A stretch of DNA of 64,000 nt from IMG/VR virus record IMGVR_UViG_3300020473_001965, positions 1 to 64,000 of that record; one strand, written 5' to 3'. The first letter of the stretch is position 1. The number at the start of each line of letters is the position of its first letter. The translations under genes were made by a program, and so were the position numbers. Shown one piece after another: positions 1-64,000 of this stretch. Below the pieces are notes generated by a model. That model did no database searches and was not told the DNA's origin. It saw only the letters and a program-made list of their open reading frames with translations.

Positions 1-375
1 TCGGGACGACGGTCTCGTTTCCGATTCCGCCAGAGAGACTTCTATCACCGACAGTTAGATTCTGGAGGATCTTAATGAAAACTCCTTCCCAAGACTTTTT
101 CTTGGTAGTTGCCCTTATCCCGTTTCCACGATGAACCTACAAATCCGTGGATACTCTCAGCAGCATTCCCTCAGTGGTATGAGGACTCATGCATCGAATT
201 GCTGGACGATTCTCAGAGGTACCACCCTCCTTAACTCATCCCCTCTCTTAGTTGGGCGGCATAGTGAAAGAACACCACTTTCCCAAACGAGGTTTTCTCT
301 ACCGCGTGGCTTACACCATTGCGCTTAGGGGTCGGTAATACCACCTAAGTTTATAGACCCGAGAACTGGGGTCTT
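1..375 (-). ncRNA. Candidate large structured non-coding RNA, truncated by the left window edge
   Basis: Minus strand is a run of hairpins (GACCC..GGGTC, CTTAGG..CCTAAG, GCGGTAG..TATGCCGC, CCACG..CGTGG, CCAAGA..TCTTGG, GGAG..CTCC) with no credible ORF; preceded by a promoter and a boxA-like CGTTCTTTAACA. Confidence 0.6.
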
Positions 376-382
376 TTTATAA

Positions 383-434
383 TGTTAAAGAACGTAATAG
401 AAAAGATTATACATAGATAATTTTTCTTGTACAC
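383..434 (-). promoter_or_regulatory. Promoter GTGTAC-N17-TATAAT followed by a boxA-like antiterminator (383-394)
   Basis: Same spacing as the repeated phage promoter family; CGTTCTTTAACA resembles rrn boxA. Confidence 0.6.
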
Positions 435-458
435 ATTTTTTTAATAAATTATGTGCTA

Positions 459-674
459 TTACTTCTTCTGAACAAACGCGTAGAGTTTTTCAGCCTCAAT
501 AATGATATCTTCAGACGTAAACGGATCTATTGGCTTGCGCGCATAGTGCCGATCATTATCTGCAAGAAAGTGCTCATTAGATTCAAGTCGGCTGACTCTC
601 TCACTGACGATACCCATCGCCATTCCCAGCAGTTCTGTTCGGAGCTGGTACCCGCTTTTGTTACTATCACTCAT
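459..674 (-). CDS. Small conserved-type phage hypothetical protein
   Basis: 71 aa ORF with AGGAG RBS; KSGYQLRTELL...EAEKLYAFV pattern. Confidence 0.7.
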   Translation of the reverse strand: MSDSNKSGYQLRTELLGMAMGIVSERVSRLESNEHFLADNDRHYARKPIDPFTSEDIIIEAEKLYAFVQKK

Positions 675-757
675 TTTTTCTCCTTTGTGTGTGTGTTATG
701 AGTATTGAGCATACGCTCTATTAATACTAAACAAAAGAAATGTCTTGTATAATAAGT

Positions 758-1543
758 TTATATTTTTAAACAAAGACACTGGATCGACCCACCAGATTTT
801 AGAAATTCTCCTACATCAACTGGTCTTGTTTTTATTCCATGGTTATTTTTTAGAACTTTTTCTACTTCTGAGTGTCTAGATGGTATCAATAGCGTCTCAT
901 TAACCAGCATAGAGTTACACATAAACAACCTGGCATCTGCTTCACTTATAGGAATTAAATTAATTACTTCGGACAGTTTTTCTATTTCTCCGGATTTGAA
1001 AGCATCAGGAAAATATATTGCATGAGTATCTGAAACCTTGCAAAAACACGTGTCTAGATGATAATATCTAGGGTCTACTAATTCTAAACTAATAAGTTGC
1101 AACCCTAAGGCGCCCGCAGTGATCTCTAGAGATAAAAGATCAGATCTATAACCATAACCACCAATTAGCGTGTTAGAGTGTATCAGAGAATCACCACAAC
1201 CTTCGAATGATAATCCTGGAACTATATCGACAACAGAGAACCCCTCGTTGATAAACCACTTTCTAAAATGGGTCGATTCTCCCTTTCTTTCATCATGTTT
1301 CATAGAAGAAATGACAAAAGTCTTTCCAGAAACGATGCCAGCATTGGCAGTAAAAACCATATCTGGTAAACCGGACTGCGGAGAAATTGTTTTTACAACA
1401 CCACCAGATTCCTGTATTGCTTTGACAAGACCCAACCACTGATCTTGTGACAATCTGTTGTCTACTGGATCTCCTGTCATCCATGGATTGATAGAATAAT
1501 CAATTTTAAAGTGATCCGGTGGGCATAAAAGAAAAGTATCCAT
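758..1543 (-). CDS. Amidinotransferase / dimethylarginine dimethylaminohydrolase family protein
   Basis: INPWM, LPDMVFTANAG, FEGxGD, YHLDTCF and C-terminal GGSIQC motifs. Confidence 0.88.
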   Translation of the reverse strand: MDTFLLCPPDHFKIDYSINPWMTGDPVDNRLSQDQWLGLVKAIQESGGVVKTISPQSGLPDMVFTANAGIVSGKTFVISSMKHDERKGESTHFRKWFINEGFSVVDIVPGLSFEGCGDSLIHSNTLIGGYGYRSDLLSLEITAGALGLQLISLELVDPRYYHLDTCFCKVSDTHAIYFPDAFKSGEIEKLSEVINLIPISEADARLFMCNSMLVNETLLIPSRHSEVEKVLKNNHGIKTRPVDVGEFLKSGGSIQCLCLKI

Positions 1544-1569
1544 ATTATTAAATATGGAAAATTATATTA

Positions 1570-2571
1570 TCATTCAATAGATTGAATAAGACCTGCGCTG
1601 ATCCAGTCTTCTAGACCGTCCTGCCAAACTAAGGAGCCGTCCGAAGACAATCCTGTTAGTGACATAATAGCAGCTGTTCCTAGCGTAACTATGACAGGTC
1701 TCAATTCTGAATCTGAAAATGTCTGAGTTGGATTTTCACAACTCATTTCACAAATAGAATTAGTAGGATTTTCAAAATCACAATGGTCTGAATCTACAAT
1801 CTTCACAATTTGATAATCGGTCATCATTCTAAACAGGTCTAATCCATTATTTTCACCATTGCATGTTGACGGTTCACCCATGATAAAAAACGCCGGAGAA
1901 GATACGTGGTCTGCATAAGCCCGGCCAATAAAATCATCTACACCAGGAACGTCCTCTGTGTCTGTTGTATCTAATCCTAAAACACCGATAGCATTGCTGT
2001 CTTCGGCCGCGGCAATAATTGCCGCCAGTCCACCCGCAGAATGCCCAGCATATACTACGTTTTCACTGCCATGTATCATAGCTAGCTCAATCATATTCTG
2101 GCCGTTCATTTCGTGATCAACACCAAAAAATACGTTGTAATGACATAATGTAGGAAGTAAAACTTCAACACCCCATGATGCTAGGTGTTCTGCCCAGCCT
2201 GTCATAACTCCAGAGCCCCGGGCGAAACCATGTCCTAGAACAACAACCGGTGGATCATCAACATCAGGTGTATGTATTTCATATTCCATGCTAGAACAGT
2301 TTGTTACAGTAGCTGTTCTTATTTCTTTTGTTGAATAATAACCGCCAGATTGAGAAAAATCGGTAACAGGCTGATCAGTATCTTCAGTAGATTCAGGGCT
2401 GGCCGAATCTTCACTTTCAACAACAGTTTCTTCTTCTTCGGGAATAGAAGTTTCTTCATTTTCTTCCGTAGTATCAGAAAATATATCACCTTGTACCTTT
2501 TCTGAATCGTGAGTTATTCCAACTTCGCAAGCTGTTATCACAGCAAGCAGCAATACAATACTGGGTTTCAT
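1570..2571 (-). CDS. Lipoprotein with alpha/beta-hydrolase domain (chlorophyllase/dienelactone-hydrolase-like)
   Basis: Lipobox-like ITAC, acidic linker, HGF, GHSAGG nucleophile elbow, DHCDF His. Confidence 0.8.
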   Translation of the reverse strand: MKPSIVLLLAVITACEVGITHDSEKVQGDIFSDTTEENEETSIPEEEETVVESEDSASPESTEDTDQPVTDFSQSGGYYSTKEIRTATVTNCSSMEYEIHTPDVDDPPVVVLGHGFARGSGVMTGWAEHLASWGVEVLLPTLCHYNVFFGVDHEMNGQNMIELAMIHGSENVVYAGHSAGGLAAIIAAAEDSNAIGVLGLDTTDTEDVPGVDDFIGRAYADHVSSPAFFIMGEPSTCNGENNGLDLFRMMTDYQIVKIVDSDHCDFENPTNSICEMSCENPTQTFSDSELRPVIVTLGTAAIMSLTGLSSDGSLVWQDGLEDWISAGLIQSIE

Positions 2572-2572
2572 T

Positions 2573-3088
2573 TCAAATATCTCCAACTGCTGATAAAACT
2601 ACAGGACAAGGGAAATTAAGCGCCATCTCAATCAATACACATCCTGCGCCCTGACAAGACTTAATAGTTACATCGAAATCCAGATCCATTTCTTCTTCTG
2701 AAACGATCGTACCCCGCATAACACTCTTGATCTTTAGCGTTGCGCTACCTCCCAACGCCGTATCTTCAATGTGCGTTTCATCGCAGACAAAAATACCACC
2801 ATTTCCGATCTCACAACTTGTGTCATCGGTGTTGAACTGTGAAAGACTTCCATCTTTTACTGTGAATTTAGAAGGTACCATTTCGGTAACGTCTTGATAC
2901 GCATTCACACCGCAATTATCGCTAACTGACCTTGGGTTAGAAACAGACCATTGCCCGTCTATGGGCACCAGCTCATTTTCGTATGTAGAAGAGTTAAGAA
3001 GATTTTCATAATCTCCTGTGTCACCCAGCGGATTCTTGGCTGGGGCGCAGGCAAATAGTGTCACTAAAAGAAATAAGGGATTTATCAT
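2573..3088 (-). CDS. Hypothetical lipoprotein
   Basis: Signal peptide ending LFAC, DTG motif, paired Cys. Confidence 0.7.
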   Translation of the reverse strand: MINPLFLLVTLFACAPAKNPLGDTGDYENLLNSSTYENELVPIDGQWSVSNPRSVSDNCGVNAYQDVTEMVPSKFTVKDGSLSQFNTDDTSCEIGNGGIFVCDETHIEDTALGGSATLKIKSVMRGTIVSEEEMDLDFDVTIKSCQGAGCVLIEMALNFPCPVVLSAVGDI

Positions 3089-4011
3089 TATTCTATAACC
3101 TCGCTAGCATCAAGTGCAGCCAAAACACCATCGATCGTCCAGAAAGCAGTGTATATTTCAGCATCAGCGACCCAAGACATGCCGCATTCAATCCACCATC
3201 TATTGTTCCATGACTTAGTACGGATGGTTTGATAAGAAAGTGTAACTGTGGTGTCTTGGCCAAATGAATTGTCTATCCAGTCACCAAAAAAGAAACCATT
3301 TAGAAGATCTTCTGCATCAGTATCGTAATAATAACGGAGGTCTTCGATGAAATCAGGAGTAATCTCTATCATCAGTTCTCCAAGAACAAAATAATCGTCC
3401 TTGTGGTCTTCAGTTGTCTCAATGGCAACCAAAGAGTAGGGAAGGTCTAGCGTAAGATGTGCAACCATCGCGATGACAACCGCTCTGGTACGTGAGGCTT
3501 CTTCGTGGTCTGCCAGATAATAATAGTGGTCCCACGCGTAAGAGGGTTCACCCCCAAGCAGCGCTTGCTCTAAATTCGCCAAATACCTTGATGCAAAGTC
3601 TACGACAATTCTTTTTGCCCAGTCCTGATCTTCGATCTCGCCACGTTCAATCGCTTGAATAATACGATTTGTTATATGACGATAAGTTGTTGGAAACATA
3701 CCCCACGGATCATTACAATACTCGAATAAGCTCGCAATCTCATCGATTTTTTCGTAAATGTCATAGATGTCTTCAGATTCAGTTGTTTTTGTAAGGCCTA
3801 CAATTCTATTGGCAGAAGAAGATGAAATTAGGTCGTTGTTGCACAGAGTATCATCATATAAAAGATCACCACCCGCCTCTTGATAGTTTGTTGGGTCTAC
3901 TTCTATTTCTCTATTTTCGATGTATTCGACACTACCTGAATCTCCTGATTCTGGAACGGCACAACCCACAATAATTGCGCTAAAACATAAATAAACAGCT
4001 CTTTTTAACAT
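3088..4011 (-). CDS. Lipoprotein, DUF5995-like
   Basis: IVGC lipobox; YRHIT, DFASRYL, AHLTLDLP resemble DUF5995. Confidence 0.65.
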   Translation of the reverse strand: MLKRAVYLCFSAIIVGCAVPESGDSGSVEYIENREIEVDPTNYQEAGGDLLYDDTLCNNDLISSSSANRIVGLTKTTESEDIYDIYEKIDEIASLFEYCNDPWGMFPTTYRHITNRIIQAIERGEIEDQDWAKRIVVDFASRYLANLEQALLGGEPSYAWDHYYYLADHEEASRTRAVVIAMVAHLTLDLPYSLVAIETTEDHKDDYFVLGELMIEITPDFIEDLRYYYDTDAEDLLNGFFFGDWIDNSFGQDTTVTLSYQTIRTKSWNNRWWIECGMSWVADAEIYTAFWTIDGVLAALDASEVIE

Positions 4012-4021
4012 ATTTTAATCC

Positions 4022-4051
4022 AAAAAAATAGGACACCTGTAACCCGTGCCC
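4022..4051 (-). terminator. Intrinsic terminator
   Basis: GGGCAC..GTGTCC stem followed by a U-run on the minus strand. Confidence 0.5.
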
Positions 4052-4066
4052 TCCTGCGGTTTTCGA

Positions 4067-4186
4067 CTACTCAGCAGCGGAATCGCCGGTATCAACAACT
4101 TCAGCAGTGTCGGCACCGGTGTCTTCATCTTTATCACCACATGCGCTCAAAAATCCGAGTGCAGCAATTGCAAGAAAAAATTTCAT
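4067..4186 (-). CDS. 39-aa acidic micro-lipoprotein MKFFLAIAALGFLSACGDKDEDTGADTAEVVDTGDSAAE (not in ORF track)
   Basis: Hand-translated; GGAGGTG RBS; LSAC lipobox. Confidence 0.75.
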   Translation of the reverse strand: MKFFLAIAALGFLSACGDKDEDTGADTAEVVDTGDSAAE

Positions 4187-4262
4187 TATTCACCTCCAAG
4201 GCGAAAATATACTCATAGGTAAATTATTGTATATAGCTAACGAATTTTTTATTCGCTTTTAT

Positions 4263-5183
4263 TTATAAACTACTCACTGTGCCTGATGACCAGTCTATTT
4301 CTGCGAATTCATTTACTGTGTTATCCCCTGTTATCACACGGGTGTCTGTCCATGTTAACATCCCATTGAGATAAATGTTAACAGTGACTTCATTGTCACC
4401 ATAGACATCTGAAGTACTGCCTTGATAGTCATGAACGATCACAGTATATGTTCCGTCTATTTGAGGATCCAAAATATTAATATTTTCTGGTCCAGTCCCT
4501 GAAATATCGTCTAGGTCAAGTGAAGGATCGTCACCTTCGTATCCTGACAGTCCCCAATCCATATCATGTAGCCATTCGATAGACGGAGTACAGTTAGAAT
4601 AATAACAATCTGTAGAAATATTGTTATAAGTTCCGCCTGGCGCTAGTAAGTGAAGATCCATGTCGTCGTTTGGAAACTCCCAAAACATCTCGATCCAAAG
4701 ATTTTCAGCCGGAGTTGAGCTCAGTGTTACTTCACAAGGATCAGAAATGAGACCCAAATCATTAGTAACTACTAACCTTCCTATGTAGTCTCCTGCAAGA
4801 TCGGGTGTAAATGGATATCGATTTGACGATCCAGCTGGCATCAAAGCTGTAGAGCCTTCTGGAATAGAGATTAACTCCCAATTATAGTCTATAATATCAC
4901 CGCCGCCTGGATCGTATGAACTGTTTCCAACCCATGTTGCTGACTCAAAAGGAGGAGATACCGGGTTGGGTGTAGCATCACATAGTGCTATCGGGATTTC
5001 TGGATCTGGGTCTGCATCACCCGTCTCTTCTCTATCGGGAGGAAGCTCTTCAGGTTTGTCACCAGTATCTATCGTTGGCGTAGCTGTGTCTACACCTTCC
5101 GTCATTCCCTCCCCAAGGTTTTTTAAATCATAGTCTGAACAACCCAACAGCAAAAATAAAAATAAAATCGTGTTATTTCTCAT
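4263..5183 (-). CDS. Lipoprotein with PKD/Ig-like and YfaP(DUF2135)-like domains
   Basis: LLGC lipobox; SSYDP..YNWEL..LVVTND (PKD-like); DMDLHL..LDLDD..GPENI (YfaP-like). Confidence 0.7.
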   Translation of the reverse strand: MRNNTILFLFLLLGCSDYDLKNLGEGMTEGVDTATPTIDTGDKPEELPPDREETGDADPDPEIPIALCDATPNPVSPPFESATWVGNSSYDPGGGDIIDYNWELISIPEGSTALMPAGSSNRYPFTPDLAGDYIGRLVVTNDLGLISDPCEVTLSSTPAENLWIEMFWEFPNDDMDLHLLAPGGTYNNISTDCYYSNCTPSIEWLHDMDWGLSGYEGDDPSLDLDDISGTGPENINILDPQIDGTYTVIVHDYQGSTSDVYGDNEVTVNIYLNGMLTWTDTRVITGDNTVNEFAEIDWSSGTVSSL

Positions 5184-5353
5184 GAGAATTACATATACAG
5201 CTTTCTGTCTTTCTACAGCATTTTATGACAGCCTCAGGCTCCTGCAAGGCTTCAGTGGACTGTGATTCTTTTTGGGTATTGTCATTTTTATGTGCTATTT
5301 CAAGGCTGGCAACAAGTAAAAATGTAAAAATAAATACCACTATGTCTCCAAAA

Positions 5354-5720
5354 TGGTGGACCCGGCGGGAGTCGAACCCGCGTCCGCAATAACTTCAAAG
5401 TCGAGTCATTCACAGGTTTGTCTAATTTATTCCCAAATTAGAAAGGTAGCTACAAAATTCCCTTTTCCTATGTAGCCTTGGAAAACCACCTGTTTCCAGG
5501 GTAACCATTCTGATTTTTTATTTTTGCAGGATCTCTACCTGTTATCTTAAGTTGGGTATCAAGGTCTTAAGAAACCCCGTCGAATTAAGCGGCTAAGCGC
5601 TGTTCGTAGTGATAATTGTTGTTGGCAATTAAAGTTTTGAAACCGCGTTTAAGGTCAGCTATTTCGTGCGACCACCTGCACTCTCATTCTCCACTACCCC
5701 GTCGAAGCCGTTTCGGGCCC
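5354..5720 (-). ncRNA. ssrA: tmRNA; tag (A)ANNNYHYEQRLAA at 5585-5626
   Basis: 5' GGGCCCG pairs with 3' CGGGUCC-ACCA with G3.U Ala determinant; T-loop GGUUCGACUCC; tag ORF ends LAA-stop. Confidence 0.95.
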
Positions 5721-5726
5721 AAATCT

Positions 5727-5918
5727 CTACTTTTTCTCAGCTGAGATCGTGGAACGAACTAAATTCGCAGCTCTTGTTTTGAGATCACGCAATCCACGTC
5801 GTGCACGAACTCCTGCAGATTTATTTCCACGGGCGTTTTTGTGAACATCTAGTTCAAGACTTTCAACGAGGACCTTGATCTCTTCCCACTGGTTAAGAAT
5901 GTTATCAGTTTCTGACAT
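5727..5918 (-). CDS. Histone H1-like (Hc1 family) small basic protein
   Basis: GNKSAGVRARRGL motif. Confidence 0.75.
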   Translation of the reverse strand: MSETDNILNQWEEIKVLVESLELDVHKNARGNKSAGVRARRGLRDLKTRAANLVRSTISAEKK

Positions 5919-5980
5919 TTTTTTACTCCTTTAACGTCTAAGTGACATTATTATATATGCACACACAAAAGATTTTATCA

Positions 5981-6226
5981 TTAATTATTGACAATCAGCG
6001 TGCTGCCTTTATTGATCTCTCCATCTGCCACGGCTTTGCAAGCATTAGAAAGATATTTCATATCCTTGATATTTTCAAGCTCCAAAGATAGTAGATAGAC
6101 TAGCTGAACAATTTGTTTTTGCGAGACGCCAAAATTTAAAATCTCTTGTACTATTTCTCGACATCTAGCGCGATCTCTGATGTCCATCTCATCATCTGTT
6201 TCACCGTAAGACGTTAAATCACTCAT
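5981..6226 (-). CDS. Hypothetical protein
   Basis: ORF in operon context, start at MSDLT after GAGG. Confidence 0.65.
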   Translation of the reverse strand: MSDLTSYGETDDEMDIRDRARCREIVQEILNFGVSQKQIVQLVYLLSLELENIKDMKYLSNACKAVADGEINKGSTLIVNN

Positions 6227-6695
6227 TTCTATCCTCAAATACTTCTTCTCTTGTAAAAGATTCAATTTTAACTTTTGTTGATCCCAACATATGAAGAACC
6301 TTACCTGTAACAGTACCTTTGAATTCCTCTTTTGTTAAAATAATGGGCGGGGCCTCTAAATTAGTCTCATAGTAAAACTGAACTTCTTCCCAAACAGGGA
6401 GGTCACATTCATATGTTTCCAAAATCTTTGAAAGATTTGCAGGAAGTGATAGCTTTATATCATTTTTAGTCATGACTGACATCGACGATTCGCGCCCTAC
6501 CACAATCTCAGACTTACAAAGATCATGAATTTTATGAACAACGCCACAATTGTTACAATGGCAGAATTTTTCAATCACTTTGTCTTCATCATCAACAACA
6601 GAAAAAACAACAAACTTATGAAAAAGTGGGTCCTTCATTTTTCTGTATTGAGGCAAAATACAGTGACATTGAATTAAATGTTTAAGTCCTCTCAT
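6219..6695 (-). CDS. Hypothetical protein, possible Zn-binding
   Basis: CHC and CNNC motifs; overlaps neighbours. Confidence 0.65.
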   Translation of the reverse strand: MRGLKHLIQCHCILPQYRKMKDPLFHKFVVFSVVDDEDKVIEKFCHCNNCGVVHKIHDLCKSEIVVGRESSMSVMTKNDIKLSLPANLSKILETYECDLPVWEEVQFYYETNLEAPPIILTKEEFKGTVTGKVLHMLGSTKVKIESFTREEVFEDRNE

Positions 6696-7183
6696 AATAA
6701 TCTTCTCATTTTTCTATTTATGGCTCTTCTTTCTTTTCTATTTACTCTCTCTAAAAAAGTAATTCCATCTAGGTGGTCTATTTCATGCTGAACACAAATA
6801 GCTTCTAAGTCTTTGAAGACTCTTGATTCTCGTTCTCCGTTGATGCTTAGATAACTAATTTGAACTGTACTGTACCTTTGAACAGCAACTTCCACACCGG
6901 GAAAGCTTAGGCATCCTTCTTTTTCATAAGACTCTCCTCGGCCTTCTCTGATTACTGGATTAATAAAGCATAAGGGCTCTTCTTGATCTTCTGAGCAGTC
7001 CATCACAAAGATCCTATTCAAATATCCTGCCTGATTTGCCGCTAAACCTACTCCCTTTGATTCGTACATCAAGTCTAACATTTTATCAATTTGAGCAATC
7101 ACCTTGTCGTCAATTTTTTCAACTTCTTTGCAAGGCGATGATAAGGACGGATCTGGGTATTTGAGTATTTTTTCACTTTTCAT
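6692..7183 (-). CDS. def: Peptide deformylase
   Basis: GVGLAANQ, EGCLS and HEIDH motifs. Confidence 0.95.
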   Translation of the reverse strand: MKSEKILKYPDPSLSSPCKEVEKIDDKVIAQIDKMLDLMYESKGVGLAANQAGYLNRIFVMDCSEDQEEPLCFINPVIREGRGESYEKEGCLSFPGVEVAVQRYSTVQISYLSINGERESRVFKDLEAICVQHEIDHLDGITFLERVNRKERRAINRKMRRLL

Positions 7184-7665
7184 TTTGAATGTTTGTCCGC
7201 CACAGCCGACGAAGCCCAAGAATCAGGTTTAGTTCTTATAGGGAACCCTGTGCTTTTAGCATAACCGGTGAGTTGTTCAGCGTATTTACCTGTTGCGCCT
7301 TTATCTGGAGAAGTGCTAATGTCTAGGTGTAGTTCTAAATTAGCCTCTGGGCACGTTTCTGATATCATCAAGGTGGTATTTACTGTTTTTGTCACTTCTT
7401 CTAGCATTCTTGTAACAAGCAGCCTAAAAGGGCCCACAGGCACTCTGTCTCTTTTAAGAAAATACCTTCCACCTTGTTGATTTTCTGCACCATGAAGACA
7501 AACCGCAGTTACAAAAACGCATATGTCTTTTGTCATAAAACTATCAGTACCTATAAAAATTCGCCCCTTGTCTTTTGTGTGTGCCCTTAATTCTACTATC
7601 AGGTCATCGATATCGATTGTATTTCCTTTTGGGTCAAACCAAAAATTACTTTTTAACAGGCTCAT
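7180..7665 (-). CDS. YkuK (DUF458) RNase H-like protein
   Basis: IFIGTDS, LHLDI and C-terminal AVADKHSK. Confidence 0.8.
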   Translation of the reverse strand: MSLLKSNFWFDPKGNTIDIDDLIVELRAHTKDKGRIFIGTDSFMTKDICVFVTAVCLHGAENQQGGRYFLKRDRVPVGPFRLLVTRMLEEVTKTVNTTLMISETCPEANLELHLDISTSPDKGATGKYAEQLTGYAKSTGFPIRTKPDSWASSAVADKHSK

Positions 7666-9022
7666 TTATTAAAGCTCCAGATGTATTTTTAATTAGAAGT
7701 GCACTGTTATGACAAACTCTCATACAATTAATAAAGCTACCAGCCGGAATCTTTTTTACTCTATTGAAAAACTTTTCTAATCCCTCTATTATAATAGGGT
7801 TTTCTTTTTTATCGTGTGCAGCAGCAAAGTCTTTTATTGAAAACATTCCAAAATCTCTAGCTATAGGGATTGTTCTAAAAGCAGCATCAATATTGATTTT
7901 AGTCTTTCTAATTTCACTATCAGACGTGTTTTTTGAAGGTGTAAAATGAATGCTTCTCCCACTCAGAGCCTTCATCCTGTATTGCATTGTCCTGTCAAAC
8001 AACTCTAAAGAGAAAGGGTCTAAGTTTTTTCTTTTTGCTTCAGCGTTCTTTTTAACTCTGTTTAAATGGTGGTGAATCTGTGCTGTTTTTGTATTGTTGA
8101 TAAAGATAATCTTACTAGGCTTTATTTCAACTCGATCAACCAGTTTAATTTCACTATAATCAATAGATGATATGAGATTCCCTTTCAAGTATGATACCGG
8201 GTCAGTGTCACAAACAACAGACATGTCAACAAAAGAGTTGATCGATTTTTCATCCTTTAATAGTTTTACAGGAAATATATTTAAAGCCTTTCTTTGCATG
8301 TTTACAAACAGTGTCTGTAAAACTTCATCTGCGTAACCTTGTGACACAATAACCATGGGATCTGTATTTTTAGATGCAAATTCTAATATGTGGTGTATCT
8401 CAGCTACGCTTTCAATGACACCATCAATAATTATCACTTTTGCAAAAGAATGATCCCAACTGTTACTCTTAATAAAAAATTCATTAAACGTCTCAACGTC
8501 AAAAGAAAACGCGTTTTTTATTTCAATAGTAGGATTTTCTATCTTTGAATCTTCAACAAAGAATTTACCAGACAAGCCTGTGGATACGAAAGCCTCTTCT
8601 AGTGCATGGCGTGTTATTTCACACCCAGACGCCTGGCTTACAAATTTTATAACTTCTTTTTTTCTCGTAGGAGAAACTATCTTTTCAATCATTTCAAATG
8701 ATGGGCATTTAATATCATCATTTGATGACTTAAGTAAGTTAATTGTGTACCATAATCCAAAATCAGAAAAAAAGGGTGCTTTATAAAAAAGCTCCAGGCT
8801 TTGTTGCGTCACAAAATCTATAATGGGTCGTGAAAGATTTTTCTCATATGTGAGACATTGAAACTTGTCTGATATGTTTGAAAGATAAAATATTTTATCG
8901 TCCGCATTCGAAAACAATGCGTTCCCTGTTTGAAATTGATTCAGCCTGGACCAAATTTCATCAATAGACTTTCTATATTCATCTTCATACAAGTCATTAG
9001 ACAGCACGTTTACAAAGCTCAT
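7646..9022 (-). CDS. Highly divergent GroEL/Cpn60-like protein
   Basis: Apical-domain-like IIDGVIESVAEIHHILE..PMVIVSQG..EVLQTLFVN..DMSVV; no GDGTT motif. Confidence 0.65.
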   Translation of the reverse strand: MSFVNVLSNDLYEDEYRKSIDEIWSRLNQFQTGNALFSNADDKIFYLSNISDKFQCLTYEKNLSRPIIDFVTQQSLELFYKAPFFSDFGLWYTINLLKSSNDDIKCPSFEMIEKIVSPTRKKEVIKFVSQASGCEITRHALEEAFVSTGLSGKFFVEDSKIENPTIEIKNAFSFDVETFNEFFIKSNSWDHSFAKVIIIDGVIESVAEIHHILEFASKNTDPMVIVSQGYADEVLQTLFVNMQRKALNIFPVKLLKDEKSINSFVDMSVVCDTDPVSYLKGNLISSIDYSEIKLVDRVEIKPSKIIFINNTKTAQIHHHLNRVKKNAEAKRKNLDPFSLELFDRTMQYRMKALSGRSIHFTPSKNTSDSEIRKTKINIDAAFRTIPIARDFGMFSIKDFAAAHDKKENPIIIEGLEKFFNRVKKIPAGSFINCMRVCHNSALLIKNTSGALINEPVKK

Positions 9023-9071
9023 AAGATACTATACCGCATTAAATGCCATGGTTAAAGTTATCGAAAAAAGC

Positions 9072-9353
9072 CTAATCGTCGTCTGATCTAGACTTGCCGA
9101 AACCTGAAAATGCTGACGCAAGTGAGTCAGTTGCATTTCTAAGTCGTTCTGCTTCACCCTGCTTGGCTTCGGCTATCTTTTCTTTCTCTGCGGCCGTTAC
9201 AGCAAATCTCATAATCGCTGAAGACACACCTAACGTAATTAAAGTTATGCCCAAAGTGCTCAAATCATATGCACCAGCAGCTGCCGTTCCACAAACAACT
9301 AAGACCTCAGGGAACTGAAATCTTATTCCATCATTTTTAATACCAAATCTCAT
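9072..9353 (-). CDS. Small membrane protein
   Basis: Two hydrophobic segments; AGGAG RBS. Confidence 0.6.
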   Translation of the reverse strand: MRFGIKNDGIRFQFPEVLVVCGTAAAGAYDLSTLGITLITLGVSSAIMRFAVTAAEKEKIAEAKQGEAERLRNATDSLASAFSGFGKSRSDDD

Positions 9354-9399
9354 CGTATACTCCTGTTTAAAAATACACGCTAGAGTCTAATTGTATAAA

Positions 9400-11331
9400 T
9401 CAAGAATCGCGCCAGAGGTTGTTGCTAGCATACGTTAGAATTTCTTCAGCTGACTCAGGTGTGTAACCGTATTCATCAATCATGGTCTGAACCATCTCAT
9501 TATACTTCTTCTGCTGATCATCATCCCTTGATTTGCTCTTTGTGACGACACGCGCAAGATCTTTAATAGAGGTCATGAGATATGATTCAATCGCTTCTTT
9601 TAGTGGCGCGTAACTTGTATAGTCGATTCGCTCTTTTCTTCTCATTTTAGCAAACATATACGCTGTAACGTCTGACCTAAAACCATCCCGAGCAGAACCT
9701 GTAATACCGATTGTCTCTTCTATTGCACGCATGAAGTTTTCATCAGGATCCATAGATTCTTTTGTAACTCGATTCTTCATGCTCTGCTTAGTTGTAAAAG
9801 CCTCAGCATTATCTAGATAAGTGTCAAATAGTGACTGTGCTTGCTCTTCGTAAGCAGTAACAAATGCTTTTGCAATTTCATTCTCAAGCATTTTTAAGTA
9901 CTCTTCTCTGATCACTTTTCTTAACAGTTCTAAGCAGTGTGCCCTGAATTCTGCATCGATTAACTGCTCGTTAACTTGTCTGATAAGTGAATTCATCACT
10001 GAGATGGGTGTGATCATTTCGTTTTCTGAATCACTCAAGGCATTGTCTACGGCTTTCATTATAAACCTTGTAGAAATACCATTCATTCCCTCGTCTCTTG
10101 ACTCATCTCTCAGATCTTTAATGTCTACCTTCTTGACCCTGCCCTTTTCAATTACGTCTTCGCCGTTATAGATCTTCATTTTCGTCATAGGATCGCACTT
10201 CTGGCTTGTGTGAAGCCTAGAAAGGACAGAGAACATTGAGGCAATTCTCAGTGTGTGAGGTGCAATGTGCGCATTAAAGTCAGATCTTGAAAGAATCTTT
10301 TCATAAATTTTAATTTCTTGATCAAGTTCTAAAACGTACGGAACGTTAATTTTTACTACGCGATCTAAGATAGCTTCGTTTGTATGTTCACTTTGAAATT
10401 TATTCCATTCAGCTTCGTTACAGTGAGCAACAATCACACCGTCGAAGTATATCATATCATGCTTCCCTGGAGATGGAACCCTCTTCTCCTGCGTCGCAGT
10501 GATTATTGTATGGAGAAACTCAATCTCATTTTTGAACACCTCAACTAGCTCTACAATCCCTCTGTTACCTACATTGAAAGCGCCATTAAGGGACAGTACT
10601 CGAGGATCATCTTCAGCATATTTGTCAAGCTTTGAAATGTCTTCTGACCCTATTAGAACAGAAACATCCTGACTGTTTGCATCCATGGGTGGGACTGAAG
10701 CTATTCCTCTTCTAGCCCTTTGAGAAAACGTTGTTTCTTTAACAACAAAATTTTCGTATTCGCGGCCGTACTCTTCAAACAGCAGGTGCCTGGCAACCGG
10801 TGATATGTCACCCTCTATTTTCACACCCAGCAATTCCTCAAACTGGCTTCGAAGCCCCCGGGGTATTAAGTGTAAAGGCTCACCCCTCTGAGGATCACCT
10901 TGTAAATAAAAGTATCTTTCACCATCTAATGCACGCTTAATATGTTCTGTAAGAGCCGACTTACCAGCACCAACTGGACCCATCAAGAGCAATACTTGTC
11001 GTGATTCCTCACCTCTTTTAGATGCAGAGTTTAGAAATCTCATAACCTTGGCAATAACTTTTTCCATCCCAAAAAATTCAGATTGAAAATAATCATATGT
11101 TTTCAATGATTCGCCACCAAATAGTTTGTGACATCTTTCATCATTCTCATTCATCGACTGGACGCCGTGCCCTTCTATTGCTTCTGTAAGACGCTTATGA
11201 GCTAATTTTGCGATAGACGGGTTTTTTCTTATAATCTCTAGATACTCAATAAAAGTACCTTCAAACTTATCATCAGTCTTCTTAGCTCTTTGCTCTTTGA
11301 TTATTTTTAAAAAATCTTTTGATGCAGCCAT
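9400..11331 (-). CDS. prkA: PrkA/YeaG AAA+ serine protein kinase
   Basis: EFFGME, Walker A GPVGAGKS, GNRGIVELVEVFK, NEAILDR, EGMNGISTRF. Confidence 0.93.
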   Translation of the reverse strand: MAASKDFLKIIKEQRAKKTDDKFEGTFIEYLEIIRKNPSIAKLAHKRLTEAIEGHGVQSMNENDERCHKLFGGESLKTYDYFQSEFFGMEKVIAKVMRFLNSASKRGEESRQVLLLMGPVGAGKSALTEHIKRALDGERYFYLQGDPQRGEPLHLIPRGLRSQFEELLGVKIEGDISPVARHLLFEEYGREYENFVVKETTFSQRARRGIASVPPMDANSQDVSVLIGSEDISKLDKYAEDDPRVLSLNGAFNVGNRGIVELVEVFKNEIEFLHTIITATQEKRVPSPGKHDMIYFDGVIVAHCNEAEWNKFQSEHTNEAILDRVVKINVPYVLELDQEIKIYEKILSRSDFNAHIAPHTLRIASMFSVLSRLHTSQKCDPMTKMKIYNGEDVIEKGRVKKVDIKDLRDESRDEGMNGISTRFIMKAVDNALSDSENEMITPISVMNSLIRQVNEQLIDAEFRAHCLELLRKVIREEYLKMLENEIAKAFVTAYEEQAQSLFDTYLDNAEAFTTKQSMKNRVTKESMDPDENFMRAIEETIGITGSARDGFRSDVTAYMFAKMRRKERIDYTSYAPLKEAIESYLMTSIKDLARVVTKSKSRDDDQQKKYNEMVQTMIDEYGYTPESAEEILTYASNNLWRDS

Positions 11332-11376
11332 TATTACCTCTCAATTTTATTATATTGGGTGCGTTTTAATTATAAA

Positions 11377-12684
11377 TTAAATTTCCCAAGGTTCCTCTTC
11401 AATTATCGTATTTAACTTTACGACATCTTCCCAAAGCTCTGATATGCTCTTAACTACGTTTTCTGCATATGAAAGCTCTAGATCTCTTCCGTCGTGATCA
11501 TGATAAAGGACAAGAACGTTTCCTGCCTCTATTTCCGAAACACCGATCACCGGGATACTGTTTACTCCCGTATTTCTTATCATGTCTTCTCTAATTGGTT
11601 CCCATCCATCTTCATCAGAAATTTCATCGATAGTGTATGCGTTTTTCTTGGGGGAGTAACTAAACAAATTCAAGTCTTCAAAATCTTGACGATTCATTAA
11701 TGCTCTAATTGCAGCTACGTCATGGAATACTTCTCGAACAAAAAAGCATTCATCTATTCCTCTTTCTTTTTCTAATCTTTGAAAGAGGTGGAAGCCGACA
11801 TGATATGGGTTAATACCACCCACATGCGGTCTTACTACTTGATTGTGTGTTTTTAGAAAAGGTATGTGAATGTCTTGAGGTACTTCGAGTTCGTGCATAA
11901 TCTTATAATGCCAGAAACTAGCCCAACCTTCATTCAGTATTTTTGTTTTGATTTGAGGAATAAAATATAGAGATTCTGTTCGAACGATATCAATCAAATC
12001 TCTTTCCCAATCAGAGAGATGTGTACCATGTTCTACAATAAACCCTAGTAAATCGACGTCATAAGAAAGCGGGATTTTTTCTATGTCTACATTCTTGTAT
12101 TCACCCTTTTCATCGAATCTTATTTTTTCTGTTAATTCATTTTTGATTGTATCGTGAGGAATTCTTTCCTGACCGTCTCTGTACGTTTGAAATCTAATGG
12201 TGTGAGCAGCATCTAAAATCTTTTCAACCTTTTCGATACCGATGCTGGGATCTTCGATATAACCCTGTATTCTATTTCTAGCATTTCTAAACCTAGAAAT
12301 AACAGTTTCGGGTCGAGTATCTTTAAATTGAGGATTATTTTTAAAGAAATCACTATGACCCACACAGTGTGCCATAATCAACACCTGCATAAATAGTGGG
12401 TTTTCTCTCATCAAGTATGCTATTGATGGGTTGGAATTGATAATCAACTCGTACGGTAGGCCTTCGAGACCCATGTTATACATTTGATGGGTTCTTTCAA
12501 ACGATTTGCCGTAAGACCAGTGACCGTAATGAGACGGTAGACCATGATAAGACATGTGCCCAATCATTTCGTAGTAGTCACATATCTCATAATTGATGGG
12601 AAACCAGTCTAGATTATAATCCCTTGACATGTCAATAATACGACTATCCCAGTTTTCTAAGTCTGATATTTTCCAATCACTCAT
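11377..12684 (-). CDS. spoVR: SpoVR/YcgB family protein
   Basis: HWSYGK, YELIINSNP, AHCVGHSDFFKNN, TKILNEGWASFWH, NPYHVG. Confidence 0.93.
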   Translation of the reverse strand: MSDWKISDLENWDSRIIDMSRDYNLDWFPINYEICDYYEMIGHMSYHGLPSHYGHWSYGKSFERTHQMYNMGLEGLPYELIINSNPSIAYLMRENPLFMQVLIMAHCVGHSDFFKNNPQFKDTRPETVISRFRNARNRIQGYIEDPSIGIEKVEKILDAAHTIRFQTYRDGQERIPHDTIKNELTEKIRFDEKGEYKNVDIEKIPLSYDVDLLGFIVEHGTHLSDWERDLIDIVRTESLYFIPQIKTKILNEGWASFWHYKIMHELEVPQDIHIPFLKTHNQVVRPHVGGINPYHVGFHLFQRLEKERGIDECFFVREVFHDVAAIRALMNRQDFEDLNLFSYSPKKNAYTIDEISDEDGWEPIREDMIRNTGVNSIPVIGVSEIEAGNVLVLYHDHDGRDLELSYAENVVKSISELWEDVVKLNTIIEEEPWEI

Positions 12685-13855
12685 CTATCTTTCCTCCAAA
12701 TATTCTTGAAAAAGCCGGCCAGATGTCATCTTTTGAAGTGAGCATAATATTTTTAAACTTTTTGTCGACCATGTGCTCATATTCTTTAGACATAAGGGAC
12801 TGCTCAAACCGACTCCACTTTGGCTCTTCTTCATGCGGCAAGATTTCAATAAAACAATATAGCTGTGCCAGGTTTTTGATCTTGAGTGACTCATTAATAG
12901 CCCTAGGGTTGTCTTCAGGCCAATTATCACCATCTGAGCAGTGGAATGCGTAAATATTCCATGAATCAGGATGATAGCGCTTAGATATTATTTCATTTGC
13001 AAGCTTGGGCGCGGATGAAATGTAAGTACCTCCGGAGGTCATGACTTTAAAAAAGTCATCTTCATTTACTTCTTTTGCTTTAGTTGTATGAGCGAGAAAG
13101 ACAATTTCTGTATTTTCATACCGATGGTTGATAAACTGATATAATAGGAAAAAGAATGATCTTGCTATAAACTTTTTCTTTTGTGTCATCGAGCCTGACA
13201 CGTCCATCATGAAGAATATTACAGCATTTGAATTTTCACGGGGTGTAGGTTTAATATAGTGATACTTTAAATCATTTTGATGAAATGGAAATCTTTCCTC
13301 TTCTTCTGGGTCATAGTCACCTGTTCTCTGCGCTGCTTTTTTTCTTCTAATTTTGTTCTTAAGTGTTTCTTTCTTTGAAAGTCTTGGCCTAATCCCTTCT
13401 GATCGATAGCCCTTTCTCCTGAGCTTTTCTCCCATGATGTTCTTCATCTGCTTCTTTTCAAGCTCAGGAAGGTTCAGGTCGTCAAACAGGTAAGCCGCTA
13501 ATTCTTCGAGAGATATTTCTACTTCGTAGATTTCTTCGCCCTCTTCATTGCCTGCCTTGTTACCTGGCTTTTTTTCTTTGCCCTTCTTTTGAATGGATTG
13601 CCCACGAGTGATGTCTGCACCAGGTGCGCTACCTACTTTTCTATTTTTAGAATTTTCACCATATATGAATCTATACTCTTTGATACCTCTGACTGGTATC
13701 TTGATCTTCTTCTTGCCATCTTTTCCAATAATAGACTCATCTGAAACGATATCATGAATACCTTCCTTGATGGCTCTTTCTATCTTTTTCTTGTGTCTAG
13801 ATCTGTCACTAGCTGAACGATCTGAGTGTGTTTTATGATGTTTAAAAATGGACAT
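12677..13855 (-). CDS. yeaH: YeaH/YhbH (DUF444) VWA-containing protein
   Basis: DRSRH, MMDVSGSM MIDAS, SGGT, WNIYAFHCSDGDNW. Confidence 0.92.
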   Translation of the reverse strand: MSIFKHHKTHSDRSASDRSRHKKKIERAIKEGIHDIVSDESIIGKDGKKKIKIPVRGIKEYRFIYGENSKNRKVGSAPGADITRGQSIQKKGKEKKPGNKAGNEEGEEIYEVEISLEELAAYLFDDLNLPELEKKQMKNIMGEKLRRKGYRSEGIRPRLSKKETLKNKIRRKKAAQRTGDYDPEEEERFPFHQNDLKYHYIKPTPRENSNAVIFFMMDVSGSMTQKKKFIARSFFFLLYQFINHRYENTEIVFLAHTTKAKEVNEDDFFKVMTSGGTYISSAPKLANEIISKRYHPDSWNIYAFHCSDGDNWPEDNPRAINESLKIKNLAQLYCFIEILPHEEEPKWSRFEQSLMSKEYEHMVDKKFKNIMLTSKDDIWPAFSRIFGGKIDE

Positions 13856-13864
13856 AATAAAATT

Positions 13865-14452
13865 CTATTCCAATATTGAGTTTTGTATCAGCTCATGAAT
13901 ATAGGCTTCACTGTAACCCCTTAGTGTAGATTTTATCACCATATTCTTGTCAATAAACATAAATGTGGGCCATGACTCCACTGGTGGGCCCGAAATACCA
14001 TTTGGATCCAGCATTTCTCGATCACCACCCAGGACGAAATGGTCGTCCAATCCGTACGTGTCAGACCATAATTGTAAGTCTGCTAAATCTACGGGCTGAC
14101 CTGACAGATCATCAATTAAAATTGTGATAAATTCTAGGTCTTCTTCTGCATATTGGTCAGATATTGATTGTATAGATCCAGCAGTAACTCGACAATAACC
14201 GCACCACATTGTACTAAAGTCTAGAACAATAGGTTTTCCAATGTGATCATAGAGTTCAAAATCTTCTCCATGTTGGTCTGTTAGCTGCAAATTACACATG
14301 TGTTCTTCCTGGGTGTAACCGCAGTCGTCCCAAGTAACAAGGCTTTCAGGTTCAGATGGTGAAGAATCTTTTGAGTTGGATCCGCATGATTCGCCGCAGC
14401 CAACAAGAAAAATTGAAAAGAAAAGTGCTTTTAAGCTGAGATTTGATAACAT
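13865..14452 (-). CDS. TlpA-like thioredoxin-fold lipoprotein
   Basis: LVGC lipobox; WCGYC; cis-Pro WPT. Confidence 0.85.
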   Translation of the reverse strand: MLSNLSLKALFFSIFLVGCGESCGSNSKDSSPSEPESLVTWDDCGYTQEEHMCNLQLTDQHGEDFELYDHIGKPIVLDFSTMWCGYCRVTAGSIQSISDQYAEEDLEFITILIDDLSGQPVDLADLQLWSDTYGLDDHFVLGGDREMLDPNGISGPPVESWPTFMFIDKNMVIKSTLRGYSEAYIHELIQNSILE

Positions 14453-14486
14453 AATACATCCCTCTTATAATATATAGGATGTTTTC

Positions 14487-14831
14487 CTAGACCTTGAACT
14501 TTCTCCAAGCAAATCTTTTTCTTTTCGCCAGGTAGTTTACATCTACATCATGGTCGTAAGCCTCTTGTTCAAACCTAATTCTATAGTAAGCTGTTTCCTT
14601 GTTTCTATATTTTATTAAACCGTGCAGCCAGTCCCACACATAGAGGACATAAAAACCCACGACTAAAAGTTCACTGTACTGTTTGATGTGTATCGACTCA
14701 TGGTTTATAGTTCTGTCATTCCCTTCATCTCTAATAAAGATAAAGGGCCAAAGAGTGATTGCATATGCATTAATAACCCAGCTCAAAGCCTTAGGCACCC
14801 AACTATTTTTTACTATAATGGGTATTTTCAT
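14487..14831 (-). CDS. HExxH-containing protein (DUF4157-like)
   Basis: AITLWPFI..HESIHIKQ..FEQEAY. Confidence 0.7.
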   Translation of the reverse strand: MKIPIIVKNSWVPKALSWVINAYAITLWPFIFIRDEGNDRTINHESIHIKQYSELLVVGFYVLYVWDWLHGLIKYRNKETAYYRIRFEQEAYDHDVDVNYLAKRKRFAWRKFKV

Positions 14832-15823
14832 GCTTGATCTCCTGAAATTTTTAAATGGGCCCACTCAATTGCAGGTTTTAAATGAGCGTGACATTTTGAG
14901 AGCATAGTGTCATAATCGACCCAATCCCAACCATGATGTTCATACTCTCCAGTCTCTGGGTTCTTTTTAATTTTCGGTGTTTGTGAAGTTTCAGCTATCC
15001 AACATCTTGTCTTTGGTGTATCAAAAGAATCTTCACCCCACCTAAAATCCAGAACGGTAATGTTTGCCTCCTCTTCCACTTCGCGAAGAGCTGTTTCAAA
15101 ATGGCTACCATGATCGTCTGTATCCATCCTGCCTTTCGGGATATCATACTTTCCATAAATTTTAAGACCTAAAAATAGGCCTTTTTCATTGATAACTATG
15201 ATCCCTGCACCTTGTGGGCTTTCAAAAAGGTATTGAAGTGACTCATTTACCCCCTCTTTAGCAATTTTTAAAATCATGTCTAAGTGACGTTGATCAATTC
15301 CGGGTGGCGTACCGCCATGAAAGTCCAAAAGTATATTGATTGCATTTTTATATTTATTCTTCTGTTTTTCAGAAGGTGAGGAAGAAATATTGTGAAGCAT
15401 ATCTGCTAGCTTCACTCTTAGTGCTGTACCAGAAAGGCTTGTCACGTACTGCGAATAGTCAACATTTTTATCATGTGTTAAAGAACGAACGACATCAATT
15501 ACTTCATTTTTGACCTGTTCGTTTTCGATACTTTGACCAATCCTATCTAAGACTTCTTCTTCAGACTTAAATACACCCCCTTTTTCATAATCTTCTAAAG
15601 CATCATGTAGTAGTGCAGCTAGCTGGCCTATTTTATCTGACGGATAGAATCTCCTCATTATGTTTCTAACAGCCTTTGGGTGCTCATAATAAGGTTCGCC
15701 AGATCTTCTACGTTGATCTCTGTGTACCTCTTCACCTGCTCGATAGGTATCTGCATAGGTATCAGAAGTAATAACCTCAGAAATGTATTCTCTAATTAAT
15801 CTTGACATGTTTTTGCTGACCAC
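14828..15823 (-). CDS. HD-domain (RelA/SpoT/Mesh1-type) hydrolase fused to a Nudix hydrolase
   Basis: HRDQRRRSGEPYYEHP, AALLHDALED, VKLADMLHN; Nudix box PKG..TALREVEEEAN. Confidence 0.88.
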   Translation of the reverse strand: MVSKNMSRLIREYISEVITSDTYADTYRAGEEVHRDQRRRSGEPYYEHPKAVRNIMRRFYPSDKIGQLAALLHDALEDYEKGGVFKSEEEVLDRIGQSIENEQVKNEVIDVVRSLTHDKNVDYSQYVTSLSGTALRVKLADMLHNISSSPSEKQKNKYKNAINILLDFHGGTPPGIDQRHLDMILKIAKEGVNESLQYLFESPQGAGIIVINEKGLFLGLKIYGKYDIPKGRMDTDDHGSHFETALREVEEEANITVLDFRWGEDSFDTPKTRCWIAETSQTPKIKKNPETGEYEHHGWDWVDYDTMLSKCHAHLKPAIEWAHLKISGDQA

Positions 15824-15858
15824 CAGGAATAAGTATTATCTGAAGAGGATTTTTTAAT

Positions 15859-17514
15859 ATGGCAACAAGAACAAGAAACTTTGGTGCAGGTGTTGTAAAA
15901 ATTAACGAAGGGCTAATAATTTCGGGTTCTGATCCACAAGTATACGTCAGTGGAAACATCAACATAGACTCGCTCACAGAACCTCGCATTCAATTTCAAA
16001 TAGGCGGTGAAGACAGAGCCAAGATTCTTGTCAATACGTCGAACAACCTGGTTTTCCACAATCAATTTGTCAATAAACACATTGTTTTTAAGGCGAATGA
16101 TCAAGGTGTCACCCGAGAGGGTTTTCGTATCGATGGGGCAGTACCTGAAGTTGTTGTCAATCAGGGTTCAGAATCAATGATTGATTTTCGTGTAGAATCA
16201 AACAACAATACACACATGCTTTTCGTGGATGGGGGAAATGAAAAAGTAGGTATTGGAACAGCTTCTCCCTCCACCACATTTCATGCATATGCTAATGTAT
16301 CCAATGCGTACGTAGCCACAATTGACAATGACCAAGCCTCAGCAGGACATGTTCTAAAGCTTCTAACAGACGGAAACGGATCTGGAACACGAATACTAGA
16401 AATGGAAGACGGCGACGGCGATGTTATTTTCCGGGCCCGCGCCGATGGTCGGTTTGGCTTTGGGCCCGACGGTGTCAGCAGTATGGGCGCCGGCACTTTC
16501 GTAGTGGGTATTGATAATTCTTCTCATACAGCTGACATAGCGATATCGAAAAGACTTCAGCATCTCGGAGACTCAAACACGTATCTAGACTTCCCTTCAG
16601 CCGATACCTTCAACCTTGTAGCAGGCGGCAATTCTTTCCTTAAATACGATAGTGGAAATATTCTACTAAACAATGCAAATGCAGATGTTGACACAAAGAT
16701 TATGGCTGATAATGGCGCTGTAGTGCTACATGTTGATGCTGGAACGAACAGGGTTGGTGTTGGTACGACTGGGCCCGATCGGGCGCTAGATGTGCTAGAT
16801 TCATCAAACCCGCAGATGAGATTGTCACACACAGACGGATCAAATTATGTTGATTTTCAAGCTAGTGCAGCTGGTGATCTAATTCTGACAGGATCGGCTT
16901 CAAACGCAACATACATCTTTACATCAGCTGGAAATGCAAAGATCAACGTACAATCAAATGCAGGGGACGGCGATGCCGAAGTAGGATTTAGTGTCGATGC
17001 AGGAGCAAATATTGCGTGGTCGTTAGGTGTTGACGATGGCGACTCAGATAAGTTTAAAATAGGTGGATCAACAATTGGAGCAAATACTCGCCTTACAATT
17101 GACTCTAACGGTCATGTAGGAGTAGGCACTACTAATCCAGCTAGCACGCTCTCAGTGGCAGGATCAATAGCAGTAAACGTTACATACTTTGGTCAAGCGA
17201 ATGATCCAGGAACAACGTACACAATGAATGCTACAGATTGTGTTGTTATCGCCAATACACGACCAACAGCACAGGGTGGTATCGATAGCGCAATAACGAT
17301 AACACTTCCAGATGCATCTGACTTCCCTGGACGCATTGTCACAATCAAGGATGGCGCAGGCTATAGTGATGTAAATGCTATCAATATTAACGCAGCATCA
17401 GGCGACAATCTAGACGGAAACCCATCAACTACTACTACGAATCTACCTACTCCAGCAAGCTTTAAGACACTAGTATCTGACGGTGTCAATAGCTGGTATG
17501 AGATAGGTAGCTAG
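15859..17514 (+). CDS. Tail-fibre-like virion structural protein
   Basis: Repeated (K/R/H)VG(I/V)GT beta units, Gly/Ser/Asn-rich, C-terminal ITLPDA..GRIVTIKD..SDGVNSW module. Confidence 0.7.
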   Translation: MATRTRNFGAGVVKINEGLIISGSDPQVYVSGNINIDSLTEPRIQFQIGGEDRAKILVNTSNNLVFHNQFVNKHIVFKANDQGVTREGFRIDGAVPEVVVNQGSESMIDFRVESNNNTHMLFVDGGNEKVGIGTASPSTTFHAYANVSNAYVATIDNDQASAGHVLKLLTDGNGSGTRILEMEDGDGDVIFRARADGRFGFGPDGVSSMGAGTFVVGIDNSSHTADIAISKRLQHLGDSNTYLDFPSADTFNLVAGGNSFLKYDSGNILLNNANADVDTKIMADNGAVVLHVDAGTNRVGVGTTGPDRALDVLDSSNPQMRLSHTDGSNYVDFQASAAGDLILTGSASNATYIFTSAGNAKINVQSNAGDGDAEVGFSVDAGANIAWSLGVDDGDSDKFKIGGSTIGANTRLTIDSNGHVGVGTTNPASTLSVAGSIAVNVTYFGQANDPGTTYTMNATDCVVIANTRPTAQGGIDSAITITLPDASDFPGRIVTIKDGAGYSDVNAININAASGDNLDGNPSTTTTNLPTPASFKTLVSDGVNSWYEIGS

Positions 17515-17885
17515 AATTCTTCATCGTGATTTGAAGAAAATGGGAACTTTACTACATTCTCTGGAAGTATAACATCGTCTTCTGCTTCTGATTTGTCGAT
17601 TGCTTCGAGCAATATACCGTTTTTAATCAATTCTTTTTTCGAACATGTTCCAGGTGCCAGTTCTATTCCAGAATTGTCATACAAGTAAATTATTTCTTTT
17701 CCAGGAGTACCGACATGAGCAATTCTTACAATTCCTGTGCCAGGCAATAACCATAGTTGTCCGGGTAATACAGGAAAAAGTTCATTTTTTTGATAACTCT
17801 TTATGACAACTGTCATACCTAAAATCAACCCTATAAAACTAGATCCTAGTATTAGCATTGACAAAGTGATGGGTTCTATATTCAT
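17511..17885 (-). CDS. Hypothetical membrane protein
   Basis: N-terminal TM helix. Confidence 0.6.
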   Translation of the reverse strand: MNIEPITLSMLILGSSFIGLILGMTVVIKSYQKNELFPVLPGQLWLLPGTGIVRIAHVGTPGKEIIYLYDNSGIELAPGTCSKKELIKNGILLEAIDKSEAEDDVILPENVVKFPFSSNHDEEF

Positions 17886-17895
17886 TTTAAAGTTA

Positions 17896-17971
17896 TGGAG
17901 CCACTGATAGGGTTCGAACCTACGACCTGCTGATTACAAATCAGCTGCTCTACCAACTGAGCTACAGTGGC
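17896..17971 (-). tRNA. tRNA-Thr(UGU)
   Basis: Complete cloverleaf, anticodon loop TTTGTAA, encoded CCA. Confidence 0.95.
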
Positions 17972-17976
17972 AATTA

Positions 17977-18438
17977 TTAAATTATTTTCAATACTTCCCA
18001 TGATGATTCGCGAGTGGGAGTTATTACTTCAAATCCGTCACCCGGGGCCAGTCCCAACATGGCTTTTCCGAAAGGTGAGACGTAACTTATCTCACCCTGC
18101 GAAGGGTCTGATTCATGAATACCTACAATAGTAATTGTTTTAATTTCATCTGTATCTAAATTTTGAACCTCTGCAGACCTACCAAAAGATACAACATCAC
18201 TAGACATGTCGGGTGCTGTAATAGAAGAAGTATCGATAATTTCTTTAAGATCATCTATAGACTTTTCAACTTTTGATCTTTCATTAATAGCAGTAGCATA
18301 TTTTGAGTCTTCTCTAAAGTCACCATCACCCATCGCATCAGCGACTTCTTTTTGAGCTGCCTTTAATTTCTTATTTAAGTTTTCAAACTTTTGTATAAGC
18401 TTTTTATAGCCACCACTTGTTATAAGGTGTCTATTCAT
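17977..18438 (-). CDS. greA: Transcription elongation factor GreA/GreB
   Basis: GDFREDSKY and ISYVSPFGKAMLG motifs. Confidence 0.88.
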   Translation of the reverse strand: MNRHLITSGGYKKLIQKFENLNKKLKAAQKEVADAMGDGDFREDSKYATAINERSKVEKSIDDLKEIIDTSSITAPDMSSDVVSFGRSAEVQNLDTDEIKTITIVGIHESDPSQGEISYVSPFGKAMLGLAPGDGFEVITPTRESSWEVLKII

Positions 18439-18796
18439 TTGTCTGTTCCCCCTCTTTTGCCTTGTAATAGAAAATAGTAAATCTACCATCCGAACATACT
18501 AGAGGTAGATTATCGTCAAATAGTTGATCAGCAAACATTGTAGGTATTACTAGAAATTCTGAATCGTTCCAAAAACTATCTGTTTCGCTGTAATCTTTTT
18601 TGCAAGAAACCAAAATACCTCCTGTTCCTACTTCCATATTGGGGGAAGAACAAAAGTCTTTGTCCATGTTTACTAGAAGGGCATCTAAGCACATACTAGA
18701 CGTGTGTATAAAATCTTTGCCTGCATATTCTATAATGTTTTGCTTAATGCAACCAGTCGCGAAAACTAACGATAGTGAAAATAAAATTGATCTCAT
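18431..18796 (-). CDS. Hypothetical lipoprotein
   Basis: ATGC lipobox. Confidence 0.6.
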   Translation of the reverse strand: MRSILFSLSLVFATGCIKQNIIEYAGKDFIHTSSMCLDALLVNMDKDFCSSPNMEVGTGGILVSCKKDYSETDSFWNDSEFLVIPTMFADQLFDDNLPLVCSDGRFTIFYYKAKEGEQTNE

Positions 18797-18824
18797 GCAT
18801 TATTATAGTATGTAAACTAGAAAT

Positions 18825-19250
18825 TTATAAGTCTTTTTGCCTCTCTACTAATTCGCTACTACTTTGGATTTTTTGACCACCTAAATTCCAAACAAGTTCT
18901 ATGCCTAATTGATCACAGAGGGCAACTTCAGGTGTGTTGTTGTTTTTTCTGTCCCCTCCGTTTCCGAAGTAGTCAATGTCCATGGTATTTTTAAGATCAG
19001 CAATGGATTCACAAACAGAGTCGTCGTCATCCTTACCTTGGATTACAGCAACGACCCCCTTGAATGCAGATAAAATTTCAGCTCTTTCAGACCATGGCAT
19101 AAAAATATACCCCTTTTTTCTTTGAAGCCAATCATCTGAATTTGCGATAATTACTACGTCCCCAACATCAGCGGCCGATTGAATCATTCTTACATGTCCT
19201 ACGTGAACCGGGTCGAACCCTCCACTTAATGCGATCTTTTTATTTTTCAT
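18825..19250 (-). CDS. Cytidylyltransferase-like (HxGH) nucleotidyltransferase
   Basis: GGFDPVHVGH, NGGDR, KIQSSS. Confidence 0.88.
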   Translation of the reverse strand: MKNKKIALSGGFDPVHVGHVRMIQSAADVGDVVIIANSDDWLQRKKGYIFMPWSERAEILSAFKGVVAVIQGKDDDDSVCESIADLKNTMDIDYFGNGGDRKNNNTPEVALCDQLGIELVWNLGGQKIQSSSELVERQKDL

Positions 19251-19295
19251 AAGTCACCACGAATAATAGTTACTATATGATGCAAGGAATCTATT

Positions 19296-20096
19296 GTGTA
19301 TGATTTTTCAAAAATCAAGAAATTTTTTGTAAGTTTGACAAAGAAAACATTAAGAATTTGTGTACTGGTTTCCTTAGGTATTTTTGTAGTGTACCCTACG
19401 GGAATTAGCACCAAAAGTGAAATATATCAAAAGAGGTCAAATATACCTGAGACAAACAATCCTTTCCCTTTTGATTCGTTCGCATTCATATCAGTTGAGT
19501 CTGAATTATTTTCTGGCAATGAATCAGTTGGAGGAATGACGTCTAGCGCATCAGGTATTGTCGTCATGACAAATGATCAAGTCCACACTTACATTTTAAC
19601 AGCTGGTCATGTGTGTGACCCAGCTTATGAGACAAAGGGTGTGTATCCCATCAACATGTCAGCAAAATCAGACGTGTCAGTCTATGACTATTTTGGCAAT
19701 CTTCATGAAACTGAAGTATTAGGTGTAGACTATAATCACGATCTTTGTCTACTGCGATCCCCAGATATCTGGACACCAGGCGTTACGTTGTCTAAGTATC
19801 AATCAAAAATAGGTGAAAAAGTATACGCCATCTCTGCTCCACACTCAATATTTTCTCCTGGAAATGCGTTGCTGTTTGACGGATATTTTACAGGTTTTGA
19901 CCCTGGAAATAATGCCTTCTATACAATTCCAACAAAACCAGGAAGTTCTGGTGCGGGAGTCTTGAATGACAGCGGAGAGTTAATAGGAATAATTCACAGC
20001 GCTCCGGGTTCATTTGAAAATCTTGCAATAGCCTCGTCGATCAAAAATGTAAAGTACTTCTTATTTGAATACGTCAACCCAGTAGTGACTTTCTAG
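19296..20096 (+). CDS. Trypsin-like serine protease, membrane-anchored
   Basis: LTAGHVC, DLCLL, PGSSG catalytic triad. Confidence 0.85.
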   Translation: MYDFSKIKKFFVSLTKKTLRICVLVSLGIFVVYPTGISTKSEIYQKRSNIPETNNPFPFDSFAFISVESELFSGNESVGGMTSSASGIVVMTNDQVHTYILTAGHVCDPAYETKGVYPINMSAKSDVSVYDYFGNLHETEVLGVDYNHDLCLLRSPDIWTPGVTLSKYQSKIGEKVYAISAPHSIFSPGNALLFDGYFTGFDPGNNAFYTIPTKPGSSGAGVLNDSGELIGIIHSAPGSFENLAIASSIKNVKYFLFEYVNPVVTF

Positions 20097-20340
20097 ACCT
20101 TTTAGGTTTTTCAAAGCTGCATTTTTCTAAAAGGGCAATTCGCTGTCCACGCTCAATGGTCATGATTTGAACGCACGGGCCCCATTTTTCATCTATAAAA
20201 AAACCAGTAATTTTACCGGACAGTACAGTGCCGCCATAAGCTTCGAACCATATCTCATCAAGGAGCTTAAAACCCTCCATTTCTTCGATAGCGTCTTTCT
20301 TCACTACCTCTTTAACTGTTTTCTTCTTTTTACGTGCCAT
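20074..20340 (-). CDS. Basic hypothetical protein
   Basis: ORF coupled to the dnaJ stop. Confidence 0.6.
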
Positions 20341-21361
20341 GATCTTTTAACTTTTTGATTAATTCAGTACATGAATCCGATAAATTAGTAGGTACTGCAA
20401 TCCCCACCTTGACATATAGGTTTCCCGGGGCAGTTTTCATTCCCGGCATTCCCTTTCCACGAATCTCAAATACTTTTTCACCTTTAGTTCCCTTTTTTAT
20501 CTTTATAGTTTCTTTACCCCACAAAGAATCAACGTTGATCTCTCCCCCAAGTACAAATGTTGAAAATGGTGCAGTTGTCTTTGAGTAAAGATCCTTTCCT
20601 TCTCTTTCAAATGATTTGTGCTGAGCTATTCTTATAACAACGTATGCATCCCCCGGCACTCGAGAAAGATTAACATGGTCTCCCTTCCCTGATATTCTGA
20701 GCCTATTTCCTTCCATCACACCAGGCGGAATATTGACATTAACGATATCAGTTTTTCTTTTGAACGCAGAGCCATTACATGATGAACATGGGTTAGTGAT
20801 TACCTGACCTAATCCATGACATGCCGGGCAAGTCTGATTAAAAACCATGAAGCCTTGTTGTACTCCAACACGACCAGATCCGTTACACTGTCGACAATCT
20901 TCCGGTTTTGAACCTGCTGGATGTCCTCTACCGTCACAGGTATCACATGCGATTGATCGCTGTATTTTTACCTTTCTCATCCCGCCAAAAGCTGCTTCTT
21001 CTAGAAGAATGGTTTTCTCTGCTAAAACATCGCCATTTCTAAAATCTTGACGGGTTTCTTGTGCACGGCGCCTCGCATCTCCAAACCCTCTGCCAAAAAA
21101 ATCACCAAAATGAGAAAAAATATCTTCAAAACCGTGAAATTCATGAGCACTGCCGCCACCACTGTCGTAGTGAGCCCTCTTTTTAGGATCAGACAGTACT
21201 GAATAGGCTTCTGATACTTCTTTAAATTTTGTTTCTGCCGTACTATCCCCGGGATTTTTGTCAGGATGGTACTTTAGAGCGAGTTTCCTATAAGCTTTCT
21301 TGATAGTGGTTTGATCAGCATCTTTTCCAACACCTAATATGTCATATAAATCATTTTTCAT
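20330..21361 (-). CDS. dnaJ: DnaJ chaperone
   Basis: J-domain HPD, G/F linker, four CxxCxGxG-type repeats. Confidence 0.95.
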
Positions 21362-21788
21362 CGACTTTAAATTTTTGGATCACGAAGTCTCTGACCATTG
21401 ATTTTCTAGATGCTTTCTGATATCTATCAGGATCGCTACCAGGAGGGCCAAACCACAAATTAAGCTCATATTGAGACACCCTCATGTCTTTCTCTAAACT
21501 ACTTCTTAGTTTTCTATGAATCTTTCTAAATTTTCTCTTTATTTTCCTGCATTCATCATAGGAAAGGTTGGAAAAATTTTGATTCAATTCAAAAGTATTA
21601 AGGGTTGGAATAATCCCAAGATTAAGATATTCCAACCCTACTAAAATACTTTTAGCATTTCTATCACTCATTAGCCTGTTCATCTCCCTTAAAACTGTTC
21701 CTGAACTATCCAAAACAGAAAGAATTGCTAACTTTAATAGAACCTCACCTAACATTTCTCCCGAAGGGTGGTTACTAAGACCAGTCAT
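21351..21788 (-). CDS. Hypothetical protein
   Basis: ORF overlapping the dnaJ start. Confidence 0.55.
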
Positions 21789-21847
21789 CTTTTCACCTTA
21801 CTTACTAGTCGTTATCAATTACGTTTGTAATCGATAATGAATTATAT

Positions 21848-22099
21848 CTACAGTGTGGTTTTCTGTATAAGAGGGATTTTATTATTTTTTATTTCTCTAA
21901 TCACAAAAGGTTTCATTGTTTTAATAACATCAGGCTTTGTGAAATTAACAGAGTTAGGTGCTTCTAAATCCTCGCACCTGTCTTGCGTCCCGTATTCCAC
22001 ATGAGCGATTTGAGAAGGTGCTTCACTACCTGCGGAAAAAGATGAGTAAGATGTAAGTAAGCCTATCAGACAAGCAGTAATAATAATATAGCGCTGCAT
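21848..22099 (-). CDS. Hypothetical secreted protein
   Basis: Signal-peptide-like N-terminus. Confidence 0.5.
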   Translation of the reverse strand: MQRYIIITACLIGLLTSYSSFSAGSEAPSQIAHVEYGTQDRCEDLEAPNSVNFTKPDVIKTMKPFVIREIKNNKIPLIQKTTL

Positions 22100-22133
22100 T
22101 TTGCTATTCCTATTTTTTACGTCTTAAGTATTA

Positions 22134-23627
22134 CTATTGAGGAATAATTTCTACATCTTGGGAAAACTTTTTTCTCTGGTAAATCTGAGCTTGATTTTTC
22201 ATCCAAAAATTTGCCTCTTCCCCATTTTGAAATTCTTTTTCAAAAACTTCTTCCCATTCATCAGTCGCTTTATTGTATTCTTCTATGACAACGTAAGTAA
22301 TTCCGGAACCTATGTGAACATGGGAAGACACACGAAACCCTTCTTGCTCCATCACATCCATGGGATCCATGTTCGGCGTGTGATACGACCTCCCGGGCTC
22401 TTCTTTAATGATGCCCTCGTCCAACCAAGCGTCCCTCTTTTTCATGATATCAGTAAGTTCCCTATTCCACGGCCCATCAGTTCCAGACATTGTGCACTTC
22501 GTCAAGACCTCTTCGGCTGTGAACTCTTCGACAACCTCTGGCTGAAACATGTCATAGTAGACGTCTTTCGGTATACCGTCGGGTTTTGTTATCTTTGTCT
22601 GGTCATCTAAAACCATATCACCCATCTCAACCCACGCATGGACAATCGGTTTGGGTGGCTTCTCCCACTTGTCTGTTACCTTTCCGTGAACGACCTTAAA
22701 CTTGCTCAAATCATTAAGATCGGGATGTTTTACTCCGTCGCCTTCAGGGTCATCTGGCCTTGTATAGTGTTGTTCAAACCACATCTCAGCTTTTTGAACT
22801 GTAAAGGGGAAACATTGACCTATAGCAATTACATTTTCTCGAAGAAGTGCTCTTACCATTTCTCGAGTTGCATTTTCTTTAAGATGTTTTTTCAATAGAG
22901 TTAAAAGCTCTTCATCTTTCACTGCATATGCTCTCGGCCCGCCCGCGGCAGCTTCAATAGCCTCGATAGCTTTGCGCTGCTCATCAGCTGTAAGCATTTT
23001 AATTACATCTTCAGGGTGTTGTGTTGCTCTTAGCCCCCCGAGATTAAATGCATTTTGACGCCTTTCCCATGCAGCCATTTCTTCATCAGAAAGCCATGAA
23101 GGTCGAGTTGCCTTTCTTGTTCTGCCTCGGCCAAAACTTGAATCGTCAATTTGATCCCAAAGCTCATCTCTGTCCATGCTCTTGCCCAAGAATTCAATTT
23201 CCTTTCCCGCTTCGTTCCACACTTCCTCAGGGATTAGAACTTCAGAGCCACTGTCATACCTATGAATGCCACCTGACTTTTCTATAACCCAGTGCGGTAC
23301 CTTATAAGCATACACATTTCCCGATCTTCCATGATTCATCGCGATATCAACTGGGTTAGGAGTTAAGAAAACACCAGACTTAACTGGGTTGTCAAGCCAA
23401 TGTCTTTCCCAAACATCAGTCCCAGGAACGGTTACCATATCGCCCGTTCTTTCTCCAGTATCCGGATCTACGGCGTCACGATCCCACATTCGAAGGTAAG
23501 ACATTTTAGTTTGAGGTCTCGCGGGCCGCTTATTAATATGGTATAAGACTCTTTTAGTTTTATCGTTACGACCGGTTCGTTCACTAAGAACTTGTCTAAT
23601 GTACTCGTGAAGGAGATTCACTTGCAA
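22134..23627 (-). CDS. Multidomain putative virion-internal protein (ART-like plus Cys-His-Asp domain)
   Basis: LLHEYIRQVLSE motif; LYH..GVFLT..EVLIP; internal REMVRALLRE; GQCF..HAWVE..D. Confidence 0.6.
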   Translation of the reverse strand: MQVNLLHEYIRQVLSERTGRNDKTKRVLYHINKRPARPQTKMSYLRMWDRDAVDPDTGERTGDMVTVPGTDVWERHWLDNPVKSGVFLTPNPVDIAMNHGRSGNVYAYKVPHWVIEKSGGIHRYDSGSEVLIPEEVWNEAGKEIEFLGKSMDRDELWDQIDDSSFGRGRTRKATRPSWLSDEEMAAWERRQNAFNLGGLRATQHPEDVIKMLTADEQRKAIEAIEAAAGGPRAYAVKDEELLTLLKKHLKENATREMVRALLRENVIAIGQCFPFTVQKAEMWFEQHYTRPDDPEGDGVKHPDLNDLSKFKVVHGKVTDKWEKPPKPIVHAWVEMGDMVLDDQTKITKPDGIPKDVYYDMFQPEVVEEFTAEEVLTKCTMSGTDGPWNRELTDIMKKRDAWLDEGIIKEEPGRSYHTPNMDPMDVMEQEGFRVSSHVHIGSGITYVVIEEYNKATDEWEEVFEKEFQNGEEANFWMKNQAQIYQRKKFSQDVEIIPQ

Positions 23628-24187
23628 TCTCCTGCCTTAACTAAGTCTTCAACACCATCAGCATCCCAGATACAACCAGATGCCACATCCCACCCGTAAT
23701 ACCACATAACATCTCTTTTCTTATGTAAGTAAGGGCAAATCTCTATACCTGAGTATGCTTCAGCCACTTTCGGCCAATCAATCAGGTCTTCTTCTCTATC
23801 GTCAGGAAATACGGGATGAGGAACACTATATTTTTTAACAAACTTGTCAAAGTAATACTCGTCTGTTATGTGAAGTATATTGTATCCTTTATCTTTAAGT
23901 ATGACGTTATAAGTCCCGTCATATTTGCTGTATCCGTCTGACAGTCCTGTTTCACAAAAAGCCTTCCAGTCCATTGCACTTCCGTCCTGGCACTCGTACC
24001 ATAAGCCGTTTGGTTTTCTATCTACCTTTTGAGTAAATCCTGATATTTGCGGTTTGTCATCTACCCGAGTGCCCGGGCGACTATGATGTATTCTAAGCTT
24101 GTCTTTAGCGTAGATTGGAAATCCTTCCAGGAGAATGCTTCTTACAAATTCACGGATTAGAGCCTTTTGTTTCTTCTGAATTGTCAC
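23618..24187 (-). CDS. Phage protein with LIREFVRSILLE motif and KPNGLW..WDVASGCIWD domain
   Basis: Motifs read directly. Confidence 0.65.
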   Translation of the reverse strand: MTIQKKQKALIREFVRSILLEGFPIYAKDKLRIHHSRPGTRVDDKPQISGFTQKVDRKPNGLWYECQDGSAMDWKAFCETGLSDGYSKYDGTYNVILKDKGYNILHITDEYYFDKFVKKYSVPHPVFPDDREEDLIDWPKVAEAYSGIEICPYLHKKRDVMWYYGWDVASGCIWDADGVEDLVKAGDCK

Positions 24188-24542
24188 TTCTTTTCCGTCT
24201 CCTGTCTAGTTTTTTCTTCAATCTTTTAAGATTTTTAATATCGTCTTCTTGAATTTCAAGGGTAATAGGCTTTTCCCACTCAATAAGACGGTTATTAATA
24301 ATATCTATTTTCCTTTCTGTAATATAATTCTTCCAGGCGATCCATAAAAGAAAAATAATAGCATAAAAGTCATAGATGTTAGCATCTAGTCTCGGACCGA
24401 TTCTGGCGTTGACGAAGACAAAAGGAACCAGCCAAGCCATCGCCCAGGCGACTATTCCTACCTTGATAGCAGATGCTACAGGTTTCGCTAGGGCTCTCAA
24501 AGCCCCGGCGACGGATTGGAGACGAGAAGACCAGGGACGCAT
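24150..24542 (-). CDS. Membrane protein
   Basis: Two TM segments and a basic tail. Confidence 0.6.
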   Translation of the reverse strand: MRPWSSRLQSVAGALRALAKPVASAIKVGIVAWAMAWLVPFVFVNARIGPRLDANIYDFYAIIFLLWIAWKNYITERKIDIINNRLIEWEKPITLEIQEDDIKNLKRLKKKLDRRRKRSDNSEETKGSNP

Positions 24543-24606
24543 GTCTATAAATATAAATGTTTCTAGGATTTTATCTGTAAGCTAGAAAATTAATTTATGG
24601 GTGGAT

Positions 24607-24641
24607 AAAAGGAAAAGGATCCCCAAAACAACAGGGATCCT
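24607..24641 (-). terminator. Intrinsic terminator
   Basis: GGATCCC stem plus U-runs on the minus strand. Confidence 0.55.
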
Positions 24642-24670
24642 CCAGGAGTCTTCTAGATATACTCTAGAGT

Positions 24671-25552
24671 CTATTCGACGTCAAACATGTCGGACAGGGA
24701 TAAAGTTGAATATTTTCCGGTCTTTCGAGCCTTCTTCACGGCCCTCTCTACGCTAGCGTTCGCGCGAGAAGCCATCGGAGCAGGTGCAGATTCTTGTTTA
24801 ACAACCTTCACGTTAAGTGGGCTCATGTCATGGGCAGCCTCTTGACCCTCTTTCTCTTGAGCGCGGTCCATTCTAGGAATTAAGTGCTTAAAAACCTTCT
24901 GGACTAGCTGTTCTGCCTGGACAAGATAGATCTGGACCCATTCAGGTAGATCGTCTTCATCGTGCAAGTGAGCACCCAGCAGACCTGAAAGATAATGGAT
25001 TAACATTAATTGATCACGAGCGTACTGGCCTTCGTGAGCATCGGACTTCTGGTCACCATAATCGAGCATCATCCCTTCCCCGGGGATAGACGATGTCGGC
25101 TTTGATCCACACCCACATGCCTCGAGGATCGCCCGAGATGTAACACCCTCACTAGTTGGAATCAATGATAGAACATCATCTACCATTCTTTGCGCTTCGT
25201 CTTCGGAAACACCCATGTTCAAAAGATATCTCATGAGTTGTGTAAGCTCTTGAGTAGTATCTGGGATATTGCTAAGGTCGCCTCGCTCTACACCTCTAGC
25301 ATCCGCAGGTTCTTGATCTTCGCGCCGTGCCGGATCTTTGTATGGTAGCTTATAAGCTTGCTTACGGGTCTTTCGCGCGAGCTGCCCTGTTTCAGCAACG
25401 ATAGAGCTGCTTTTTTCCGCTAGCGTTCGAGATTCGGGCTCTCTCGCGTCCTCATTGAGGTCGCTCGAATCGCCCTTGGACTGGTCAATTCCTGTTTCAT
25501 TAAAATCTCGCCAGCCATTCCAAAGATCATACGAAGAAATCTTCTTAGTCAT
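24671..25552 (-). CDS. Putative virion protein with C-terminal DxDxLPEWVQ domain
   Basis: Paralogous domain shared with 25545-26339. Confidence 0.65.
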   Translation of the reverse strand: MTKKISSYDLWNGWRDFNETGIDQSKGDSSDLNEDAREPESRTLAEKSSSIVAETGQLARKTRKQAYKLPYKDPARREDQEPADARGVERGDLSNIPDTTQELTQLMRYLLNMGVSEDEAQRMVDDVLSLIPTSEGVTSRAILEACGCGSKPTSSIPGEGMMLDYGDQKSDAHEGQYARDQLMLIHYLSGLLGAHLHDEDDLPEWVQIYLVQAEQLVQKVFKHLIPRMDRAQEKEGQEAAHDMSPLNVKVVKQESAPAPMASRANASVERAVKKARKTGKYSTLSLSDMFDVE

Positions 25553-26339
25553 TGTCTAGCTCCAGCTCACCATCTTCTGGTTTGACAATTTTATACTCAA
25601 GATGATGCTTCACCTTGCCGATCGCATCAGAGATGATTGCAATTTTAGATTGGCACCACTCGGGGATCTCATCTTCATCCTCTAGCATATTCCAGAGGTC
25701 AACACCGTATTCAGCTATCTTATAGAGTTGTTGGCGTGTCATACGAGACTTACCACCGTTGCCGAGCTTTCTTCCACCTTCGTCAGGTCCCATGCCGTCG
25801 CCGTCATGGTCAGGTTTAGCACCTTGGACTTTTGTAATAACACCGTGAGGAGGCTCCTCAGGAAGCATTTGAGGTAACTCCTCTCCGGGTTGCTCACTAT
25901 GTCCGCCACAAGCTTCAATCAGCTTAAGAAGCTCACTTCTATCCATTTTTCTTGTCATTTTCTTCCCCTCATTAGGTCGAAGTGCTCGATGAGCCATGTA
26001 TAGGTCATCCGAAGCCGCTTCGGGCCCGATTGACTCGAGAAATCCCACTAGAACTTGGTGGGAAGACATACCGCTTGGGTCTTCGTCGACAGCAATTGCT
26101 TCAAGCTTTTTATCGAATTCTCCAGTAGCATACACATCATTTCGCAGGAGGTCAAGAATGTGATCAGCAACTTGATTTGGAGTTTTCGCCCGTTGACCAA
26201 AGACTCTACCGAGCTCATATCGAAGACTATAGTAGCTTGTCTCTACATTAGGGTCAAGCATAATGTTCTCATTCATCTCCGCAGATATCTCTAAGATCAT
26301 TCTACGTAGCTGTTTTGCTTCGAAGTGGTCAGTAGGCAT
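25545..26339 (-). CDS. Putative virion protein with C-terminal DEDEIPEWCQSKI domain
   Basis: QLRRMILE N-motif; paralogue of the neighbour. Confidence 0.65.
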   Translation of the reverse strand: MPTDHFEAKQLRRMILEISAEMNENIMLDPNVETSYYSLRYELGRVFGQRAKTPNQVADHILDLLRNDVYATGEFDKKLEAIAVDEDPSGMSSHQVLVGFLESIGPEAASDDLYMAHRALRPNEGKKMTRKMDRSELLKLIEACGGHSEQPGEELPQMLPEEPPHGVITKVQGAKPDHDGDGMGPDEGGRKLGNGGKSRMTRQQLYKIAEYGVDLWNMLEDEDEIPEWCQSKIAIISDAIGKVKHHLEYKIVKPEDGELELDND

Positions 26340-26344
26340 TGATT

Positions 26345-26911
26345 CTAGTCCTCTAGAATACCAGCAAGCTTAGCGAGACGACGGTTATTGAATGATTCTT
26401 GAACGGGTTGACGTCCTTCCTCTTCTTCCGCAGCTTCGATGTGACCAGCCATCTCACTAGTAAGCGATTGTGTCTCTTCAAGTGCCTCTACTGTTGGACG
26501 ATTCGGTTCGGTACCGGTTTGAGTATAAACTTCTTCAGCTTCACCCATGCGACCCACATTAATGTTGTCATGCCATGTTTCGCCGGCCTCAGCTCCACCG
26601 CGGAGGGCAGCAAGGACTTGCTCAATGCTGGCTCTTCCAGATTGAACAGCATTTCTCAAAGTTTCCAGAGCAGCATCAAAGCTGTCATCAGCCGCCGCGC
26701 GACCTTCAGGAGATCCGTACTGGCCTACGCCCTCTTCGACTTCGTCGACTTCATCAAGCTCTTCATTTTCAAAATAAGATTCTTCAACTTCGTCGAGGTC
26801 TTCATCCTCTTCAGTTTCAGCATATTCTTCAGATTCGGTAAGCGTCTCTCCACGAACAGCCTTAAGCTCTTCGAGGATCATCGCTCTCAGGTCCTTATTG
26901 GTAATTTTCAT
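26345..26911 (-). CDS. Very acidic putative head-core/scaffold-like protein
   Basis: MKITNKDLRAMILEEL start, E/D-rich, RRLAKLAGIL end. Confidence 0.65.
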   Translation of the reverse strand: MKITNKDLRAMILEELKAVRGETLTESEEYAETEEDEDLDEVEESYFENEELDEVDEVEEGVGQYGSPEGRAAADDSFDAALETLRNAVQSGRASIEQVLAALRGGAEAGETWHDNINVGRMGEAEEVYTQTGTEPNRPTVEALEETQSLTSEMAGHIEAAEEEEGRQPVQESFNNRRLAKLAGILED

Positions 26912-27049
26912 TGTTTTGCTTCCTTATAATTTCGAGGCTAAGCCTCATTGTTAAATACCACAAGCTATATTTATCATCTCCGGGGAAACTATTCCCTCCA
27001 GATGCTCATTAACAGCTACTATTTGTGTGATTTTTATAAAAATTTGCGT

Positions 27050-27589
27050 TCAACGACCTTCGCCGCTGCCTCCTTGTGCGTTCAAACCACTACGATCATG
27101 CCAGTCGTAGCTCGTAGCATCGTCAATGATGGGTTCCCCACCAGCGCCGGCAGCCCACGTGTAACAGGTACGAGCGGAATGGCACTTAAAGTGGTGCATC
27201 CAACAGTACCCAAGCGTTTCCCAGCCTCTCCCCTCGTCCATGGCGTCTTTGATCTCGTCCCACGTCATAAGCTCACCAGGCATGCACTCAGACATGCGAG
27301 GCGATATGTCAAACGCGGCACAATTCGAGCACTTCGATTCCTGCGCGGCTTCCGGCGTCGTACTCCAGTGATCCGCTAATCTCTCCCAATAGTCTTTATC
27401 TGAGGGGTTAAGCGGACCATACTGGATGTGCTTAGCCTTGATAGCGCTATCTCGATTCTTCGTATTAAGCTTTAAGTTTTGTGTTGCTGGGGGACACGCG
27501 AAGTCTTTTGCACGCCGCTTTGTATCTTCGACTAAGCGATCCATCTCTTGTTTAATAATAGACCTGAGAAGGTTTGGGCTGAGCTTCAC
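27050..27589 (-). CDS. Cys-rich phage protein
   Basis: MKLSPNLLRSIIKQEM start; CPPATQ, CSNC, YCWMHHFKCHSARTC. Confidence 0.7.
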   Translation of the reverse strand: MKLSPNLLRSIIKQEMDRLVEDTKRRAKDFACPPATQNLKLNTKNRDSAIKAKHIQYGPLNPSDKDYWERLADHWSTTPEAAQESKCSNCAAFDISPRMSECMPGELMTWDEIKDAMDEGRGWETLGYCWMHHFKCHSARTCYTWAAGAGGEPIIDDATSYDWHDRSGLNAQGGSGEGR

Positions 27590-27603
27590 GTTTATCCCCG
27601 TGA

Positions 27604-28266
27604 TTATATCTTTTGGGTGATCGTGTTGTTCTTAAAGTCGCCAGGTCGCACCGTGTCTTCTTTCCCGGAAGCGAGGATCTCTTCTGCGCTAGCGTAGTAC
27701 CTTTCCCCGGTGAGTGATGCGTTCATAGCGCTTTGGAATGAGTCGTACGTGCCGATCGCCTTTGGGAGTACGAAGAGCTGATACTGATCATCGGGCGTGC
27801 CTGGGAATCCCTTTCCTAAGATAACGTTCTGCCCGGATCTGGCAACGCCTCCTAGACCCTTAGGAGAATTAACTAGCCAGATGATAGGCAATTCCTTCTC
27901 CACGCCGTCTACCTTAAGCGTCTTTCCCTCGCTTAGAATGTTACTAATCTCTTCCTTGATGATCTCTCTAATTCTACTCTCTGAAATAAGCATAGTGTTT
28001 CTTCCTTTTAGTTGCTTGTTTTCTTCCTTGACACCTTGGATGAACATCTTAAGGTCTTCTGGATCCATTGGTGGCCTCTCTGCACCTATTAACTCGAGTA
28101 TCTCTGTTCTTATTGCGTCGTAATCTTGACTTCGTTCAATATACGAACCAATTGCAGACTCAAATTCATCCGGGTCTTCGGCATCTAGTCTGTGGAGCTT
28201 CTCTGCCCCGATGTGTCTAACGATGTCTTGTGCACTCATCTGCATGAAGATGTTCCTCCGATACAA
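27604..28266 (-). CDS. Hypothetical protein with internal MLISESRIREIIKEE motif
   Basis: ORF track plus motif. Confidence 0.6.
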   Translation of the reverse strand: MYRRNIFMQMSAQDIVRHIGAEKLHRLDAEDPDEFESAIGSYIERSQDYDAIRTEILELIGAERPPMDPEDLKMFIQGVKEENKQLKGRNTMLISESRIREIIKEEISNILSEGKTLKVDGVEKELPIIWLVNSPKGLGGVARSGQNVILGKGFPGTPDDQYQLFVLPKAIGTYDSFQSAMNASLTGERYYASAEEILASGKEDTVRPGDFKNNTITQKI

Positions 28267-28407
28267 TTAAATATCTCTTTGGTCCCTAAAAATTAATAGG
28301 GAGACCCTATTTTCAAGGGCCTCCCCCACGGAGCGATAATCGAGGTTATTACTAATGGCCGTCCGTATATCTATAATACTGCACCATTAACGCCTGTGTT
28401 AAATAAC

Positions 28408-28434
28408 AAAAAGGGGGACGCCGAAGCGTCCCCC
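28408..28434 (-). terminator. Intrinsic terminator
   Basis: GGGGGACGC-UUCG-GCGUCCCCC hairpin followed by U-run. Confidence 0.85.
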
Positions 28435-28459
28435 GAGTACTAGACTTATCAATTGATGA

Positions 28460-28693
28460 TTAGCCTACTTGAACGTCACCATTGTAGCCGAACTCACTGT
28501 TAAGGAAGCCCTGAAGAGCCTGTGCCTCGCGAACCGTCATGGTGAGAGAGGTCTGGCTCGTGCTATAACCGGTATCCGTTGCTGGATTGGTCGTAATAGT
28601 GAGCGAGTTGCCCCCTGCCTTGTGAGCTGTTGCGTTGCGGGTGATGCCAAAGCTGAAGCGCTTGGTAGACTTAGTCTTAGTGTAATTACTCAT
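28460..28693 (-). CDS. Small hypothetical protein with own promoter and terminator
   Basis: AGGAG RBS; flanking signals. Confidence 0.7.
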   Translation of the reverse strand: MSNYTKTKSTKRFSFGITRNATAHKAGGNSLTITTNPATDTGYSTSQTSLTMTVREAQALQGFLNSEFGYNGDVQVG

Positions 28694-28780
28694 GTGTTCA
28701 TTTTCTCCTAAATTGTTGAACGTTGTGTCGGTATTTTCCGAACTCTGTAATACTACTGCAACGGGTCACCGTGTACAACT

Positions 28781-28910
28781 AAAAAGTTTTCGAAATTTTC
28801 TCCGGAAGAAATTTTTGAGTTTTACTTTTTTCCATTTTGAATAGCGCAGCTATTTTAGCTCTCTTCGTTGAAGGGGTAAAAAGTTTTCGGCAAGTTCTCC
28901 GGAAAAAAAT
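28781..28910. repeat. Imperfect direct repeat AAAAAGTTTTCG..TTCTCCGGAA(G/A)AAAT (x2)
   Basis: Copies at 28781 and 28878. Confidence 0.75.
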
Positions 28911-28920
28911 GCGTAGACTT

Positions 28921-29113
28921 AGGCCCATCCCAGGGGGTACCCCCCGACTGAATACGGGGGCTGGGGGGCCCCGCCCTCTGGGGCCGGGGGCCCTAGGCTC
29001 TAGATAGGGGGGCCTGGGGTAGGGCGCCCTAGGTCTGCACGGGTAGGGGCCCCCGGGGCTATGGTAGGGGCGCCCTTACTGTCACCGGTCATGTAGATGG
29101 GGCGCGCCCTAGG
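28921..29113. repeat. G-run and palindrome-rich block (GGGGGTACCCCC, TAGGGCGCCCTAGG variants); candidate genome terminus or packaging signal
   Basis: Non-coding, extremely GC-rich, repeated palindromes. Confidence 0.6.
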
Positions 29114-29387
29114 CCTGCATGAGCCGATTGTATGTCTCCCTAGGGATGAGCTTTCCCTCTACTGTGCCGTCGTAGTTCTTAAAGATAACGAAGTTAAAGC
29201 GATTCGACGGGACAAGCTTAACCAGCTCGCATGCCTGATGCTCATCCTCGGTTGTATAACTACCCATATCCCACAGGATGGTGAACCAGCCGTTGCCATG
29301 AACCTCTGTGACCTTCCCTTGATACTTCCTGCCACCGGCATATGTGATTCGGTCCTCTACCATGTCGCCTACTTTAAGCATTGTCAT
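29109..29387 (-). CDS. MKVGDLV-family KOW/SH3-like protein
   Basis: MLKVGDMV..GKV..ILWD. Confidence 0.7.
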   Translation of the reverse strand: MTMLKVGDMVEDRITYAGGRKYQGKVTEVHGNGWFTILWDMGSYTTEDEHQACELVKLVPSNRFNFVIFKNYDGTVEGKLIPRETYNRLMQA

Positions 29388-29406
29388 ACTCCTGCATTGC
29401 TTAGTG

Positions 29407-29443
29407 ACATTCTTATTATATCCCGCGCCGCGGCGTCTTACAT
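29407..29443 (-). promoter_or_regulatory. Repeated early promoter
   Basis: ATGTAA-N17-TATAAT; core identical to the 32151 copy. Confidence 0.75.
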
Positions 29444-29635
29444 TTAGCTCGTGACAACTGTTAGCCTTTTTTGCTCATGAACCGTTGTAGTGTCGCCTTC
29501 TAAGACTTCCCATGTACAGTACTCAGCATCGTAAGACAGTCGCTTGCGCCGTACGACGACCCCCACCCTGCCAGTGTCCAGCCTTCCTCCCCACCGAGAG
29601 ACCTTCCAGATCTTTACTAGATCACCGACTTTCAT
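29444..29635 (-). CDS. MKVGDLV-family cassette
   Basis: Starts in the ATGAAAGTCGGTGA overlap. Confidence 0.75.
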   Translation of the reverse strand: MKVGDLVKIWKVSRWGGRLDTGRVGVVVRRKRLSYDAEYCTWEVLEGDTTTVHEQKRLTVVTS

Positions 29636-29804
29636 TGATAACCTCTGCATTCACAAAATCAAGATCACTGCGGGTCCACGTATCAAATTCGCCATCAATA
29701 AGAAATTCAAACTTATAGCCATCTGCCCATGTACAAACACCAATCCAGCTGTGGCGATCCATTTCAGTGATATAATCTACTTTGACGCAATCACCGACTT
29801 TCAC
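29622..29804 (-). CDS. MKVGDLV-family cassette
   Basis: MKVGDCV...EVINESR. Confidence 0.75.
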   Translation of the reverse strand: MKVGDCVKVDYITEMDRHSWIGVCTWADGYKFEFLIDGEFDTWTRSDLDFVNAEVINESR

Positions 29805-29952
29805 TGATCACCTCTAAATCACGCAGAGAAAATTTCTCGCCACAATGCAGGATTACCCACGGGTGCCTTCGCGCCATGGGATTATCAGTAACAATCTCCA
29901 TAATTATTCCAGTTGTTCCATTTTTTAGTCTTACTAGATCACCGACTTGCAT
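29791..29952 (-). CDS. MKVGDLV-family cassette, 53 aa (not in ORF track)
   Basis: Hand-translated MQVGDLVRLK...LEVISESR. Confidence 0.75.
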   Translation of the reverse strand: MQVGDLVRLKNGTTGIIMEIVTDNPMARRHPWVILHCGEKFSLRDLEVISESR

Positions 29953-30118
29953 CGATCACCTCTTCAATTTGTGTATAGTGAAAAGCCTTCAACACACCGT
30001 CAACTTTGATAATAGGGTTCTTGAACGAATCCAGATCGACGACTAGTCCCAACTTGCCAGCTGAAGGACCGTTCCTTCGTGTCGAGTCGTGAAGCTTTAC
30101 TAGATCACCGACCTTCAT
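29939..30118 (-). CDS. MKVGDLV-family cassette, 59 aa (not in ORF track)
   Basis: Hand-translated MKVGDLVKLH...EEVIDASR. Confidence 0.75.
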   Translation of the reverse strand: MKVGDLVKLHDSTRRNGPSAGKLGLVVDLDSFKNPIIKVDGVLKAFHYTQIEEVIDASR

Positions 30119-30275
30119 TAATCACCTCAATCTGAGTCTCTGGCCAGACAACCATCGATCCATCACAGTCTAGAATATCCCACCAGCCTTCTGCAAACTC
30201 ACCATAACTGACTAGCACTCCGATTCGCTCTTTGTCGAAAGAGCCCATAAACTTTACAATGTCACCGACTTTCAT
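30105..30275 (-). CDS. MKVGDLV-family cassette, 56 aa (not in ORF track)
   Basis: Hand-translated MKVGDIVKF...IEVINEGR. Confidence 0.75.
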   Translation of the reverse strand: MKVGDIVKFMGSFDKERIGVLVSYGEFAEGWWDILDCDGSMVVWPETQIEVINEGR

Positions 30276-30465
30276 TGATGACCTCCATCAGAGATACCAT
30301 TGACTGGGTGAAGTCTCCGTTGTCCCAAAGGACGTCTGCACTCAGTTGCTTCCTCGTGCGACCACTGGTCCAGACCTGCATGACGACACCTGTCTGTCTC
30401 TCACCCGGTGTCACCGTCGATCCCCAAGTGCCTTTAAACTTTATCAGATCTCCAACCTTCAGCAC
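30262..30465 (-). CDS. MKVGDLV-family cassette
   Basis: MLKVGDLI...VLWDNG...EVINESR. Confidence 0.75.
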   Translation of the reverse strand: MLKVGDLIKFKGTWGSTVTPGERQTGVVMQVWTSGRTRKQLSADVLWDNGDFTQSMVSLMEVINESR

Positions 30466-30650
30466 ACCTTCTCCAACTCATCCTCGTCAAACTCAGCGAC
30501 CTGACCCAGAACCATGACTTTGGCTGCGGGAATGTAGAGCCGCTTTGCCAAAGCAATGACCACACCGATCTGGCCTTCTGCTTCCGGCCATGCAGAATGG
30601 ACACTGTTGTCATGAAGAATCCTGACCATGTCTCCTACAGCCAACTCCAC
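30459..30650 (-). CDS. MKVGDLV-family cassette
   Basis: ELAVGDMVRI..GVVI. Confidence 0.7.
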   Translation of the reverse strand: MELAVGDMVRILHDNSVHSAWPEAEGQIGVVIALAKRLYIPAAKVMVLGQVAEFDEDELEKVC

Positions 30651-30651
30651 T

Positions 30652-30765
30652 TCAGCACCCCACACAGTGCATGCACCATGGCATGTTGCAGGCTACCGCG
30701 ATGATGGCGGGAACGATTGCGATGATTGCGAGTGTTCTAGTGATGTCTTGAGCAGCTTGTGCCAT
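30652..30765 (-). CDS. 37-aa membrane peptide ending CMHCVGC (not in ORF track)
   Basis: MAQAAQDITRTLAIIAIVPAIIAVACNMPWCMHCVGC; GAGG RBS. Confidence 0.65.
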   Translation of the reverse strand: MAQAAQDITRTLAIIAIVPAIIAVACNMPWCMHCVGC

Positions 30766-30805
30766 TTTGAGTACCTCTTGGTGAGAGTGACGTAAGGCGT
30801 TTCCT

Positions 30806-30846
30806 CCTTACATTCTTATAATACCACGCTCACCCGAGTCTTACAC
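30806..30846 (-). promoter_or_regulatory. Repeated early promoter
   Basis: GTGTAA-N17-TATTAT with TG extension, ends GTAAGG. Confidence 0.8.
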
Positions 30847-31020
30847 TAACTCAAGCCACTCCGCCTTGACACACCACTGGCGTCCGTCTTCCCACATAAC
30901 GAGAATGTTGTCGTCTCTCATAAACTTCGGGAGGATCTTGACAACCAATCCGGAATGCGCGCGGTCTGGTTTGTGGCTGTACTTTACTAGAGAGCCTTCT
31001 TCGATTCTGGCTTTACCCAT
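30841..31020 (-). CDS. MKVGDLV-family cassette, 59 aa (not in ORF track)
   Basis: MGKARIEEGSLVKY..GLVV..VMWEDG..WLELV. Confidence 0.7.
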   Translation of the reverse strand: MGKARIEEGSLVKYSHKPDRAHSGLVVKILPKFMRDDNILVMWEDGRQWCVKAEWLELV

Positions 31021-31220
31021 ACTCCCTCCTTCATCCAGTAGTCGACGTCGCTACGAGAGACACCTTCAATTGAAGTCTCCAACGTCGTCCCCGGGATACC
31101 TGACCACAAGACCTCTACCCAATCACACGCTTCAGCGAACTCTTCGTCCGAGTCATAGGGCGTGATGTCCAGGATCACACCCGTCTCATCACCGCACTGC
31201 ACCAAGTCACCGACTTTCAC
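30987..31220 (-). CDS. MKVGDLV-family cassette
   Basis: MKVGDLV..GVIL..VLW. Confidence 0.75.
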   Translation of the reverse strand: MKVGDLVQCGDETGVILDITPYDSDEEFAEACDWVEVLWSGIPGTTLETSIEGVSRSDVDYWMKEGVWVKPESKKAL

Positions 31221-31410
31221 TGACTACCTCCAAAAACATTTCTTTCACTCTTCGCGTTGTCCCTGTCTCAGGCCACATGACGTGTACGATGTTGTACATA
31301 GAGTGCAGCCCTTGATCCTCATGCTTGACGACGATGCCGTGACCAGGTGGGTAGGCATGGATCCGACTCGAGTAGTTAACTATCTTTACTAGATCACCGA
31401 CTTTCATCAA
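31207..31410 (-). CDS. MKVGDLV-family cassette
   Basis: MKVGDLV...LEVVSESR. Confidence 0.75.
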   Translation of the reverse strand: MMKVGDLVKIVNYSSRIHAYPPGHGIVVKHEDQGLHSMYNIVHVMWPETGTTRRVKEMFLEVVSESR

Positions 31411-31624
31411 TCACCTCGAGCTCCACCACCGGGATGTTCAATTTGCAGTCGTCGTACATCACAACTGCATGCAGCTCCGGGTCTACCTCTCGCCAGTCAA
31501 TCATTGGACCCAGCTCATCTGTCCGCCAGACTTTCTTCTGAATCGTGTCGACAACAATTCCCGTACGGGTCGCGACCTGTTTTTCATCGATCTTCTTTAG
31601 TCTTACCAAATCACCTGTCTTCAT
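31394..31624 (-). CDS. MKVGDLV-family cassette
   Basis: MKTGDLV...LEVIDESR. Confidence 0.75.
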   Translation of the reverse strand: MKTGDLVRLKKIDEKQVATRTGIVVDTIQKKVWRTDELGPMIDWREVDPELHAVVMYDDCKLNIPVVELEVIDESR

Positions 31625-31802
31625 GTACTCTCTCCACTCTTTCTCGCATAATCCAGTTGCACCTGCCATCAGCCCACAGTACGACTGGGTCACGCCTCCC
31701 CGGCCGTGGGTCTGATCCTTGATTGTCTGACCAATCGATAACAACCCCTGTCATCCGACTCTCCGAAAAGAGGTTCTTCACTAAGTCACCAATCTTCAGC
31801 AT
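31611..31802 (-). CDS. MKVGDLV-family cassette
   Basis: MLKIGDLV..VLWADG..HEDR. Confidence 0.75.
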   Translation of the reverse strand: MLKIGDLVKNLFSESRMTGVVIDWSDNQGSDPRPGRRDPVVLWADGRCNWIMRERVERVHEDR

Positions 31803-31972
31803 GCCAATCTCAACTCGTCTTCCCATACACCAATCATATGCCCATCGTCCCAAAGGATCACGCAGAAACAGTACTCACCGTTAACTGTGTGCTCGGTTTC
31901 GACAACAATGCCAACCGGAAGTCCTTCGACCCCCGGTTCGCGTTTCATCTGTACGAGATCTCCTACGTTCAC
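31796..31972 (-). CDS. MKVGDLV-family cassette, 58 aa (not in ORF track)
   Basis: GTG start NVGDLVQM..GIVV..ILWDDG. Confidence 0.7.
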   Translation of the reverse strand: MNVGDLVQMKREPGVEGLPVGIVVETEHTVNGEYCFCVILWDDGHMIGVWEDELRLAC

Positions 31973-31983
31973 TCAGCTCTCCG

Positions 31984-32103
31984 TCAGTGTCCTGGGCAGT
32001 GCATGCAAAGATCGAGCACTTCAGCCAAAACGATGATTGTTGGGAACATAGCGACGATCACCGTTCCAGTGATCTGATCTTGATATTTCTTGAGTGTTTC
32101 CAT
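31984..32103 (-). CDS. 39-aa membrane peptide ending CMHCPGH (not in ORF track)
   Basis: METLKKYQDQITGTVIVAMFPTIIVLAEVLDLCMHCPGH; AAGGA RBS. Confidence 0.65.
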   Translation of the reverse strand: METLKKYQDQITGTVIVAMFPTIIVLAEVLDLCMHCPGH

Positions 32104-32150
32104 TGTCTCTTCCTTGGTGAGGAGGTTACGTTAGTAAGGTTGTTTTCCTT

Positions 32151-32191
32151 CCTTACATTCTTATTATATCCCGCGCCGCGGCGTCTTACAC
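32151..32191 (-). promoter_or_regulatory. Repeated early promoter
   Basis: 41-bp family copy. Confidence 0.8.
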
Positions 32192-32195
32192 TGGA

Positions 32196-32390
32196 TTACT
32201 CAGATTCCTTTACCACCTCGAGCCAGTCAGCCGGCTCCCAGTCTACGACCAGAGAGTCACACCACATCACACCGACTCGCCGCATGTTCCCACTAATCTT
32301 CTGGCGATCGTCAACAATTAGTCCAACCGATGGCGGCTCACCGCATGGGATCGATTCACCCGGCATTATGACGAGATCACCGGCTTTCAC
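32196..32390 (-). CDS. MKVGDLV-family cassette
   Basis: MKAGDLV..GLIV..VMW..WLEVV. Confidence 0.75.
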   Translation of the reverse strand: MKAGDLVIMPGESIPCGEPPSVGLIVDDRQKISGNMRRVGVMWCDSLVVDWEPADWLEVVKESE

Positions 32391-32690
32391 TTACGCCTCC
32401 CCCGACGCAGAGGACGACCCAGTCTCGGGTTGCGCTTCTTTACGAAGTTCCGATCGTGGTACCAAGCAGCACCGCAAGCCAGCAACACCGAGAACATCAG
32501 CATCATGAACGCTGAGAACTGAAAAAAGAATGATACTTCAGGACAATACATTATGCTGCTACCCTCCGAAACTTGAGGCGCACGTTCTTCGCTCCGCGAC
32601 TGCGCCAGATGTTGAACTGCCTGAAAGCCTCATCGCAGCTGTACGTGCCACTGTAGTGGCCACCGATAAACAACTCGTACTTGACCCGCA

Positions 32691-32858
32691 CTACTTCACC
32701 TCAGTGAGCGCGCTGGGAATGTGACGAGACAAATGATTTGACATGTCCCACTTGACGAGAATGATCGGGGTCTCATTGCCCCACTTCTTAGTCTTCGCCA
32801 ACACCCGACCAATTTGGCCGGGATAGCTGACATGCGTTACGCGAGCTCCAACCTTCAT
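32691..32858 (-). CDS. MKVGDLV-family cassette
   Basis: MKVGARV..GRV..VKWD. Confidence 0.7.
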   Translation of the reverse strand: MKVGARVTHVSYPGQIGRVLAKTKKWGNETPIILVKWDMSNHLSRHIPSALTEVK

Positions 32859-32950
32859 GAGATCACCTGTGCGATCGCCATGCAAACGCCGAGCTCTGAG
32901 ACGACGCCGAGGTATCCGAGAAGAATGTAGTTTCCGATTTGTTCAGTCAT
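32855..32950 (-). CDS. 31-aa hydrophobic peptide (not in ORF track)
   Basis: MTEQIGNYILLGYLGVVSELGVCMAIAQVIS; AAGGA RBS. Confidence 0.55.
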   Translation of the reverse strand: MTEQIGNYILLGYLGVVSELGVCMAIAQVIS

Positions 32951-32990
32951 GTTATTTCCTTGGTGAGGAGTTGATTTGTGGTAGGACCAT

Positions 32991-33031
32991 CCCTACATTT
33001 ATATAATACCACAACTTACCAAGTCTTACAT
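32991..33031 (-). promoter_or_regulatory. Repeated early promoter
   Basis: 41-bp family copy. Confidence 0.75.
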
Positions 33032-33107
33032 GAAAAAGCGAGGGATGATTCGTCTACCAACGTCGGAAGGCAGCATCCTCCGAATCTCGGCTCTCCCTCG
33101 GGAACCA

Positions 33108-33395
33108 TTACTGTTTATTATCTTCCTGTTTTCCCATTGGCGTATACCAGCTGGGCTTATTTTGCTCCATAATGATTGAAGCCTCCTTCATTATCTGCAG
33201 AATCTTGTCCGCTTGCTCCTCTGCTGTGCCGTTCACAAAACCTTCCAGCTCCTGCGGATGCGCTTCGAAGTAAAGCCGTCCGACCGTCATCTTCTCAGCT
33301 TCGGTCATCGACTCAACATTCCAGTACTTGTCTATGGCACACTTCTTCTTCCATGCGTAGTAAGCAGTGCACCCTCCAATAATCAGCTCTATCAT
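33108..33395 (-). CDS. Hypothetical protein
   Basis: ATGA-coupled to the upstream gene. Confidence 0.55.
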   Translation of the reverse strand: MIELIIGGCTAYYAWKKKCAIDKYWNVESMTEAEKMTVGRLYFEAHPQELEGFVNGTAEEQADKILQIMKEASIIMEQNKPSWYTPMGKQEDNKQ

Positions 33396-34153
33396 CGCCG
33401 GGACTGCCTTTTGCGCAGTCGCTTCGAGCTCACCGTCTGAGGCAATCCGTTGCACAAGATATCTTGCACGACTTCTGAGTATTGCGCTGTCACGTACGGG
33501 TCACTCGTTACAATAGCAGCATCATTATTCCATACCGCCAAGTCACCCTCAGAAAAACGAGGCTCAGTCAGGGTCTTAACAGCACCCTTGAACATGTTCT
33601 TGAGGCGGGACAACGCGCGGTTATCGAGAGTCCCGTGTGTGTCGTAGAACGCTTGAGCTGAACGATACTGCCTATAGTGACCCTGACGATGCTGCCAGTA
33701 CCAGTCACCGCGCTTCGTCCCATAGATGAGAAGTGCCTCTACGAGTCGTCGCTCATCATCGGTGAGCACGGGCAGACCATTGTCAGCCAACTCTTTGGCT
33801 TGTTCCAAGAGGCTAGTTAGAAAAGCCTCTTGCTTCGGGGAAAGTCGCCAGCCCTTCGACAACTTGTACTTGAAGTCACCGAGTGGTCCGGCCATGGCCT
33901 CCATCCCGGGCGTCACCATTGCTCGCTCAATCTCCGCAGTACGGTCAGCGTTATGAACGACAGGAGCACCCTGCTCGATCAGGCTGTCCAAGTACTTACG
34001 CTGGCCGGCCGAAAGACCCTTGTTGCGCTCGAGACGCGCGATCATGTCAGTCACGAATCGAGCCGACTTGTCATGCTCCATCCCAGCGTCAACCCAAAGC
34101 ACTAGCGTCTCCTTGGCCTCGCGCAACCGAACTTCCCGAGATTTCCTAGCCAT
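33392..34153 (-). CDS. Hypothetical early protein with C-terminal KOW-like segment
   Basis: GGAGG RBS; FSEGDLAVW..AIV. Confidence 0.7.
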   Translation of the reverse strand: MARKSREVRLREAKETLVLWVDAGMEHDKSARFVTDMIARLERNKGLSAGQRKYLDSLIEQGAPVVHNADRTAEIERAMVTPGMEAMAGPLGDFKYKLSKGWRLSPKQEAFLTSLLEQAKELADNGLPVLTDDERRLVEALLIYGTKRGDWYWQHRQGHYRQYRSAQAFYDTHGTLDNRALSRLKNMFKGAVKTLTEPRFSEGDLAVWNNDAAIVTSDPYVTAQYSEVVQDILCNGLPQTVSSKRLRKRQSRR

Positions 34154-34286
34154 TATCGACCTCCATCGATGAGAATAAAAAGTGTCATGACAACCGGTAG
34201 CGGCCACCAAAGTTTCAGAAGTTTCAAAGCGACCTGTCCCATCAGGATCCAGGTACCAGCATCAGCAAGATTCTCCACAGCGTTCT

Positions 34287-34327
34287 CCTTACTTTCTAAT
34301 AATATCACGCTATGGCTTATCTTACAC
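34287..34327 (-). promoter_or_regulatory. Repeated early promoter
   Basis: 41-bp family copy. Confidence 0.8.
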
Positions 34328-34542
34328 TAAGCTGTCATCATTTCTTTGGGTACTTTAGCTTTTGTCTCAATCTCATTGAGGAGCCGACTGAGAGACGTCA
34401 CCTCGTCGACTTCTTGTTCAAACGTAGCACCGTCAGCTAGTCGCTGCCTGCATGCTTGGTAAGCTTTATTTAGTTTCGTCCAACGCTCGAGTTCTGCGAG
34501 CCCGAGGTTCGTGTATACATACGACGCAGCAGATCCCATCAT
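34327..34542 (-). CDS. Hypothetical protein
   Basis: GGAG RBS. Confidence 0.55.
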   Translation of the reverse strand: MMGSAASYVYTNLGLAELERWTKLNKAYQACRQRLADGATFEQEVDEVTSLSRLLNEIETKAKVPKEMMTA

Positions 34543-34552
34543 TATCTCCGTT

Positions 34553-34840
34553 CTAAACTAGTTTGATGAGTTTTATCGAATTGAGCGCCTGCTCCAGGTA
34601 GATCCTTTGTTGTTTGAGTTGTGCTACCTGTGTGTCAATAGTGGCACCTGACTCATGCAGGCAACCGAGTGGTGCCAAGTCTGCTTCTGTTCCTTTGCGC
34701 TCGAGTTGATCGACTACAAGTGAGATCCGCGAGCGAATGTTTGTGAGATTTGTCTTGAGCGTAATCGCAGTCTTTTCAAGTGCAGCTCTAGCTTCACCCA
34801 TCTCCTGCGCCATTACAGCCAGCTTGTCATAATCTTCCAT
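34553..34840 (-). CDS. Hypothetical coiled-coil protein
   Basis: Directly after a promoter-like GTGTAC..TACAAT. Confidence 0.6.
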   Translation of the reverse strand: MEDYDKLAVMAQEMGEARAALEKTAITLKTNLTNIRSRISLVVDQLERKGTEADLAPLGCLHESGATIDTQVAQLKQQRIYLEQALNSIKLIKLV

Positions 34841-34890
34841 GCTTTATTGTATCGTGAACACACTATAGTGTACACCTGAAAGCAAACTTT

Positions 34891-35091
34891 TTATTGAGTC
34901 GCCGACTCCGCCTCATCTTCTTCGTTCCACATGATGAAACAACCGATCGTAGTGATGGGAATCCAGAAAACTGCAGGACCCCATGACACCCAAGAGTGAG
35001 CATCGACTCCAAACAGTTGCACGAACCATGCCCAACCGCACGGTGGAATCCAACAGGCGGTGACCCATTCAACAAAACGAGGTGGCAACAT
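34891..35091 (-). CDS. Trp-rich membrane protein
   Basis: AAGGAG RBS; hydrophobic. Confidence 0.55.
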   Translation of the reverse strand: MLPPRFVEWVTACWIPPCGWAWFVQLFGVDAHSWVSWGPAVFWIPITTIGCFIMWNEEDEAESATQ

Positions 35092-35196
35092 TACTGATCT
35101 CCTTGATAAACAGTTTTATGCTTTTGCTTTCTTGTATACTTCTTAGGGCTGTGAGCACCCGCTCCGGTTCTGAAGTGCGCTTGCACAGCGACCCAG

Positions 35197-35526
35197 TTAC
35201 GGGGCTTCGGAGTCTTTGGTGATTTCTTCTTCTTCTTTGCCATTGCAAGAGTCCTTTCCTAACTGTTCTATTGTACCATAGTCAGGCTCGCAATACACTA
35301 AAAGATCAGATAAAAGTTGGAGCTCTTTCTGATACATGTGACACTGTTGTGCGCGACGCAAGATATCATTGTTAGAGCCGTAGTAACCGTCTTCTCCTCG
35401 CGATTCTATGCGTCTCTGCAGATCGTGAGCCGCGTCGAGCAGCCCTTTAAGTGATCGATCGACTGCATCTAGAACCCACCTCTTGCGCTCTAGAATGTAC
35501 TCAGATTCTTTCTTCTTCTCGCCCAT
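35197..35526 (-). CDS. Hypothetical protein
   Basis: ORF track. Confidence 0.6.
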   Translation of the reverse strand: MGEKKKESEYILERKRWVLDAVDRSLKGLLDAAHDLQRRIESRGEDGYYGSNNDILRRAQQCHMYQKELQLLSDLLVYCEPDYGTIEQLGKDSCNGKEEEEITKDSEAP

Positions 35527-35539
35527 GTATCAACTCATG

Positions 35540-35818
35540 TCACTCCGCAGGAGTCATCTGTGTAGCACGTAGGCGGTCCAGATGTACTCTCTGGAGTTCA
35601 CCGTTACTAAGCACGTCGTACATTTCGTCTTCGTACCATTTCATCGGTCGGCCTTCGCCCCAGTACGACTCGACGACTCTTTCAATGACAAGACCATCAA
35701 CCCACAGCCACTCGTCGAAGCCTTCTAGTTGAGTAGTAGCAACCCAGACTTGTTCGCCCAATTCGAATCGCCAGCGGTTGTTCGCCGTAAACTTCTCTTC
35801 TGCGTTTTTGTCTCTCAT
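35540..35818 (-). CDS. KOW/SH3-like hypothetical protein
   Basis: FELGEQVWV..GLVI..YDVL. Confidence 0.6.
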   Translation of the reverse strand: MRDKNAEEKFTANNRWRFELGEQVWVATTQLEGFDEWLWVDGLVIERVVESYWGEGRPMKWYEDEMYDVLSNGELQRVHLDRLRATQMTPAE

Positions 35819-35834
35819 TTTACTGCTTTCTTTT

Positions 35835-35921
35835 TGGTAGGACAGGCGGGACTCGAACCCGCATGCTCATTCGAGCGAGAGATTTTAAGTCTCTTGTGTC
35901 TACCGATTCCACCACTGTCCC
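35835..35921 (-). tRNA. tRNA-Leu(UAA)
   Basis: Cloverleaf with long variable arm, loop CTTAAAA, CCA. Confidence 0.95.
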
Positions 35922-35927
35922 GAGTTT

Positions 35928-36005
35928 TGGTAGGCTCACCGGGACTCGAACCCGGAACCCGCAGTTTATGAGACTGCTGCTCTAACCTGATTGAGCTATG
36001 AGCCT
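35928..36005 (-). tRNA. tRNA with CAU anticodon, probably Ile2 (alternatively elongator Met)
   Basis: Cloverleaf, loop CTCATAA, AGGCTCA acceptor resembles Ile tRNAs, CCA. Confidence 0.9.
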
Positions 36006-36014
36006 GTAAGATGT

Positions 36015-36130
36015 GAGACACCTGTTTGTTAGTCGATAATAGTTGTATGCGCGTTAATAACCGACTGCTAGGCTGTGCCTCCCTGCGCCCGGGCGAGCGT
36101 TTGTGTCCCTGACCTAATGTCTCCGCCGCC
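36015..36130 (-). ncRNA. Candidate small structured RNA between tRNA-Lys and tRNA(CAU)
   Basis: GAGACA..TGTCTC closing stem, AGTCGGT..ATCGACT; upstream promoter-like ATGAAC..TACGAT. Confidence 0.4.
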
Positions 36131-36177
36131 ACTCTTTATCGTACCGCGCTCCCCGTCAATGTTCATGCCAAAAGTAA

Positions 36178-36253
36178 TGGTGGGCCGTCCGAGACTCGAA
36201 CTCGGAACCTGCGGATTAAAAGTCCGATGCTCTGCCGGTTGAGCTAACGGCCC
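36178..36253 (-). tRNA. tRNA-Lys(UUU)
   Basis: Cloverleaf, loop CTTTTAA, CCA. Confidence 0.95.
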
Positions 36254-36257
36254 GTAC

Positions 36258-36692
36258 GATAGAGTTCCCAGCTTCTCTATCTAGACACAGCCTGTAAAGT
36301 CAGTACTTCGACTACGCTTACGCAACCACGAGATAGCTTACTGCTCGTAAGTCTTACCCACTATCTCTCTGGCCTGTGTCCCCCACTATAAGAAAGAGCT
36401 TTGGTGAGTTGGCACGTATCCCAGTACCCGTTCGCTCACCCTTGTGTTTCGGAAGTGCTCTACCCTCCCGATCTTCGCCGCCCCTCCCTTGTGCACAGGG
36501 AATGGCATTGAAAATGTAAAGTGAAGAGGAGGTAGGAATCCGTTTAGTTCGGCCGAGACATGCGGTTGGTGCATCATGCCTCTCGGTGCCGCGGACCTCT
36601 TGTGACCACCAATACGTCACTCACCGTCAGCTTCTTTGTTCGACGACTGCCGATTCCTACCAGTTCCTCGGACCGCTAAATCCAAGGCCTCT
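36258..36692 (-). ncRNA. Candidate structured ncRNA(s) in the tRNA operon leader
   Basis: Long-range GGTAGGAATC/GATTCCTACC, CCGAGA/TCTCGG, GGTGAG/CTCACC, GACACAG/CTGTGTC and GAGATAG/CTATCTC helices; no credible ORF. Confidence 0.6.
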
Positions 36693-36696
36693 AAAT

Positions 36697-36731
36697 TGTC
36701 AAAGAGCGGAGAGGACCTAATCTTTCGATTC
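36697..36731 (-). promoter_or_regulatory. boxB-like GAAA hairpin plus boxA (CGCTCTTTGACA) antitermination site
   Basis: Resembles rrn leader arrangement; lies between promoter and RNA genes. Confidence 0.6.
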
Positions 36732-36767
36732 CAGACGGCTGAACCATCAGCGCGAGCAGTGTCCTTT

Positions 36768-36808
36768 CCTTACTTTCTTATTCTACCACGTTTGGGGGGT
36801 TTTTACAT
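36768..36808 (-). promoter_or_regulatory. Repeated early promoter
   Basis: ATGTAA-N17-TAGAAT, 41-bp family. Confidence 0.8.
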
Positions 36809-36813
36809 CAAAA

Positions 36814-36890
36814 TGGCACGCCCGATAGGATTCGAACCTATGACCCTCGGCTTAGAAGGCCGATGCTCTATCCAGCTGAGCTACGGGCGC
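36814..36890 (-). tRNA. tRNA-Arg(UCU)
   Basis: Cloverleaf, loop TTTCTAA-type with anticodon TCT, CCA. Confidence 0.95.
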
Positions 36891-36895
36891 TTAGT

Positions 36896-37114
36896 TCATG
36901 TCGTAAATTCGTCTTCGATCCAGTCGTCGTCGTCTTCGTCATCGGCAACGTCTTCGTCCCAAACCATCGGCTCTTCGTCAGCTGACTCGCCCAATCCGTT
37001 CTGTCTGTTCTTCTCATCAATGACACCAGTCAACAAAATGATCTGGCCTTCGTCGTCGTAGACTATATCCCAGTGAAGCTCGCGAGCCATTTCTTCAATA
37101 TCGCTGATCGTCAT
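36896..37114 (-). CDS. Acidic hypothetical protein
   Basis: ATGA coupling; D/E-rich tail. Confidence 0.6.
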   Translation of the reverse strand: MTISDIEEMARELHWDIVYDDEGQIILLTGVIDEKNRQNGLGESADEEPMVWDEDVADDEDDDDWIEDEFTT

Positions 37115-37326
37115 TCTGTCACCGACATCGGAGTATCTGTCTTCTTCACAGTCTTTATCAAGCCCTCAAGCAACCCAGCAACCTCACCTCTCTGAGCACG
37201 AAGCGTATAACTCCTCCCAAACCGAATGATAATGTCCTGAGTAGCCTTGCACTCCTCGACTGAGACTCTTTCTGTACCCGCGTCAGTAGCCACTGACATT
37301 TGCTTAAGCAGCTTGTTGTATGTCAT
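37111..37326 (-). CDS. Hypothetical protein
   Basis: GGAGG RBS after promoter 37335-37373. Confidence 0.6.
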   Translation of the reverse strand: MTYNKLLKQMSVATDAGTERVSVEECKATQDIIIRFGRSYTLRAQRGEVAGLLEGLIKTVKKTDTPMSVTE

Positions 37327-37334
37327 TTCCTGCC

Positions 37335-37373
37335 TCCACCTCTATTCTACCGTGCGTTTCTTCCGTTTTACAC
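37335..37373 (-). promoter_or_regulatory. Repeated early promoter (variant)
   Basis: GTGTAA-N17-TAGAAT. Confidence 0.65.
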
Positions 37374-37533
37374 GACATAAAACTTTTTTTGCTTTAACAG
37401 CGCACATCTTAACTTGCAGCTGCAAAGCTCCGAGGACCACAGCGCCTGCAACGATAGCCGTCATATAGAACGGTACCGTCCGCTGCTCCTTCCCTGTTTC
37501 TCTTCTTTCCCATGGTTCTGACATAGATTCATT

Positions 37534-37583
37534 GCCCCGAAAGGGCCGCCCGGCTCACCAAGGAAGAGGTGACCCACCGGGCG
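37534..37583 (-). other. 3'-UTR double hairpin whose loop and arm are antisense to the shared early-gene leader
   Basis: CGCCCGG..TCACC-TCTTCCTT-GGTGA..CCGGGCG; 37554-37568 is the exact reverse complement of 32107-32121. Confidence 0.7.
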
Positions 37584-37595
37584 ACAAGAGCGTCA

Positions 37596-38345
37596 TTAGC
37601 CGACGCTCACTCGGGCCACCTCCTGAAAACCTGTTGCGCGCAAGTTGAGGTAGAAGATGTGACCGGCACCGCCGAAGCGATTCTTCTCGGTCGTCAGAAC
37701 ACGACACCCGAAGAGGTCCTGGTCCTTGCGCTCCACGTCCAGCGCGAGCTTTGCATCTACCATGTGCTTGAGCTTGTTGCTACCAGCCATCTGGCCGCCC
37801 TTCGTCACCTGACCGATGATGATGGCATTGACCATGTGGGCCTTGCAGTAGTCTGTAATCATCTGAAGAGCGCGCTCAGCAGTCGCGGTCGTGATTCGAC
37901 CGGTGTTGAACTTACCGTCCTCCATGCACTGCAGCGAGTCCACGATCAGGACGAAGTCCTTACCCGGGTTTGCAGCACGAACCGCGTCGCAGTTCGCCAG
38001 TAGCTGGGGAACGTTTGTCTCCTGCCCTGCCACGAAACCGCTCCGCAGCTTCAGCCGCTCTGCAGTCATCCGTACTTGGTACAACGACTCCTCAGCTGTG
38101 TTGAACATTGCAACAGCTCCCTTGCGGGTCAAGCTGTTAGCCAGCGTGAGCATCATAGTCGTCTTACCCGAACCAGGGGTACCGGTGAAAAGATAGACAG
38201 CCGAAGGAGTAAGTCCCTCGCCGCCAAGAGCGTCGTCAAAGAATTTGACACCGGTTGGGATTCTCCGCCGCAGTGCGTCGGGCACCTCGATCTCGAGGAT
38301 GTTGGTTCCAACTTTGATTCCATTGTCGCGTACGTTGAGCTTCAT
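37596..38345 (-). CDS. RadA/Sms-like RecA-fold ATPase (core only)
   Basis: GTPGSGKTT, IVDSLQ, KHMVDA, KNRFG signature; no Zn-finger or Lon domain. Confidence 0.85.
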   Translation of the reverse strand: MKLNVRDNGIKVGTNILEIEVPDALRRRIPTGVKFFDDALGGEGLTPSAVYLFTGTPGSGKTTMMLTLANSLTRKGAVAMFNTAEESLYQVRMTAERLKLRSGFVAGQETNVPQLLANCDAVRAANPGKDFVLIVDSLQCMEDGKFNTGRITTATAERALQMITDYCKAHMVNAIIIGQVTKGGQMAGSNKLKHMVDAKLALDVERKDQDLFGCRVLTTEKNRFGGAGHIFYLNLRATGFQEVARVSVG

Positions 38346-38388
38346 TTTTGATTTCCTTGGTGAGGAGTTGTTAAGCGTAAGTGTTATT

Positions 38389-38429
38389 CCTTACTATCTA
38401 ATAATACCATGTGCAGCCGGGCTTTACAC
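38389..38429 (-). promoter_or_regulatory. Repeated early promoter
   Basis: 41-bp family copy. Confidence 0.8.
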
Positions 38430-38695
38430 TAATTATGCGCGTACCCTGAAGTAAGACTATAAACTGCTGCTGTTCGCTGCAACTTTTCGATGGCTTCAGC
38501 CTTGTCGACTTCTGCTGTGATCTTGACTTCCTGAGGGAGCTCTTCGAAGAGAGTGTTCCCATCGAGCTCTACAGTTGCGCGCTCGACCAGCTCCTGGACA
38601 GAGCTCGTGATCACAAGATTTGCGGCAAACAGCTCGGCTCGTACCTTCGACTGCTCAAAAGGAGTAAGCTTTTCGATCTCTGTAATCTCGCTCAT
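38429..38695 (-). CDS. Hypothetical protein
   Basis: Start at MSEITE. Confidence 0.55.
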   Translation of the reverse strand: MSEITEIEKLTPFEQSKVRAELFAANLVITSSVQELVERATVELDGNTLFEELPQEVKITAEVDKAEAIEKLQRTAAVYSLTSGYAHN

Positions 38696-38973
38696 CCGAA
38701 CACCGCGTTGAAAGCACCAATAAAGATCCATGAGTAGATAACCCACAGCAAACTGATGACAAGCATAAAGCCGCCAATGTAAGCACATGCCATCATCATG
38801 GCAGTGTCGATTCCCCAGTTAACCCAATCTTTCATTGTTTCTCTCCATCTCCGATCAAAAGGTTGGCAAAGAGCTTGAAGCCCTCACCACAAAAGTAAAT
38901 GAATATCCAAGAGGCGAAAGTCAGCGCCCACATAATAAGAAATACCTTGAAAACGAACTCCATTGCCGCCTCT

Positions 38974-39014
38974 CCTTACTTTCTTATTCTACCACAACTA
39001 CGGGTGCGTTACAC
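38974..39014 (-). promoter_or_regulatory. Repeated early promoter
   Basis: 41-bp family copy. Confidence 0.8.
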
Positions 39015-39324
39015 GAAGTTTCGCATCATCAAACTCAAGGACACGCCCTGCTTTCTCTTCGAAGTCACTTAGCTTGCTAATGCGTCTACTGAGAACATCA
39101 CAAAGCTGGATGCAATCGACTTCCCACTCACCCTCTTCCCCTGCGTCGTCCAGAGGTACCGCTACCTCCATTGTCCGTGCTTGCCCAGCGATAGCTCCCT
39201 CTCGGAAACGATCGAGTACTTCAAGTACAAGACCTGTCGTCTTCACGTCACCGCGATCTAGGAACGTAATAGTATCGCCCGCTTCAATGAACGGGCTCCT
39301 ACCAAAGTCTGGTTTGATCAGCAT
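38998..39324 (-). CDS. KOW/SH3-like hypothetical protein
   Basis: IEAGDTITF..GLVLEV. Confidence 0.6.
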   Translation of the reverse strand: MLIKPDFGRSPFIEAGDTITFLDRGDVKTTGLVLEVLDRFREGAIAGQARTMEVAVPLDDAGEEGEWEVDCIQLCDVLSRRISKLSDFEEKAGRVLEFDDAKLRVTHP

Positions 39325-39331
39325 GTCACCC

Positions 39332-39697
39332 CTACCAGTTGATTGGGTCGTTGCTAGGGCGACCCCAAACGTCTACTTTCTGCGTCTCCGAACGATTGGC
39401 TTTTTTCTGTGCCTCACGTGCTTCGACACCTGCATCGAACATGTCCTTCTCGCTTTGGGTGTCCAGCGCACCTTCAATGAAGAAACTGAAGGTGTCGTCC
39501 TTCGACCAGTCATTGTCGAACGCAAGACCGTAGCCGATAAGCTGGACAGTTTCAGGACAGCACTCCGCGGGTGCGTCAAACTCCTGCACTGAGTAGTTCA
39601 GGTCGCCATCAAAGCCTTCCTGCTCTACATAATCCATCAGGTCTTCGATTCCCTCGAAGTCGTCCATGCTACCAATGATAAAAGTATAGGTCTTCAT
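39332..39697 (-). CDS. Acidic hypothetical protein
   Basis: GGAGG RBS. Confidence 0.65.
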   Translation of the reverse strand: MKTYTFIIGSMDDFEGIEDLMDYVEQEGFDGDLNYSVQEFDAPAECCPETVQLIGYGLAFDNDWSKDDTFSFFIEGALDTQSEKDMFDAGVEAREAQKKANRSETQKVDVWGRPSNDPINW

Positions 39698-39698
39698 T

Positions 39699-39878
39699 CT
39701 ATTTGCCCTCCGCTTGCAAGCGCTTCTTGTATCCCTGTGCCTCGCTCCGGCTCAGACCGCTTACCACCGGCCGAATGAACGGGTCACAGATTGGGCTACG
39801 CATCCCCTTGACGTCTGAAGAGCGAAACACCGCCCAGCTGTAAGAGTCATCTCCCATAAACTTCTTGATTGTGTACAT
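39699..39878 (-). CDS. 59-aa hypothetical protein (not in ORF track)
   Basis: MYTIKKFMGDDSYSWAVF...; AAGGAGG RBS after promoter. Confidence 0.65.
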   Translation of the reverse strand: MYTIKKFMGDDSYSWAVFRSSDVKGMRSPICDPFIRPVVSGLSRSEAQGYKKRLQAEGK

Positions 39879-39890
39879 TGTGTACCTCCT

Positions 39891-39931
39891 TGGTTCTATC
39901 TAATAATACCACGCTGCGATGCGTTTTACAC
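39891..39931 (-). promoter_or_regulatory. Repeated early promoter
   Basis: 41-bp family copy. Confidence 0.75.
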
Positions 39932-40341
39932 TAAAGCACGGGCGTGTGATTGGGGTCGTCGGTCACCAGGTCTACAGCTGCCTTGTATCGGGCGTGGTCA
40001 TATCCTTGTGTGTCGATAAGCAGCCTATCTCCCATCTGATGGTCCGGACCGTCGAAGCACTTTACGATAAACTTCGTGGGGTCACCCGCCATCTTACGAG
40101 CGTGAAAGAGCATCGCGAGGTCTTCGAACTCAGGCAGCCAAAAGACCAGCTCGCGGAACTCTGAGTACGGCACAAGCAGCTCCACAGGGACCAGCTCCAC
40201 CTCCTTACCCGGCAGTCCGCATCTCCGCAGAACCTCCGTGATTGTCGGGTACTGCTCTTCATCTGCTTCGACACACAGACACATGTTCTCATCAAACATC
40301 GTGTGCTTCTTCCGATATCCCGCGTGTTCTACTACAAACAT
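39931..40341 (-). CDS. Hypothetical protein
   Basis: TAATG coupling; DTQGYDHARY motif. Confidence 0.6.
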   Translation of the reverse strand: MFVVEHAGYRKKHTMFDENMCLCVEADEEQYPTITEVLRRCGLPGKEVELVPVELLVPYSEFRELVFWLPEFEDLAMLFHARKMAGDPTKFIVKCFDGPDHQMGDRLLIDTQGYDHARYKAAVDLVTDDPNHTPVL

Positions 40342-40739
40342 TATTCTTCCTCGTCTTCCCATGGCATTCTAAGGTCTACGCCAGGCATAGAGATCACTTG
40401 ATTGCCTACTTGAATGGTAACTCGTTCTCCACCGCCGAGTGTCTCCAGGACAATCCCAAAGCTCCCAGTGGTCACTCCGCGGGCATTCCATGGTACCCGC
40501 TTGATCTCGACTAAGTCCCCTTCTTGATAAGGGAACGTCCGAACTTTTCGAGGCCCCTGCATGCGTGCGTATGCCTTCGCGCTCCGCCGCTGCGATCGCC
40601 GCTCTTTAGCTGCCGCCGGGTCGTAGCCCTCAGTCATCTCGAGCTTCCGCTCGGTGACCTCAATCTCACCCTCAGCCTCTAGAGCTTTTTTCTGTGCCTT
40701 GATGGTTCTGAGTAGATTGCGAGGAATCTTGGGTGCCAC
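40341..40739 (-). CDS. Basic protein with C-terminal KOW-like domain
   Basis: YQEGDLVEIK..GIVLE. Confidence 0.65.
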   Translation of the reverse strand: MAPKIPRNLLRTIKAQKKALEAEGEIEVTERKLEMTEGYDPAAAKERRSQRRSAKAYARMQGPRKVRTFPYQEGDLVEIKRVPWNARGVTTGSFGIVLETLGGGERVTIQVGNQVISMPGVDLRMPWEDEEE

Positions 40740-40748
40740 TGGGTACCT

Positions 40749-40789
40749 CCTTACTTTCTTATTCTACCATGCTCCCACGTATCTTACAC
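40749..40789 (-). promoter_or_regulatory. Repeated early promoter
   Basis: 41-bp family copy. Confidence 0.8.
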
Positions 40790-41365
40790 GGAACCCGTGT
40801 GTATCATTGAGCGAACGGCAGTCCAGAACTCGATCTCATTAGTATGGTGACTCAGCTGCCTTCTCGAGTCATTCACTGATGTCCTCGATCGTTCGTCTAG
40901 CTTCTGAAGACAGGGCTCGAGCATTTCGTTGCCCGGCCCATAGACAAGCTTTACCCTGACATCCCCCGGCCGGGTGAGACGATGAAGATTGGTCAGCCAC
41001 TGAAAGAGGTAGTACGACACAGTCCTCGCTTCTTCTATGTTTGCAGCCGGAATGTAACCAGCAGGGGTATACCCAATAGTCACCTCATAGACTCCGCTTC
41101 CGCCCTCTTCTGACCGCTGGGTCACTAGAGGTTCTAGGGTGGACCATATCCTCTTTGCAGCTGTCCTCAACTCCTCGCGATCATCATCCGGCAAAGACCA
41201 TTGACTCAGTAGTCCAGACCCTTCAGGCCGGTGCTGCCAGACTTCTGTAAACAGCCCAGTCTCCACGTCATAGGCGTTTCTCAAATTGCTATCCCAAGCT
41301 TCGTCGACTGTAGGGGCGTATGTGATGTCCTCAAGCATTGTCTTGAGCAAGGACACTAGACCCAC
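40784..41365 (-). CDS. Hypothetical protein, paralogue of 44186-44923
   Basis: GVYEVTIGY..YIPAANIEEA. Confidence 0.65.
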   Translation of the reverse strand: MGLVSLLKTMLEDITYAPTVDEAWDSNLRNAYDVETGLFTEVWQHRPEGSGLLSQWSLPDDDREELRTAAKRIWSTLEPLVTQRSEEGGSGVYEVTIGYTPAGYIPAANIEEARTVSYYLFQWLTNLHRLTRPGDVRVKLVYGPGNEMLEPCLQKLDERSRTSVNDSRRQLSHHTNEIEFWTAVRSMIHTGSV

Positions 41366-41562
41366 CTGTCTAGTCGAGTAGAGTGCTCGAGCTTAGTTTC
41401 CTCTTCCTCTTCAACCTCAACCGGTGTTGGCTCCAGGTATGGGTCTAGACTATCGCCCCTGATCCACATCCCAAACTGAGCACCCCACGTCGGATGAAGG
41501 CTGATAGCAATGAGGAAGCCCCAGACTCCGAATCCGATGATAGTGAATAGCGCTTCAACCAT
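41356..41562 (-). CDS. Small membrane protein
   Basis: N-terminal TM; TAATG coupling. Confidence 0.6.
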   Translation of the reverse strand: MVEALFTIIGFGVWGFLIAISLHPTWGAQFGMWIRGDSLDPYLEPTPVEVEEEEETKLEHSTRLDRWV

Positions 41563-42905
41563 TACGCCGCCTCCTTGCTTGCATTGCCCTTCAGCTCCAC
41601 GACTGTGTCACCGCGGTGTGCGTCGAAGTACAGCTTGCGTCCCGGGACGATCACCCATGCCCGACGCATGCGGGAGGGACCAGGGTCGGCAGCCTCCCCG
41701 TCGGTGCAGACGATGTAGCCATCGAAGCGGTGACGGTTCTCTTCAGCGTGCCGAGCAACTGCCCTGAAGCACGTGCCGCCGCAGCGGAAGCGGTTGAGCT
41801 TCGAGCGCGAGCCCTTCTTCCAGACGATCTCATTGTCGGTGTCAACCGTGCTGTCGAATGGGTAGAAGGTGAACGTTACCTTGCGTGCCAGCTGCTCCAG
41901 CTCTGCGTAGAGCAGTGCCAGCGACTCATCATCAACCGAGCCACTCTGATCGACGTAGACTGCCACGTTGGCGCTGTGACCAATCTTGCGGCCGCTGTGG
42001 ATGTAGGGGTACTTGCGGTTGAGACGCTTCATGGTGCGGCTCTTGTTAGCGCGCTGACTCATGCCAACGAAGTTACGAAGGACTGCGCGCCAGTCAACCT
42101 CATTCGAGCACATCCGACGGAGCTCGCTCCGCATCTCAGCGGGCACCGAGCCCCACTGGCCCTTGCTGTCACACTTCTTGACTGCGTTCTTGAGGGCTTG
42201 CTTGACCTTGCCCTTGACGAGCTCCTTCTCAGCGTCGGTAGCACCCTCGCCCCACTCACCGTGGTCGTCCATGGTACCGGGAACGCCGTCTCCCTCTCCG
42301 GGCTGGCCGCCTTGGCCGTCGCCACCAGTGAGATCGTCCTTCATCTGCTCGTCATCCATCAGCTGGCCGAAGTACCACTCCGCGCTCATGTTCGGCGGGA
42401 AGCTTTCAATCTTTGCCGAGATGCGATCGAAGCGTGCCTTGGCCTGCTCATCGAGCTTGGCGTACGCATCCGGATCGATGTGGATGGCCTGGCCAGGAAT
42501 GAGACCACCCTTGGGAAGCTCCTCCACTGGGATGATCGAGTTGATCGCGAGGTCGGTCGCGTAGTTGTGAACGATGTGCGGGGTCTTCTTGCGGCTAGTC
42601 GTGTGCTCGAAGACCAGGTGGTACACCTCGTGCTTGAGAAGTCCCTTTACTTCTTTGTTGCTCAGCGAGGCGAGGAAGCGGCGGTTCCACCACATCTTGA
42701 TATCACCGTCCTTGGCGAGCACGCCGGCGGTCGGGATCGAGTCCGTCTCCACCTTGGTGACGTCACGAAGCATGGCCGAGAAAAAGGGCTCATCCCACAT
42801 CAACGCTGTGAGGTGGTTGCCAAGGTCGAAAGCAGCGAGCTCCGCGTCGGTCAGCTCTGCGCCTGGTGCCACTGGGATGTCGGTCGAGGTAGTGTTGTCA
42901 GCCAT
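41562..42905 (-). CDS. DUF2201-type metallopeptidase-VWA protein
   Basis: HEVYH, NYATDLAIN, DQSGS MIDAS, GGT, TDG. Confidence 0.88.
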   Translation of the reverse strand: MADNTTSTDIPVAPGAELTDAELAAFDLGNHLTALMWDEPFFSAMLRDVTKVETDSIPTAGVLAKDGDIKMWWNRRFLASLSNKEVKGLLKHEVYHLVFEHTTSRKKTPHIVHNYATDLAINSIIPVEELPKGGLIPGQAIHIDPDAYAKLDEQAKARFDRISAKIESFPPNMSAEWYFGQLMDDEQMKDDLTGGDGQGGQPGEGDGVPGTMDDHGEWGEGATDAEKELVKGKVKQALKNAVKKCDSKGQWGSVPAEMRSELRRMCSNEVDWRAVLRNFVGMSQRANKSRTMKRLNRKYPYIHSGRKIGHSANVAVYVDQSGSVDDESLALLYAELEQLARKVTFTFYPFDSTVDTDNEIVWKKGSRSKLNRFRCGGTCFRAVARHAEENRHRFDGYIVCTDGEAADPGPSRMRRAWVIVPGRKLYFDAHRGDTVVELKGNASKEAA

Positions 42906-42914
42906 TTGTTATCT

Positions 42915-42955
42915 CCTTACTATCTAATAATATCACGCTGCGCCGAATCTTACAC
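42915..42955 (-). promoter_or_regulatory. Repeated early promoter
   Basis: 41-bp family copy. Confidence 0.85.
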
Positions 42956-43016
42956 CAAAGCGCGCCAGCTCCACCACAGAGCTGACGCTTTGGCACACCC
43001 TCTAGCGAGGACTGAA

Positions 43017-44045
43017 TCATGAACGGCTAGCCTGAACGGCCTCGACGACCTTCTTACCGATGAGCTTGTGAAGCTTCTGGATGTTCTTCAGGTTGGAAGT
43101 ACCAGACACCTGGTTCCAGAGGTGAACGAGCATCTCGGAGCTAGGAAGAGCGTTGGCGAACGCGGCCACGTTGGCAGCCTGGCTGGCCTTCCACTCGTTG
43201 TCCTTGCAGTGAGCTGCGAGCTTGCCGATCAGGCCGTTGACCTTGGAGGCCTCGAAGCCCTTGATCTGCTCCGCCACTGCCTCGAAGTTGTCGAGCACGT
43301 CCTCAGCGGACACCTCGTTCTCCCAGTTCTTGGCGAACTCCACCAGCGAGATGGCAGCTTCAACACCGACCATACCCAGAGCGACCGGGTACCACACGTC
43401 GGAAGGCTGCTCCACCTCACCCATGTGCTTGAGGCTCAAGTCAAGGCGTTCCCACGAAGCGGGGTTCGGGGCGACCTTGCCAGGCTCCGTCGCTGCGGTA
43501 GGACGAAGGTGCTCCTCGTGCTGACGAATGAAGTCGACGATGACAGGGGCCAGACGACCCTCAGCCCAGTCGAGGAAGTCAGCGTGAGTCGGCTCCAACT
43601 CAATGCTCCAGAAACGACGGAGAAGAGCAGGGTCCATCTCGTTGACCTCGTACTCGGCACCAACGTTGACCGCCGCGAAGACGCGGGTGTCAGGGTGCAG
43701 CTTGTGACCGTTGAGCTCCCGGTCCAGGACGATCTGGAACGCAGCCTGAATGACCTCGGGGGTCGCACGGTTGAGCTCGTCCATGAAGAGGACGACTGGC
43801 TCACGGCAAGCTTGAGCGTACCAGTCTGGCGGGCAGAAGCGAGTGGTACCATCGACCAGCTCGGGGAGACCAACCATGTCACCTTCGCTCATTTGCGACA
43901 GGCGGCGGTCGATCACCGGCAGCTCCAACCCGGCTGCGATATCCTTGACGAGGTACGACTTACCGATACCGGTAGGACCTTGAATGAGGACCGCAATCTC
44001 TGCGGGGAGGCGAGGGGCGATGTTGTTGAAAGTCTTGATGTCCAT
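43017..44045 (-). CDS. MoxR-type AAA+ ATPase
   Basis: GPTGIGKS, LFMDELNRA, MDPALLRRF, PNPASWE. Confidence 0.9.
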   Translation of the reverse strand: MDIKTFNNIAPRLPAEIAVLIQGPTGIGKSYLVKDIAAGLELPVIDRRLSQMSEGDMVGLPELVDGTTRFCPPDWYAQACREPVVLFMDELNRATPEVIQAAFQIVLDRELNGHKLHPDTRVFAAVNVGAEYEVNEMDPALLRRFWSIELEPTHADFLDWAEGRLAPVIVDFIRQHEEHLRPTAATEPGKVAPNPASWERLDLSLKHMGEVEQPSDVWYPVALGMVGVEAAISLVEFAKNWENEVSAEDVLDNFEAVAEQIKGFEASKVNGLIGKLAAHCKDNEWKASQAANVAAFANALPSSEMLVHLWNQVSGTSNLKNIQKLHKLIGKKVVEAVQASRS

Positions 44046-44082
44046 GCTAGTTTCCTTGGTTAGAGGGGGTGTGTTTTTGTTT

Positions 44083-44123
44083 CCTTACTATCTAATAATA
44101 TCACGTCGCGACGGGTCTTACAC
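44083..44123 (-). promoter_or_regulatory. Repeated early promoter
   Basis: 41-bp family copy. Confidence 0.85.
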
Positions 44124-44185
44124 CGTTTTCACCGCTTATTAGTAAGTATTCTGTTCAACGGTGAAACTCTGCGGTGGAGCTGCCG

Positions 44186-44923
44186 CTAGGCAGCGTCCTC
44201 TTCGTCGTTCTCGAGAATGCCCATCGTCATCGCGAGGGCGAGGCACGCCTCTTCCTTCTCACGCCGGAGGTTCGCGAGCTTCGACTCATGACGCTCGATC
44301 TCGTCTTGGATTCGCTGGTCGTAGCGATCGGCGCCGCTGTTGCTCTGAAGTCGCTCAGCATTCGCGATCGTCGGGTAGGTCTCCCAGCTGATGCGCATGC
44401 GATCCGGGTCTAGACCCAGCGGGCCGACGAGCATCGCGCTCGCGAGCTGCTCTGCTTCTGCGACGTTCTTTGCCGGAATGTACGCGATGGTACGGTACCC
44501 GCAGCTGATCTCGTAGAGACCGATGACAGTGTCTTCATGACGATGCTGATAGTTGCGCATGTACCTCACGCGGTTGTACACGCGGTCGTCGAGGCGGTTC
44601 TCGCGGCGGACCTTAGCCTTGTACGAGCTCTTCTTGCCTTTGCGGCGCTCCAGCTCATCCGCGTGCCAATCCACCGCATCACTCGAGTTCACGAAGCCAA
44701 GGGCGTGGATCTGATCGAACGTGTAGCCCCAAAGCTGACAGTCGTCATTCTCGTTGACGTACTTGTCGCGGTACTTGTTGTACCGGTCGCACCAGACTTC
44801 TTTTCGGACCACGCGCGGCGGTCCGTGCGGGCTCCTGCCCAGCGTGCCCTTCGGCTTCGCCTGCAACAGGTCGTCAATGATGGCGAATCGGGTCGCGCTC
44901 GGGGTCGGTACGAATGGCTTCAT
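44186..44923 (-). CDS. Hypothetical early protein
   Basis: AAGGAG RBS; GLYEISCGY..YIPAKNVAEA. Confidence 0.7.
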   Translation of the reverse strand: MKPFVPTPSATRFAIIDDLLQAKPKGTLGRSPHGPPRVVRKEVWCDRYNKYRDKYVNENDDCQLWGYTFDQIHALGFVNSSDAVDWHADELERRKGKKSSYKAKVRRENRLDDRVYNRVRYMRNYQHRHEDTVIGLYEISCGYRTIAYIPAKNVAEAEQLASAMLVGPLGLDPDRMRISWETYPTIANAERLQSNSGADRYDQRIQDEIERHESKLANLRREKEEACLALAMTMGILENDEEDAA

Positions 44924-44945
44924 ATGTCTGTTCTCCTTAGTGATT

Positions 44946-44986
44946 CCTTACTATCTAATAATACCATGCGCCGGCGGGCTTTACAC
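44946..44986 (-). promoter_or_regulatory. Repeated early promoter
   Basis: 41-bp family copy. Confidence 0.85.
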
Positions 44987-45002
44987 CAAACGCCGCTCCG
45001 CT

Positions 45003-45242
45003 TCAGCGGTGGCAACCGTCGTCACGCCAGACGATCGTCCCACGCTTCGTGTTCATGTAGTCACTGATCACCAGCAGCTCACCATCGGGGTGCGGGTGCG
45101 CGGCGACCACGCAGTAGTCGTACGCGTCCAGGACATATGTCTCGAAGGCATGCAGAGTCCTCGCCTTGTGGGCCAGTACCCGAAGCTCCGCCGCTGGGAT
45201 TCTCTGTCTCTTGCTGCTCATCACGTTCTCCTTTGTGCGCAT
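45003..45242 (-). CDS. Hypothetical protein
   Basis: AAGGAG RBS before MSSKR. Confidence 0.55.
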   Translation of the reverse strand: MRTKENVMSSKRQRIPAAELRVLAHKARTLHAFETYVLDAYDYCVVAAHPHPDGELLVISDYMNTKRGTIVWRDDGCHR

Positions 45243-45245
45243 TCT

Positions 45246-45698
45246 TTACGCTCCGTATCCGTACTCTTCTGCCTTCGCCTCGTAGATCTCCCACTGCTCC
45301 AGCTCATATCCACCATTTGGGCGCAAGCCCAATGCGACTTCCTCACGGTCCTGCCGCTCCTGCTCAGCCAGCCACGCCGCCTCGGCCTCCCACTGCTCCT
45401 TCGCAGTCTCCGCCATGCGCACGTTCGCAGCCCAGACCTCTTCGAGGGTCATGTCCTCGTGGGGCATGCGCTTGCAACCCCACACGTCCTTGTGCCACTC
45501 ACAGTACGCATCGCGAGCCGAGCTCAGCTCCAACTCATAGACATTGGCGTACTCTTCCGCCAGGTCTTCCGACATGTTGGTCCAGAAGTCCCAGCCCTCC
45601 GCCACTGCCTGCGCATCGCGCGCGGCGTTCTGCGCCCGGATGTAACCCAGGACGTCAGTGTTTCCGAGGAGGCCAAGTTCGCGGGTGGTGAGGGTCAT
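45246..45698 (-). CDS. Acidic, Trp-rich hypothetical protein; first gene of the early island
   Basis: GGAG RBS after promoter 45739. Confidence 0.7.
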   Translation of the reverse strand: MTLTTRELGLLGNTDVLGYIRAQNAARDAQAVAEGWDFWTNMSEDLAEEYANVYELELSSARDAYCEWHKDVWGCKRMPHEDMTLEEVWAANVRMAETAKEQWEAEAAWLAEQERQDREEVALGLRPNGGYELEQWEIYEAKAEEYGYGA

Positions 45699-45738
45699 GC
45701 TAAGCTCCGATTCTGCGCCGGCCGAGTTGCCGCCGATT

Positions 45739-45779
45739 CCTTACTATCTAATAATATCACGCGGGCTCGAGTCTTACAC
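45739..45779 (-). promoter_or_regulatory. Repeated early promoter
   Basis: 41-bp family copy. Confidence 0.85.
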
Positions 45780-45941
45780 AAAAACGCGCGTTACTCCGAT
45801 ATCAATATCCGGGCAACATCCGATATCACCTCCCGCCGGGAACACGGGAAGACGCTGAGCACGCGCGCTGCGACCCTGCGTAAATATTTTGCGCCCCTCA
45901 CCCGGTGCCGCGCGGTGGTGGAGCTCAGACCAGGAGACGTT

Positions 45942-45961
45942 GAAAGTGATAATCATTATCA
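45942..45961. promoter_or_regulatory. Fur-box-like operator
   Basis: GAAAGTGATAATCATTATC is 17/19 to GATAATGATAATCATTATC; perfect TGATAAT-C-ATTATCA. Confidence 0.7.
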
Positions 45962-45969
45962 AAAACTAA

Positions 45970-45987
45970 TGAATGAACATTCATTCA
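45970..45987. promoter_or_regulatory. Perfect inverted repeat TGAATGAA-CA-TTCATTCA (TetR-type operator-like)
   Basis: Seen directly. Confidence 0.55.
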
Positions 45988-46060
45988 CTCACACGTCCGC
46001 GCGGCCCGGGCCACCCATGAACGCACATTCACTCCGGGCCGCGCTAAATGTTGATTCGAC

Positions 46061-46297
46061 TCAGCTCTGCTGATGCTTACGCAAAGGCTCTCGAATCCAG
46101 TCAGTAGCTTCCTTACCGATCGGGAGCCGGCCGAGCACGGGTTCGTGTGTACCCTTAGAGCATGCCAACACCCAGCCGTCGTCGACTAATCCCTTCGCGT
46201 GCTCCCACATAACGTCTGAGTCGTGTGGGCCGATGACGCAACGATACTTCAATTCAACGCTACCTCGCTCAACAAATATTACTGTCCAAATCAACAC
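46061..46297 (-). CDS. Hypothetical protein
   Basis: GAGGTG RBS, GTG start. Confidence 0.5.
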   Translation of the reverse strand: MLIWTVIFVERGSVELKYRCVIGPHDSDVMWEHAKGLVDDGWVLACSKGTHEPVLGRLPIGKEATDWIREPLRKHQQS

Positions 46298-46784
46298 TCA
46301 CCTCAATAAAATTAATTTTTGCCCACCCTGAACCCGTGCCACTTTATCGGTCGAAACCGGTGCACACCACGCCACTACTTCGCTCGGGGGATGAGCTTCA
46401 GTGCACGCCAAACGTCGATGCCCGAGGGTCACCGCGAAACCTCCTACTCTTTATCTTACCGCAGGGAGCGACAGTGTACACTTTGCGAGTCTTTTTTTAT
46501 TTTTACAACAAAAACGTGTACAATATGTGAGCCCGGGCTAAGTACGCTAGTCCCCCGATTCCCGTCAGTTTTCGACCTGTCAATGCGTACGCTGACCCGA
46601 GTACTCGCGGAGGGGGCGTGTCGAGGGCTGCTCTACGGGCTACCATGCGTGGCCATTTAGCCACGTGCCATTGATCATGGGGAGTACCCAAGTCCGCTTT
46701 TTTAGAGTGTACGAAAAGCCCGGGCAAAAGTACCTCTGGTCGACGAAGAGAGAGATAGCCCTCGTTACCCAATGCTAGTGCGCG

Positions 46785-46995
46785 AGTAACGGGTCGTCGA
46801 CGAGTAACTTGCGGGCATTAGTTACTTGCGGGCCCGAGGAAAAGTTACTTGCGGGCAGGGCGCAAGCGCGAGCAAAGCTGGGCACAAGTTACTCGTCGTC
46901 TGAGGAAAAGTTCGAGGAAAAGTAACTTGTCGAAGGGTCGCGTGTCGTTCCCTCTCTATACGAGTATGAGTACGAGGACGAGTTACTTGTCGTCC
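46785..46995 (+). repeat. Cluster of AGTWACTTG repeats; three carry the extended CGAGGANNAGTWACTT motif
   Basis: Copies at 46803, 46820, 46843, 46887, 46921, 46981. Confidence 0.8.
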
Positions 46996-47015
46996 CCCAC
47001 TCTCTTCCTTTCTCT

Positions 47016-47756
47016 CTATAGCGTTTCTTGTTTTTTGCCGCCGTGATTGGGCCGGAGTCGGGCTGTTAGCTTGACGTCTCGGCTGATCACTGTCTTGCCT
47101 CGGGTGTTGGGCATGGTCGTTAGCTTGAACTCCTCCCACACGTCTTCTCGATAGAGGATGATCGGGTCCTGCCCCTTGAGTCCTGTTCCGTTCCAGTTGG
47201 GTGACTTCATGACCCACTCATCAACGGCCGTCTTGACTCCTTGCTTCTCGCTTTCTTCTCTCTTTGTCGCCTTGTCGTTGCCCTTGTACTCATCCCGATC
47301 CGAGTAGTACAGATCAGTCTCAGCCCACTGCCCGTGATAGTCGTCACAGACTATGATCGACATGGGATGGATCACGGCTTGAATCAGCTCGAGCTCCTTC
47401 ATCACCGTCTTGTAGTTGTGGTCTCCATCGACTAACACAAGGTCGAACTTTGACTTTCTATTTTGATTAAGCTCAAGCCACTCGAGACTGTTAATGTGTT
47501 GAAGGATGACGTCCCTTCCCCTTCTCTCATCGAGCCCAAGCAAGTCAACATGCGCGTACTGTGATAGTTGTTCGATCACTAGCTCACACGGAATGATGTC
47601 GATTCCCACGTAAGTAAAGCCCTTGAACAGGCTCAAGTTATGAATCAGGGGCAATGCAGTCTGCCCTCGATGAACTCCTATTTCTAGTACCTTGGGTTCC
47701 TGATATCCTGCGAGATACCCTTCACATATTGTTTTAACAAAGCCTAAGTATGACAT
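47016..47756 (-). CDS. Class I SAM-dependent methyltransferase (Methyltransf_24-like)
   Basis: VLEIGVHRG, DLVLVDGDH, IVCDDY. Confidence 0.85.
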   Translation of the reverse strand: MSYLGFVKTICEGYLAGYQEPKVLEIGVHRGQTALPLIHNLSLFKGFTYVGIDIIPCELVIEQLSQYAHVDLLGLDERRGRDVILQHINSLEWLELNQNRKSKFDLVLVDGDHNYKTVMKELELIQAVIHPMSIIVCDDYHGQWAETDLYYSDRDEYKGNDKATKREESEKQGVKTAVDEWVMKSPNWNGTGLKGQDPIILYREDVWEEFKLTTMPNTRGKTVISRDVKLTARLRPNHGGKKQETL

Positions 47757-47819
47757 GACTAGATTATACAGAGTCTGTGTTTTCTTGTATTGATTCTAAC
47801 GAGAGAATATTTACTTTAT

Positions 47820-48569
47820 ATGAGCACGTGGGAAGAGCTAAGCGAGAAACACAGTCCGATCGTCTGGCTTCCCACACGTGAGACTTGGCACACATGTCGC
47901 TGTCGATACTATGTACACATTCCCAAGACAGGAGGCAAGATGTTTCGATCACATGGCACGCCTGACTTCGGTAGTCGGGGTTTCGAGTTCAGCCGCAAGC
48001 ACGTGTGGGACCCGCGAGTAACTTATCCAAAACAGGGCGCAAGTTACTTTTCAACTGTTCGCAACCCATACGATTGGCTCATTAGCATGTGGTTCTACAA
48101 TTGGGGTGAAAAGGTAGGTGCAGGCCCTCAGGACATGTACCTGTCTCTTGAACACTTCCTTTATGACTTTAACTCCCCTAAGCTGACGGGCAAGAACCAG
48201 TGGGACACGAGAGAGCTTGGCGCGACCAAGCATATCATGTGGCCTCTAAGATACTTTCAACTTGCGCAAACATTCGATCCTTTCGATTCGCCCGGAAGGA
48301 AGGAAAGCTTTGCTTCTTTCTACATCAGGCTTGAACGAATTGATAGTTTTTTTAGAGATGCATGGTCATGGACATCTAAGTCTAAGCCGCCAAAGACTAA
48401 CACATCGAAGCACAACGATTATCGTACATATTACACACCTGACCTCGTTGATCACATAGCCAACTGGAGGGGTCAAGAGCTTTCACTGATGGGTTACGAT
48501 TTTGATGGGCCCAAAGGTCCTGAAGTTACGTTTTCGATAAGAGGTTCTTACTATTATCAGCCTGAATGA
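47820..48569 (+). CDS. Sulfotransferase family 2 protein
   Basis: HIPKTGG, VRNPYDWLISMW, NTS, MGYDF. Confidence 0.85.
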   Translation: MSTWEELSEKHSPIVWLPTRETWHTCRCRYYVHIPKTGGKMFRSHGTPDFGSRGFEFSRKHVWDPRVTYPKQGASYFSTVRNPYDWLISMWFYNWGEKVGAGPQDMYLSLEHFLYDFNSPKLTGKNQWDTRELGATKHIMWPLRYFQLAQTFDPFDSPGRKESFASFYIRLERIDSFFRDAWSWTSKSKPPKTNTSKHNDYRTYYTPDLVDHIANWRGQELSLMGYDFDGPKGPEVTFSIRGSYYYQPE

Positions 48570-49348
48570 TCTGGAATGATAAAGGGGCATGTGACTTTTA
48601 TCGCCCGATAATCGTCCATGGGCCCATCAAAATCATAACCAAGCATGTGAAGCTCTTGTCTTCGAAACTCGGATATCACACTTATCATCTCGACATCGTA
48701 AAAGTCCCGATAGTCACGCCTCTTTCTTACTTTTGACCGATTAAGCCATAAGACTTCCTCTGTCTCTTGATCACCTCGGAGATAACGTATCACTTCATCT
48801 AAGTGTTCGAATCGAATGTAAAAGTCAGCAAAGCTGTGGGAAAGCAATCTCTTTTTTTTGAAAGACTGGAACGTCTGCCATGTCTGGAGATATCGAAGAG
48901 GCCATCGGGCGTTGTCCCAACCCCTCGCTGACTTCCTATTCCAGTACGTCATTTGAGTCGGACCGGGTTGATGCATGTCCATGATGAAGTCTTTGAAACT
49001 CGGGTATGAGCCGCGGATTCCAGCTTGACCCCATGGCCCGTGAAACCACATGCTCAACAGTAAGTCGTATGGGTTTCTGATACATGAGAAGATTATGTGC
49101 CCTTCCGGGCGTGCTTTGCACCAGTCATGATTTGTCTTGCTAACATATGATCGCTTACCTGTAACATGATTAAAGATAGACTCGAGTTCTTTAGATATCG
49201 TGTGCCCTGCCGTCTTGTGTATGTGCACGAACATGTTTTTCTTCGGCCCGCACAACAGAGCGTAAACTTCTGCCATCGGTACTTCTAAGGGAAAACCTCC
49301 TGTTGTGGATGCTCCACTATCTCTGACTAACTCATAAAATGTGCTCAT
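48557..49348 (-). CDS. Sulfotransferase family 2 protein
   Basis: HIHKTAG, IRNPYDLLLSMW, IRFE, LGYDF. Confidence 0.85.
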   Translation of the reverse strand: MSTFYELVRDSGASTTGGFPLEVPMAEVYALLCGPKKNMFVHIHKTAGHTISKELESIFNHVTGKRSYVSKTNHDWCKARPEGHIIFSCIRNPYDLLLSMWFHGPWGQAGIRGSYPSFKDFIMDMHQPGPTQMTYWNRKSARGWDNARWPLRYLQTWQTFQSFKKKRLLSHSFADFYIRFEHLDEVIRYLRGDQETEEVLWLNRSKVRKRRDYRDFYDVEMISVISEFRRQELHMLGYDFDGPMDDYRAIKVTCPFIIPDHSG

Positions 49349-49354
49349 GTTTAG

Positions 49355-49591
49355 TTACTCGTCGCCATCGTCACCGATAGCTTCAACTGGGCATGACTCT
49401 AGAGCCTCATAGCACTGGTCTAGTTCCTCGTCGTTCTCGGGTTGCTTGTACACGATATCATGATCCTCGTCATCACTTATGCGAAAGTTATTGGGCGCGC
49501 AATCAGAACAGACGGAGCAGATGATGCACTCCCGATCGACGTAGAATTTTCCGGGGACGTTGTCTTCCCACTTATCGTTTTTATCTGCCAT
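49355..49591 (-). CDS. Single-cluster ferredoxin
   Basis: CIICSVCSDCAP...CPVEAI. Confidence 0.9.
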   Translation of the reverse strand: MADKNDKWEDNVPGKFYVDRECIICSVCSDCAPNNFRISDDEDHDIVYKQPENDEELDQCYEALESCPVEAIGDDGDE

Positions 49592-49617
49592 GTAGATATC
49601 TATCGAGCCTTCGAGGA

Positions 49618-50370
49618 TTAGTAACTTGTGAGAAGTTTCGGTGCATGTGATGCATCGAACTCAAATGGAACATCTATGACAAATGTTTCATATTCGTCGA
49701 CCGGCCCTTCGATATCGTAGCCCAACATGTCCAGCTCTTGTCGGCGCCACTGTTCGATGTGATCAATCAAATCAGTTGTGTAATAAGACCTGTAATCTTT
49801 GTGGGCAGAAGCATTCTTTTTTTTCAGATTGTCGACACCCAACCACGTACCGAGCTTCTCCAGGCGAACATAGAAGTCAGCAATGCTATAAAACTTACCT
49901 GTCTGCCTGAAAGGCTCGAATGTTTGAGCCATCTGAAGATGCCTTAGCTGCCAGCTAATGTAGTCACCCATGTCTGCGGGCCCATCCCAAAACTCATTCT
50001 TGACTATCTCGTCTGAATTGAATCGAAAGAGAAAGTCCTCCAAGTTTTTAAAGACATCTCGAACACCCGGATACTTTTGATTCCCGGGCCAGCTATAGTG
50101 CCACATACTTATGAGCCAAGAATAGGGATTCCGAACTGTTGCGAAGTAGGGACCGTCATTCGGATTATACATTGGACTAGTCGAGTGCATGGTTGTTCGC
50201 GGTCGTAGTACACTCTTTAATGTGTTCCCGCCTGTCTTGGGAATGTGCACATAAACGTGATGATCGATATCGTTTGGAGGTCTGTTCACCGGTGATCGAT
50301 TGGGTACCCAGCTGGGTTGATACTCAAGCTTTTCTGCCAGCTCTAAGAATGTGCTATGCTTGCTTGACAT
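49618..50370 (-). CDS. Sulfotransferase family 2 protein
   Basis: HIPKTGG, VRNPYSWLISMW, NAS, LGYD. Confidence 0.85.
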   Translation of the reverse strand: MSSKHSTFLELAEKLEYQPSWVPNRSPVNRPPNDIDHHVYVHIPKTGGNTLKSVLRPRTTMHSTSPMYNPNDGPYFATVRNPYSWLISMWHYSWPGNQKYPGVRDVFKNLEDFLFRFNSDEIVKNEFWDGPADMGDYISWQLRHLQMAQTFEPFRQTGKFYSIADFYVRLEKLGTWLGVDNLKKKNASAHKDYRSYYTTDLIDHIEQWRRQELDMLGYDIEGPVDEYETFVIDVPFEFDASHAPKLLTSY

Positions 50371-50749
50371 CTAGGCTCTTGTCCAATCGGGCAATCTCAT
50401 CCAAGCTTTCGAGGATTAGTAACTTAACGTCATTGTTAATCTGTACGCTTTTCATCTTATGCCGCGCGGCTTCAGTCCAATATCCCTTCACTTCGATGTA
50501 GAGATCGTGATCTGGGAGATAGAAGTCAGGGATATAGTTCCGGACTCTGCGTGACCTCGTGATGTACTTTAACTTAAGATTTGGGTTGCGTATCCACTTG
50601 ATTCCCAATTCATCCAGCCTCTTCGCACAAGCCACCTCCCACGTGCTATCCATCGAGACAGTTGTCCCTTCAACTGTGACATAGTCCGATCGCTTACTCC
50701 AAAGCTTGAATCTTCTCCTGCGACCTCTGTTTCGTTTTCTTCGCGTCAT
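50354..50749 (-). CDS. PD-(D/E)XK endonuclease
   Basis: STWE..YIPDFYL..IEVKG. Confidence 0.8.
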   Translation of the reverse strand: MTRRKRNRGRRRRFKLWSKRSDYVTVEGTTVSMDSTWEVACAKRLDELGIKWIRNPNLKLKYITRSRRVRNYIPDFYLPDHDLYIEVKGYWTEAARHKMKSVQINNDVKLLILESLDEIARLDKSLDVKQA

Positions 50750-50857
50750 GCGTATAAATAGGCTCCCAAATGTTGAACCAGTGCGTGGACGCCCGAGGAC
50801 AAGTAACTTGTCGGAGGGTCGACACGTCACAACTACACTGTGAGTCCGGCGCCGGCG

Positions 50858-51586
50858 CTAGCGTATATTTGAAACACTGCAATTAGTTATGTTATATGAC
50901 TCTGTACGAAAAGATTCTGAGAAAGTATAGTAGAAATAATTGGTGTCTTTTGTTACACCCATCCACTCACATAGTGCGTCAATAAAATCTGGGCGCTGAT
51001 GGTTTCCCTTCTTTATTTTCTTTGCTGTATTCTTCCTAAAATCTACTCTTTCTCGAGTGTTGTCTTTTGAGTGGTCAACAGGGAGCATATAATAGTCTGC
51101 TTCCCAAAAGTCTAGTCCTGCAACGATAACGTTGTCATAGAAAAAAGATGCATAGCATATTGCACGCAATCCTGTATCCGGATTCTCGTTCCAGAGATAA
51201 TCAAAACTCTTATTCTGGTCCGGGAGAATAGACTTGTCTATGTTGTAATACGCGTGGTTCGCCCTTATATCTTTTATATTATATCTTCTTATCGGTTTGT
51301 TCGTAGGGTAGGGGGTACGTTCTCCGAAGCGAAACTGTCGGTCACCAAGACTTGTCAAGAAGTTTGTTGTTTTCCCTGAGCGCTTTCCTCTTTCTATTAT
51401 AGATGTAGGGAACTGACCCTCCCAATCATTTACAACAATCAAGTCTGTTTCTGGGTGCTTCTCCGCTAAAGCAATTCCATCTTGGGCGCTAGCGCCTCTA
51501 CATAAAATTATGACTGAGTTTTCACAAACAACCGGAGTTGTACCGAATGCATAAGATCTAGCTAGCTCTCGAAAAGTCGACGACAT
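50858..51586 (-). CDS. Sialyltransferase/MAF(DUF115)-like protein
   Basis: ILCRGAS, VVN, TGLRAI, VAGLDF pattern. Confidence 0.55.
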   Translation of the reverse strand: MSSTFRELARSYAFGTTPVVCENSVIILCRGASAQDGIALAEKHPETDLIVVNDWEGQFPTSIIERGKRSGKTTNFLTSLGDRQFRFGERTPYPTNKPIRRYNIKDIRANHAYYNIDKSILPDQNKSFDYLWNENPDTGLRAICYASFFYDNVIVAGLDFWEADYYMLPVDHSKDNTRERVDFRKNTAKKIKKGNHQRPDFIDALCEWMGVTKDTNYFYYTFSESFRTESYNITNCSVSNIR

Positions 51587-51587
51587 G

Positions 51588-52340
51588 TTACTTGCGCTTG
51601 CCTAATATAAAACCCCATGGACGGAACTGAGATAGTGTGTTGCCGTCGATCTCTTCGATATCTCGTGTGTCTCCTACACCCCAGTCACATACTTTCAAAT
51701 CTTTGTCGTGAAGTATCCAGACAAGTAACTTGCCGGGGTCGCCCGCCATTGACTGAGCCAGATCATTTACACAGTCAGCTAATGAGTCATATGCATAGTG
51801 GCGCTCGTGACGATATCCATTTGATCTGCGATTCCAGTTGCCTACGTGATAAATCTTAGATGTGCCGTTGTGGGGTTCTGCCCAAACACACACCATGTGT
51901 CCAGGAAAAGATGGCTTCCATCCCCACTTGAGCTCACTATCTTTGACGGCAATTACTGATAGTAGCATGGGAGAGTGCTGTTCGCCTATTGAGTTTGCGA
52001 GGTATCGAGCGTAGTCGTCGCAGTCCATTGGGCCGTCTGTATCATAGTCTTCTCCGCACTCCATTGCACGAATTCTATTTTCAATCACGCCCGGTGGGAG
52101 GCAGACATCGCCTAGCTCTCGCTTGCCGTCGGGAACGTATGGAAGTTTGAGCACCCGTTCTAAAGGAATGTGTATGTCTTCATCATCGTAAATCTCAGGT
52201 TGATATCTTCTTGTCGCTCTATCTACGTAGATAAAAGCGTATAGATTTGCCCATATTAGATAAATTTGTGTTGCAGGACCGAACCTCATTAGAGTTCTGG
52301 CACCCCACTCATATATTCTTCTCATAATGTCTTTTAACAT
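51588..52340 (-). CDS. Transglutaminase-like Cys protease-fold protein
   Basis: DCDDYA..GHMVC. Confidence 0.55.
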   Translation of the reverse strand: MLKDIMRRIYEWGARTLMRFGPATQIYLIWANLYAFIYVDRATRRYQPEIYDDEDIHIPLERVLKLPYVPDGKRELGDVCLPPGVIENRIRAMECGEDYDTDGPMDCDDYARYLANSIGEQHSPMLLSVIAVKDSELKWGWKPSFPGHMVCVWAEPHNGTSKIYHVGNWNRRSNGYRHERHYAYDSLADCVNDLAQSMAGDPGKLLVWILHDKDLKVCDWGVGDTRDIEEIDGNTLSQFRPWGFILGKRK

Positions 52341-52403
52341 ATCACCCTCCGTTATAGATAATTATCTTTCAAGGGAAGATACTTAGTATAAAGAGGTCGC
52401 ATT

Positions 52404-52955
52404 ATGTCAGAAATGAAACTCATTATGGAAGGCTGGCGTCAACACCTGCAAGAAGGTGAGAACAGACAACGTATTTTAAACTACCTGGCAGAAAACAACA
52501 TTGTTCTTACAGAAGAGCAGATCGAAGAAGCAATGCCAAAGTGGCTGAAGAAGCTTGGCGCCGGGGCTGCTCTTACGGCCACTCTTGCAGGTGTGCCGTC
52601 AGCTGCGTCAGCAGCACCCGGTGGTGCTCAAGGCGCTGATACTCAGACGGTGCAAGTTGATGCAGAAGATGCTAGTGAATCAGACGATTTCAACGCTGCG
52701 CTAGGACTTCTTAAGGCATACATCGACTCAAAGGATTCGACTAAAGAAAAGATGGACCTAGAGTTTAAGCTGATGAATGTGCAGAAAGCTCTTGACAAAG
52801 CTGCTGATGGTGATTCTTCAATGCTAAATTCACTAGGCAAAGGTGAGGCTTCGTTTTTAGATTCCGTCATGGGAAAAATCAATAAGTACAAGGCACAAGA
52901 TCTAAAGTTATATAACAGCTACAAAGATGCCGGCTCCAAAATCAACATAAGGTAA
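52404..52955 (+). CDS. Putative virion protein with MSEMKLIMEGWR motif
   Basis: Shared N-terminus with the next gene; internal hydrophobic stretch. Confidence 0.7.
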   Translation: MSEMKLIMEGWRQHLQEGENRQRILNYLAENNIVLTEEQIEEAMPKWLKKLGAGAALTATLAGVPSAASAAPGGAQGADTQTVQVDAEDASESDDFNAALGLLKAYIDSKDSTKEKMDLEFKLMNVQKALDKAADGDSSMLNSLGKGEASFLDSVMGKINKYKAQDLKLYNSYKDAGSKINIR

Positions 52956-52960
52956 CAGCC

Positions 52961-53602
52961 ATGTCAGAAATGAAGCTCATCATGGAGGGATGGAGAACAT
53001 TCCTCAACGAAGTTAAAGGTAGCAGCCTCAAAAACGACGAAGGTGCCGATATCGGTCGTCTTCTCAGCGGAGTGGTTGAGACACCTTTTCTAGGCCATGG
53101 CCCTCGAACCGTTGTTGCAGTCGACGTCCAGGGACACGGACCAATCGCATTCTATAGAAGCACAGGGACAGGAACACCTGAACTTGATACCGGCGACATG
53201 TGGTTGCCATGCGGCGGTGCATCGTATTCATCCGGGTCGAAGCCAGGGACGAATCCAGGCGATCCATGGTTGGTCAAGTGGAAAGGAGGTAAGGTCCCAC
53301 CAGAAGGTCACGTCTTTAGAGCAGTAGGCGTTGCTTTGGCTAAACTGATTCCTGAGAGTGAGCATGGTCGAAGTCTTTGGCAGTGGGGTTCATCAATGGG
53401 ATATCCGAGCATGGAGCAATTAAAGAAGACAGTTGGAACTACAGTGTTCGGACCCATGCTGTTCAACAGGTGGCTAAACAAACACAAAGCATTACGACCT
53501 GACTGGTCACCTCAACCCCTAGCAGGTTCTAATCAAGACACGTACGTAGGACCGTTCAGCCAGACAATTGAGATGATCAGACAAAAAGTTTCACAATTGT
53601 GA
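52961..53602 (+). CDS. Putative virion protein with MSEMKLIMEGWR motif
   Basis: Shared N-terminus; FYRSTG..WLP. Confidence 0.7.
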   Translation: MSEMKLIMEGWRTFLNEVKGSSLKNDEGADIGRLLSGVVETPFLGHGPRTVVAVDVQGHGPIAFYRSTGTGTPELDTGDMWLPCGGASYSSGSKPGTNPGDPWLVKWKGGKVPPEGHVFRAVGVALAKLIPESEHGRSLWQWGSSMGYPSMEQLKKTVGTTVFGPMLFNRWLNKHKALRPDWSPQPLAGSNQDTYVGPFSQTIEMIRQKVSQL

Positions 53603-53668
53603 AATAAATCCGAATAAAAGCAGCCCTTCAAGCTTATAATACATGTAGCCTTTACTACGGGAGATAAA

Positions 53669-53995
53669 ATGACATTAGTACTGTTAAGCGCGCTTGGGCT
53701 GCTAAGCGCAGGTTGCACAGCTCACGCTCACCCTCAACATCATCATGTAAAACGACCAGCTGGGCCTACGATTCAAGTAACGCTAGGTTGGACATGGGTT
53801 GATGCTCGTTGGCATCACGGGCGTCACATCAAAGGATACTGGCGTCATCCTCACTACGGCAAATCATATCGCGAGTTTGCACATGGTCCGCCAGTAGCAA
53901 GGCCTCACCAGAACGCTGTTTGGGTGCCTGGTCACTGGAAGGGTCGTGGACACAGACGTCACTGGGTTAGAGGTCACTGGAAAGTCAGAAACTAG
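53669..53995 (+). CDS. WXXGXW-repeat His-rich lipoprotein
   Basis: SAGC lipobox; WVPGHW, WVRGHW. Confidence 0.7.
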   Translation: MTLVLLSALGLLSAGCTAHAHPQHHHVKRPAGPTIQVTLGWTWVDARWHHGRHIKGYWRHPHYGKSYREFAHGPPVARPHQNAVWVPGHWKGRGHRRHWVRGHWKVRN

Positions 53996-54252
53996 TCTTC
54001 TTGATCAACAACGAGGTAGACTCTTCCATTAGGACCTCTTTTAACCATCCCTCCCCAGTTGCAAAATGTGTTGTTTCGAAAGTCTTCTCGGGAATTCCAT
54101 GTTCCGGAAGCTACTACCGATCGACTGCAGTGTGCGTAGCCCGTCTTTCCTGCGCAAGTCCAGCGCAAGTCTGAAGAGCACTTGGGACAAATTAGCTTTT
54201 CGGTCATGTACTTACTAGGCATATCTCTATTATAAGTATACACCTGCTGCAA
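53992..54252 (-). CDS. Zn-ribbon hypothetical protein
   Basis: CPKC..C..C. Confidence 0.5.
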   Translation of the reverse strand: MQQVYTYNRDMPSKYMTEKLICPKCSSDLRWTCAGKTGYAHCSRSVVASGTWNSREDFRNNTFCNWGGMVKRGPNGRVYLVVDQED

Positions 54253-54259
54253 ATACTTT

Positions 54260-54559
54260 CTACTTCACCTCTTGCAAGATGATGCCTTGATAAAAGCCGC
54301 CTCGTTCTTCTTCTTTTCTTTCAGCAGCTCCGAGCGCGACTTCCCATTCCAGCCTGTTTAAGTGACAAAAAGCTTTGATTACTTCAATCATATCAGCGGC
54401 TTCTTCATAACATGGATTGTCCATAAACTCCTGGGTTTCTTCTTCCATTTTTGCTTTTAGAAACACCATGTGCTCGTCAGGCCCATGAACAGTTCGAGTC
54501 AGACACCACTTGCCATCTGACTCGATTATTTCTGGTATACAATCTCTAACTAGTTTCAT
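54260..54559 (-). CDS. PRA-PH/MazG-like NTP pyrophosphohydrolase
   Basis: KLVRDCIPEII, EETQEF, EEAADMIEV, ERGGF. Confidence 0.85.
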   Translation of the reverse strand: MKLVRDCIPEIIESDGKWCLTRTVHGPDEHMVFLKAKMEEETQEFMDNPCYEEAADMIEVIKAFCHLNRLEWEVALGAAERKEEERGGFYQGIILQEVK

Positions 54560-54682
54560 TCGTCTTCCATTTCATCAAGTAACTTTTGAACGGTTTTGTT
54601 AATCTTCTTGACCCTTCCATACTCCAAAAAGAAAAAAGTCCCCCAGCCGACGATAGCCATGACTAGCGCCGCCCAAAAGATA

Positions 54683-54868
54683 CTATTCATCTTCAACCCA
54701 GTACATTGGGTCATTCATTCTTTCTACAGTCTGCTCAATGCTCGCCTTGTTGCGACCAGCTGCGTAGCAAACAGACTCATCAGTCCTGCAAAACTCTTGC
54801 TTTAGAAAGATTCCCCAGCGATCTGGGCCTACTTCTCTTACTTCCCATTGCATATTCTTCTTAGGCAT
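54683..54868 (-). CDS. Hypothetical protein
   Basis: Coupled ORF. Confidence 0.55.
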   Translation of the reverse strand: MPKKNMQWEVREVGPDRWGIFLKQEFCRTDESVCYAAGRNKASIEQTVERMNDPMYWVEDE

Positions 54869-55226
54869 TTGTCAACTCCAGATTTTCAAAACCTTCGTCT
54901 CTTGAAAGATTGTGTGCAATTGCCCTGTGCCCAGGAGCACGAGGATTCATATCGTTGATTAGATGACGATCACCCATACAAATACCCATAATAAGCCGAT
55001 CCCATGGAACAGAGTTTAATCTGAGTTCATTCTCAGTATGCTCTCGCATCGACTCAGGACGTGCTGTTGTCAAGATAATCATGTGACCGGATTCAGACCA
55101 GTGATTCATCTTTGCCAAGACACCTGGCAAGACTTCTACAGGTGATGTCTTAAACGTTTCAAACTTACGGTACTTAAAAATCGTACCGTCGATATCACAA
55201 AATATCGTCTTCGCAAATCTATTCAT
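54861..55226 (-). CDS. HAD-superfamily phosphatase
   Basis: CDIDGT, LTTAR, IND. Confidence 0.8.
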   Translation of the reverse strand: MNRFAKTIFCDIDGTIFKYRKFETFKTSPVEVLPGVLAKMNHWSESGHMIILTTARPESMREHTENELRLNSVPWDRLIMGICMGDRHLINDMNPRAPGHRAIAHNLSRDEGFENLELTNA

Positions 55227-55272
55227 TTGTACTCCTTAAATCTATTGTAACACAGATATTAGAGATTTACAT

Positions 55273-55887
55273 TTAAAAGGCAGATTGATAGTCTTGCCAA
55301 TCTACATTTGTTGTGTTGGGCCCAGAGCCCGCTAGCTCGGGATACATGATATGACCCTTCTTGCGGGAATGCAACCAGCCTATGGCATGGCCAAGCTCGT
55401 GTTCAACAATGTACTTTTTTTTGCTCACGTACGTATTTTGAAAAAAGACTTCTGACTTAACCAGATATGTCGGGTCCGCGGTCAGTGCGTACCTTTTTGT
55501 AGTTGCTAGGTGAGATCTGCTAACAGAAGCAGAAAGCTCTTCTTGAGTAGGCAAGCGAAATGTGATTGCTCCCCACTCTGAAGTACAAAGCGTTGCCGTT
55601 GACTTGAATGTTACTTTGCCAAAAGAATAACCCAATGCTCTCCAAAAGTCTAGGCCTTGTTTCAATCTTTGTTCGGTTATGGGTGCACCGGGACACACAG
55701 TTACATCAGGAGGTTCATCAAACCGGCCAGCAAGAACTATCTTTCGTTTGTACTTGTCGTTGTCAGAGACATCAACAGTTGATACAGTCGGTATCTTGAA
55801 CATGTCATTGTTATGCTCTCTTGGCTTCTCTTCACTGTAGCACCCTAATCCTGCAAATATCAAGAAGACGGCGACATTACGCGCCAT
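55273..55887 (-). CDS. Matrixin-like zinc metalloprotease lipoprotein
   Basis: HELGHAIGWLH plus Met-turn HIMYP; GLGC lipobox. Confidence 0.8.
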   Translation of the reverse strand: MARNVAVFLIFAGLGCYSEEKPREHNNDMFKIPTVSTVDVSDNDKYKRKIVLAGRFDEPPDVTVCPGAPITEQRLKQGLDFWRALGYSFGKVTFKSTATLCTSEWGAITFRLPTQEELSASVSRSHLATTKRYALTADPTYLVKSEVFFQNTYVSKKKYIVEHELGHAIGWLHSRKKGHIMYPELAGSGPNTTNVDWQDYQSAF

Positions 55888-56164
55888 CAGACTCACGCTT
55901 AAAGTAAAGAACCAAAGTGTTGCCAGCTGCATCTTGAATTTCAAAACTGTCTTCTGGATTCTTATGTTTCTCACACAAAATATACGGTCCGTCTTCAAGA
56001 TCTTTCTGTTTACTTTTCTTGACCTGTCCTGTCTTCCAGTCTCTCACAATAAACTTTATGATCTTAGTATATTTTCCATCCGACTCTTTTCTGAAAGACG
56101 TTACTCTCTCTTCATGATTGTCCGGGCCTGCCATGTCGATACTTTTTCTAGATTTTAAACTCAC
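55877..56164 (-). CDS. Hypothetical protein
   Basis: ORF track. Confidence 0.5.
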   Translation of the reverse strand: MSLKSRKSIDMAGPDNHEERVTSFRKESDGKYTKIIKFIVRDWKTGQVKKSKQKDLEDGPYILCEKHKNPEDSFEIQDAAGNTLVLYFKRESDGA

Positions 56165-56315
56165 GTAATAATTTTCTCAGTTTTAATTAGTTTGTTAAAG
56201 AAAAAGAGCAACAAATAACCACACACCTGCGAGAAGTGCGAATGCTTTGTAGCCGCTTTTTTTATTATCTAAGGGTTGCAAACCACGAAGGAGTGCATCC
56301 CAAAATGTGGGTGGT

Positions 56316-56672
56316 TCATACATCAGAGCCAGCCCTCTCAACAGGTATGGGTCGATGAAGCTCATCAACTGCAACAAAGACTACTCTCTCAAAGTTTGCT
56401 ATTAGAGTACCCGATGTGTCCCGAACTGTCGCAGTAAAAGTCATGCTTGTTCTTCTTGTCTCTACGTGTCGAACTACGACTTCAACGATATCACCTAACC
56501 GAACCGTTGACTGAAAGTCTATTTCTTTTATGTGTCTTGTTGCTACCACAGATTTGCTAAGCAGCCTTGCTTCGATCCCACATACTTCATCTACCCACTT
56601 CATTAATATGCCGCCGTGAAGTGTCCCATGGGCATTTAAGTGTGGCTGCGTTACTAAGAATCTATAGATCAT
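56316..56672 (-). CDS. Hotdog-fold acyl-CoA thioesterase
   Basis: NAHGTLHGG..WVDE, FVAVD..P. Confidence 0.85.
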   Translation of the reverse strand: MIYRFLVTQPHLNAHGTLHGGILMKWVDEVCGIEARLLSKSVVATRHIKEIDFQSTVRLGDIVEVVVRHVETRRTSMTFTATVRDTSGTLIANFERVVFVAVDELHRPIPVERAGSDV

Positions 56673-56872
56673 GGCTTCTCTATGTATCTTCTATCTACGT
56701 TCCTATCCCAAAATAACTCAAACCCATAGTTTAGAAATGTAAGCAGTACATGCAAACTGATTGAAACGACTGTTGCTTCTTTCACGTCTCCAATTACAGC
56801 CCACATGAATGCTGTCGTTGTCACAACAGAGACAAGTCTCCAGGACAACACCTTGATAATTCTACTTTTCAT
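56669..56872 (-). CDS. DUF2061 membrane protein
   Basis: SRIIKVLSWR..ELFW. Confidence 0.75.
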   Translation of the reverse strand: MKSRIIKVLSWRLVSVVTTTAFMWAVIGDVKEATVVSISLHVLLTFLNYGFELFWDRNVDRRYIEKP

Positions 56873-57095
56873 CTGGCTTTGGCATCTCACAAGAGATAAC
56901 TGGGATTTCTTGTGCTTTGTCTTTTACAACATAGATTTTTTGGCCCACTTTAATTTCGCAGGGAATAGCGGAATTCTGCAAGATCCCTACCGAAGGACCA
57001 CCATTGGTTGCTGGATTTAGATTGAACTCCACAGTTGATAAAACAGCGTCATGAGATATCACTGTGCCTATCAATACAAAAGAACTAAGCGTCAC
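56862..57095 (-). CDS. Hypothetical protein
   Basis: GTGA coupling to thyX. Confidence 0.55.
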   Translation of the reverse strand: MTLSSFVLIGTVISHDAVLSTVEFNLNPATNGGPSVGILQNSAIPCEIKVGQKIYVVKDKAQEIPVISCEMPKPDEK

Positions 57096-57814
57096 TTGTC
57101 ACCTTCCCTTCCTTTAATGCGGCGATATGCGCCTATTGTTTCTGGAAACAGATCTGTCGCTATTTCTAGACAGGCTTCTGCAACTTTCTGTATTTCCCAC
57201 TGTGCACCGTCATGAGTCCGAAGATCTACGAACTTCAAGAGATTGTTGAGATCAACTGTCCCATAGTACTCCGTGTACATATTTTGTGGGAGTATTCCTC
57301 TTGCTTGCTCTCGACAGACGCCGGCAGCAATTAAGTCATTGAACATTCTGAGTGAATGTTCATGATGCCTCTTAATTAATGACGCTGCCTGGAGTTTTCC
57401 GCCGTCTTCGTAATTGTAGATAACAGGATTTTCTAATTCGTCTGCATTACTGGCTTGACGATTAGACTTATGCTGTGTCCTAAATGATTCAGGTTCATAA
57501 AAGCCAATACCTACATCGGTATAGCGCCGAGAAATCTCGTTATAAGACCACGTTCTATGACGATGGTGCTGAGAACGTACGAACAAAGGAACGTTAAACC
57601 GATAAGTGATAATACAGTGCTCCAAAGTCGAAGTGTGCTTGTGCCGTATGAGATAGTTAATGAGCTTCTTGTCTCTTTCATCTAGACTCTCCTTTTCTAC
57701 TCCGAAGGAAACACGAGCGCTATTGACAACAGTCAAGTCAGTACCCATGTGATCTACGTAATCTACACTACCAATGTCATCACTGTAAATCTTAATCGAC
57801 TTCTTGTAGTTCAT
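57092..57814 (-). CDS. thyX: Flavin-dependent thymidylate synthase
   Basis: ARVSF, HTSTLEH, RHRTWSYNEISRRY, AQWEI. Confidence 0.95.
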   Translation of the reverse strand: MNYKKSIKIYSDDIGSVDYVDHMGTDLTVVNSARVSFGVEKESLDERDKKLINYLIRHKHTSTLEHCIITYRFNVPLFVRSQHHRHRTWSYNEISRRYTDVGIGFYEPESFRTQHKSNRQASNADELENPVIYNYEDGGKLQAASLIKRHHEHSLRMFNDLIAAGVCREQARGILPQNMYTEYYGTVDLNNLLKFVDLRTHDGAQWEIQKVAEACLEIATDLFPETIGAYRRIKGREGDK

Positions 57815-58001
57815 TCTTTTCCTCTTTTTGTTTGTTCCATGCTTTATCAGCCTTGCGACCTACTAGACCGTAACCGATGGCTAATGGTACTGATCCTGCT
57901 AAAAAGGTTACATGATGATACCAGCGCCAGGATGCTGGATCATCTGGGTAGTTGAACAAATCAAACCACCTATAAGACCACTTTACCAGAAACTCTCCCA
58001 T
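57792..58001 (-). CDS. Small membrane protein
   Basis: One TM. Confidence 0.5.
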   Translation of the reverse strand: MGEFLVKWSYRWFDLFNYPDDPASWRWYHHVTFLAGSVPLAIGYGLVGRKADKAWNKQKEEKNELQEVD

Positions 58002-58009
58002 AATAGATT

Positions 58010-58219
58010 CTAATCTGGGTTATTGAATTGTTCAATATCTTTCTTTCCCGCCTTCTGAACATTTTCTGCACGAATCCGTAGTACCTCGCCTTCGTGTAAA
58101 ATAGTGGCGATCTTCTCCCAGGTGTGATATTCAACAAGCAACCCTATGTTCCAAGCTTCATATCTTGAGAAGAAAGATTTGGGCTTGACTTTAAATCTTA
58201 CTAAATCACCAGCCTTCAT
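58010..58219 (-). CDS. MKVGDLV-family cassette
   Basis: MKAGDLV..GLLV. Confidence 0.75.
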   Translation of the reverse strand: MKAGDLVRFKVKPKSFFSRYEAWNIGLLVEYHTWEKIATILHEGEVLRIRAENVQKAGKKDIEQFNNPD

Positions 58220-58220
58220 T

Positions 58221-58424
58221 CTACTTGCTCCATGACACTCCGATTCGGCCGTCTTTGTCAAGTACTTCAAGAAGCGGGCCAGATTTTTGCCAACGTTCCC
58301 AAGCATCGTCAACGTCATATTCTAGCATATGATCATCAGCCCTATCACAGTACTCTTTAAACGTTAAGACTCTAATTACAAGCAACTCTCCATCGTCAAT
58401 CAAGTCCCCGGGTTTTAGATCCAC
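58221..58424 (-). CDS. MKVGDLV-related protein
   Basis: LKPGDLI. Confidence 0.6.
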   Translation of the reverse strand: MDLKPGDLIDDGELLVIRVLTFKEYCDRADDHMLEYDVDDAWERWQKSGPLLEVLDKDGRIGVSWSK

Positions 58425-58666
58425 CTAACACCTCACAGCGATGCCTAACAACGCAATTATGACTAAGCATGCTCCAAAAGCTTTTCCAATCAAAACCCAG
58501 TCTTCTTTATCGAGATATTTACCCATCACCCCTTTCTCTTCTTTCACGAATTTCTTTTTGTAAATCTATCAAATCATACGGTCCAGTGCGTTTTTTCCTC
58601 ACTAGGTAAAAGAACATCACAAACGCAAACGAAACTGTAAATGCAGCTGCTACAGCAAGAAGCGAC

Positions 58667-58852
58667 TCAAGCACTGATCACCTCCAACCTTCGTGACTTA
58701 TCGGTCTGTATAGACCCGTCTTGCCACATCACCTTAACATCTTTCCGACCAGCATACACACCCACCTCAATAATCATTCCAACCCAGTCATATCCGGTTG
58801 GTGCCCATTTCTGGGTTTTGAAATCGAACTTTACCAAATCACCGACTTTCAT
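58667..58852 (-). CDS. MKVGDLV-family cassette
   Basis: MKVGDLV..VMWQDG..LEVISA. Confidence 0.75.
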   Translation of the reverse strand: MKVGDLVKFDFKTQKWAPTGYDWVGMIIEVGVYAGRKDVKVMWQDGSIQTDKSRRLEVISA

Positions 58853-59048
58853 TGACTACCTCGAGAGATTCTGGGTATTCTTCTTCAGCTGGATATCTAT
58901 CGTTCCAGCACACTACAGCATATCTTTCTTGTGGGTCTCCAAAATTGTCAACATCAGTATGAAAATCAATTATGACACCCACCCATTGCTTTTCATGTGT
59001 GCTTACCCACGCGTCTTCTTTTGGTCTAACTAAATCCCCAACTCTCAT
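58839..59048 (-). CDS. MKVGDLV-family cassette
   Basis: MRVGDLV...LEVVNESR. Confidence 0.75.
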   Translation of the reverse strand: MRVGDLVRPKEDAWVSTHEKQWVGVIIDFHTDVDNFGDPQERYAVVCWNDRYPAEEEYPESLEVVNESR

Positions 59049-59179
59049 GATCGGACCTTCATCACATCATCATGATCAAATAGCTCGCCAGTATGAATTT
59101 TTACTCTGTCAAGGTCGAACCAAACAACAATGCCTAAAGAATTATCTCGTACAACCTTGATCAAATCACCTACTTTCAT
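59045..59179 (-). CDS. MKVGDLV-family cassette, 44 aa (not in ORF track)
   Basis: MKVGDLIKVVRDNSLGIVV... Confidence 0.7.
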   Translation of the reverse strand: MKVGDLIKVVRDNSLGIVVWFDLDRVKIHTGELFDHDDVMKVRS

Positions 59180-59489
59180 CACATCCTCCGCATCCGTGGT
59201 CGATTTCTTTGTCGATTCCTTTAAGCTTAACCCACCCGCTCCAGATTATTGGGACTGCAAGCCAGTGTATACATAGCAACCAAGAGGCTGGTGCACCGGC
59301 GTAAAAGGCGGGATGAACATTATTTCCGAGAAATATAAAAAGCAAAGGGAAAAGCACATCTTCAATAATCTCCCATCCGATAATAATTATCACCAACGCG
59401 AGTCCGTGTTGCTTCATCGTACGTTTGATTGTGCCCCACCGAAAATGATCCAGCTTGTGGCCTAATCTATCTTTGATCCATTTTAACAT
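59166..59489 (-). CDS. Membrane protein embedded in the cassette array
   Basis: WEIIEDVLFP..LCIHW; ends DESR in the junction. Confidence 0.7.
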   Translation of the reverse strand: MLKWIKDRLGHKLDHFRWGTIKRTMKQHGLALVIIIIGWEIIEDVLFPLLFIFLGNNVHPAFYAGAPASWLLCIHWLAVPIIWSGWVKLKGIDKEIDHGCGGCDESR

Positions 59490-59667
59490 CTTCGCTTACC
59501 TTTCTCACATATCCAGCCGGCCACCACTTTACCACACCGCAACAAAGCACATTGATAAAGTGCATGGTCCCTGTACTTTCTTCGGGTTTTGCCTTTTCAA
59601 TCAGCACGCCGAGAATAAGATCTTCTTGGCCTTTCACGCCAACTTCCACTAAATCACCGACTTTCAC
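59467..59667 (-). CDS. MKVGDLV-family cassette
   Basis: MKVGDLV..GVLI. Confidence 0.75.
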   Translation of the reverse strand: MKVGDLVEVGVKGQEDLILGVLIEKAKPEESTGTMHFINVLCCGVVKWWPAGYVRKVSEDVKMDQR

Positions 59668-59812
59668 TGATCAGCTCCAACCACCCTTCGGCAATATACC
59701 TTACCTCACACGTCGTTTGGTCAAGAACACCTACCAACGCTGTATTGTCCACTTTTGCTACCAAATAACATTTGCCAAACCGCTTGTGCTTTACCAAGTC
59801 ACCGACTTTCAT
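59654..59812 (-). CDS. MKVGDLV-family cassette, 52 aa (not in ORF track)
   Basis: MKVGDLVKHK...LELISESR. Confidence 0.75.
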   Translation of the reverse strand: MKVGDLVKHKRFGKCYLVAKVDNTALVGVLDQTTCEVRYIAEGWLELISESR

Positions 59813-59979
59813 TTAATCACCATAAGGTAGCGAGTTGCGACTTCTTCGAGTATCTTAGTTTGACCGTGTGCAGTCCACAATATGCGGGCGGCCTTCCAAT
59901 CAAATGGGCGAATGCTGAGTATTACACCAGACCCTTGTAGCGTACCGAATTTATGTTTTACTAAATCACCGACTTTCAC
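59809..59979 (-). CDS. MKVGDLV-family cassette, 56 aa (not in ORF track)
   Basis: GTG KVGDLVKHK..GVIL..ILW. Confidence 0.75.
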   Translation of the reverse strand: MKVGDLVKHKFGTLQGSGVILSIRPFDWKAARILWTAHGQTKILEEVATRYLMVIK

Positions 59980-60069
59980 TGATCACTAGCGTTCCAGCAA
60001 TTGCACGACGAACAGCATCGGCCGCCGGCAAAAATGTCTGCCATAAATCTAAAAAACTTCTTAATCATA

Positions 60070-60480
60070 TTACCTGTCTTCATCATCTTCTCCTCTAGCA
60101 TAAATATCTCGTCCTTCTTCATATGCCTTTAGAACTGAGACAAGATTGAGAATATCTGAGCATGCGTCAATCCCGATGGTCTGCATCTCCATCAGGGCTT
60201 TTAGCTCCATCGACTCAAGATCTACAGCGACCTCACCGCTGCCGTAATCGACGACCATTTTCTTGATAATCGGCCCCACATGAATTCTATGCTCTGTTGT
60301 GGGCTTATGATTTGTGAATCCTTTTTCATACGCAAACAATTCTACAGCTTCCTTAGCCTCTCTTAGACCGCACTTCGTCTCACTTCGAACTGCTTTGATT
60401 GCAGCGATTTTTTTTGGGCTTGAATCATCGAGCCACTCGATTAGTGAATTATATGTCGACCTTCTAATTCTTAGAATCAT
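60070..60480 (-). CDS. Protein with ribosomal protein bL12 (L7/L12) C-terminal-like domain
   Basis: KIAAIKAVRSETKCGLREAKEAVE. Confidence 0.75.
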   Translation of the reverse strand: MILRIRRSTYNSLIEWLDDSSPKKIAAIKAVRSETKCGLREAKEAVELFAYEKGFTNHKPTTEHRIHVGPIIKKMVVDYGSGEVAVDLESMELKALMEMQTIGIDACSDILNLVSVLKAYEEGRDIYARGEDDEDR

Positions 60481-60808
60481 TTGTCACCTCCAATAGTGCC
60501 TCAGCAAGTATCGCTGACTGTGTCACGTTCATATCAAAAGGCGGAGTTTCTCCAGATTCGACGCCGCCATGTTTGACAATCAAAGCTTTCAATATTCCAA
60601 CTGGAACCCAACCGTATACTGTGCCGGTGGGGTCGTCAGGTGCCTCTGCGTATCCGATAATCATGGGCTCAACAGCTGATGGGAAACCCACCTCCACCTC
60701 AGTGTACGGGCCCTGATTGTCTCTGGGGTTAGAATAACTGGTATCACTAGCTTGAACACTCATGTTAAACCCAGATTTACAAAACAAACGCTTATACATC
60801 TTTCTCAT
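60464..60808 (-). CDS. Phage hypothetical protein
   Basis: MSVQAS..VEVGFP..VYGWVP..HGG. Confidence 0.7.
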   Translation of the reverse strand: MRKMYKRLFCKSGFNMSVQASDTSYSNPRDNQGPYTEVEVGFPSAVEPMIIGYAEAPDDPTGTVYGWVPVGILKALIVKHGGVESGETPPFDMNVTQSAILAEALLEVTNDSKN

Positions 60809-60986
60809 TTAGCTTCTTGGCTCTCCATTCCTTAAATTTTTCAGTTGACATTCCACCGATGACGTCTTCTAATTGTGCATCGTGCAACTCTGTTTCGTCA
60901 GGGAAGATTGATGCAGATTCGACCGTGTGTGTTCTAAGTTTCTTCTTTAACCAATCCCTTAAGTTGACAATATTATTGACTTTCAC
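60792..60986 (-). CDS. Small protein with double-glycine leader-like motif
   Basis: ELHDAQLEDVIGG. Confidence 0.55.
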   Translation of the reverse strand: MKVNNIVNLRDWLKKKLRTHTVESASIFPDETELHDAQLEDVIGGMSTEKFKEWRAKKLNEKDV

Positions 60987-61170
60987 TTACAACATCCCAA
61001 TACTCTTTCAGGTCACTCTTGATCCTGCCGTCTGGCAGCATTACTTTAATCGCATTTCCCGAAACTTCATATACTAGAAAGGGCTCTTCTGTGTATGGAA
61101 CTCCATGCTTGCTAGTCTTTTTCATCCAGAACGCAATGTACTTCATTTGCACTAAGTCACCAGCTTTCAC
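60973..61170 (-). CDS. MKVGDLV-family cassette
   Basis: MKAGDLV...DVVSESQ. Confidence 0.75.
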   Translation of the reverse strand: MKAGDLVQMKYIAFWMKKTSKHGVPYTEEPFLVYEVSGNAIKVMLPDGRIKSDLKEYWDVVSESQ

Positions 61171-61370
61171 TTAGATTCTCCAGTGTGGGCCGTGCCTCTC
61201 GTTTGAAATTCAATTAAGATGGGTTCACCCTTTTGGTCTACCATCTTTTGGAAATTAAAGTCGGCGGCGCCCAAGAAGACTGATGATCCATCGTGGAAAG
61301 TCACGCATACATGATGCACGTCTGGCTTTGCCTTCTTTATTCCATCAAACATTTTAACGTGAACAGTCAA
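61167..61370 (-). CDS. Hypothetical protein
   Basis: Coupled ORF. Confidence 0.5.
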   Translation of the reverse strand: MTVHVKMFDGIKKAKPDVHHVCVTFHDGSSVFLGAADFNFQKMVDQKGEPILIEFQTRGTAHTGESK

Positions 61371-61383
61371 CTTAAATTCCTTT

Positions 61384-61608
61384 CTACAGTTGTTCCTCTA
61401 GTCTCTCAAGAATCCACAAGTCGGGATCACCTGTTCTGGCTTTTGCGATACCATAAGGCATTTCCCCTGAGTTGCAAAAGTATTCGTACAGCTTATCGTA
61501 AGCTGTCGTTCCATAGAAGTCTAAATCTCCTGCAATAAAGTCTGGCATCAGAGTGCTTTCATCGATAGTCAACCCAGCTCCAGCATAAATCTCATTTAAC
61601 ATCTTCAC
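61384..61608 (-). CDS. Phage hypothetical protein
   Basis: GEMPYGIAKARTGDPDLWI. Confidence 0.7.
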   Translation of the reverse strand: MKMLNEIYAGAGLTIDESTLMPDFIAGDLDFYGTTAYDKLYEYFCNSGEMPYGIAKARTGDPDLWILERLEEQL

Positions 61609-61613
61609 TCCTC

Positions 61614-61805
61614 CTAGTATACCACTTTAAGTTTAAGGTAGCCAAAAGACTGATCTGACATCTCAGCACTCATAGCTTCCAAATCTTCGACATGAGAATC
61701 ATATTCAGCTGAGTTCTCATCCGTTGTCTTCATGATCTTAATGACTTCATTAAAGTAAGCGCGAGCTGACTCGCGGAGTTGTTCAAGATTGGCTTCTTCA
61801 TTCAT
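61614..61805 (-). CDS. Hypothetical protein
   Basis: AGGAGG RBS after promoter 61820-61860. Confidence 0.6.
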   Translation of the reverse strand: MNEEANLEQLRESARAYFNEVIKIMKTTDENSAEYDSHVEDLEAMSAEMSDQSFGYLKLKVVY

Positions 61806-61819
61806 AGCTTTTACCTCCT

Positions 61820-61860
61820 GGCTATGATTATATTATACTATAAGCCGCTTGATCTTACAC
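61820..61860 (-). promoter_or_regulatory. Promoter of the GTGTAA family
   Basis: GTGTAA-N17-TATAAT. Confidence 0.65.
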
Positions 61861-62300
61861 TAAACTGGATACTCAAAATTAGCTGTTACTATGTTTGTTG
61901 CTATCTCAGTTGCGCCATTGCGAAGATGAAATCTTCTAGCCATATCTGTCAGAGGAGACAGTGTTACGACCCTTTGGATTCCCCAGTCAGACTCCTTTAC
62001 ATACTTTAGAAGTGCATTGATTATGGCTTTCCCTGCGCCGCGGCGCAAACTCCACACTGTATATGGGATACAAATGCGGCCGTCGCTGAGTGTATATGAA
62101 CTCAGCGTCATAATATCAACTGGTATGGCATGTGTTCTTGCAACACAGCAGAAAGCGACGTAGTCTCCGGAAAGATCTCTTAGACCAAAGACTTCTCGAC
62201 CCGGGTACGTTTTAAAAGCTACTCCTAGCTCTGGTCTTACTGGATCACTATCACGCCATAGCTTGGGTGTATTGCTTACATTCTCAAGCACGTATTCCAT
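61860..62300 (-). CDS. GNAT-like phage protein
   Basis: DPVRP, YTVWS..RGAGK, VTLSP..FHLRNGA. Confidence 0.65.
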   Translation of the reverse strand: MEYVLENVSNTPKLWRDSDPVRPELGVAFKTYPGREVFGLRDLSGDYVAFCCVARTHAIPVDIMTLSSYTLSDGRICIPYTVWSLRRGAGKAIINALLKYVKESDWGIQRVVTLSPLTDMARRFHLRNGATEIATNIVTANFEYPV

Positions 62301-62301
62301 A

Positions 62302-62502
62302 TCAAAACTCGCTTAACTTCAGTGGTTCAAGTCTATCTAGCTGTGTCCACGAAACTCCTGAATGCCATAACACCTTGGCCACTCGGACCATCACTGATGA
62401 GTCGTCAGGGTGATGCATTTTAAAATCGAGCAGAACTCCGGCATTCCGGCCTCGTATGTCGACGTCATTTCTTTTTATTCGTACCAAGTCACCTATTTTC
62501 AT
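62302..62502 (-). CDS. MKVGDLV-family cassette
   Basis: MKIGDLV..VLWHSG. Confidence 0.75.
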   Translation of the reverse strand: MKIGDLVRIKRNDVDIRGRNAGVLLDFKMHHPDDSSVMVRVAKVLWHSGVSWTQLDRLEPLKLSEF

Positions 62503-62701
62503 CTACAACTACTCTCCCAGGATTATCAATAGCATCTCTCATAGTCAGGCCGAAGTGCTCAGCAACAGCTAAAACTATTCTTTTCATTTGAGACGACTTT
62601 CCAGTGATAACAATAAAAGGCACGTCGAAGTCATTACAGCACCTTGATATAATATCGGAAACATCTTTGTGTCTCACCCCATGAAGATCAACTGTTTTCA
62701 T
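62489..62701 (-). CDS. Stand-alone Smr-domain-like protein
   Basis: VDLHG..VITG..NPG. Confidence 0.75.
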   Translation of the reverse strand: MKTVDLHGVRHKDVSDIISRCCNDFDVPFIVITGKSSQMKRIVLAVAEHFGLTMRDAIDNPGRVVVDENR

Positions 62702-62873
62702 CGATCACCACCCGGAGTCTAATTGACTGATCATGTGTGTAATGCCATTCGCCAGGGATTCCCTCCCAATCGACTACAACATAGTCCTTTGTTATCTTTA
62801 TAACTCTTCCCGATGCCACGTTGTGCTTCCACATAGGAGACATCTCAACTCTATCACCTACCTTGAAATTCAT
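62688..62873 (-). CDS. MKVGDLV-family cassette
   Basis: MNFKVGDRV..GRV..VDWE. Confidence 0.7.
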   Translation of the reverse strand: MNFKVGDRVEMSPMWKHNVASGRVIKITKDYVVVDWEGIPGEWHYTHDQSIRLRVVIDENS

Positions 62874-63441
62874 CACTCTGCTCTGTTGTTCTGGACCACC
62901 ATGGCGGAAGATCTCCCGATCTCCACTTAGCAAATCTTACCTTGTCCTTTAAATAATATTCTCTATAGCAGTCAACAGGATCATCACTTACCTTGTAATC
63001 TTCTAACATACAAATTGAGAACGGTGATAATCCTTTCGACTGTAATCGAGGCGGATGATTATTGTGTAGCCAACGATGCACCCTAGAAGACTTGTGGGTT
63101 TTGCCATATCGCTTTTCATACTCTTCACAAAGTGCTAATCCCAGCTTAGAGTGCCAGACATAATTGTCTAAGCTCTCTCTAGTCCAAACACTGCATGGGT
63201 GATTGATGTGTGTCATCTTCCACTCGGGCTGAAAAACGGTGGGAACTTCTTGATAAAGAAAAGCTTTTGCTTCTTTCTGCGTTCTAAAATCTTTTATATC
63301 CTTCTTAAGGTAGTCAAGCCAGCCCAACCAGTGCGCTGTACACAGCATCTGGCCTGACTCCAGAATCATCTTCAAGACGTGCTTGTCACAGTGGTAACTA
63401 GCTGCAATTTCTGGGTCGTTGTCAAGAATAAAGATGTTCAT
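62854..63441 (-). CDS. Pyrimidine-dimer glycosylase (DenV-like) family protein
   Basis: MNIFILD..HCDKHVLKMILESGQML, HINHPC, YREYY..PPWW. Confidence 0.8.
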   Translation of the reverse strand: MNIFILDNDPEIAASYHCDKHVLKMILESGQMLCTAHWLGWLDYLKKDIKDFRTQKEAKAFLYQEVPTVFQPEWKMTHINHPCSVWTRESLDNYVWHSKLGLALCEEYEKRYGKTHKSSRVHRWLHNNHPPRLQSKGLSPFSICMLEDYKVSDDPVDCYREYYLKDKVRFAKWRSGDLPPWWSRTTEQSDEFQGR

Positions 63442-63644
63442 ATTGTTTCTTTTCTCTCTGTCACTATTCTTAGTGTGCTGCAATCAACCCACTGAATTTT
63501 GCCATCCCAAAGCAGTATTTCAGCAGATCGGGTAGTGGCGCCAGTTCGAGACAACCTCAAAACGACGCCAAGATCAACATCAAACTTTTCTCGCACATCA
63601 TCTTTAGCTGAGTACCATTTGACGAGATCACCCTTTCTGATCAT
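63438..63644 (-). CDS. MKVGDLV-family cassette
   Basis: MIRKGDLVKW..GVVL..LWDG. Confidence 0.7.
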   Translation of the reverse strand: MIRKGDLVKWYSAKDDVREKFDVDLGVVLRLSRTGATTRSAEILLWDGKIQWVDCSTLRIVTERKETI

Positions 63645-63653
63645 TGGAGTACC

Positions 63654-63872
63654 TTACTTTAGTTTTAGAGTTGCAACTTCAGTGTCTAGCTCGATTGAAA
63701 AGTTTCCAAAGTTATACGAGGTTTCAAGCAACGCTGCAGCCGTAGTTTCAAGATCGAGCGTGATTGAATAATTGCCTCGCTTAAAATCATATTGTTGCAA
63801 CGAAGTGTCTAGGCCAAACTCATAGTAATCATAGGTTACTGCCTCTGAAATATCGTCTGGGACGAACGTCAT
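63654..63872 (-). CDS. Hypothetical protein
   Basis: ORF track; internal SI(T/E)LD(L/T)E repeat. Confidence 0.5.
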   Translation of the reverse strand: MTFVPDDISEAVTYDYYEFGLDTSLQQYDFKRGNYSITLDLETTAAALLETSYNFGNFSIELDTEVATLKLK

Positions 63873-64000
63873 TTGAGAAACAACTTCATCCCATACTTCA
63901 TCTTCGTCAAAGTTGTCATCTTCTGGGCTTGTTAGATTGAGGTGCTTTGTTGCTTCGCTGAAGTCGTATTCATTACCTTCATCATCAATAAAGTAACCTT

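What the first reader, a model, noticed from the sequence alone, without database searches (positions are those of the whole stretch)
28781..47000. About 18-kb GC-rich early (host-takeover) island, possibly a collapsed long terminal repeat
Seen: a segment bracketed by two unusual non-coding repeat regions, entirely minus-strand, made of short units each headed by the same promoter, with much higher GC than the left arm (line 42301: 38/60 GC; line 8461: 16/60). Known: SPO1 and T5 keep early genes in long direct terminal repeats. Inference: DNA entry starts near 46-47 kb and proceeds leftwards.
Basis: partly seen in the sequence, partly recalled or inferred. Interest (0 to 1): 0.7.

Follow-up and report, generated by a model that had tools for sequence, protein, structure and literature searches.

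The report
Early-gene island, probable collapsed terminal repeat
An 18-kb block of an uncultured marine jumbo phage (about 300 kb) carries 14-15 copies of one host-type promoter, many small unknown genes and four tRNA genes, and is sequenced about twice as deeply as its flanks with no alternative junctions. It is most likely the phage's early region lying in a long terminal repeat that assembly collapsed, an arrangement already known from SPO1, T5 and XacN1.

Summary
Window 28.8-47.0 kb is bracketed by two conserved non-coding repeat regions. It holds 14-15 of the genome's roughly 21 copies of one sigma-70-like, extended -10 promoter, and it forms the only GC hump in a 236-kb record (peak 0.60 against about 0.41). 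Two qualifiers apply: almost the whole genome is minus-strand, and the GC rise is a gradient from about 25 to 54 kb, not a block. In the probable source run, depth is 11.8 | 21.9 and 19.9 | 12.1. A second run steps from about 4 to about 7.5 between 28866 and 28889, and back down at 46843-46865. Two more runs give about 1.5x. GC is equal on both sides of the left step. At least five independent assemblies cross both edges with no alternative junction. That combination fits a collapsed direct terminal repeat of about 18 kb. It argues against GC bias, a second dispersed or tandem copy, and a chimeric join. Early timing, host takeover and the direction of DNA entry remain inferences. An extra finding is a conserved GC3 gradient (0.78 falling to 0.37) whose top genes avoid the codons read by the phage's own tRNAs. 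Verdict: a new member of a known kind, of moderate interest.

The parts
28880..46860 (-). Putative long direct terminal repeat unit (about 18 kb), collapsed to one copy in the assembly. It coincides with the promoter-dense early-gene island. The edges are approximate.
   Evidence: Contig k-mer depth. X1: 11.8 (17.9k-29436), 21.9 (29413-32.2k), 19.9 (36.9k-45492), 12.1 (45463-49.6k). X2: 4.1 (28370-28866), then 7.58 (28889-29436); 7.99 (45788-46865), then 4.08 (46843-47363).. Assemblies cross both edges unbroken.
28694..29108 (.). Left bracket, a conserved non-coding element. It has two 32-nt direct repeats (28780-28811, 28877-28908), each with TTCCGGAGAA and CGAAAACTTTTTA on the minus strand, followed by a G/C-rich run of palindromes (CCTAGG, GGGCCC, GGGCGCCC) at about 28915-29108.
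   Evidence: D13; the motif is unique in the genome. Its core is about 93% identical to relative G1, whose coding genes are 68-80% identical. It is kept at 80-84% in four other metagenome contigs in which one flank differs.
29401..45781 (-). Fifteen promoter copies. Plus-strand spans: 29401-29445, 30804-30848, 32149-32193, 32989-33033, 34285-34329, 35256-35300 (weak), 36766-36810, 38387-38431, 38972-39016, 39889-39933, 40747-40791, 42913-42957, 44081-44125, 44944-44988, 45737-45781. Each has a GTGTAA box, a 17-nt GC-rich spacer, an extended -10 (TGnTATTAT) and a conserved short leader ending in a TAAGGAG ribosome-binding site.
   Evidence: Shuffles give 0-0.8 hits. The standard TTGACA/TATAAT scan misses them because the -35 box is non-canonical.
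29109..32390 (-). Tandem array of about 13 small paralogous genes (53-90 aa; MKVGDLVK...EVIxESR). Successive genes overlap by about 14 nt.
   Evidence: HMM built from island copies and alignment A2. The AlphaFold model has pLDDT 86 and is a five-stranded SH3/KOW-like barrel with only generic structural matches. No Pfam or PHROG family.
35835..36890 (-). tRNA cluster: Leu(UAA) 35835-35921, Met(CAU) 35928-36005, Lys(UUU) 36178-36253, Arg(UCU) 36814-36890.
   Evidence: ARAGORN and Rfam. G1 keeps Arg(UCU) and Lys(UUU) in the same place.
37596..38345 (-). RecA-superfamily ATPase (KaiC/RadA-Sms-like P-loop domain only), 249 aa.
   Evidence: Pfam PF06745, 1.9e-12. TIGR00416 RadA, 1.4e-33, below the cut-off. 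phrog_26214.
41562..44045 (-). Gene pair: MoxR-type AAA+ ATPase (43017-44045, 342 aa) and a DUF2201 metallopeptidase-like/VWA-like protein (41562-42905, 447 aa). Each has its own promoter.
   Evidence: Pfam AAA_5 at 2.6e-14, DUF2201_N at 3.4e-18 and DUF2201 at 1.1e-7. phrog_1297 and phrog_1314. The pair is conserved in G1, G2 and G3.
44186..45698 (-). First promoter-headed genes after the right bracket: 150 aa (45246-45698), 72 aa (45003-45221) and 245 aa (44186-44923). Functions are unknown. GC3 is 0.78-0.80, the highest in the genome.
   Evidence: The 245-aa protein has only 13 unnamed metagenomic homologues. No family or fold lead was found.
45782..47015 (.). Right bracket. It has two non-coding stretches (45782-46060, 46298-47015) around one small ORF (46061-46297). 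It contains an AT-rich tract flanked by GTGTACA (about 46470-46530), a possible variant promoter (about 46435-46478) and an array of AGT(T/A)ACTTG near-palindromes at 46798-46990.
   Evidence: Patches are conserved with G1. The depth step and three contig ends fall at 46843-46865.

Best explanation
The segment is the early-transcribed region of a roughly 300-kb uncultured marine myovirus. It most probably lies in a direct terminal repeat of about 18 kb (about 28.88-46.86 kb) that short-read assembly collapsed to one copy.

Proposed mechanism. The packaged DNA is linear and carries the block at both ends. On entry, the host RNA polymerase with its primary sigma factor fires 14-15 near-identical extended -10 promoters. 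Each promoter is fused to a short leader with a strong ribosome-binding site, giving many short leftward transcripts. These transcripts encode small lineage-specific proteins (about 13 of them SH3-like paralogues), a MoxR-ATPase/VWA pair, a RecA-family ATPase and four tRNAs. The genes nearest the right edge use GC-ending codons and almost never use UUA, AAA, AGA or ACA. The bulk of the genome prefers those codons, and the phage's tRNAs read them. A phage sigma-factor gene sits behind a promoter of the same type at 102 kb and would pass transcription on to later genes. The two conserved non-coding brackets would be the cis sites at which the repeat ends are made.

Shown: the promoter array, the gene content, the composition gradient and its conservation, the roughly 2x depth, and the unbranched edges. 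Inferred: the physical ends, early timing, host-takeover function, the role of the brackets and the direction of entry.
For: Depth. In X1 (probable source run) depth runs 11.8, 21.9, 19.9, 12.1 across the four contigs. The 36-nt promoter repeat, present twice in the island, has depth 43.5, which is 2 x 21.9. X2 steps from about 4.0 to about 7.4 at 28866/28889 and from 7.99 to 4.08 at 46843-46865. X3 and X4 give about 1.5x. GC is 0.47-0.50 on both sides of the left step.

Unbranched edges. X1 contigs, the JGI record, the 296,665-bp ENA contig and Tara/MEGAHIT contigs spanning 49.1 to 27.5, 47.98 to 27.65 and 49.1 to 36.4 kb all cross the edges at 100% identity. There is no second copy in the record.

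Recovery. In 12 shared runs the island's word share always exceeds the flank's; a Poisson model puts the depth ratio at a median of 1.8. Island proteins are found on 15-21 contigs, against 6-12 for flank proteins of similar size.

Promoters.. No multisubunit RNA polymerase was detected, and a sigma-70-family gene lies at 100985-101746.

Codons and tRNAs..

Conservation. The layout, GC hump and promoter type recur in three relatives. The left bracket is better conserved than the coding DNA around it.

Precedent. XacN1 is a jumbo myovirus with 29% terminase identity to this phage. Its 66-kb DTR carries tRNAs, collapsed in the first assembly and was found through 2x coverage.
Against: The depth figures are whole-contig mean k-mer depths, not per-base read depth, and the tool itself warns that they are not copy numbers. 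The edges are located mainly by one low-coverage run (X2, 4x against 7.5x). No read termini or long reads could be examined.

The word-share and contig-count excess could partly reflect higher conservation of island genes among strains. The AAA ATPase protein is identical on contigs that are only about 98% identical in DNA.

Contig ends also cluster at 27.5 and 28.3 kb, outside the edges.

The large terminase is gp17-like (45% to Microcystis phage Mel-JY01, 30% to T4-like cyanophages). In T4 this type goes with headful packaging (T4 behaviour is background knowledge).

The GC gradient runs beyond both proposed edges. No expression data exist. No homologue of a proven takeover gene was found.
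Confidence: 0.58

Rival explanations
1. An internal, single-copy early-gene region. The depth excess would be an artefact of k-mer depth in metagenomes: flanks thinned by strain microdiversity or sequence-dependent bias, and the island more conserved among co-occurring strains.
For: Island core proteins are identical across strains that differ by about 2% in DNA. Flank coverage holes recur at the same places (27.4-27.8 kb) in X2-X4. The terminase is gp17-like. Only contig-mean depths are available.
Against: X1 shows about 12 against about 20-22 on long contigs identical to the window, with no variant contigs or 'other letters' laid on the flanks and no branch at the edges. Flanks diverged by more than 5% would branch, those at 3-5% would be laid and reported, and those under 3% could not halve the mean k-mer depth. 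The ratio is similar in four runs. GC is equal across the left step.
Confidence: 0.2
2. Headful (pac-type) packaging with about 6% terminal redundancy and few headfuls per concatemer. Packaging would start at a pac site in the 46.8-47.0 kb repeat array and run leftwards, so the first roughly 18 kb is present twice in most particles. One edge would be sharp and the other fuzzy.
For: The terminase is gp17-like. The iteron-like array at the right edge resembles a binding site for a small terminase subunit. This model would also give no new junction.
Against: The left step in X2 looks as abrupt as the right one, falling within 23 nt, and it coincides with a strongly conserved cis element. Both points are weak, given the 4-8x depth.
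Confidence: 0.14
3. A recently acquired GC-rich foreign island, or a chimeric assembly join.
For: There is a large local GC excess, and the genes are mostly without relatives.
Against: The same junctions occur in at least five independent assemblies. The layout, promoter type and GC/GC3 hump are conserved in relatives with 50-74% protein identity. The promoter and the small-gene family also occur elsewhere in the genome. No close relative was found in 185,579 species genomes.
Confidence: 0.03
4. The promoters are not immediate-early. The invariant GTGTAA box, in place of a canonical -35, would be the site of a phage-encoded activator or sigma appropriator, as with the T4 MotA box, making this a delayed or middle class. 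This is compatible with either genome structure.
For: The box matches TTGACA at only 3 of 6 positions yet is more conserved than an extended -10 promoter should need. It is conserved as GTG(T/C)AA in relatives.
Against: Nothing in the region is recognisable as an activator. A phage sigma-factor gene lies downstream of a promoter of this type, which fits a first-tier class better. The strong extended -10 suits unmodified host polymerase (background knowledge).
Confidence: 0.15

Closest known systems
Bacillus phage SPO1 terminal redundancy (13,185 bp) with its host-takeover module
   Same: A long exact terminal repeat is packed with short early transcription units, many strong host-sigma promoters and small genes without relatives. 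PMC5852040 summarises that the SPO1 DTRs encode functions for early subversion of the host. Promoter density and gene size here are comparable.
   Different: No sequence relationship was found with any takeover gene. The virion module here is gp23/gp17-like. The island also holds tRNAs and a steep GC3 gradient. The repeat is inferred from depth, not mapped.
Xanthomonas jumbo phage XacN1 66-kb DTR (and vB_PcaM_CBB, 22 kb)
   Same: XacN1 is a jumbo myovirus with a distantly related capsid (35% identity) and terminase (29%, E 6e-66). Its DTR collapsed in the first assembly and was recognised through 2x coverage. The DTR carries tRNA genes for codons that the phage uses more than its host does.
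   Different: The repeat here is about 18 kb with 4 tRNAs, against 66 kb with 28 tRNA genes and one tRNA pseudogene per repeat unit. The XacN1 DTR is only about 3 GC points richer than its unique DNA, against up to about 19 here. No single-promoter array is reported for XacN1.
Phage T5 long terminal repeat with pre-early genes (first-step transfer)
   Same: The idea is the same: the first DNA to enter is a terminal repeat that carries the first-expressed genes (background knowledge).
   Different: There is no evidence here for two-step DNA transfer or for homologues of A1, A2 or dmp. T5 is a siphovirus with an unrelated terminase clade.
T4-type early and middle promoters, and cyanophage or jumbo-phage tRNA sets matched to phage codon usage
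   Same: The promoters are sigma-70-dependent with a strong extended -10, and a phage-specific box may replace the -35. Phage tRNAs read A-ending codons favoured by an AT-richer phage. Codon-usage differences between early and late phage genes are documented (PMC5683454).
   Different: There is no T4 late motif: TATAAATA occurs once on the coding strand. The codon shift here is tied to position in the island, not to promoter class. Genes behind the same promoter elsewhere have GC3 of 0.36-0.49.

Membership tests
Long direct terminal repeat of a linear phage genome | About twofold sequencing depth over the repeat, with sharp edges | tested here: met
   Measured with contig k-mer depth only. X1 gives 11.8 | 21.9, 19.9 | 12.1. 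X2 steps from about 4 to about 7.5 at 28866/28889 and back at 46843-46865. X3 and X4 give about 1.5x. Per-base depth was not available.
Long direct terminal repeat of a linear phage genome | No junctions other than the two seen in the collapsed assembly, which excludes a tandem or dispersed second copy | tested here: met
   X1 contigs and at least five other assemblies cross both edges at 100% identity. No second copy exists in the record.
Long direct terminal repeat of a linear phage genome | Physical DNA ends at the two repeat borders (read-start pile-ups, long-read termini, restriction or PFGE mapping) | not testable with these tools
   All holders are kept as Logan contigs, not reads, so table 6 is empty by construction. 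The phage is uncultured.
Long direct terminal repeat of a linear phage genome | A large terminase from a clade that makes fixed repeats | tested here: inconclusive
   TerL (210753-212375) is gp17-like. It is 45% identical to Mel-JY01, 41% to immuto, 30% to T4-like cyanophages (headful in T4) and 29% to XacN1 (proven DTR).
Phage early / host-takeover gene module (SPO1 or T5 type) | A dense cluster of host-holoenzyme promoters heading short units of small genes | tested here: met
   There are 14-15 copies in 16.4 kb against about 6 in the remaining 219 kb. Most ORFs are 40-150 aa and unannotatable.
Phage early / host-takeover gene module (SPO1 or T5 type) | Transcription in the first minutes of infection, independent of phage protein synthesis | not testable with these tools
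   The metatranscriptome runs from the same sample hold none of the sequence.
Phage early / host-takeover gene module (SPO1 or T5 type) | Homology to proven takeover genes, or demonstrated shut-off activity | tested here: not met
   Pfam, PHROGs and NCBIfam give only a MoxR ATPase, DUF2201/VWA and a RecA-family ATPase. Nothing matches known shut-off proteins. The resemblance is one of organisation, not of family.
Horizontally acquired genomic island / assembly chimera | Absent from relatives, or joined differently in other assemblies | tested here: not met
   G1 is collinear across both edges. G2 and G3 keep the core and the GC hump. Independent assemblies agree.

The most novel reading that the evidence does not exclude
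The terminal repeat of this phage lineage carries a conserved, position-dependent composition gradient. GC3 is 0.78-0.80 at the promoter-proximal end and decays to the genomic 0.37. The first-expressed genes almost completely avoid the four codons (UUA, AAA, AGA, ACA) that the phage's own tRNAs read. Four of those tRNA genes lie in the same repeat. This could reflect a built-in translational hand-over from the host's tRNA pool to the phage's. Alternatively it could be the footprint of GC-biased recombination or conversion acting on a repeat that is recombined in every generation. Genes behind the same promoter elsewhere in the genome are not GC3-rich, so the effect follows position rather than expression class. 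The usual codon-adaptation account does not predict that.
Probability: 0.3. Interest if true: 0.6.

Novelty: new member of a known kind. Interest (0 to 1): 0.45.

Why it matters
Genome ends and early programmes are almost never known for uncultured marine jumbo phages. Here a collapsed repeat, its likely border elements and a complete early-promoter set can be read from public metagenomes. That corrects the genome map: about 18 kb more DNA per particle, a doubled dose of early genes and tRNAs, and a real linear start point. It also gives a defined promoter and leader cassette and a set of about 45 candidate takeover genes for testing once a host is found. The conserved GC3 gradient inside the repeat offers a testable case for two competing ideas: temporal matching of codons to tRNA supply, and recombination-driven GC enrichment in phage terminal repeats.

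Tried and rejected
- Megablast of 41-47 kb against 50,697 phage records found no match.
- A second copy of the island in the 236-kb record: only 28-50-nt promoter repeats were found.
- The contig breaks in X1 at 29407-29442 and 45463-45492 are not repeat borders. The first is the 36-nt promoter duplicate (29407-29442 = 32155-32190). The second is a 30-mer shared with a co-occurring, AT-richer relative.
- GC bias as the sole cause of the depth step is rejected, because GC is equal across the left step.
- Tandem or dispersed duplication is rejected, because contigs cross the edges.
- Host-derived DNA: no relative was found in the genome-contig collection.
- Rfam finds nothing in either bracket.
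- One viral-contig scan was wasted on a pattern with a wrong gap length. The corrected pattern found five metagenome contigs.
- A promoter-leader scan of IMG/VR found multiple copies only in G1.
- The T4 late motif is absent.
- Pfam, PHROGs and NCBIfam gave nothing for 30 island and flank proteins beyond the three ATPase/VWA hits and a methyltransferase.
- The fold search on the small-protein family returned only generic SH3-like barrels.
- The protein-atlas search for the 245-aa protein returned only low-scoring leads.
- Contig extents as evidence for the edges are mixed. Some contigs match the island plus or minus 1-2 kb, and others do not.
- SPAdes coverage values could not be paired within one assembly.
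- The PF00940 search for a single-subunit RNA polymerase is uninformative, because its control did not ring.

Full report
**Context.** The window is the first 64 kb of a 235,672-bp linear IMG/VR record that CheckV rates 87% complete. The phage is marine and uncultured. It has a gp23-like capsid protein, a portal, a tail sheath, a DnaE-type polymerase and a ribonucleotide reductase, so it is a jumbo myovirus. Its nearest cultured relatives are distant. Microcystis phage Mel-JY01 and Flavobacterium phage immuto reach 35-46% identity for capsid and terminase, and T4-like cyanophages about 30%. A longer assembly of the same phage exists as a 296,665-bp ENA contig, offset by 5,359 bases from the window.

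**The observation.**
- GC climbs from 0.33-0.45 to a peak of 0.60 at 42-46 kb and falls back. No other part of the record exceeds 0.47. The rise is a gradient that starts near 25 kb and ends near 54 kb, not a block with the stated borders.
- The island's genes are all on the minus strand, but so is nearly the whole genome.
- A 45-nt promoter-plus-leader element occurs 14 times between 29.4 and 45.8 kb, plus one weak copy. It consists of a GTGTAA box, a 17-nt spacer, an extended -10 (TGnTATTAT) and a short conserved leader ending in TAAGGAG. About six weaker copies lie elsewhere, each correctly placed before a gene. Shuffled sequence gives fewer than one hit.
- Both brackets are real non-coding repeat regions.

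**Content.**
- The left third is a tandem array of about 13 overlapping genes for 53-90-aa proteins. These model confidently as five-stranded SH3/KOW-like barrels with only generic structural neighbours.
- The middle holds four tRNA genes, Leu-UAA, Met, Lys-UUU and Arg-UCU, and a RecA-superfamily ATPase.
- The right third holds a MoxR-type AAA+ ATPase with a DUF2201 metallopeptidase/VWA partner, and three unknown genes next to the right bracket.
- Nothing resembles a proven host shut-off protein.
- The record encodes a sigma-70-family protein at 100985-101746. It lies in a unit headed by a promoter of the island type. No multisubunit RNA polymerase was detected. This fits a cascade that starts with host holoenzyme at these promoters, but it is an inference.

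**The terminal-repeat question.** Only Logan contigs, not reads, were available, so I used the mean k-mer depth of contigs that match the window without differences.
- In X1, the probable source run, an 11.5-kb contig ending at 29436 has depth 11.8. The next contig (29413-32.2 kb) has 21.9. An 8.6-kb contig ending at 45492 has 19.9, and the next (45463-49.6 kb) has 12.1. The 36-nt promoter duplicate, present twice in the island, has 43.5, exactly twice the island value.
- The two X1 break points are explained by that duplicate and by a 30-mer shared with an AT-richer relative. They are not the borders themselves.
- In X2, where contigs are short, depth goes from 3.4-4.6 to 7.6 between 28866 and 28889. 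It goes from 8.0 to 4.1 at 46843-46865. X3 and X4 give about 1.5x.
- GC is the same (0.47-0.50) on both sides of the left step, so GC bias does not explain the step.
- A tandem or dispersed second copy would force branches at the borders. Yet X1's contigs, the JGI record, the 296-kb contig and several Tara/MEGAHIT contigs run through both borders at 100% identity.
- A mixture of two strains with an identical island but different flanks is hard to fit to X1, which shows no branches and no variant contigs laid on the flanks.
- Doubled depth without any new junction is the signature of a collapsed direct terminal repeat. XacN1's 66-kb DTR was found in exactly this way (PMC5852040).

**Supporting evidence that is confounded.** The island's share of sampled words exceeds that of the right flank in all 12 shared runs, and a Poisson model gives a median depth ratio of 1.8. 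Island proteins are recovered on two to three times as many contigs as flank proteins of similar size. Both results could partly reflect stronger conservation of island genes among strains.

**Evidence against.** The terminase is gp17-like. It is, however, as close to XacN1's terminase (29%, E 6e-66) as to those of the T4-like cyanophages, so it does not discriminate. A pac-initiated headful mechanism with about 6% redundancy remains a rival, because it also creates no new junction.

**Relatives.** Contig G1 (35 kb, 74% identity for the DUF2201 protein) is collinear with window 50.7 to 18.8 kb. It has the same promoter in 15 copies, the same GC hump, two of the tRNAs and the same GC3 profile. 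Two more distant contigs keep the ATPase/VWA/RecA-like core, a similar promoter and a smaller hump in a rearranged context. The left bracket is about 93% identical between the window and G1, whereas the coding DNA is 68-80% identical. It persists at 80-84% in four further metagenome contigs in which one flank differs. It is therefore a selected cis element and a mosaic joint, consistent with a repeat border or a packaging site. Patches of the right bracket are also conserved. Its near-palindromic unit recurs in intergenic positions up to 54.6 kb.

**Composition.**
- The GC excess sits mainly at third codon positions: 0.77 at 41.5-46 kb against 0.33-0.37 in the bulk. GC1 rises modestly, and GC2 is flat.
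- In the 41.5-45.7 kb genes, UUA, AAA, AGA and ACA make up 0, 4, 2 and 6% of their codon families. In the rest of the genome they make up 20, 52, 46 and 48%. The phage's tRNAs read those same codons.
- Within the island, GC3 falls with distance from the right bracket (rho 0.40, p 0.018).
- Genes behind the same promoter type elsewhere have GC3 of only 0.36-0.49.
- The non-coding promoter spacers in the island are also GC-rich.

The effect therefore follows position rather than promoter class. Translational selection before the phage tRNAs act, and recombination-linked GC enrichment of a terminal repeat, both remain open. Recent foreign origin is unlikely. The XacN1 DTR is only about 3 GC points above its unique DNA.

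**Verdict.** The reading as an early region in a collapsed long terminal repeat is the best-supported explanation (about 0.6), but it rests on coarse depth data. Early timing, takeover function and the direction of DNA entry are untested. In kind this is the SPO1/T5/XacN1 arrangement in a new, uncultured marine lineage. The conserved GC3 gradient is the unusual part.

Noticed in passing
window 5354-5720 (-): The phage encodes a full-length one-piece tmRNA (Rfam 111.7 bits) with tag ANNNYHYEQRLAA. Relatives G2 and G3 also carry tmRNAs, with different tags (ANDNVAYEYALAA and ANNNNFYNVALAA). The 296-kb ENA contig starts inside this gene.
   Followed up: partly
window 46798-46990, 48023-48049, 49620, 50802-50812, 51724-51731, 54585: A second regulatory motif has the core AAGT(T/A)ACTT, often within CCGACAAGTTACTTGTCCTCG. 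It forms an array at the right bracket and occurs as single intergenic copies before genes of the 47-55 kb flank. Several of those genes are about 250-aa proteins with similar N-termini (starts at 49348, 50370 and 51586). It looks like an operator or a second promoter class.
   Followed up: partly
G000 100985-102094 (locus L084): A sigma-70-family gene (Sigma70_r2, E 8e-22) lies second in a unit headed by a promoter of the island type at 102050-102094. A separate Sigma70_r4 protein is encoded beyond window position 1, on contig L048.
   Followed up: partly
window 5.9-13.9 kb (from gene calls on locus L049): This stretch holds genes with Pfam hits to PrkA (AAA_PrkA/PrkA), SpoVR, peptide deformylase, an RNaseH-like domain and a chlamydial Hc1 histone-like domain. 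Further left are DDAH-like and DUF5995 genes. It is an unusual auxiliary set for a phage.
   Followed up: no
window 58.0-63.6 kb; G000 72.0, 82.4-83.6 kb: Further copies of the SH3-like small-protein family lie outside the island, with lower GC3 (mean about 0.44) than the island copies (about 0.53).
   Followed up: partly
window 45463-45492 and runs X1-X3: A co-occurring relative with AT-richer synonymous sites shares a 30-mer inside the 150-aa gene. Its contig is 1,778 nt with depth 6.8 in X1. The shared 30-mer breaks the assembly graph at this point.
   Followed up: partly
window 28295-28434 (-): Two strong intrinsic-terminator hairpins (9 and 11 bp stems followed by T-runs) lie just downstream of the 77-aa gene 28460-28693. 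That gene is the first one outside the left bracket and has its own TTGTACA-type promoter.
   Followed up: no
window 15859-17514 (+); G000 111451-113073 (+): These are rare long plus-strand ORFs (551 and 540 aa) in an otherwise one-stranded genome. The first lies in a local patch of positive GC skew and has no Pfam hit. They could be mobile or spurious.
   Followed up: partly
window 27.4-27.8 and 28.3-28.6 kb: Coverage holes recur in runs X2-X4, and contig ends cluster here in several Tara assemblies. This suggests a strain-variable or hard-to-sequence patch in the left flank.
   Followed up: no

What the first reader, a model, noticed from the sequence alone, without database searches (positions are those of the whole stretch)
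28781..29113. A-tract repeat abutting a G-run palindrome block: likely genome end or packaging signal
Seen: two AAAAAGTTTTCG..TTCTCCGGAA repeats, then about 190 nt with GGGGGTACCCCC (28933-28944), repeated TAGGG(G)CGCCC/CCCTAGG units and many runs of 4-6 G on one strand (G-quadruplex potential). It sits exactly where gene character changes. Inference: terminase cut site, terminal-repeat boundary or injection-stop signal.
Basis: partly seen in the sequence, partly recalled or inferred. Interest (0 to 1): 0.62.

Follow-up and report, generated by a model that had tools for sequence, protein, structure and literature searches.

The report
Conserved boundary element of marine jumbo phages
A 330-base non-coding stretch (a block of GC-rich palindromes followed by two curved A/T repeats) is a real feature, kept once per genome in a whole family of uncultured marine giant phages; it marks the end of their early-gene block and may be where the packaged DNA molecule has its repeated end, but that last point could not be tested with reads.

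Summary
Window 28780-29113 lies in a 415-nt gap between two minus-strand genes. It holds the GC maximum and the densest palindrome cluster of the 235.7-kb phage contig, next to two 32-35-nt A/T-tract direct repeats with a CCGGAG core. It is not an artefact: five independent assemblies give the identical sequence. The same composite, in the same order and orientation, occurs once per genome in about 20 related marine jumbo-phage contigs (GC 32-52%), always just upstream of the same gene cluster. Its core is 89% identical between two relatives whose neighbouring gene is 57% identical. I found no conserved RNA fold, no Rfam match and no canonical G-quadruplex, and the one-strand G bias is not conserved. 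In two metagenomes, contig depth rises 1.5-1.9-fold exactly at the GC/A-tract junction (28866|28889); the high side is the early-gene module. Best reading (about 0.4): a cis-acting DNA terminus or packaging boundary, the inner edge of a terminal redundancy that carries the early genes, which also serves as a transcription stop and start. Main rival (about 0.3): a purely transcriptional insulator plus a curved-DNA promoter control region. Read ends could not be examined (only contigs were available). The large terminase is T4 gp17-like, which argues against fixed ends.

The parts
29415..29442 (-). Early-type promoter (TGTAAGAC, 12 nt, extended -10 TATAAT) of the last early gene
   Evidence: Pattern scan. 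8 of the 11 genome matches lie at 29.4-45.8 kb, all on the minus strand. An identical copy lies at 32163-32190.
29109..29387 (-). 92-aa ORF (gene callers use a 90-aa start at 29381), the last gene upstream of the element; its stop codon lies inside the first CCTAGG
   Evidence: A homolog (51% identity) is present in relative G001. In strain variants homology breaks at 29105/29113.
28991..29113 (.). Variable half of the GC-palindrome block (GGGCGCGCCC, GGGCGCCC, GGGGCCCC/CCCCGGGG, TAGGGCGCCCTA)
   Evidence: Palindromes listed. Only 64% identical to relative G007, and it differs among strains.
28912..28990 (.). Conserved half of the GC block: GGGGCCCC (28965-28972), box with TCAG (28946-28955), palindrome GGGGGTACCCCC (28933-28944), box GGGCCTAAG (28916-28926)
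   Evidence: 87.5% identical to G007 and invariant among strains. The boxes GCTCAG and GGCTAAG recur at the same place in 20 relatives. Coordinates.
28866..28889 (.). Place of the depth step: contigs of run X2 end at 28866 and start at 28889, with depth about 4 to the left and about 7.4 to the right
   Evidence: tables 2 and 8; statistics. An unrelated JGI contig of a 98% strain starts at 28884.
28877..28911 (-). Distal copy of the A/T-tract motif (A/T runs around a CCGGAG core, then CGAAAAC and a T run)
   Evidence: 94% identical to G007. Relatives have a matching copy 10-12 nt after the GGCTAAG box.
28815..28876 (-). Spacer with small palindromes (28842-28861) and a candidate upstream promoter P2 (-35 at 28875-28880, -10 at 28852-28857)
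   Evidence: Promoter scan (9 of 12 matches). 84% identical to G007. In most relatives this spacer is 250-480 nt and holds a small opposite-strand membrane-protein ORF.
28780..28814 (-). Proximal copy of the A/T-tract motif, abutting the -35 of P1
   Evidence: 94% identical to G007.
28750..28778 (-). Promoter P1 of the 77-aa gene: -35 TTGTAC, 17 nt, -10 TAGTAT
   Evidence: The same -35/-10 arrangement stands upstream of the 77-aa homologs in L002-L004 and G007. Coordinates.
28705..28742 (-). 5' untranslated region with a small hairpin (28728-28742) and a Shine-Dalgarno AGGAG (28705-28709)
   Evidence: Read from the sequence. A hairpin is kept at the equivalent position in relatives although its sequence differs.
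28460..28693 (-). 77-aa gene of unknown function, the first gene after the element in this phage
   Evidence: At least 337 homologous stretches in marine metagenomes. No family in Pfam, PHROGs or the Atlas.
28413..28434 (-). Intrinsic terminator (9-bp GC stem followed by a T run) that ends the 77-aa unit
46300..47015 (-). Second repeat-rich non-coding region at the upstream end of the early module (iterons of the AAGT(A/T)ACT type, then an AT-rich stretch). It may be the other boundary of the duplicated segment, or the replication origin
   Evidence: Homologous array in G007. In the complete relative G008 such iterons lie directly upstream of the GC block. Its link to the finding is inference.

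Best explanation
The stretch is a single-copy, cis-acting DNA boundary element of a family of uncultured marine jumbo phages of roughly 300 kb. In gene direction it starts right after the stop codon of the last early gene. It has four parts: (1) a cluster of short GC palindromes of the GGGSSCCC type; (2) two conserved non-palindromic boxes (GCTCAG and GGCTAAG); (3) two direct copies of an A/T-tract motif around a CCGGAG core (1-4 copies in relatives), whose three A-run/T-run units are spaced about one helical turn apart and should therefore bend DNA; and (4) a sigma-70-like promoter for the next genes. The most likely function is a genome terminus or packaging boundary. Under this reading the roughly 18-kb early-gene module to its right (+ coordinates 28.9 to about 47 kb) is present twice per packaged molecule, as a long direct terminal repeat or a headful redundancy that starts at a fixed site. 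The element is then the site that the terminase, or another end-defining protein, recognises through the palindrome array and the bent A/T motifs. Because it lies between two same-strand transcription units, it also ends early transcription and carries the promoter region of the next cluster. Shown: uniqueness, anatomy, conservation, position and the depth step. Inferred: that the step reflects terminal redundancy, that a protein binds the palindromes and motifs, and the bending.
For: The element is unique in the contig. The sequence is identical in five independent assemblies and nearly so in strain variants. The same composite occurs in the same order and orientation once per genome in 7 IMG/VR relatives and at least 15 further metagenome loci, with 27 motif copies on the gene strand and none on the other strand. 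The non-coding core 28780-28990 is 88.7% identical between G000 and G007, against 57% for the adjacent 77-aa gene (44% at third codon positions) and 48% for the promoter and UTR. Palindromes are enriched family-wide: 118 observed against 39.6 +/- 6.7 in shuffles of 19 blocks. Depth step: in X2, contigs left of 28866 have depths 4.64, 3.8 and 4.1, and contigs right of 28889 have 7.58, 7.75 and 7.19. In X3 the left values are 4.34, 3.69 and 2.98 and the right values 6.68, 4.69 and 6.2. The ratios are 1.77 and 1.53, or 1.93 and 1.68 after correcting for dropped single-copy words; all six right-hand contigs exceed all six left-hand ones (Mann-Whitney p = 0.001). X2 shows no second strain in the stretch. 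The known strain variants conserve the left side and vary on the right, which is the opposite of what a strain mixture would need to give this step. The high-depth side is the early module: 8 of 11 early-type promoters lie at 29.4-45.8 kb. That module is bounded at its far end by a second repeat-rich non-coding region. This resembles phage T5, where a conserved non-coding region rich in repeats and palindromes lies at the inner end of the long terminal repeat that carries the pre-early genes (bioRxiv 10.1101/866236).
Against: No raw reads were available, so there are no read-start or read-end data. Depth was seen over only 4 kb, in two samples of one study, at low coverage, and one right-hand contig of X3 (4.69) is barely above the left values. 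The other edge of the high-depth segment was not observed. Many contigs read through the junction; this is expected for a collapsed repeat but gives no support. The large terminase is of the T4 gp17 lineage: 30% identity to T4-like cyanophages and E = 2e-45 to T4 gp17, with no match to other solved terminases. Known phages with that type of terminase package by headful without fixed ends (my knowledge). The element is more than 50 kb from the terminase gene. In the complete relative G008 the iterons and the element are adjacent, so a long repeat bounded by them cannot be general. The element always sits just upstream of the same gene cluster, as a promoter control region would.
Confidence: 0.4

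Rival explanations
1. Purely transcriptional boundary. The GC-palindrome block stops or insulates transcription coming from the early genes. The bent A/T motifs are upstream activating or operator sites for a phage or host regulator that controls the promoter(s) of the 77-aa gene and the 'M(K/R)IT..QLR.II.EE' gene cluster. The element has no role in DNA ends.
For: It lies between two same-strand transcription units. The GC block always starts right after the stop codon of whichever gene comes before it. In G001 the first part of the block is a canonical intrinsic terminator, a 17-bp stem followed by a T run. Sigma-70-like P1 (and possibly P2) follow the motif copies directly, and P1 is conserved in relatives. 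In all seven genomes examined the element sits immediately upstream of the same gene cluster, whatever lies before it. Copy number and spacing of the motif vary, as they do in regulatory regions.
Against: The window's own GC block has no hairpin-plus-T-run terminator. Its fold energy is no better than shuffles, z = 0.25. No RNA structure is conserved: 0 pairs in 19 sequences. Terminators do not need 88% sequence conservation or conserved non-palindromic boxes. The distance from the motif to the -10 changes by 5 nt between close relatives and by more than 20 nt in others. The motif is absent from every other promoter of the genome. This reading does not explain the depth step.
Confidence: 0.3
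2. Origin of phage DNA replication: repeated protein-binding sites, an easily melted A/T-rich stretch and a GC-rich clamp, as in iteron-type origins.
For: It is single-copy, conserved and non-coding, with direct repeats next to an A/T-rich segment and a GC-rich block. The phage encodes its own DnaB-like helicase, polymerase and UvsX-like recombinase.
Against: There are only two repeat copies, 97 nt apart (a single clear copy in several relatives). No DnaA boxes or IHF sites are present, and cumulative GC skew shows no inflection. The iteron array at 46.3-47.0 kb, with 8 or more short repeats in both orientations followed by an AT-rich stretch, is the better origin candidate. If replication were primed by transcripts from P1/P2, the left side would be over-represented, not the right (inference).
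Confidence: 0.08
3. A structured non-coding RNA gene, or a G-quadruplex-forming switch, encoded in the GC-rich block.
For: It is a GC-rich island inside AT-richer genomes (0.64 GC in a 0.32-GC relative). The + strand of the window carries G-runs.
Against: There is no Rfam family at gathering score, and only one chance-level match at E = 0.33. RNAalifold gave -7.4 and -16.2 kcal/mol with a covariation term near zero for 6 sequences on either strand, and 0 pairs for 19 sequences. Fold z-scores were 0.25 and -0.62. There is no canonical G4 motif, and the G/C skew of the gene strand ranges from -0.19 to +0.20 among relatives, so G-richness of one strand is not a conserved property.
Confidence: 0.03
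4. Assembly artefact or chimeric junction.
For: Extreme composition and repeats can break or mis-join assemblies, and GC content of the contig is heterogeneous.
Against: The sequence is 100% identical in a JGI contig, an ENA SPAdes contig of 296,665 bp, an NCBI Tara contig, a TARA scaffold and a Logan contig. Single contigs span it in other studies and in strain variants. Homologous elements occur in about 20 other phage contigs.
Confidence: 0.01

Closest known systems
Phage T5 repeat region 3 / injection stop signal at the inner end of the left terminal repeat
   Same: [quoted passage not shown] Both are conserved among relatives whose neighbouring genes are poorly conserved. Both lie at the inner end of the segment that holds the first-expressed genes; in T5 the terminal repeat ends inside that region (bioRxiv 10.1101/866236). 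Here the element ends the early module, and depth steps about two-fold at it.
   Different: There is no sequence similarity, and the paired DnaA boxes that define the T5 region are absent. The element is far shorter (0.33 kb against 1.2-1.7 kb). The terminase is T4 gp17-like rather than T5-like. Neither a terminal repeat nor two-step DNA transfer has been shown.
pac sites of headful phages, e.g. P1 pac (clusters of a short palindromic hexamer flanking a bend) and SPP1 pac (repeats plus intrinsically bent DNA); description from my own knowledge
   Same: Both combine an array of short palindromic words with bent A/T-rich DNA, occur once per genome, and would give excess depth on one side of the site.
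   Different: Known pac sites lie in or next to the small-terminase gene, whereas this element is more than 50 kb from the terminase gene. Cleavage here is untested. A step near two-fold is larger than a processive headful series would give (inference).
Iteron-type replication origins (plasmid RK2 oriV, phage lambda ori; from my own knowledge)
   Same: Both have direct repeats next to an A/T-rich segment and a GC-rich segment, in a single copy.
   Different: There are only two repeats, spaced irregularly across relatives. No initiator gene is adjacent and no DnaA boxes are present. A better iteron array exists at 46.3-47.0 kb.
Upstream curved DNA / UP-element-like promoter activators together with an intrinsic terminator or insulator (ordinary operon boundary)
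   Same: A/T tracts in helical phase lie directly upstream of a -35 hexamer. A GC-rich palindromic region follows a stop codon, and in G001 it is a true terminator.
   Different: The motif is 32-35 nt long with a conserved GC core. It is repeated, absent from all other promoters, variably spaced from the -10, and much more conserved than the promoter itself.

Membership tests
Long direct terminal repeat boundary (T5/SPO1-type genome ends) | The segment on one side is present at twice the copy number of the rest of the genome | tested here: inconclusive
   Depth ratios are 1.77 and 1.53 (1.93 and 1.68 corrected) in two samples, 6 against 6 contigs, p = 0.001. Only 4 kb was seen, at low depth, from contigs rather than reads, and the far edge was not observed.
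Long direct terminal repeat boundary (T5/SPO1-type genome ends) | Read or molecule ends pile up at the boundary | not testable with these tools
Long direct terminal repeat boundary (T5/SPO1-type genome ends) | Terminase of a lineage known to make fixed ends | tested here: not met
   The large terminase matches only T4 gp17/RB49 among solved structures (E = 2e-45). Its nearest cultured relatives are Mel-JY01, the immuto phages and T4-like cyanophages.
T5 injection stop signal | Pairs of DnaA boxes inside large inverted repeats | tested here: not met
   No TTWTNCACA, and no box with one mismatch, in 28650-29150 on either strand.
pac site of headful phages | Lies within or next to the small-terminase gene | tested here: not met
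   The large terminase is at 210753-212375 and the portal at 208743-210749. The element is at 28.9 kb, and the contig lacks about 60 kb between its two ends.
Iteron-type replication origin | Three or more regularly spaced iterons, an adjacent A/T-rich unwinding element, and host-factor boxes | tested here: not met
   Two copies 97 nt apart, one clear copy in several relatives, and no DnaA or IHF sites.
Intrinsic (rho-independent) terminator | GC-rich hairpin directly followed by a T run on the transcribed strand | tested here: not met
   The scan of 27500-30500 finds none inside 28912-29113. One is present in the G001 homolog, so the result for the family as a whole is mixed.
Structured RNA family (Rfam or new) | Match to a covariance model, or a conserved fold with covariation | tested here: not met
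   Rfam; RNAalifold: covariation near zero, then 0 pairs; z-scores.
G-quadruplex element | Four G-runs with short loops on one strand, conserved in relatives | tested here: not met
   No motif with loops of 7 or less; two with loops of 12 or less. G/C skew of the block changes sign among relatives.
Sigma-70-type promoter with upstream A/T element | -35 and -10 hexamers 16-18 nt apart, conserved in relatives, with an A/T-rich region at -40 to -60 | tested here: met
   P1 is TTGTAC, 17 nt, TAGTAT at 28750-28778 with the proximal motif abutting it. Equivalent hexamers stand upstream of homologs. Activity was not tested.

The most novel reading that the evidence does not exclude
This family of roughly 300-kb marine phages, although it has a T4-type terminase, packages DNA with a fixed end at this element and an 18-kb terminal repeat that carries its whole early 'takeover' module. 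Under this reading the palindrome array plus bent repeats is a new kind of end-defining or DNA-transfer-pausing signal, a functional analogue of the T5 injection stop region built from entirely different sequence and without DnaA boxes.
Probability: 0.12. Interest if true: 0.8.

Novelty: new variant of a known kind. Interest (0 to 1): 0.55.

Why it matters
Cis-acting DNA signals of uncultured giant phages are almost unknown, because they cannot be found by protein homology. This one is easy to recognise: a GGGSSCCC palindrome cluster, then GCTCAG and GGCTAAG boxes, then A/T motifs with a CCGGAG core. It is widespread in marine metagenomes and more conserved than the genes around it. If it marks the physical genome end, it gives a natural start coordinate for this phage family, shows that a T4-type terminase can work with fixed ends, and identifies the early module as terminally repeated. 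If it is regulatory, it pinpoints the switch between the early genes and the next expression class, along with the binding site of a regulator still to be found. Either way it is directly testable with existing Tara Oceans reads.

Tried and rejected
(1) Similarity to cultured phages: blastn of 28400-29500 and tblastn of the 77-aa protein against 50,697 phage records gave no match.
(2) Structured RNA: rejected.
(3) G-quadruplex as the conserved property: rejected.
(4) General phage promoter motif: rejected, because the A/T motif occurs only at this locus in each genome. T4-type late promoters (TATAAATA) are not used on the gene strand: 1 hit.
(5) Assembly artefact: rejected.
(6) Contig ends as a sign of a physical end: small contigs end at 28884, 28889, 28922 and about 28940. 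Comparable clusters of ends occur at 27906-27914, 28273-28301 and 28672-28751, and many contigs read through, so this is not informative.
(7) Terminal repeats in relatives: the only relative classed as having direct terminal repeats (G008, 293,409 bp) has just a 38-bp end overlap inside a gene. That is a circular assembly closure and says nothing about real ends.
(8) GenBank records of the nearest cultured terminase relatives start at arbitrary genes and annotate no repeats.
(9) Reaching the 296,665-bp and 382,139-bp contigs to look for a second copy of the early module: those records are not held.
(10) Host or prophage context: only one hit, in an unclassified MAG contig.
(11) Function of the flanking proteins: no Pfam, PHROG or Atlas family.
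(12) Covariation test of the palindrome after the TCAG box: relatives carry different palindromes there (AGCCC-A-GGGCT, GGGCCC-centred, GGGGG-TA-CCCCC), but they are out of register by one column, so no pairwise count was possible.

Full report
CONTEXT. The window is the first 64 kb of a 235,672-bp viral contig (IMG/VR class 'linear', CheckV 87%). The source record is a JGI marine metagenome contig. Nearly all genes lie on the minus strand. The phage carries a tmRNA and five tRNAs, a PrkA/DUF444/SpoVR operon and DnaJ, and a T4 gp17-like large terminase at 210.8-212.4 kb, with portal, major head protein, DNA polymerase, DnaB-like helicase and UvsX-like recombinase. Other assemblies of the same phage reach 296,665 and 292,784 bp and extend past both contig ends, so the genome is about 300 kb. 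No cultured phage resembles the region.

THE OBSERVATION.
- The two A-tract repeats are 28780-28811 and 28877-28908 (84% identical, 97 nt apart).
- GGGGGTACCCCC is at 28933-28944.
- The 200 nt from 28922 are the GC maximum of the whole contig, 0.725.
- The block has the highest density of perfect palindromes in the genome (8 per 250 nt against a mean of 1.2), and 0 of 1000 shuffles reach it.
- It holds 4 of the contig's 5 CCTAGG and both of its GGGGCCCC.
- The repeat words occur nowhere else in 235 kb.

The stretch fills a 415-nt gap between two minus-strand genes. Upstream in gene direction is the last member (29109-29387) of a tandem array of small overlapping paralogs. Downstream is a 77-aa gene (28460-28693) with its own promoter, 5' hairpin, ribosome-binding site and strong terminator.

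IT IS REAL DNA. The sequence is 100% identical across the element in five independent assemblies (JGI, ENA SPAdes, NCBI Tara, a TARA scaffold and Logan). It is 97-98% identical in strain variants. Logan contigs of a different study cover 28370-28866 and 28889-29436 with no difference. One contig of a third study runs colinearly from 28159 to 29105.

IT IS CONSERVED AND FAMILY-WIDE. A pattern search and searches with the 77-aa protein recovered relatives in IMG/VR and in JGI metagenomes.
- In seven IMG/VR relatives (G000, G001, G002, G003, G006, G007 and the complete 293-kb G008) and at least 15 further metagenome loci, the same composite occurs once, in the same order and orientation.
- The order is: a GC-rich block with clustered GGGCCC/GGGGCCCC/GGGCGCCC, two conserved boxes (GCTCAG and GGCTAAG), then 10-12 nt later an A/T motif, and usually further copies of that motif before the next gene.
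- All 27 motif copies lie on the gene strand.
- The block stays GC-rich (0.64) even in a genome of 0.32 GC.
- Between G000 and G007 the core 28780-28990 is 88.7% identical, and the two motifs 94%. The adjacent 77-aa gene is 57% identical (third codon positions 44%) and the promoter/UTR 48%. That indicates purifying selection on non-coding DNA.
- Palindrome enrichment is shared by the family: 118 observed against 39.6 +/- 6.7 expected.
- The motif consensus contains three A-run/T-run units about 10-12 bp apart, so it should be intrinsically bent. This is inference from the sequence, not a test.

WHAT IT IS NOT.
- Not a structured RNA. There is no Rfam match, fold energies are no better than shuffles, covariation is near zero in 6 sequences on either strand, and no consensus pair appears in 19 sequences.
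- Not a conserved G-quadruplex. There is no canonical motif, and the G/C skew of the block changes sign among relatives. The conserved property is self-complementarity, not G-richness of one strand.
- Not a general promoter motif.
- Not a T5-type DnaA-box array.

TRANSCRIPTIONAL SETTING. A promoter class (TGTAAGAC, 12 nt, extended -10) followed by a small hairpin and a conserved ribosome-binding region is concentrated at 29.4-45.8 kb: 8 of 11 genome matches, all on the minus strand. This defines an early module of about 18 kb that ends at the element. After the element come P1 (28750-28778) and possibly P2, then the 77-aa gene. Next comes a cluster of acidic proteins that share an N-terminal 'M(K/R)IT..QLR.II.EE' motif. 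In every relative the element lies directly upstream of this cluster, whatever precedes it. In G001 the first part of the GC block is a textbook terminator; the window's block has none.

THE DEPTH STEP. All runs were available only as contigs, so read ends could not be examined. Contig depths nevertheless change at the element.
- In run X2, three contigs left of 28866 have depths 4.64, 3.8 and 4.1, and three contigs right of 28889 have 7.58, 7.75 and 7.19.
- In run X3 the left values are 4.34, 3.69 and 2.98 and the right values 6.68, 4.69 and 6.2.
- The length-weighted ratios are 1.77 and 1.53. After allowing for words seen once being dropped, they are 1.93 and 1.68. All six right-hand contigs exceed all six left-hand ones (p = 0.001).
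- X2 shows no second strain here. The known variants keep the left side at 97-98% and differ on the right, so a strain mixture should raise the left side rather than the right.

The simplest reading is that the early module is present at about twice the copy number of the DNA to its left, with the boundary inside 28866-28889, at the junction of the GC block and the distal A/T motif. A terminal repeat, or a terminal redundancy starting at a fixed site, would give exactly this. At the far end of the early module lies a second repeat-rich non-coding region, 46.3-47.0 kb, with 8 or more AAGT(A/T)ACT-type iterons followed by an AT-rich stretch. It could be the other edge of the repeat or the replication origin.

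WEIGHING. The terminus or packaging reading is the only one that accounts for uniqueness, conservation, position and the depth step together. It also has a known analogue in the repeat- and palindrome-rich region at the inner end of the T5 terminal repeat. Several points count against it. The terminase is of the T4 gp17 lineage. The depth evidence is thin: 4 kb, two samples of one study, low coverage. In G008 the iterons and the element are adjacent. The element's constant position upstream of one gene cluster is what a control region would show. I therefore put about 0.4 on a terminus or packaging boundary that also serves as a transcription boundary, about 0.3 on a purely transcriptional insulator and control region, about 0.08 on a replication origin, and very little on an RNA or G4 element or an artefact.

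NOVELTY. The sequence family itself appears undescribed: I found no match in Rfam or in cultured phages. I made no literature search for the element itself; the searches I ran concerned the cultured terminase relatives and the T5 signal. In kind, it is a new variant of known phage cis-acting boundary signals. The decisive test, depth and read-end mapping of raw Tara reads over 15-65 kb, is simple and uses public data.

Noticed in passing
window 46300-47015 (and G007 7310-7720; G008 46080-46160 and 40170-40300; G004 5540-5995): Arrays of short iterons of the GTTACT/GTAACA type (8 or more copies in both orientations in the window), followed by an AT-rich stretch and an early-type promoter. The array sits where GC content drops and at the upstream limit of the early module. 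In G008 it directly precedes the GC block. It is a candidate replication origin or the other edge of a terminal repeat.
   Followed up: partly
window 29109-31744 and on to about 35 kb: Tandem array of about 15 small (53-116 aa) paralogous genes that begin M(K/Q)VGDLV and end EVI.ESR, with overlapping stop and start codons. Gene content differs between strains (contigs skip or replace members), and many metagenome contigs join at 29613-29645 and 30252-30262.
   Followed up: partly
window 29415-29442, 30818-30845, 32163-32190, 33003-33030, 37344-37372, 39903-39930, 44095-44122, 45751-45778: A promoter class (TGTAAGAC/TGTAAAAC, 12-13 nt, extended -10 TATAAT-like), often followed by a small hairpin and the box CCTCACCAAGGA before the start codon. 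It is confined almost entirely to 29-46 kb, which suggests host-polymerase early genes.
   Followed up: partly
window 24671-28266 (and clusters in G001, G002, G003, G006, G008): A family of acidic proteins that each begin with a conserved N-terminal motif M(K/R)IT..QLR.II.EE; some genes carry the motif twice. It resembles the cleavable capsid-targeting leaders of T4 internal head proteins (a recollection, not tested). There are no Pfam or PHROG hits.
   Followed up: no
relatives: L017 7200-7403 (minus strand), G002 about 2270-2480, G003 about 47400-47600: In most relatives the spacer between the distal and proximal A/T motifs holds a small opposite-strand ORF for a roughly 60-aa membrane-like protein. 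The window's lineage (G000, G007) has lost it and keeps a 62-nt spacer.
   Followed up: no
window 5354-5720, 17896-17971, 35835-36890; 9400-13855; 20330-21361; about 5727-5918: Phage-borne tmRNA (tag ANNNYHYEQRLAA), five tRNAs, a PrkA/DUF444/SpoVR operon, DnaJ, peptide deformylase, and a 63-aa Hc1 histone-like protein (Pfam PF07432 in precomputed hits).
   Followed up: no
window 41000-47000 compared with the rest: Strong compositional heterogeneity: GC is 0.54-0.60 at 41-46 kb (MoxR-like AAA ATPase and VWA/DUF2201 genes) and 0.47-0.53 at 25-41 kb, against 0.33-0.44 elsewhere. The early module is compositionally distinct from the rest of the genome.
   Followed up: no
window 27173-27214: A 42-nt stretch shared with a much more abundant, otherwise unrelated 5.3-kb contig (depth 29 against 4). 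Several assemblies break here (X2, X3, NCBI contig CETM01181330.1).
   Followed up: no
window 29105-29113: In two strain variants (a contig of run X7 and L048) homology to the window stops exactly at the upstream edge of the GC block, where a different gene replaces the 92-aa ORF. The element's upstream edge is thus a recombination or mosaic junction.
   Followed up: partly

What the first reader, a model, noticed from the sequence alone, without database searches (positions are those of the whole stretch)
29109..32890. Array of hypervariable KOW/SH3-like mini-gene cassettes joined by a conserved RBS/start/stop junction repeat
Seen: 16 genes of about 53-92 aa here, several missed by the ORF track, sharing MKVGDLV..G(I/V)V..V.W.DG..LEV(I/V)xESR but otherwise unalignable by eye. 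Successive genes are joined by a roughly 33-nt repeat (minus strand GAGGTGATCAATGAAAGTCGGTGATCTAGTAAAG) that encodes the upstream EVINESR-stop, the RBS and the next ATG in a 14-nt overlap. Near-identical copies are at 29612, 29781, 29929, 30095, 30252, 31199 and 31385. The DNA is a repeat-spacer array whose spacers are variable protein cores. Inference: recombination at the junction adds, deletes or swaps cassettes that stay translationally coupled, giving an integrase-free diversifying library of small beta-barrel binders (anti-defence, or NusG/ribosomal KOW mimics).
Basis: partly seen in the sequence, partly recalled or inferred. Interest (0 to 1): 0.87.

Follow-up and report, generated by a model that had tools for sequence, protein, structure and literature searches.

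The report
Recombining mini-gene arrays in marine phage
A very large uncultured ocean phage carries about 25 tiny, highly diverged genes of one small beta-barrel protein family, joined by a short shared stop/ribosome-site/start overlap, and closely related phages differ by whole genes removed or swapped exactly at that overlap; this is an unusual variant of known phage gene shuffling, and what the proteins do is still unknown.

Summary
On the minus strand of 29109-32890 lie 15 clear members and 1 marginal member of one family of 53-90 aa proteins. Most are joined by a 14-nt overlap, ATGAAAGTCGGTGA, which encodes ..ESR-stop for the upstream gene and MKVGD for the downstream gene. The GAGGTG ribosome site doubles as Glu-Val of the last strand.

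- The region is four promoter-headed operons, not one array.
- A second cluster of 10 members lies at 58010-63644.
- The family is very large: 667 members in 109 viral loci and 2554 clusters at 50% identity.

AlphaFold predicts a five-strand SH3/KOW-like barrel. No Pfam or PHROG family matches.

Close relatives from Tara Oceans and other marine metagenome assemblies (94-99% DNA identity) lack exactly 3, 2 or 1 cassettes, with breakpoints inside the junction. More distant relatives have reshuffled the cassette order. So recombination at the junction is supported.

- The cassettes are not hypervariable; orthologues are under purifying selection (pN/pS 0.19).
- The junction is not a nucleotide-level repeat; coding and ribosome-site constraint explain its conservation.
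- I found no homogenisation of junctions within genomes.

Function is unknown. This is a new variant of modular shuffling as known from PeSL elements in T4-type phages.

The parts
32989..33034 (-). Promoter-like repeat heading unit A (TGTAAGAC, 13-nt spacer, extended -10 TATTAT, then ATGTA)
   Evidence: Repeat family D3; motif scan finds 9 sites against 0.05 expected, all on the minus strand
32855..32950 (-). A0: 31-aa hydrophobic leader peptide, ATGA overlap with A1
   Evidence: Read from the sequence
32691..32858 (-). A1: marginal family member (MKVGARV..), 55 aa
   Evidence: HMM E 0.015; sequence
32387..32691 (-). A2 (46 aa) and A3 (54 aa, membrane-like): non-family genes inside unit A
   Evidence: ORF list and sequence; no HMM hit
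32196..32390 (-). A4: family member, 64 aa; GTGA overlap with A3; its tail EVVKESE looks like a decayed junction
   Evidence: HMM E 5e-15; sequence
32149..32194 (-). Promoter-like repeat heading unit B, with palindrome CGCCGCGGCG between the -35-like and -10 elements
   Evidence: Repeat families D3/D5; motif scans
31984..32103 (-). B0: 39-aa hydrophobic leader peptide ending ..CMHCPGH
30841..31972 (-). Unit B cassettes: B1 31796-31972, B2 31611-31802, B3 31394-31624, B4 31207-31407, B5 30987-31220, B6 30841-31020
   Evidence: HMM E 1e-11 to 8e-7; gene starts; 14-nt overlaps at B2/B3, B3/B4 and B4/B5; AF2 model of B6 pLDDT 89.5
30804..30849 (-). Promoter-like repeat heading unit C
30652..30765 (-). 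C0: 37-aa hydrophobic leader peptide ending ..CMHCVGC
29444..30644 (-). Unit C cassettes: C1 30459-30644, C2 30262-30465, C3 30105-30275, C4 29939-30118, C5 29791-29952, C6 29622-29804, C7 29444-29635. Five consecutive 14-nt-overlap junctions.
   Evidence: HMM; junction copies; AF2 model of C2 pLDDT 86.7
29622..30118 (-). Polymorphic cassettes. C4-C5-C6 (483 nt) are absent from L110/L111/L112. C5-C6 (317 nt) are absent from L113/L118/L119/L120. Breakpoints fall in the junction copies at 30095-30128, 29929-29967 and 29612-29650.
   Evidence: blastn against close relatives; junction alignment A4
29401..29446 (-). Promoter-like repeat heading unit D; left breakpoint of a module replacement or insertion in relatives
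29109..29381 (-). D1: divergent family member, 90 aa. It is replaced in L110/L111. In L113 four extra genes precede it.
   Evidence: HMM E 6e-5
58010..63644 (-). Second cluster with 10 family members: 63438-63644, 62302-62502, 60973-61170, 59809-59979, 59654-59812, 59467-59667, 59045-59179, 58839-59048, 58667-58852, 58010-58219. Non-family genes are interspersed.
   Evidence: HMM; sequence; 8 core junction matches
59809..59979 (-). Polymorphic cassette (167 nt), absent from L130-L133 at 97-99% identity; breakpoints in the junction
59166..59179 (-). The same 14-nt overlap after a non-family membrane protein (59166-59489), which therefore ends ..CDESR-stop
   Evidence: Sequence; pattern match

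Best explanation
**What it is.** Two clusters of short operons in an uncultured marine jumbo phage. The contig is 235,672 bp, and an assembly from another sample that is identical over the 8 kb compared (window 27000-35000) is 296,665 bp. The operons encode an old, very large paralogous family of stand-alone ~60-aa SH3/KOW-like beta-barrel proteins.

**The junction.** Neighbouring genes are locked together by a 14-nt overlap. GAGGTG is both Glu-Val of the last strand and the ribosome-binding site. ATGAAAGTCGGTGA is both x-E-S-R-stop of the upstream gene and M-K-V-G-D of the downstream gene. Start-to-start spacing is always 1 mod 3, so any two junctions can be joined in register without breaking a reading frame.

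**How it works.** Three selective pressures hold this stretch constant at almost every gene boundary: the protein N-terminus, the stop codon and translation initiation. That leaves about 25-38 nt of near-identity between unrelated gene bodies. Homologous recombination or replication slippage between junctions then deletes, inserts or exchanges whole cassettes. The promoter-like repeats do the same for whole operon modules, as PeSLs do.

**Shown here:** the anatomy, family membership, the predicted fold, purifying selection on each cassette, and cassette indels and swaps at junctions in natural relatives.

**Inferred:** translational coupling by termination-reinitiation; early, strong expression from the repeated promoters; a role of the proteins as small binding modules used in host takeover or counter-defence; and any adaptive value of the turnover.
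For: **Anatomy and chance**
- Gene map and junction read directly from the sequence.
- The 14-nt core occurs 17 times against 0.11 expected.

**Family size and junction regularity**
- 667 members in 109 viral loci.
- 287 of 317 adjacent family pairs (90.5%) overlap by exactly 14 nt.
- 2554 clusters at 50% identity reach E <= 1e-3, almost all 52-75 aa.

**Fold**
- AF2 pLDDT 86.7 and 89.5, five strands.
- Foldseek TM 0.6-0.68 to SH3/KOW/Tudor-type barrels.
- The family profile hits the uL24 KOW region at E 0.0034.

**Real genes**
- pN/pS is 0.19 pooled over cassettes against 0.16 for neighbouring genes.

**Recombination at junctions**
- Three alleles of unit C exist in independent assemblies at ~94-95% identity: C2-C3-C4-C5-C6-C7, C2-C3-C4-C7 and C2-C3-C7. 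The two alignments overlap by 34-36 nt exactly at the junction.
- A one-cassette indel occurs in cluster 2 at 97-99% identity.
- L043 joins orthologues of a cluster-2 cassette, C3 and C5, with homology ending at the junction.
- A homologous downstream neighbour is kept in 2 of 15 cassette pairs at 75-90% aa identity and 1 of 43 at 60-75%. For non-family genes the figures are 8 of 13 and 14 of 39.
- Identity along the array is mosaic: a 100%-identical tract runs from promoter A to the A3/A4 boundary, C4 is nearly identical, and C2 is strongly diverged in L113.

**Portability**
- The junction also follows non-family genes.

**Known precedent**
- T4 recombines at 6-10 bp microhomologies (PMC9391042).
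- PeSL repeats mediate indels in T4-type phages (PMC2839356 and PMC4122927).
Against: - No experiment or transcript data: promoter activity, timing and translational coupling are all inferred.
- Function is unknown. There are no Pfam or PHROG hits and every homologue is 'hypothetical'.
- The direction of each indel (gain or loss) is unresolved.
- All three indels in unit C share the right-hand breakpoint, so they may not be fully independent events.
- An average junction pair is only 67% identical over 40 nt, so only some pairs are good recombination substrates.
- In the adjacency test, anchor pairs below ~75% identity may be paralogues rather than orthologues.
- The 109 loci were ascertained by the junction pattern itself.
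- The two AF2 models share the same family alignment, so they are not independent.
Confidence: 0.72

Rival explanations
1. A dedicated, selected diversification system. The junction is maintained because it serves as a recombination linker. The phage population thereby keeps a combinatorial library of binders, working like an integron without an integrase.
For: - Joining is frame-safe, because spacing is always 1 mod 3.
- Cassette turnover is faster than for neighbouring genes.
- The junction has been placed after non-family genes.
- The pool of cassette types is very large.
- The Gly codon is GGT in 576 of 665 members, including 136 with no long upstream ORF to terminate.
Against: - Coding, stop and SD constraints explain the junction conservation, and synonymous sites just outside the overlap are free.
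- There is no homogenisation of junctions within genomes.
- No dedicated recombinase was found.
- Each cassette is under ordinary purifying selection.
- Selection for evolvability is hard to demonstrate and is not needed to explain the data.
Confidence: 0.25
2. The arrays grew by recent tandem duplication followed by very rapid (hypermutational or positively selected) divergence of the cores. The junctions are simply the parts that have not yet diverged.
For: - The head-to-tail arrangement and the shared junction.
- A few recent within-locus duplicates exist: L104 at 98.6% and L069 at 92%.
Against: - Only 23 of 317 adjacent pairs show any BLASTP similarity, with a median of 37.5% identity.
- Orthologues have pN/pS 0.19.
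- The same cassette types recur at 75-89% identity in different neighbourhoods in other phages.
- No reverse transcriptase or template repeat was found.
Confidence: 0.05
3. The cassette-number differences are metagenome assembly artefacts, caused by contigs collapsing or chimerising at the repeated junction.
For: The junction is a repeated sequence, and all relatives are short-read assemblies.
Against: - The repeat is only ~34-38 nt, well below the k values of 119-141 carried in several contig names and below read length.
- Each allele was recovered independently from several samples and assemblers: 3 for the three-cassette deletion, 4 for the two-cassette deletion, 4 for the cluster-2 deletion and at least 8 for the full form.
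- The alleles also differ from the window by ~5% point substitutions in the flanks.
Confidence: 0.03

Closest known systems
PeSL (promoter-early stem-loop) cassettes in the hyperplastic regions of T4-type phages (Arbiol et al. 2010, PMC2839356; Comeau et al. 2014, PMC4122927)
   Same: - Short conserved sequences recur at gene boundaries among small, mostly unknown genes.
- Indels and replacements between close relatives have their breakpoints in those sequences.
- The window also has a repeated promoter-like motif, twice with a palindrome between the -35-like and -10 elements, and unit D is swapped at that motif.
   Different: - Here the main recombining sequence is not an intergenic promoter/terminator. 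It is a coding stop/SD/start overlap shared by two reading frames.
- It links members of one protein family and preserves translational coupling and frame.
- The phage is not shown to be T4-like.
Internal-protein (IP) loci of T-even phages: variable proteins that share a conserved N-terminal capsid-targeting sequence (recalled from my own knowledge of Repoila et al. 1994 and of Comeau and Krisch; not retrieved here)
   Same: - Tandem small genes with a conserved 5' coding segment and otherwise unrelated bodies.
- The conserved segment has been proposed as a site of recombinational shuffling.
- At least one IP is a counter-defence protein.
   Different: - Here the gene bodies share a fold.
- The conserved segment is part of a beta-strand, not a cleaved targeting peptide.
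- The genes overlap by 14 nt.
- The family is orders of magnitude larger.
Integron gene-cassette arrays
   Same: An array of small, promoterless cassettes read from an upstream promoter, with cassette number and order varying between relatives.
   Different: - No IntI integrase was found.
- No attC-like inverted repeat was found.
- The junction is a coding direct repeat, and the mechanism would be general homologous recombination.
Gene 'accordions' and microhomology-mediated amplification or deletion in phage T4 (Srikant et al. 2022, PMC9391042)
   Same: Recombination between short homologies rapidly changes the copy number of small accessory genes.
   Different: - Those are amplifications of identical copies at arbitrary 6-10 bp microhomologies.
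- Here the units are old, diverged paralogues joined by a standard junction.
Small stand-alone SH3/KOW/Tudor-like barrels: PetP, PsaE, R67 DHFR, B. subtilis SPbeta YorP, phage DUF4314 and DUF2158 proteins
   Same: Similar size and five-strand barrel topology. Foldseek TM is 0.6-0.76. The weak KVGD..V...G..G..V sequence resemblance is to the longer ribosomal protein uL24.
   Different: - No significant sequence-family membership: best Pfam KOW 12.6 bits against a 22.3 cut-off, Foldseek E >= 0.026 for PDB.
- The fold is too generic to transfer a function.

Membership tests
SH3-like / KOW small beta-barrel (fold level) | Five-stranded, tightly curved antiparallel barrel of about 50-70 residues | tested here: met
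   AF2 models of C2 and B6 have pLDDT 86.7 and 89.5, with strand order E-E-E-E-(3-10)-E. Foldseek TM is 0.6-0.68 to PetP, eS4 KOW, R67 DHFR and Tudor. These are predictions only.
Pfam KOW (PF00467) / NusG-Spt5 family | Sequence match above the curated threshold | tested here: not met
   Best KOW hit is 12.6 bits against a 22.3 cut-off, E 0.13. The family profile against PDB gives NusG at E 0.11 and uL24 at E 0.0034, over the N-terminal half only.
Pfam KOW (PF00467) / NusG-Spt5 family | KOW attached to an NGN domain or embedded in a ribosomal protein | tested here: not met
   Members are stand-alone proteins of 52-90 aa.
PeSL-type modular shuffling | Repeated early-promoter motif with an associated stem-loop in regions of small accessory genes | tested here: inconclusive
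   The motif TGTAAGAY-N13-(TG)-TATWAT occurs 9 times against 0.05 expected, all on the coding strand. A 10-nt palindrome sits in the spacer of 2 copies. The -35 element is not TTGACA-like and the generic sigma-70 scan misses it. Promoter and terminator activity are not testable here.
PeSL-type modular shuffling | Indel or replacement breakpoints between close relatives lie in the repeated motif | tested here: met
   Unit D: homology with L110/L111/L113 ends at window 29438, inside the promoter-like repeat 29401-29446. A 100%-identity tract starts at promoter A.
PeSL-type modular shuffling | Host genome is a T4-type myovirus | not tested
   No structural or replication hallmark gene lies in the window. 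The best phage hits to PrkA and ThyX are 30-41% identical and fall in unrelated phages.
Integron | IntI tyrosine recombinase next to the array | tested here: not met
   None of the 30 larger ORFs scanned against Pfam shows an integrase domain. Only the 64-kb window was examined.
Integron | attC sites (imperfect inverted repeats) between cassettes | tested here: not met
   No inverted repeats at the junctions. The junction is a coding direct repeat.
CRISPR-like repeat-spacer array | Non-coding repeats of fixed length separating non-coding spacers of near-constant length | tested here: not met
   The units are ORFs under purifying selection. Spacing runs from 148 to 187 nt and more. Conservation follows codon positions.
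Diversity-generating retroelement | Reverse transcriptase plus a template/variable repeat pair | tested here: not met
   No RT domain was found. The only direct repeats longer than the junction are the ~46-nt promoter-like repeats; no template/variable pair was found.
Translationally coupled overlapping genes (termination-reinitiation) | Upstream stop codon within or next to the downstream start region, with an SD just upstream | tested here: met
   287 of 317 adjacent pairs overlap by 14 nt and 20 by 4 nt. A GGAGGTG-like SD is conserved at -10..-5.
Translationally coupled overlapping genes (termination-reinitiation) | Downstream translation depends on upstream translation | not testable with these tools
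   Needs reporter fusions.

The most novel reading that the evidence does not exclude
The stop/SD/start overlap is a natural, frame-preserving 'standard connector' that selection maintains partly because it allows any cassette to be joined to any other. Under this reading, a clade of ocean jumbo phages shares a population-wide combinatorial library of thousands of small SH3-like binders. These would be host-takeover or counter-defence effectors, gained and lost by general recombination: functionally an integron without an integrase.
Probability: 0.25. Interest if true: 0.85.

Novelty: new variant of a known kind. Interest (0 to 1): 0.66.

Why it matters
- The old idea that phage genes are shuffled at short conserved 'linker' sequences at gene boundaries has few clean natural examples. 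Here the linker is defined to the nucleotide, its conservation has a mechanistic explanation (two reading frames plus a ribosome site), and wild populations show cassette gain, loss and exchange exactly at it.
- It uncovers a very large, unannotated family of ~60-aa beta-barrel proteins in ocean viruses: 2554 clusters at 50% identity, with no Pfam or PHROG family. Many of these genes are easily missed by gene callers because they overlap.
- The connector is a ready-made design for translationally coupled synthetic operons.
- If the proteins prove to be host-takeover or counter-defence factors, the arrays would be a rich source of small protein inhibitors.

Tried and rejected
- Megablast of the 4-kb region against 50,697 phage records: no match.
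- tblastn of one cassette against the same collection: no match.
- PHROGs for 10 cassettes: nothing. Pfam: only sub-threshold KOW, SH3, Cul7 and DUF7464 hints.
I replaced it with a DNA pattern scan.
- Concerted evolution of junctions within genomes: tested and rejected, 67.5% against 66.7% identity.
- Recent tandem duplication: rejected.
- Hypervariability or positive selection: rejected.
- attC-like inverted repeats: none.
- The generic sigma-70 scan does not detect the repeated promoter-like motif, and terminator hits are not above shuffles.
- The G+C-rich repeats at 28956-29076 fold no better than shuffles, z 0.22.
- Four literature searches found no earlier description of this family or junction. 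The library is incomplete, so this is not proof of absence.
- Host identification was not achieved.

Full report
**1. Where the window comes from**

The window is bases 1-64000 of IMG/VR contig IMGVR_UViG_3300020473_001965 (JGI Ga0211625_10000014, 235,672 bp). Loci L042 and L073 are 100% identical to it, and their contig coordinates equal the window coordinates. An ENA assembly from another sample is 296,665 bp long and is 100% identical over the 8 kb compared. The genome is therefore probably that of a jumbo phage.

No cultured relative was found:
- Megablast of the region finds nothing among 50,697 phage records.
- PrkA and ThyX reach only 30-41% identity to scattered phages.

The window carries a PrkA/SpoVR/DUF444 trio, DnaJ, ThyX, five tRNAs and a tmRNA. 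G+C ranges from 36% to 60%.

**2. The observation**

All features are on the minus strand. Reading 33100 to 29050 gives four transcription units. Each is headed by a ~46-nt conserved promoter-like repeat (families D3/D5). The motif is TGTAAGAY, 13 nt, then an extended -10. It occurs 9 times in the window against 0.05 expected, always on the coding strand.

| Unit | Order of genes |
|---|---|
| A | leader peptide A0, A1, two non-family genes (A2, A3), A4 |
| B | leader peptide B0, B1 to B6 |
| C | leader peptide C0, C1 to C7 |
| D | D1 |

An HMM built from the obvious members and iterated on all stop-to-stop ORFs of the window gives 23 members at E < 1e-3, all on the minus strand. A larger HMM, built from 667 members found in related phages, gives the following for the finding's range:
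- 14 members at E <= 8e-7;
- D1 at E 6e-5;
- A1 at E 0.015, which is marginal.

Ten further members lie at 58010-63644.

The junction is as described. The upstream gene ends ..L-E-V-I-N-E-S-R-stop. The downstream M-K-V-G-D is read from the same ATGAAAGTCGGTGA one base later, and GAGGTG lies 4 nt upstream of the start codon. The 14-nt core occurs 17 times against 0.11 expected.

The same overlap follows a non-family membrane protein at 59166-59179, which therefore ends ..CDESR. A family gene with the same upstream sequence also follows a Cys-rich peptide at 59966-59979. The x-E-S-R tail is thus imposed by the next gene's start region. It is not part of the fold.

**3. The proteins**

- Pairwise identity among 24 members is 18-36%.
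- AlphaFold2 on the family alignment gives a five-strand barrel for C2 (pLDDT 86.7) and for the most divergent member, B6 (pLDDT 89.5). The two runs share the same alignment, so they are not independent.
- In the C2 model the last strand is M-E-V. The ribosome-binding site GAGGTG therefore encodes the Glu-Val of strand 5, and N-E-S-R is a tail outside the modelled strands.
- Foldseek finds only generic small barrels in the PDB: PetP at E 0.026 and TM 0.64, the eS4 KOW domain, R67 DHFR, Tudor, HspQ and YorP. Among viral models it finds many unnamed proteins with A0A516-series UniProt accessions, which I recall (unchecked) come from uncultured marine viruses.
- The family profile hits the uL24 KOW region at E 0.0034 and NusG at E 0.11.
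- Pfam KOW is below threshold, and PHROGs finds nothing.

'SH3/KOW-like' is therefore right at the level of fold. Membership of the KOW family is not established.

**4. How big the family is**

- A profile search of 1.84 billion representative proteins gives 2554 clusters at E <= 1e-3. Nearly all are stand-alone proteins of 52-75 aa, and a few are two-domain fusions formed at the junction.
- All named homologues are 'hypothetical', none has a Pfam domain, and most come from marine metagenome assemblies, some labelled Tara.
- Scanning IMG/VR for the junction pattern gives 109 loci on about 90 contigs of up to 293 kb. These hold 667 members.
- Of 317 adjacent family pairs, 287 overlap by exactly 14 nt and 20 by 4 nt. 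The longest run is 13 consecutive cassettes.
- Within this contig the strict pattern occurs only in the two clusters.

**5. Why the junction is conserved**

I took 344 14-nt-overlap junctions that do not match the search pattern, which removes ascertainment by the pattern itself. Their information content is high only from -10 to +19. Just past the overlap the synonymous positions are free: the third base of Val-7 carries 0.2 bit and the Leu-6 codon 0.6-0.7 bit.

Inside the overlap, the third base of Val-3 carries 0.8-1.0 bit, against 0.5 bit in members with no long upstream ORF. This fits a modest pull from the upstream Arg codon. In the window, starts without the 14-nt overlap use GGA, GGC or GGG for Gly and GTT or GTA for Val.

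Outside the junction, nucleotide identity is at the random level of 27%. Inside it is 67%, and it is no higher within a genome than between genomes (67.5% against 66.7%).

The junction is therefore held by three things: the N-terminal strand, the overlapping stop and the ribosome site. It is not held by homogenisation or by being a nucleotide 'repeat' as such.

**6. Are the cassettes hypervariable?**

No. Between the window and relatives at ~95% identity, pooled pN/pS is 0.19 for the cassettes and 0.16 for neighbouring non-family genes. Adjacent cassettes are almost never similar: 23 of 317 pairs give any BLASTP hit, with a median identity of 37.5%. The arrays are assemblies of old, diverged paralogues, each conserved in its own right.

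**7. Recombination at the junction**

This is the part of the interpretation that the data support best.

(a) *Close relatives, unit C.* Three independent assemblies (L110, L111, L112; ~95% identity) align to window 35000 down to 30095 and then continue at 29645. The two alignments share the 34-nt junction. These relatives lack exactly C4-C5-C6, which is 483 nt. Four other assemblies (L113, L118, L119, L120) align down to 29931 and continue at 29649. They lack exactly C5-C6, which is 317 nt. At least eight assemblies carry the six-cassette form.

(b) *Close relatives, cluster 2.* L130-L133 (97-99% identity) lack exactly the cassette at 59809-59979 (167 nt). The two alignments overlap by 38 nt at the junction.

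(c) *A more distant phage.* L043 places an 80% orthologue of that cluster-2 cassette directly upstream of a 75% orthologue of C3, which is followed by an 89% orthologue of C5. Homology stops at the junction in each case.

(d) *Across all loci.* The table shows how often the downstream neighbour is also homologous when two genes in different loci are homologous.

| aa identity of the anchor pair | Family cassettes | Non-family genes of 90 aa or more, same loci |
|---|---|---|
| 99% or more | 19 of 19 | 10 of 11 |
| 90-99% | 6 of 8 | 2 of 2 |
| 75-90% | 2 of 15 | 8 of 13 |
| 60-75% | 1 of 43 | 14 of 39 |
| 45-60% | 1 of 139 | 6 of 63 |

The lower bins may include paralogue pairs.

(e) *Mosaic identity along the array.* A 100%-identical tract runs from promoter A to the A3/A4 boundary. 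C4 is nearly identical in L113, while C2 in L113 is a strongly diverged allele.

(f) *Whole modules.* Promoter-bounded modules are also exchanged. Unit D is replaced in L110/L111, and in L113 four extra genes precede D1. The left breakpoint lies in the promoter-like repeat.

An assembly artefact is unlikely. The repeat is ~34-38 nt, shorter than the k values of 119-141 seen in contig names. In addition, each allele recurs in several samples and assemblers.

**8. Mechanism**

Start-to-start spacing at 14-nt junctions is always 1 mod 3 (169, 148, 166, 157 and 187 nt). Any in-register exchange between two junctions therefore leaves the upstream gene ending x-E-S-R-stop and the downstream gene starting M-K-V-G-D.

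T4 is known to recombine at microhomologies of only 6-10 bp, which produces amplifications and deletions (PMC9391042). [quoted passage not shown]

No integrase, reverse transcriptase or attC-like structure was found.

Four steps are inferred rather than shown:
- translational coupling by termination-reinitiation;
- early, strong transcription;
- a role as small binding modules in host takeover or counter-defence;
- whether the turnover is adaptive or a neutral by-product.

**9. Verdict**

- Right on the fold, the junction anatomy and junction-mediated cassette gain, loss and exchange.
- Wrong on 'hypervariable' and on the junction being more than constraint explains.
- Untested on function.

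The closest known system is PeSL-mediated modular shuffling. From my own recollection, the IP loci of T-even phages, with their conserved 5' coding segment, are also close. This case differs in that the recombining element is a dual-frame coding connector inside a single, very large, unannotated protein family. I rate it a new variant of a known kind, with interest about 0.66.

Noticed in passing
window 5354-5720 (-): A phage-encoded tmRNA: ARAGORN tag peptide ANNNYHYEQRLAA, Rfam RF00023 at 111.7 bits, full length.
   Followed up: partly
window 9400-13855 (-): A PrkA-like AAA kinase, a SpoVR-like protein and a DUF444 (YeaH-like) protein lie in a row. This bacterial stress/sporulation-associated trio is carried by a phage. 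The best phage hits, at 30-33%, are in Thermus phages and huge uncultured phages.
   Followed up: partly
window 32855-32950, 31984-32103, 30652-30765 (-); also about 59976-60069 (-): Each of units A, B and C opens with a 31-39 aa hydrophobic peptide, two of them ending in a C-M-H-C-x-G motif. A Cys-rich peptide also precedes a cassette in cluster 2. This may be a second small-gene family at the head of these operons.
   Followed up: no
window 29442, 30845, 32190, 33030, 34326, 42954, 44122, 45778, 61859 (top coordinates, - strand): A phage-specific promoter-like motif, TGTAAGAY-N13-(TG)TATWAT, occurs 9 times against 0.05 expected, all on the coding strand. The -35 region is unlike TTGACA, which may point to a phage-specific or modified recognition element.
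   Followed up: partly
window 35835-36890 (-), 17896-17971 (-): A tRNA cluster (Leu-taa, Met-cat, Lys-ttt, Arg-tct) plus tRNA-Thr. The tRNA segments are the most widely conserved DNA across the related viral contigs, at 82-95% identity.
   Followed up: no
window 1-64000: G+C is strongly heterogeneous: 36-39% at 6-22 kb, up to 60% at 42-46 kb and 42-43% at 54-64 kb. The two cassette clusters sit in regions of different composition, ~50% against ~43%.
   Followed up: no
window about 32400-33000: This tract is 100% identical to relatives that are otherwise ~95% identical. It is bounded by promoter A and the A3/A4 gene boundary, which suggests a recent recombination tract.
   Followed up: partly
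window 40341-40562 (-): A weak family match (E 0.0014-0.01) in the C-terminal half of the longer ORF 40341-40739. This may be a fused or ancestral SH3-like domain.
   Followed up: no
proteins P0001, P0039, P0041 (metagenome representatives): Two-domain proteins of 117-129 aa in which two family domains are fused in frame across the junction, for example ..LEVVKQ followed by VKVGDLV... The junction can evidently be read through after a small frame change.
   Followed up: partly
window 41562-44045 (-): An AAA_5 (MoxR/CobS-like) ATPase lies next to a DUF2201 metallopeptidase/VWA-like protein, in the most G+C-rich part of the window.
   Followed up: no
window 28956-29076: Three ~22-nt G+C-rich direct repeats sit just downstream of D1. 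As RNA they fold no better than shuffled sequence, z 0.22.
   Followed up: partly
window 20330-21361 (-), 7646-9022 (-): A full-length DnaJ with J domain, Zn finger and C-terminal domain, plus a weak GroEL-like PHROG hit. The phage appears to carry chaperone genes.
   Followed up: no
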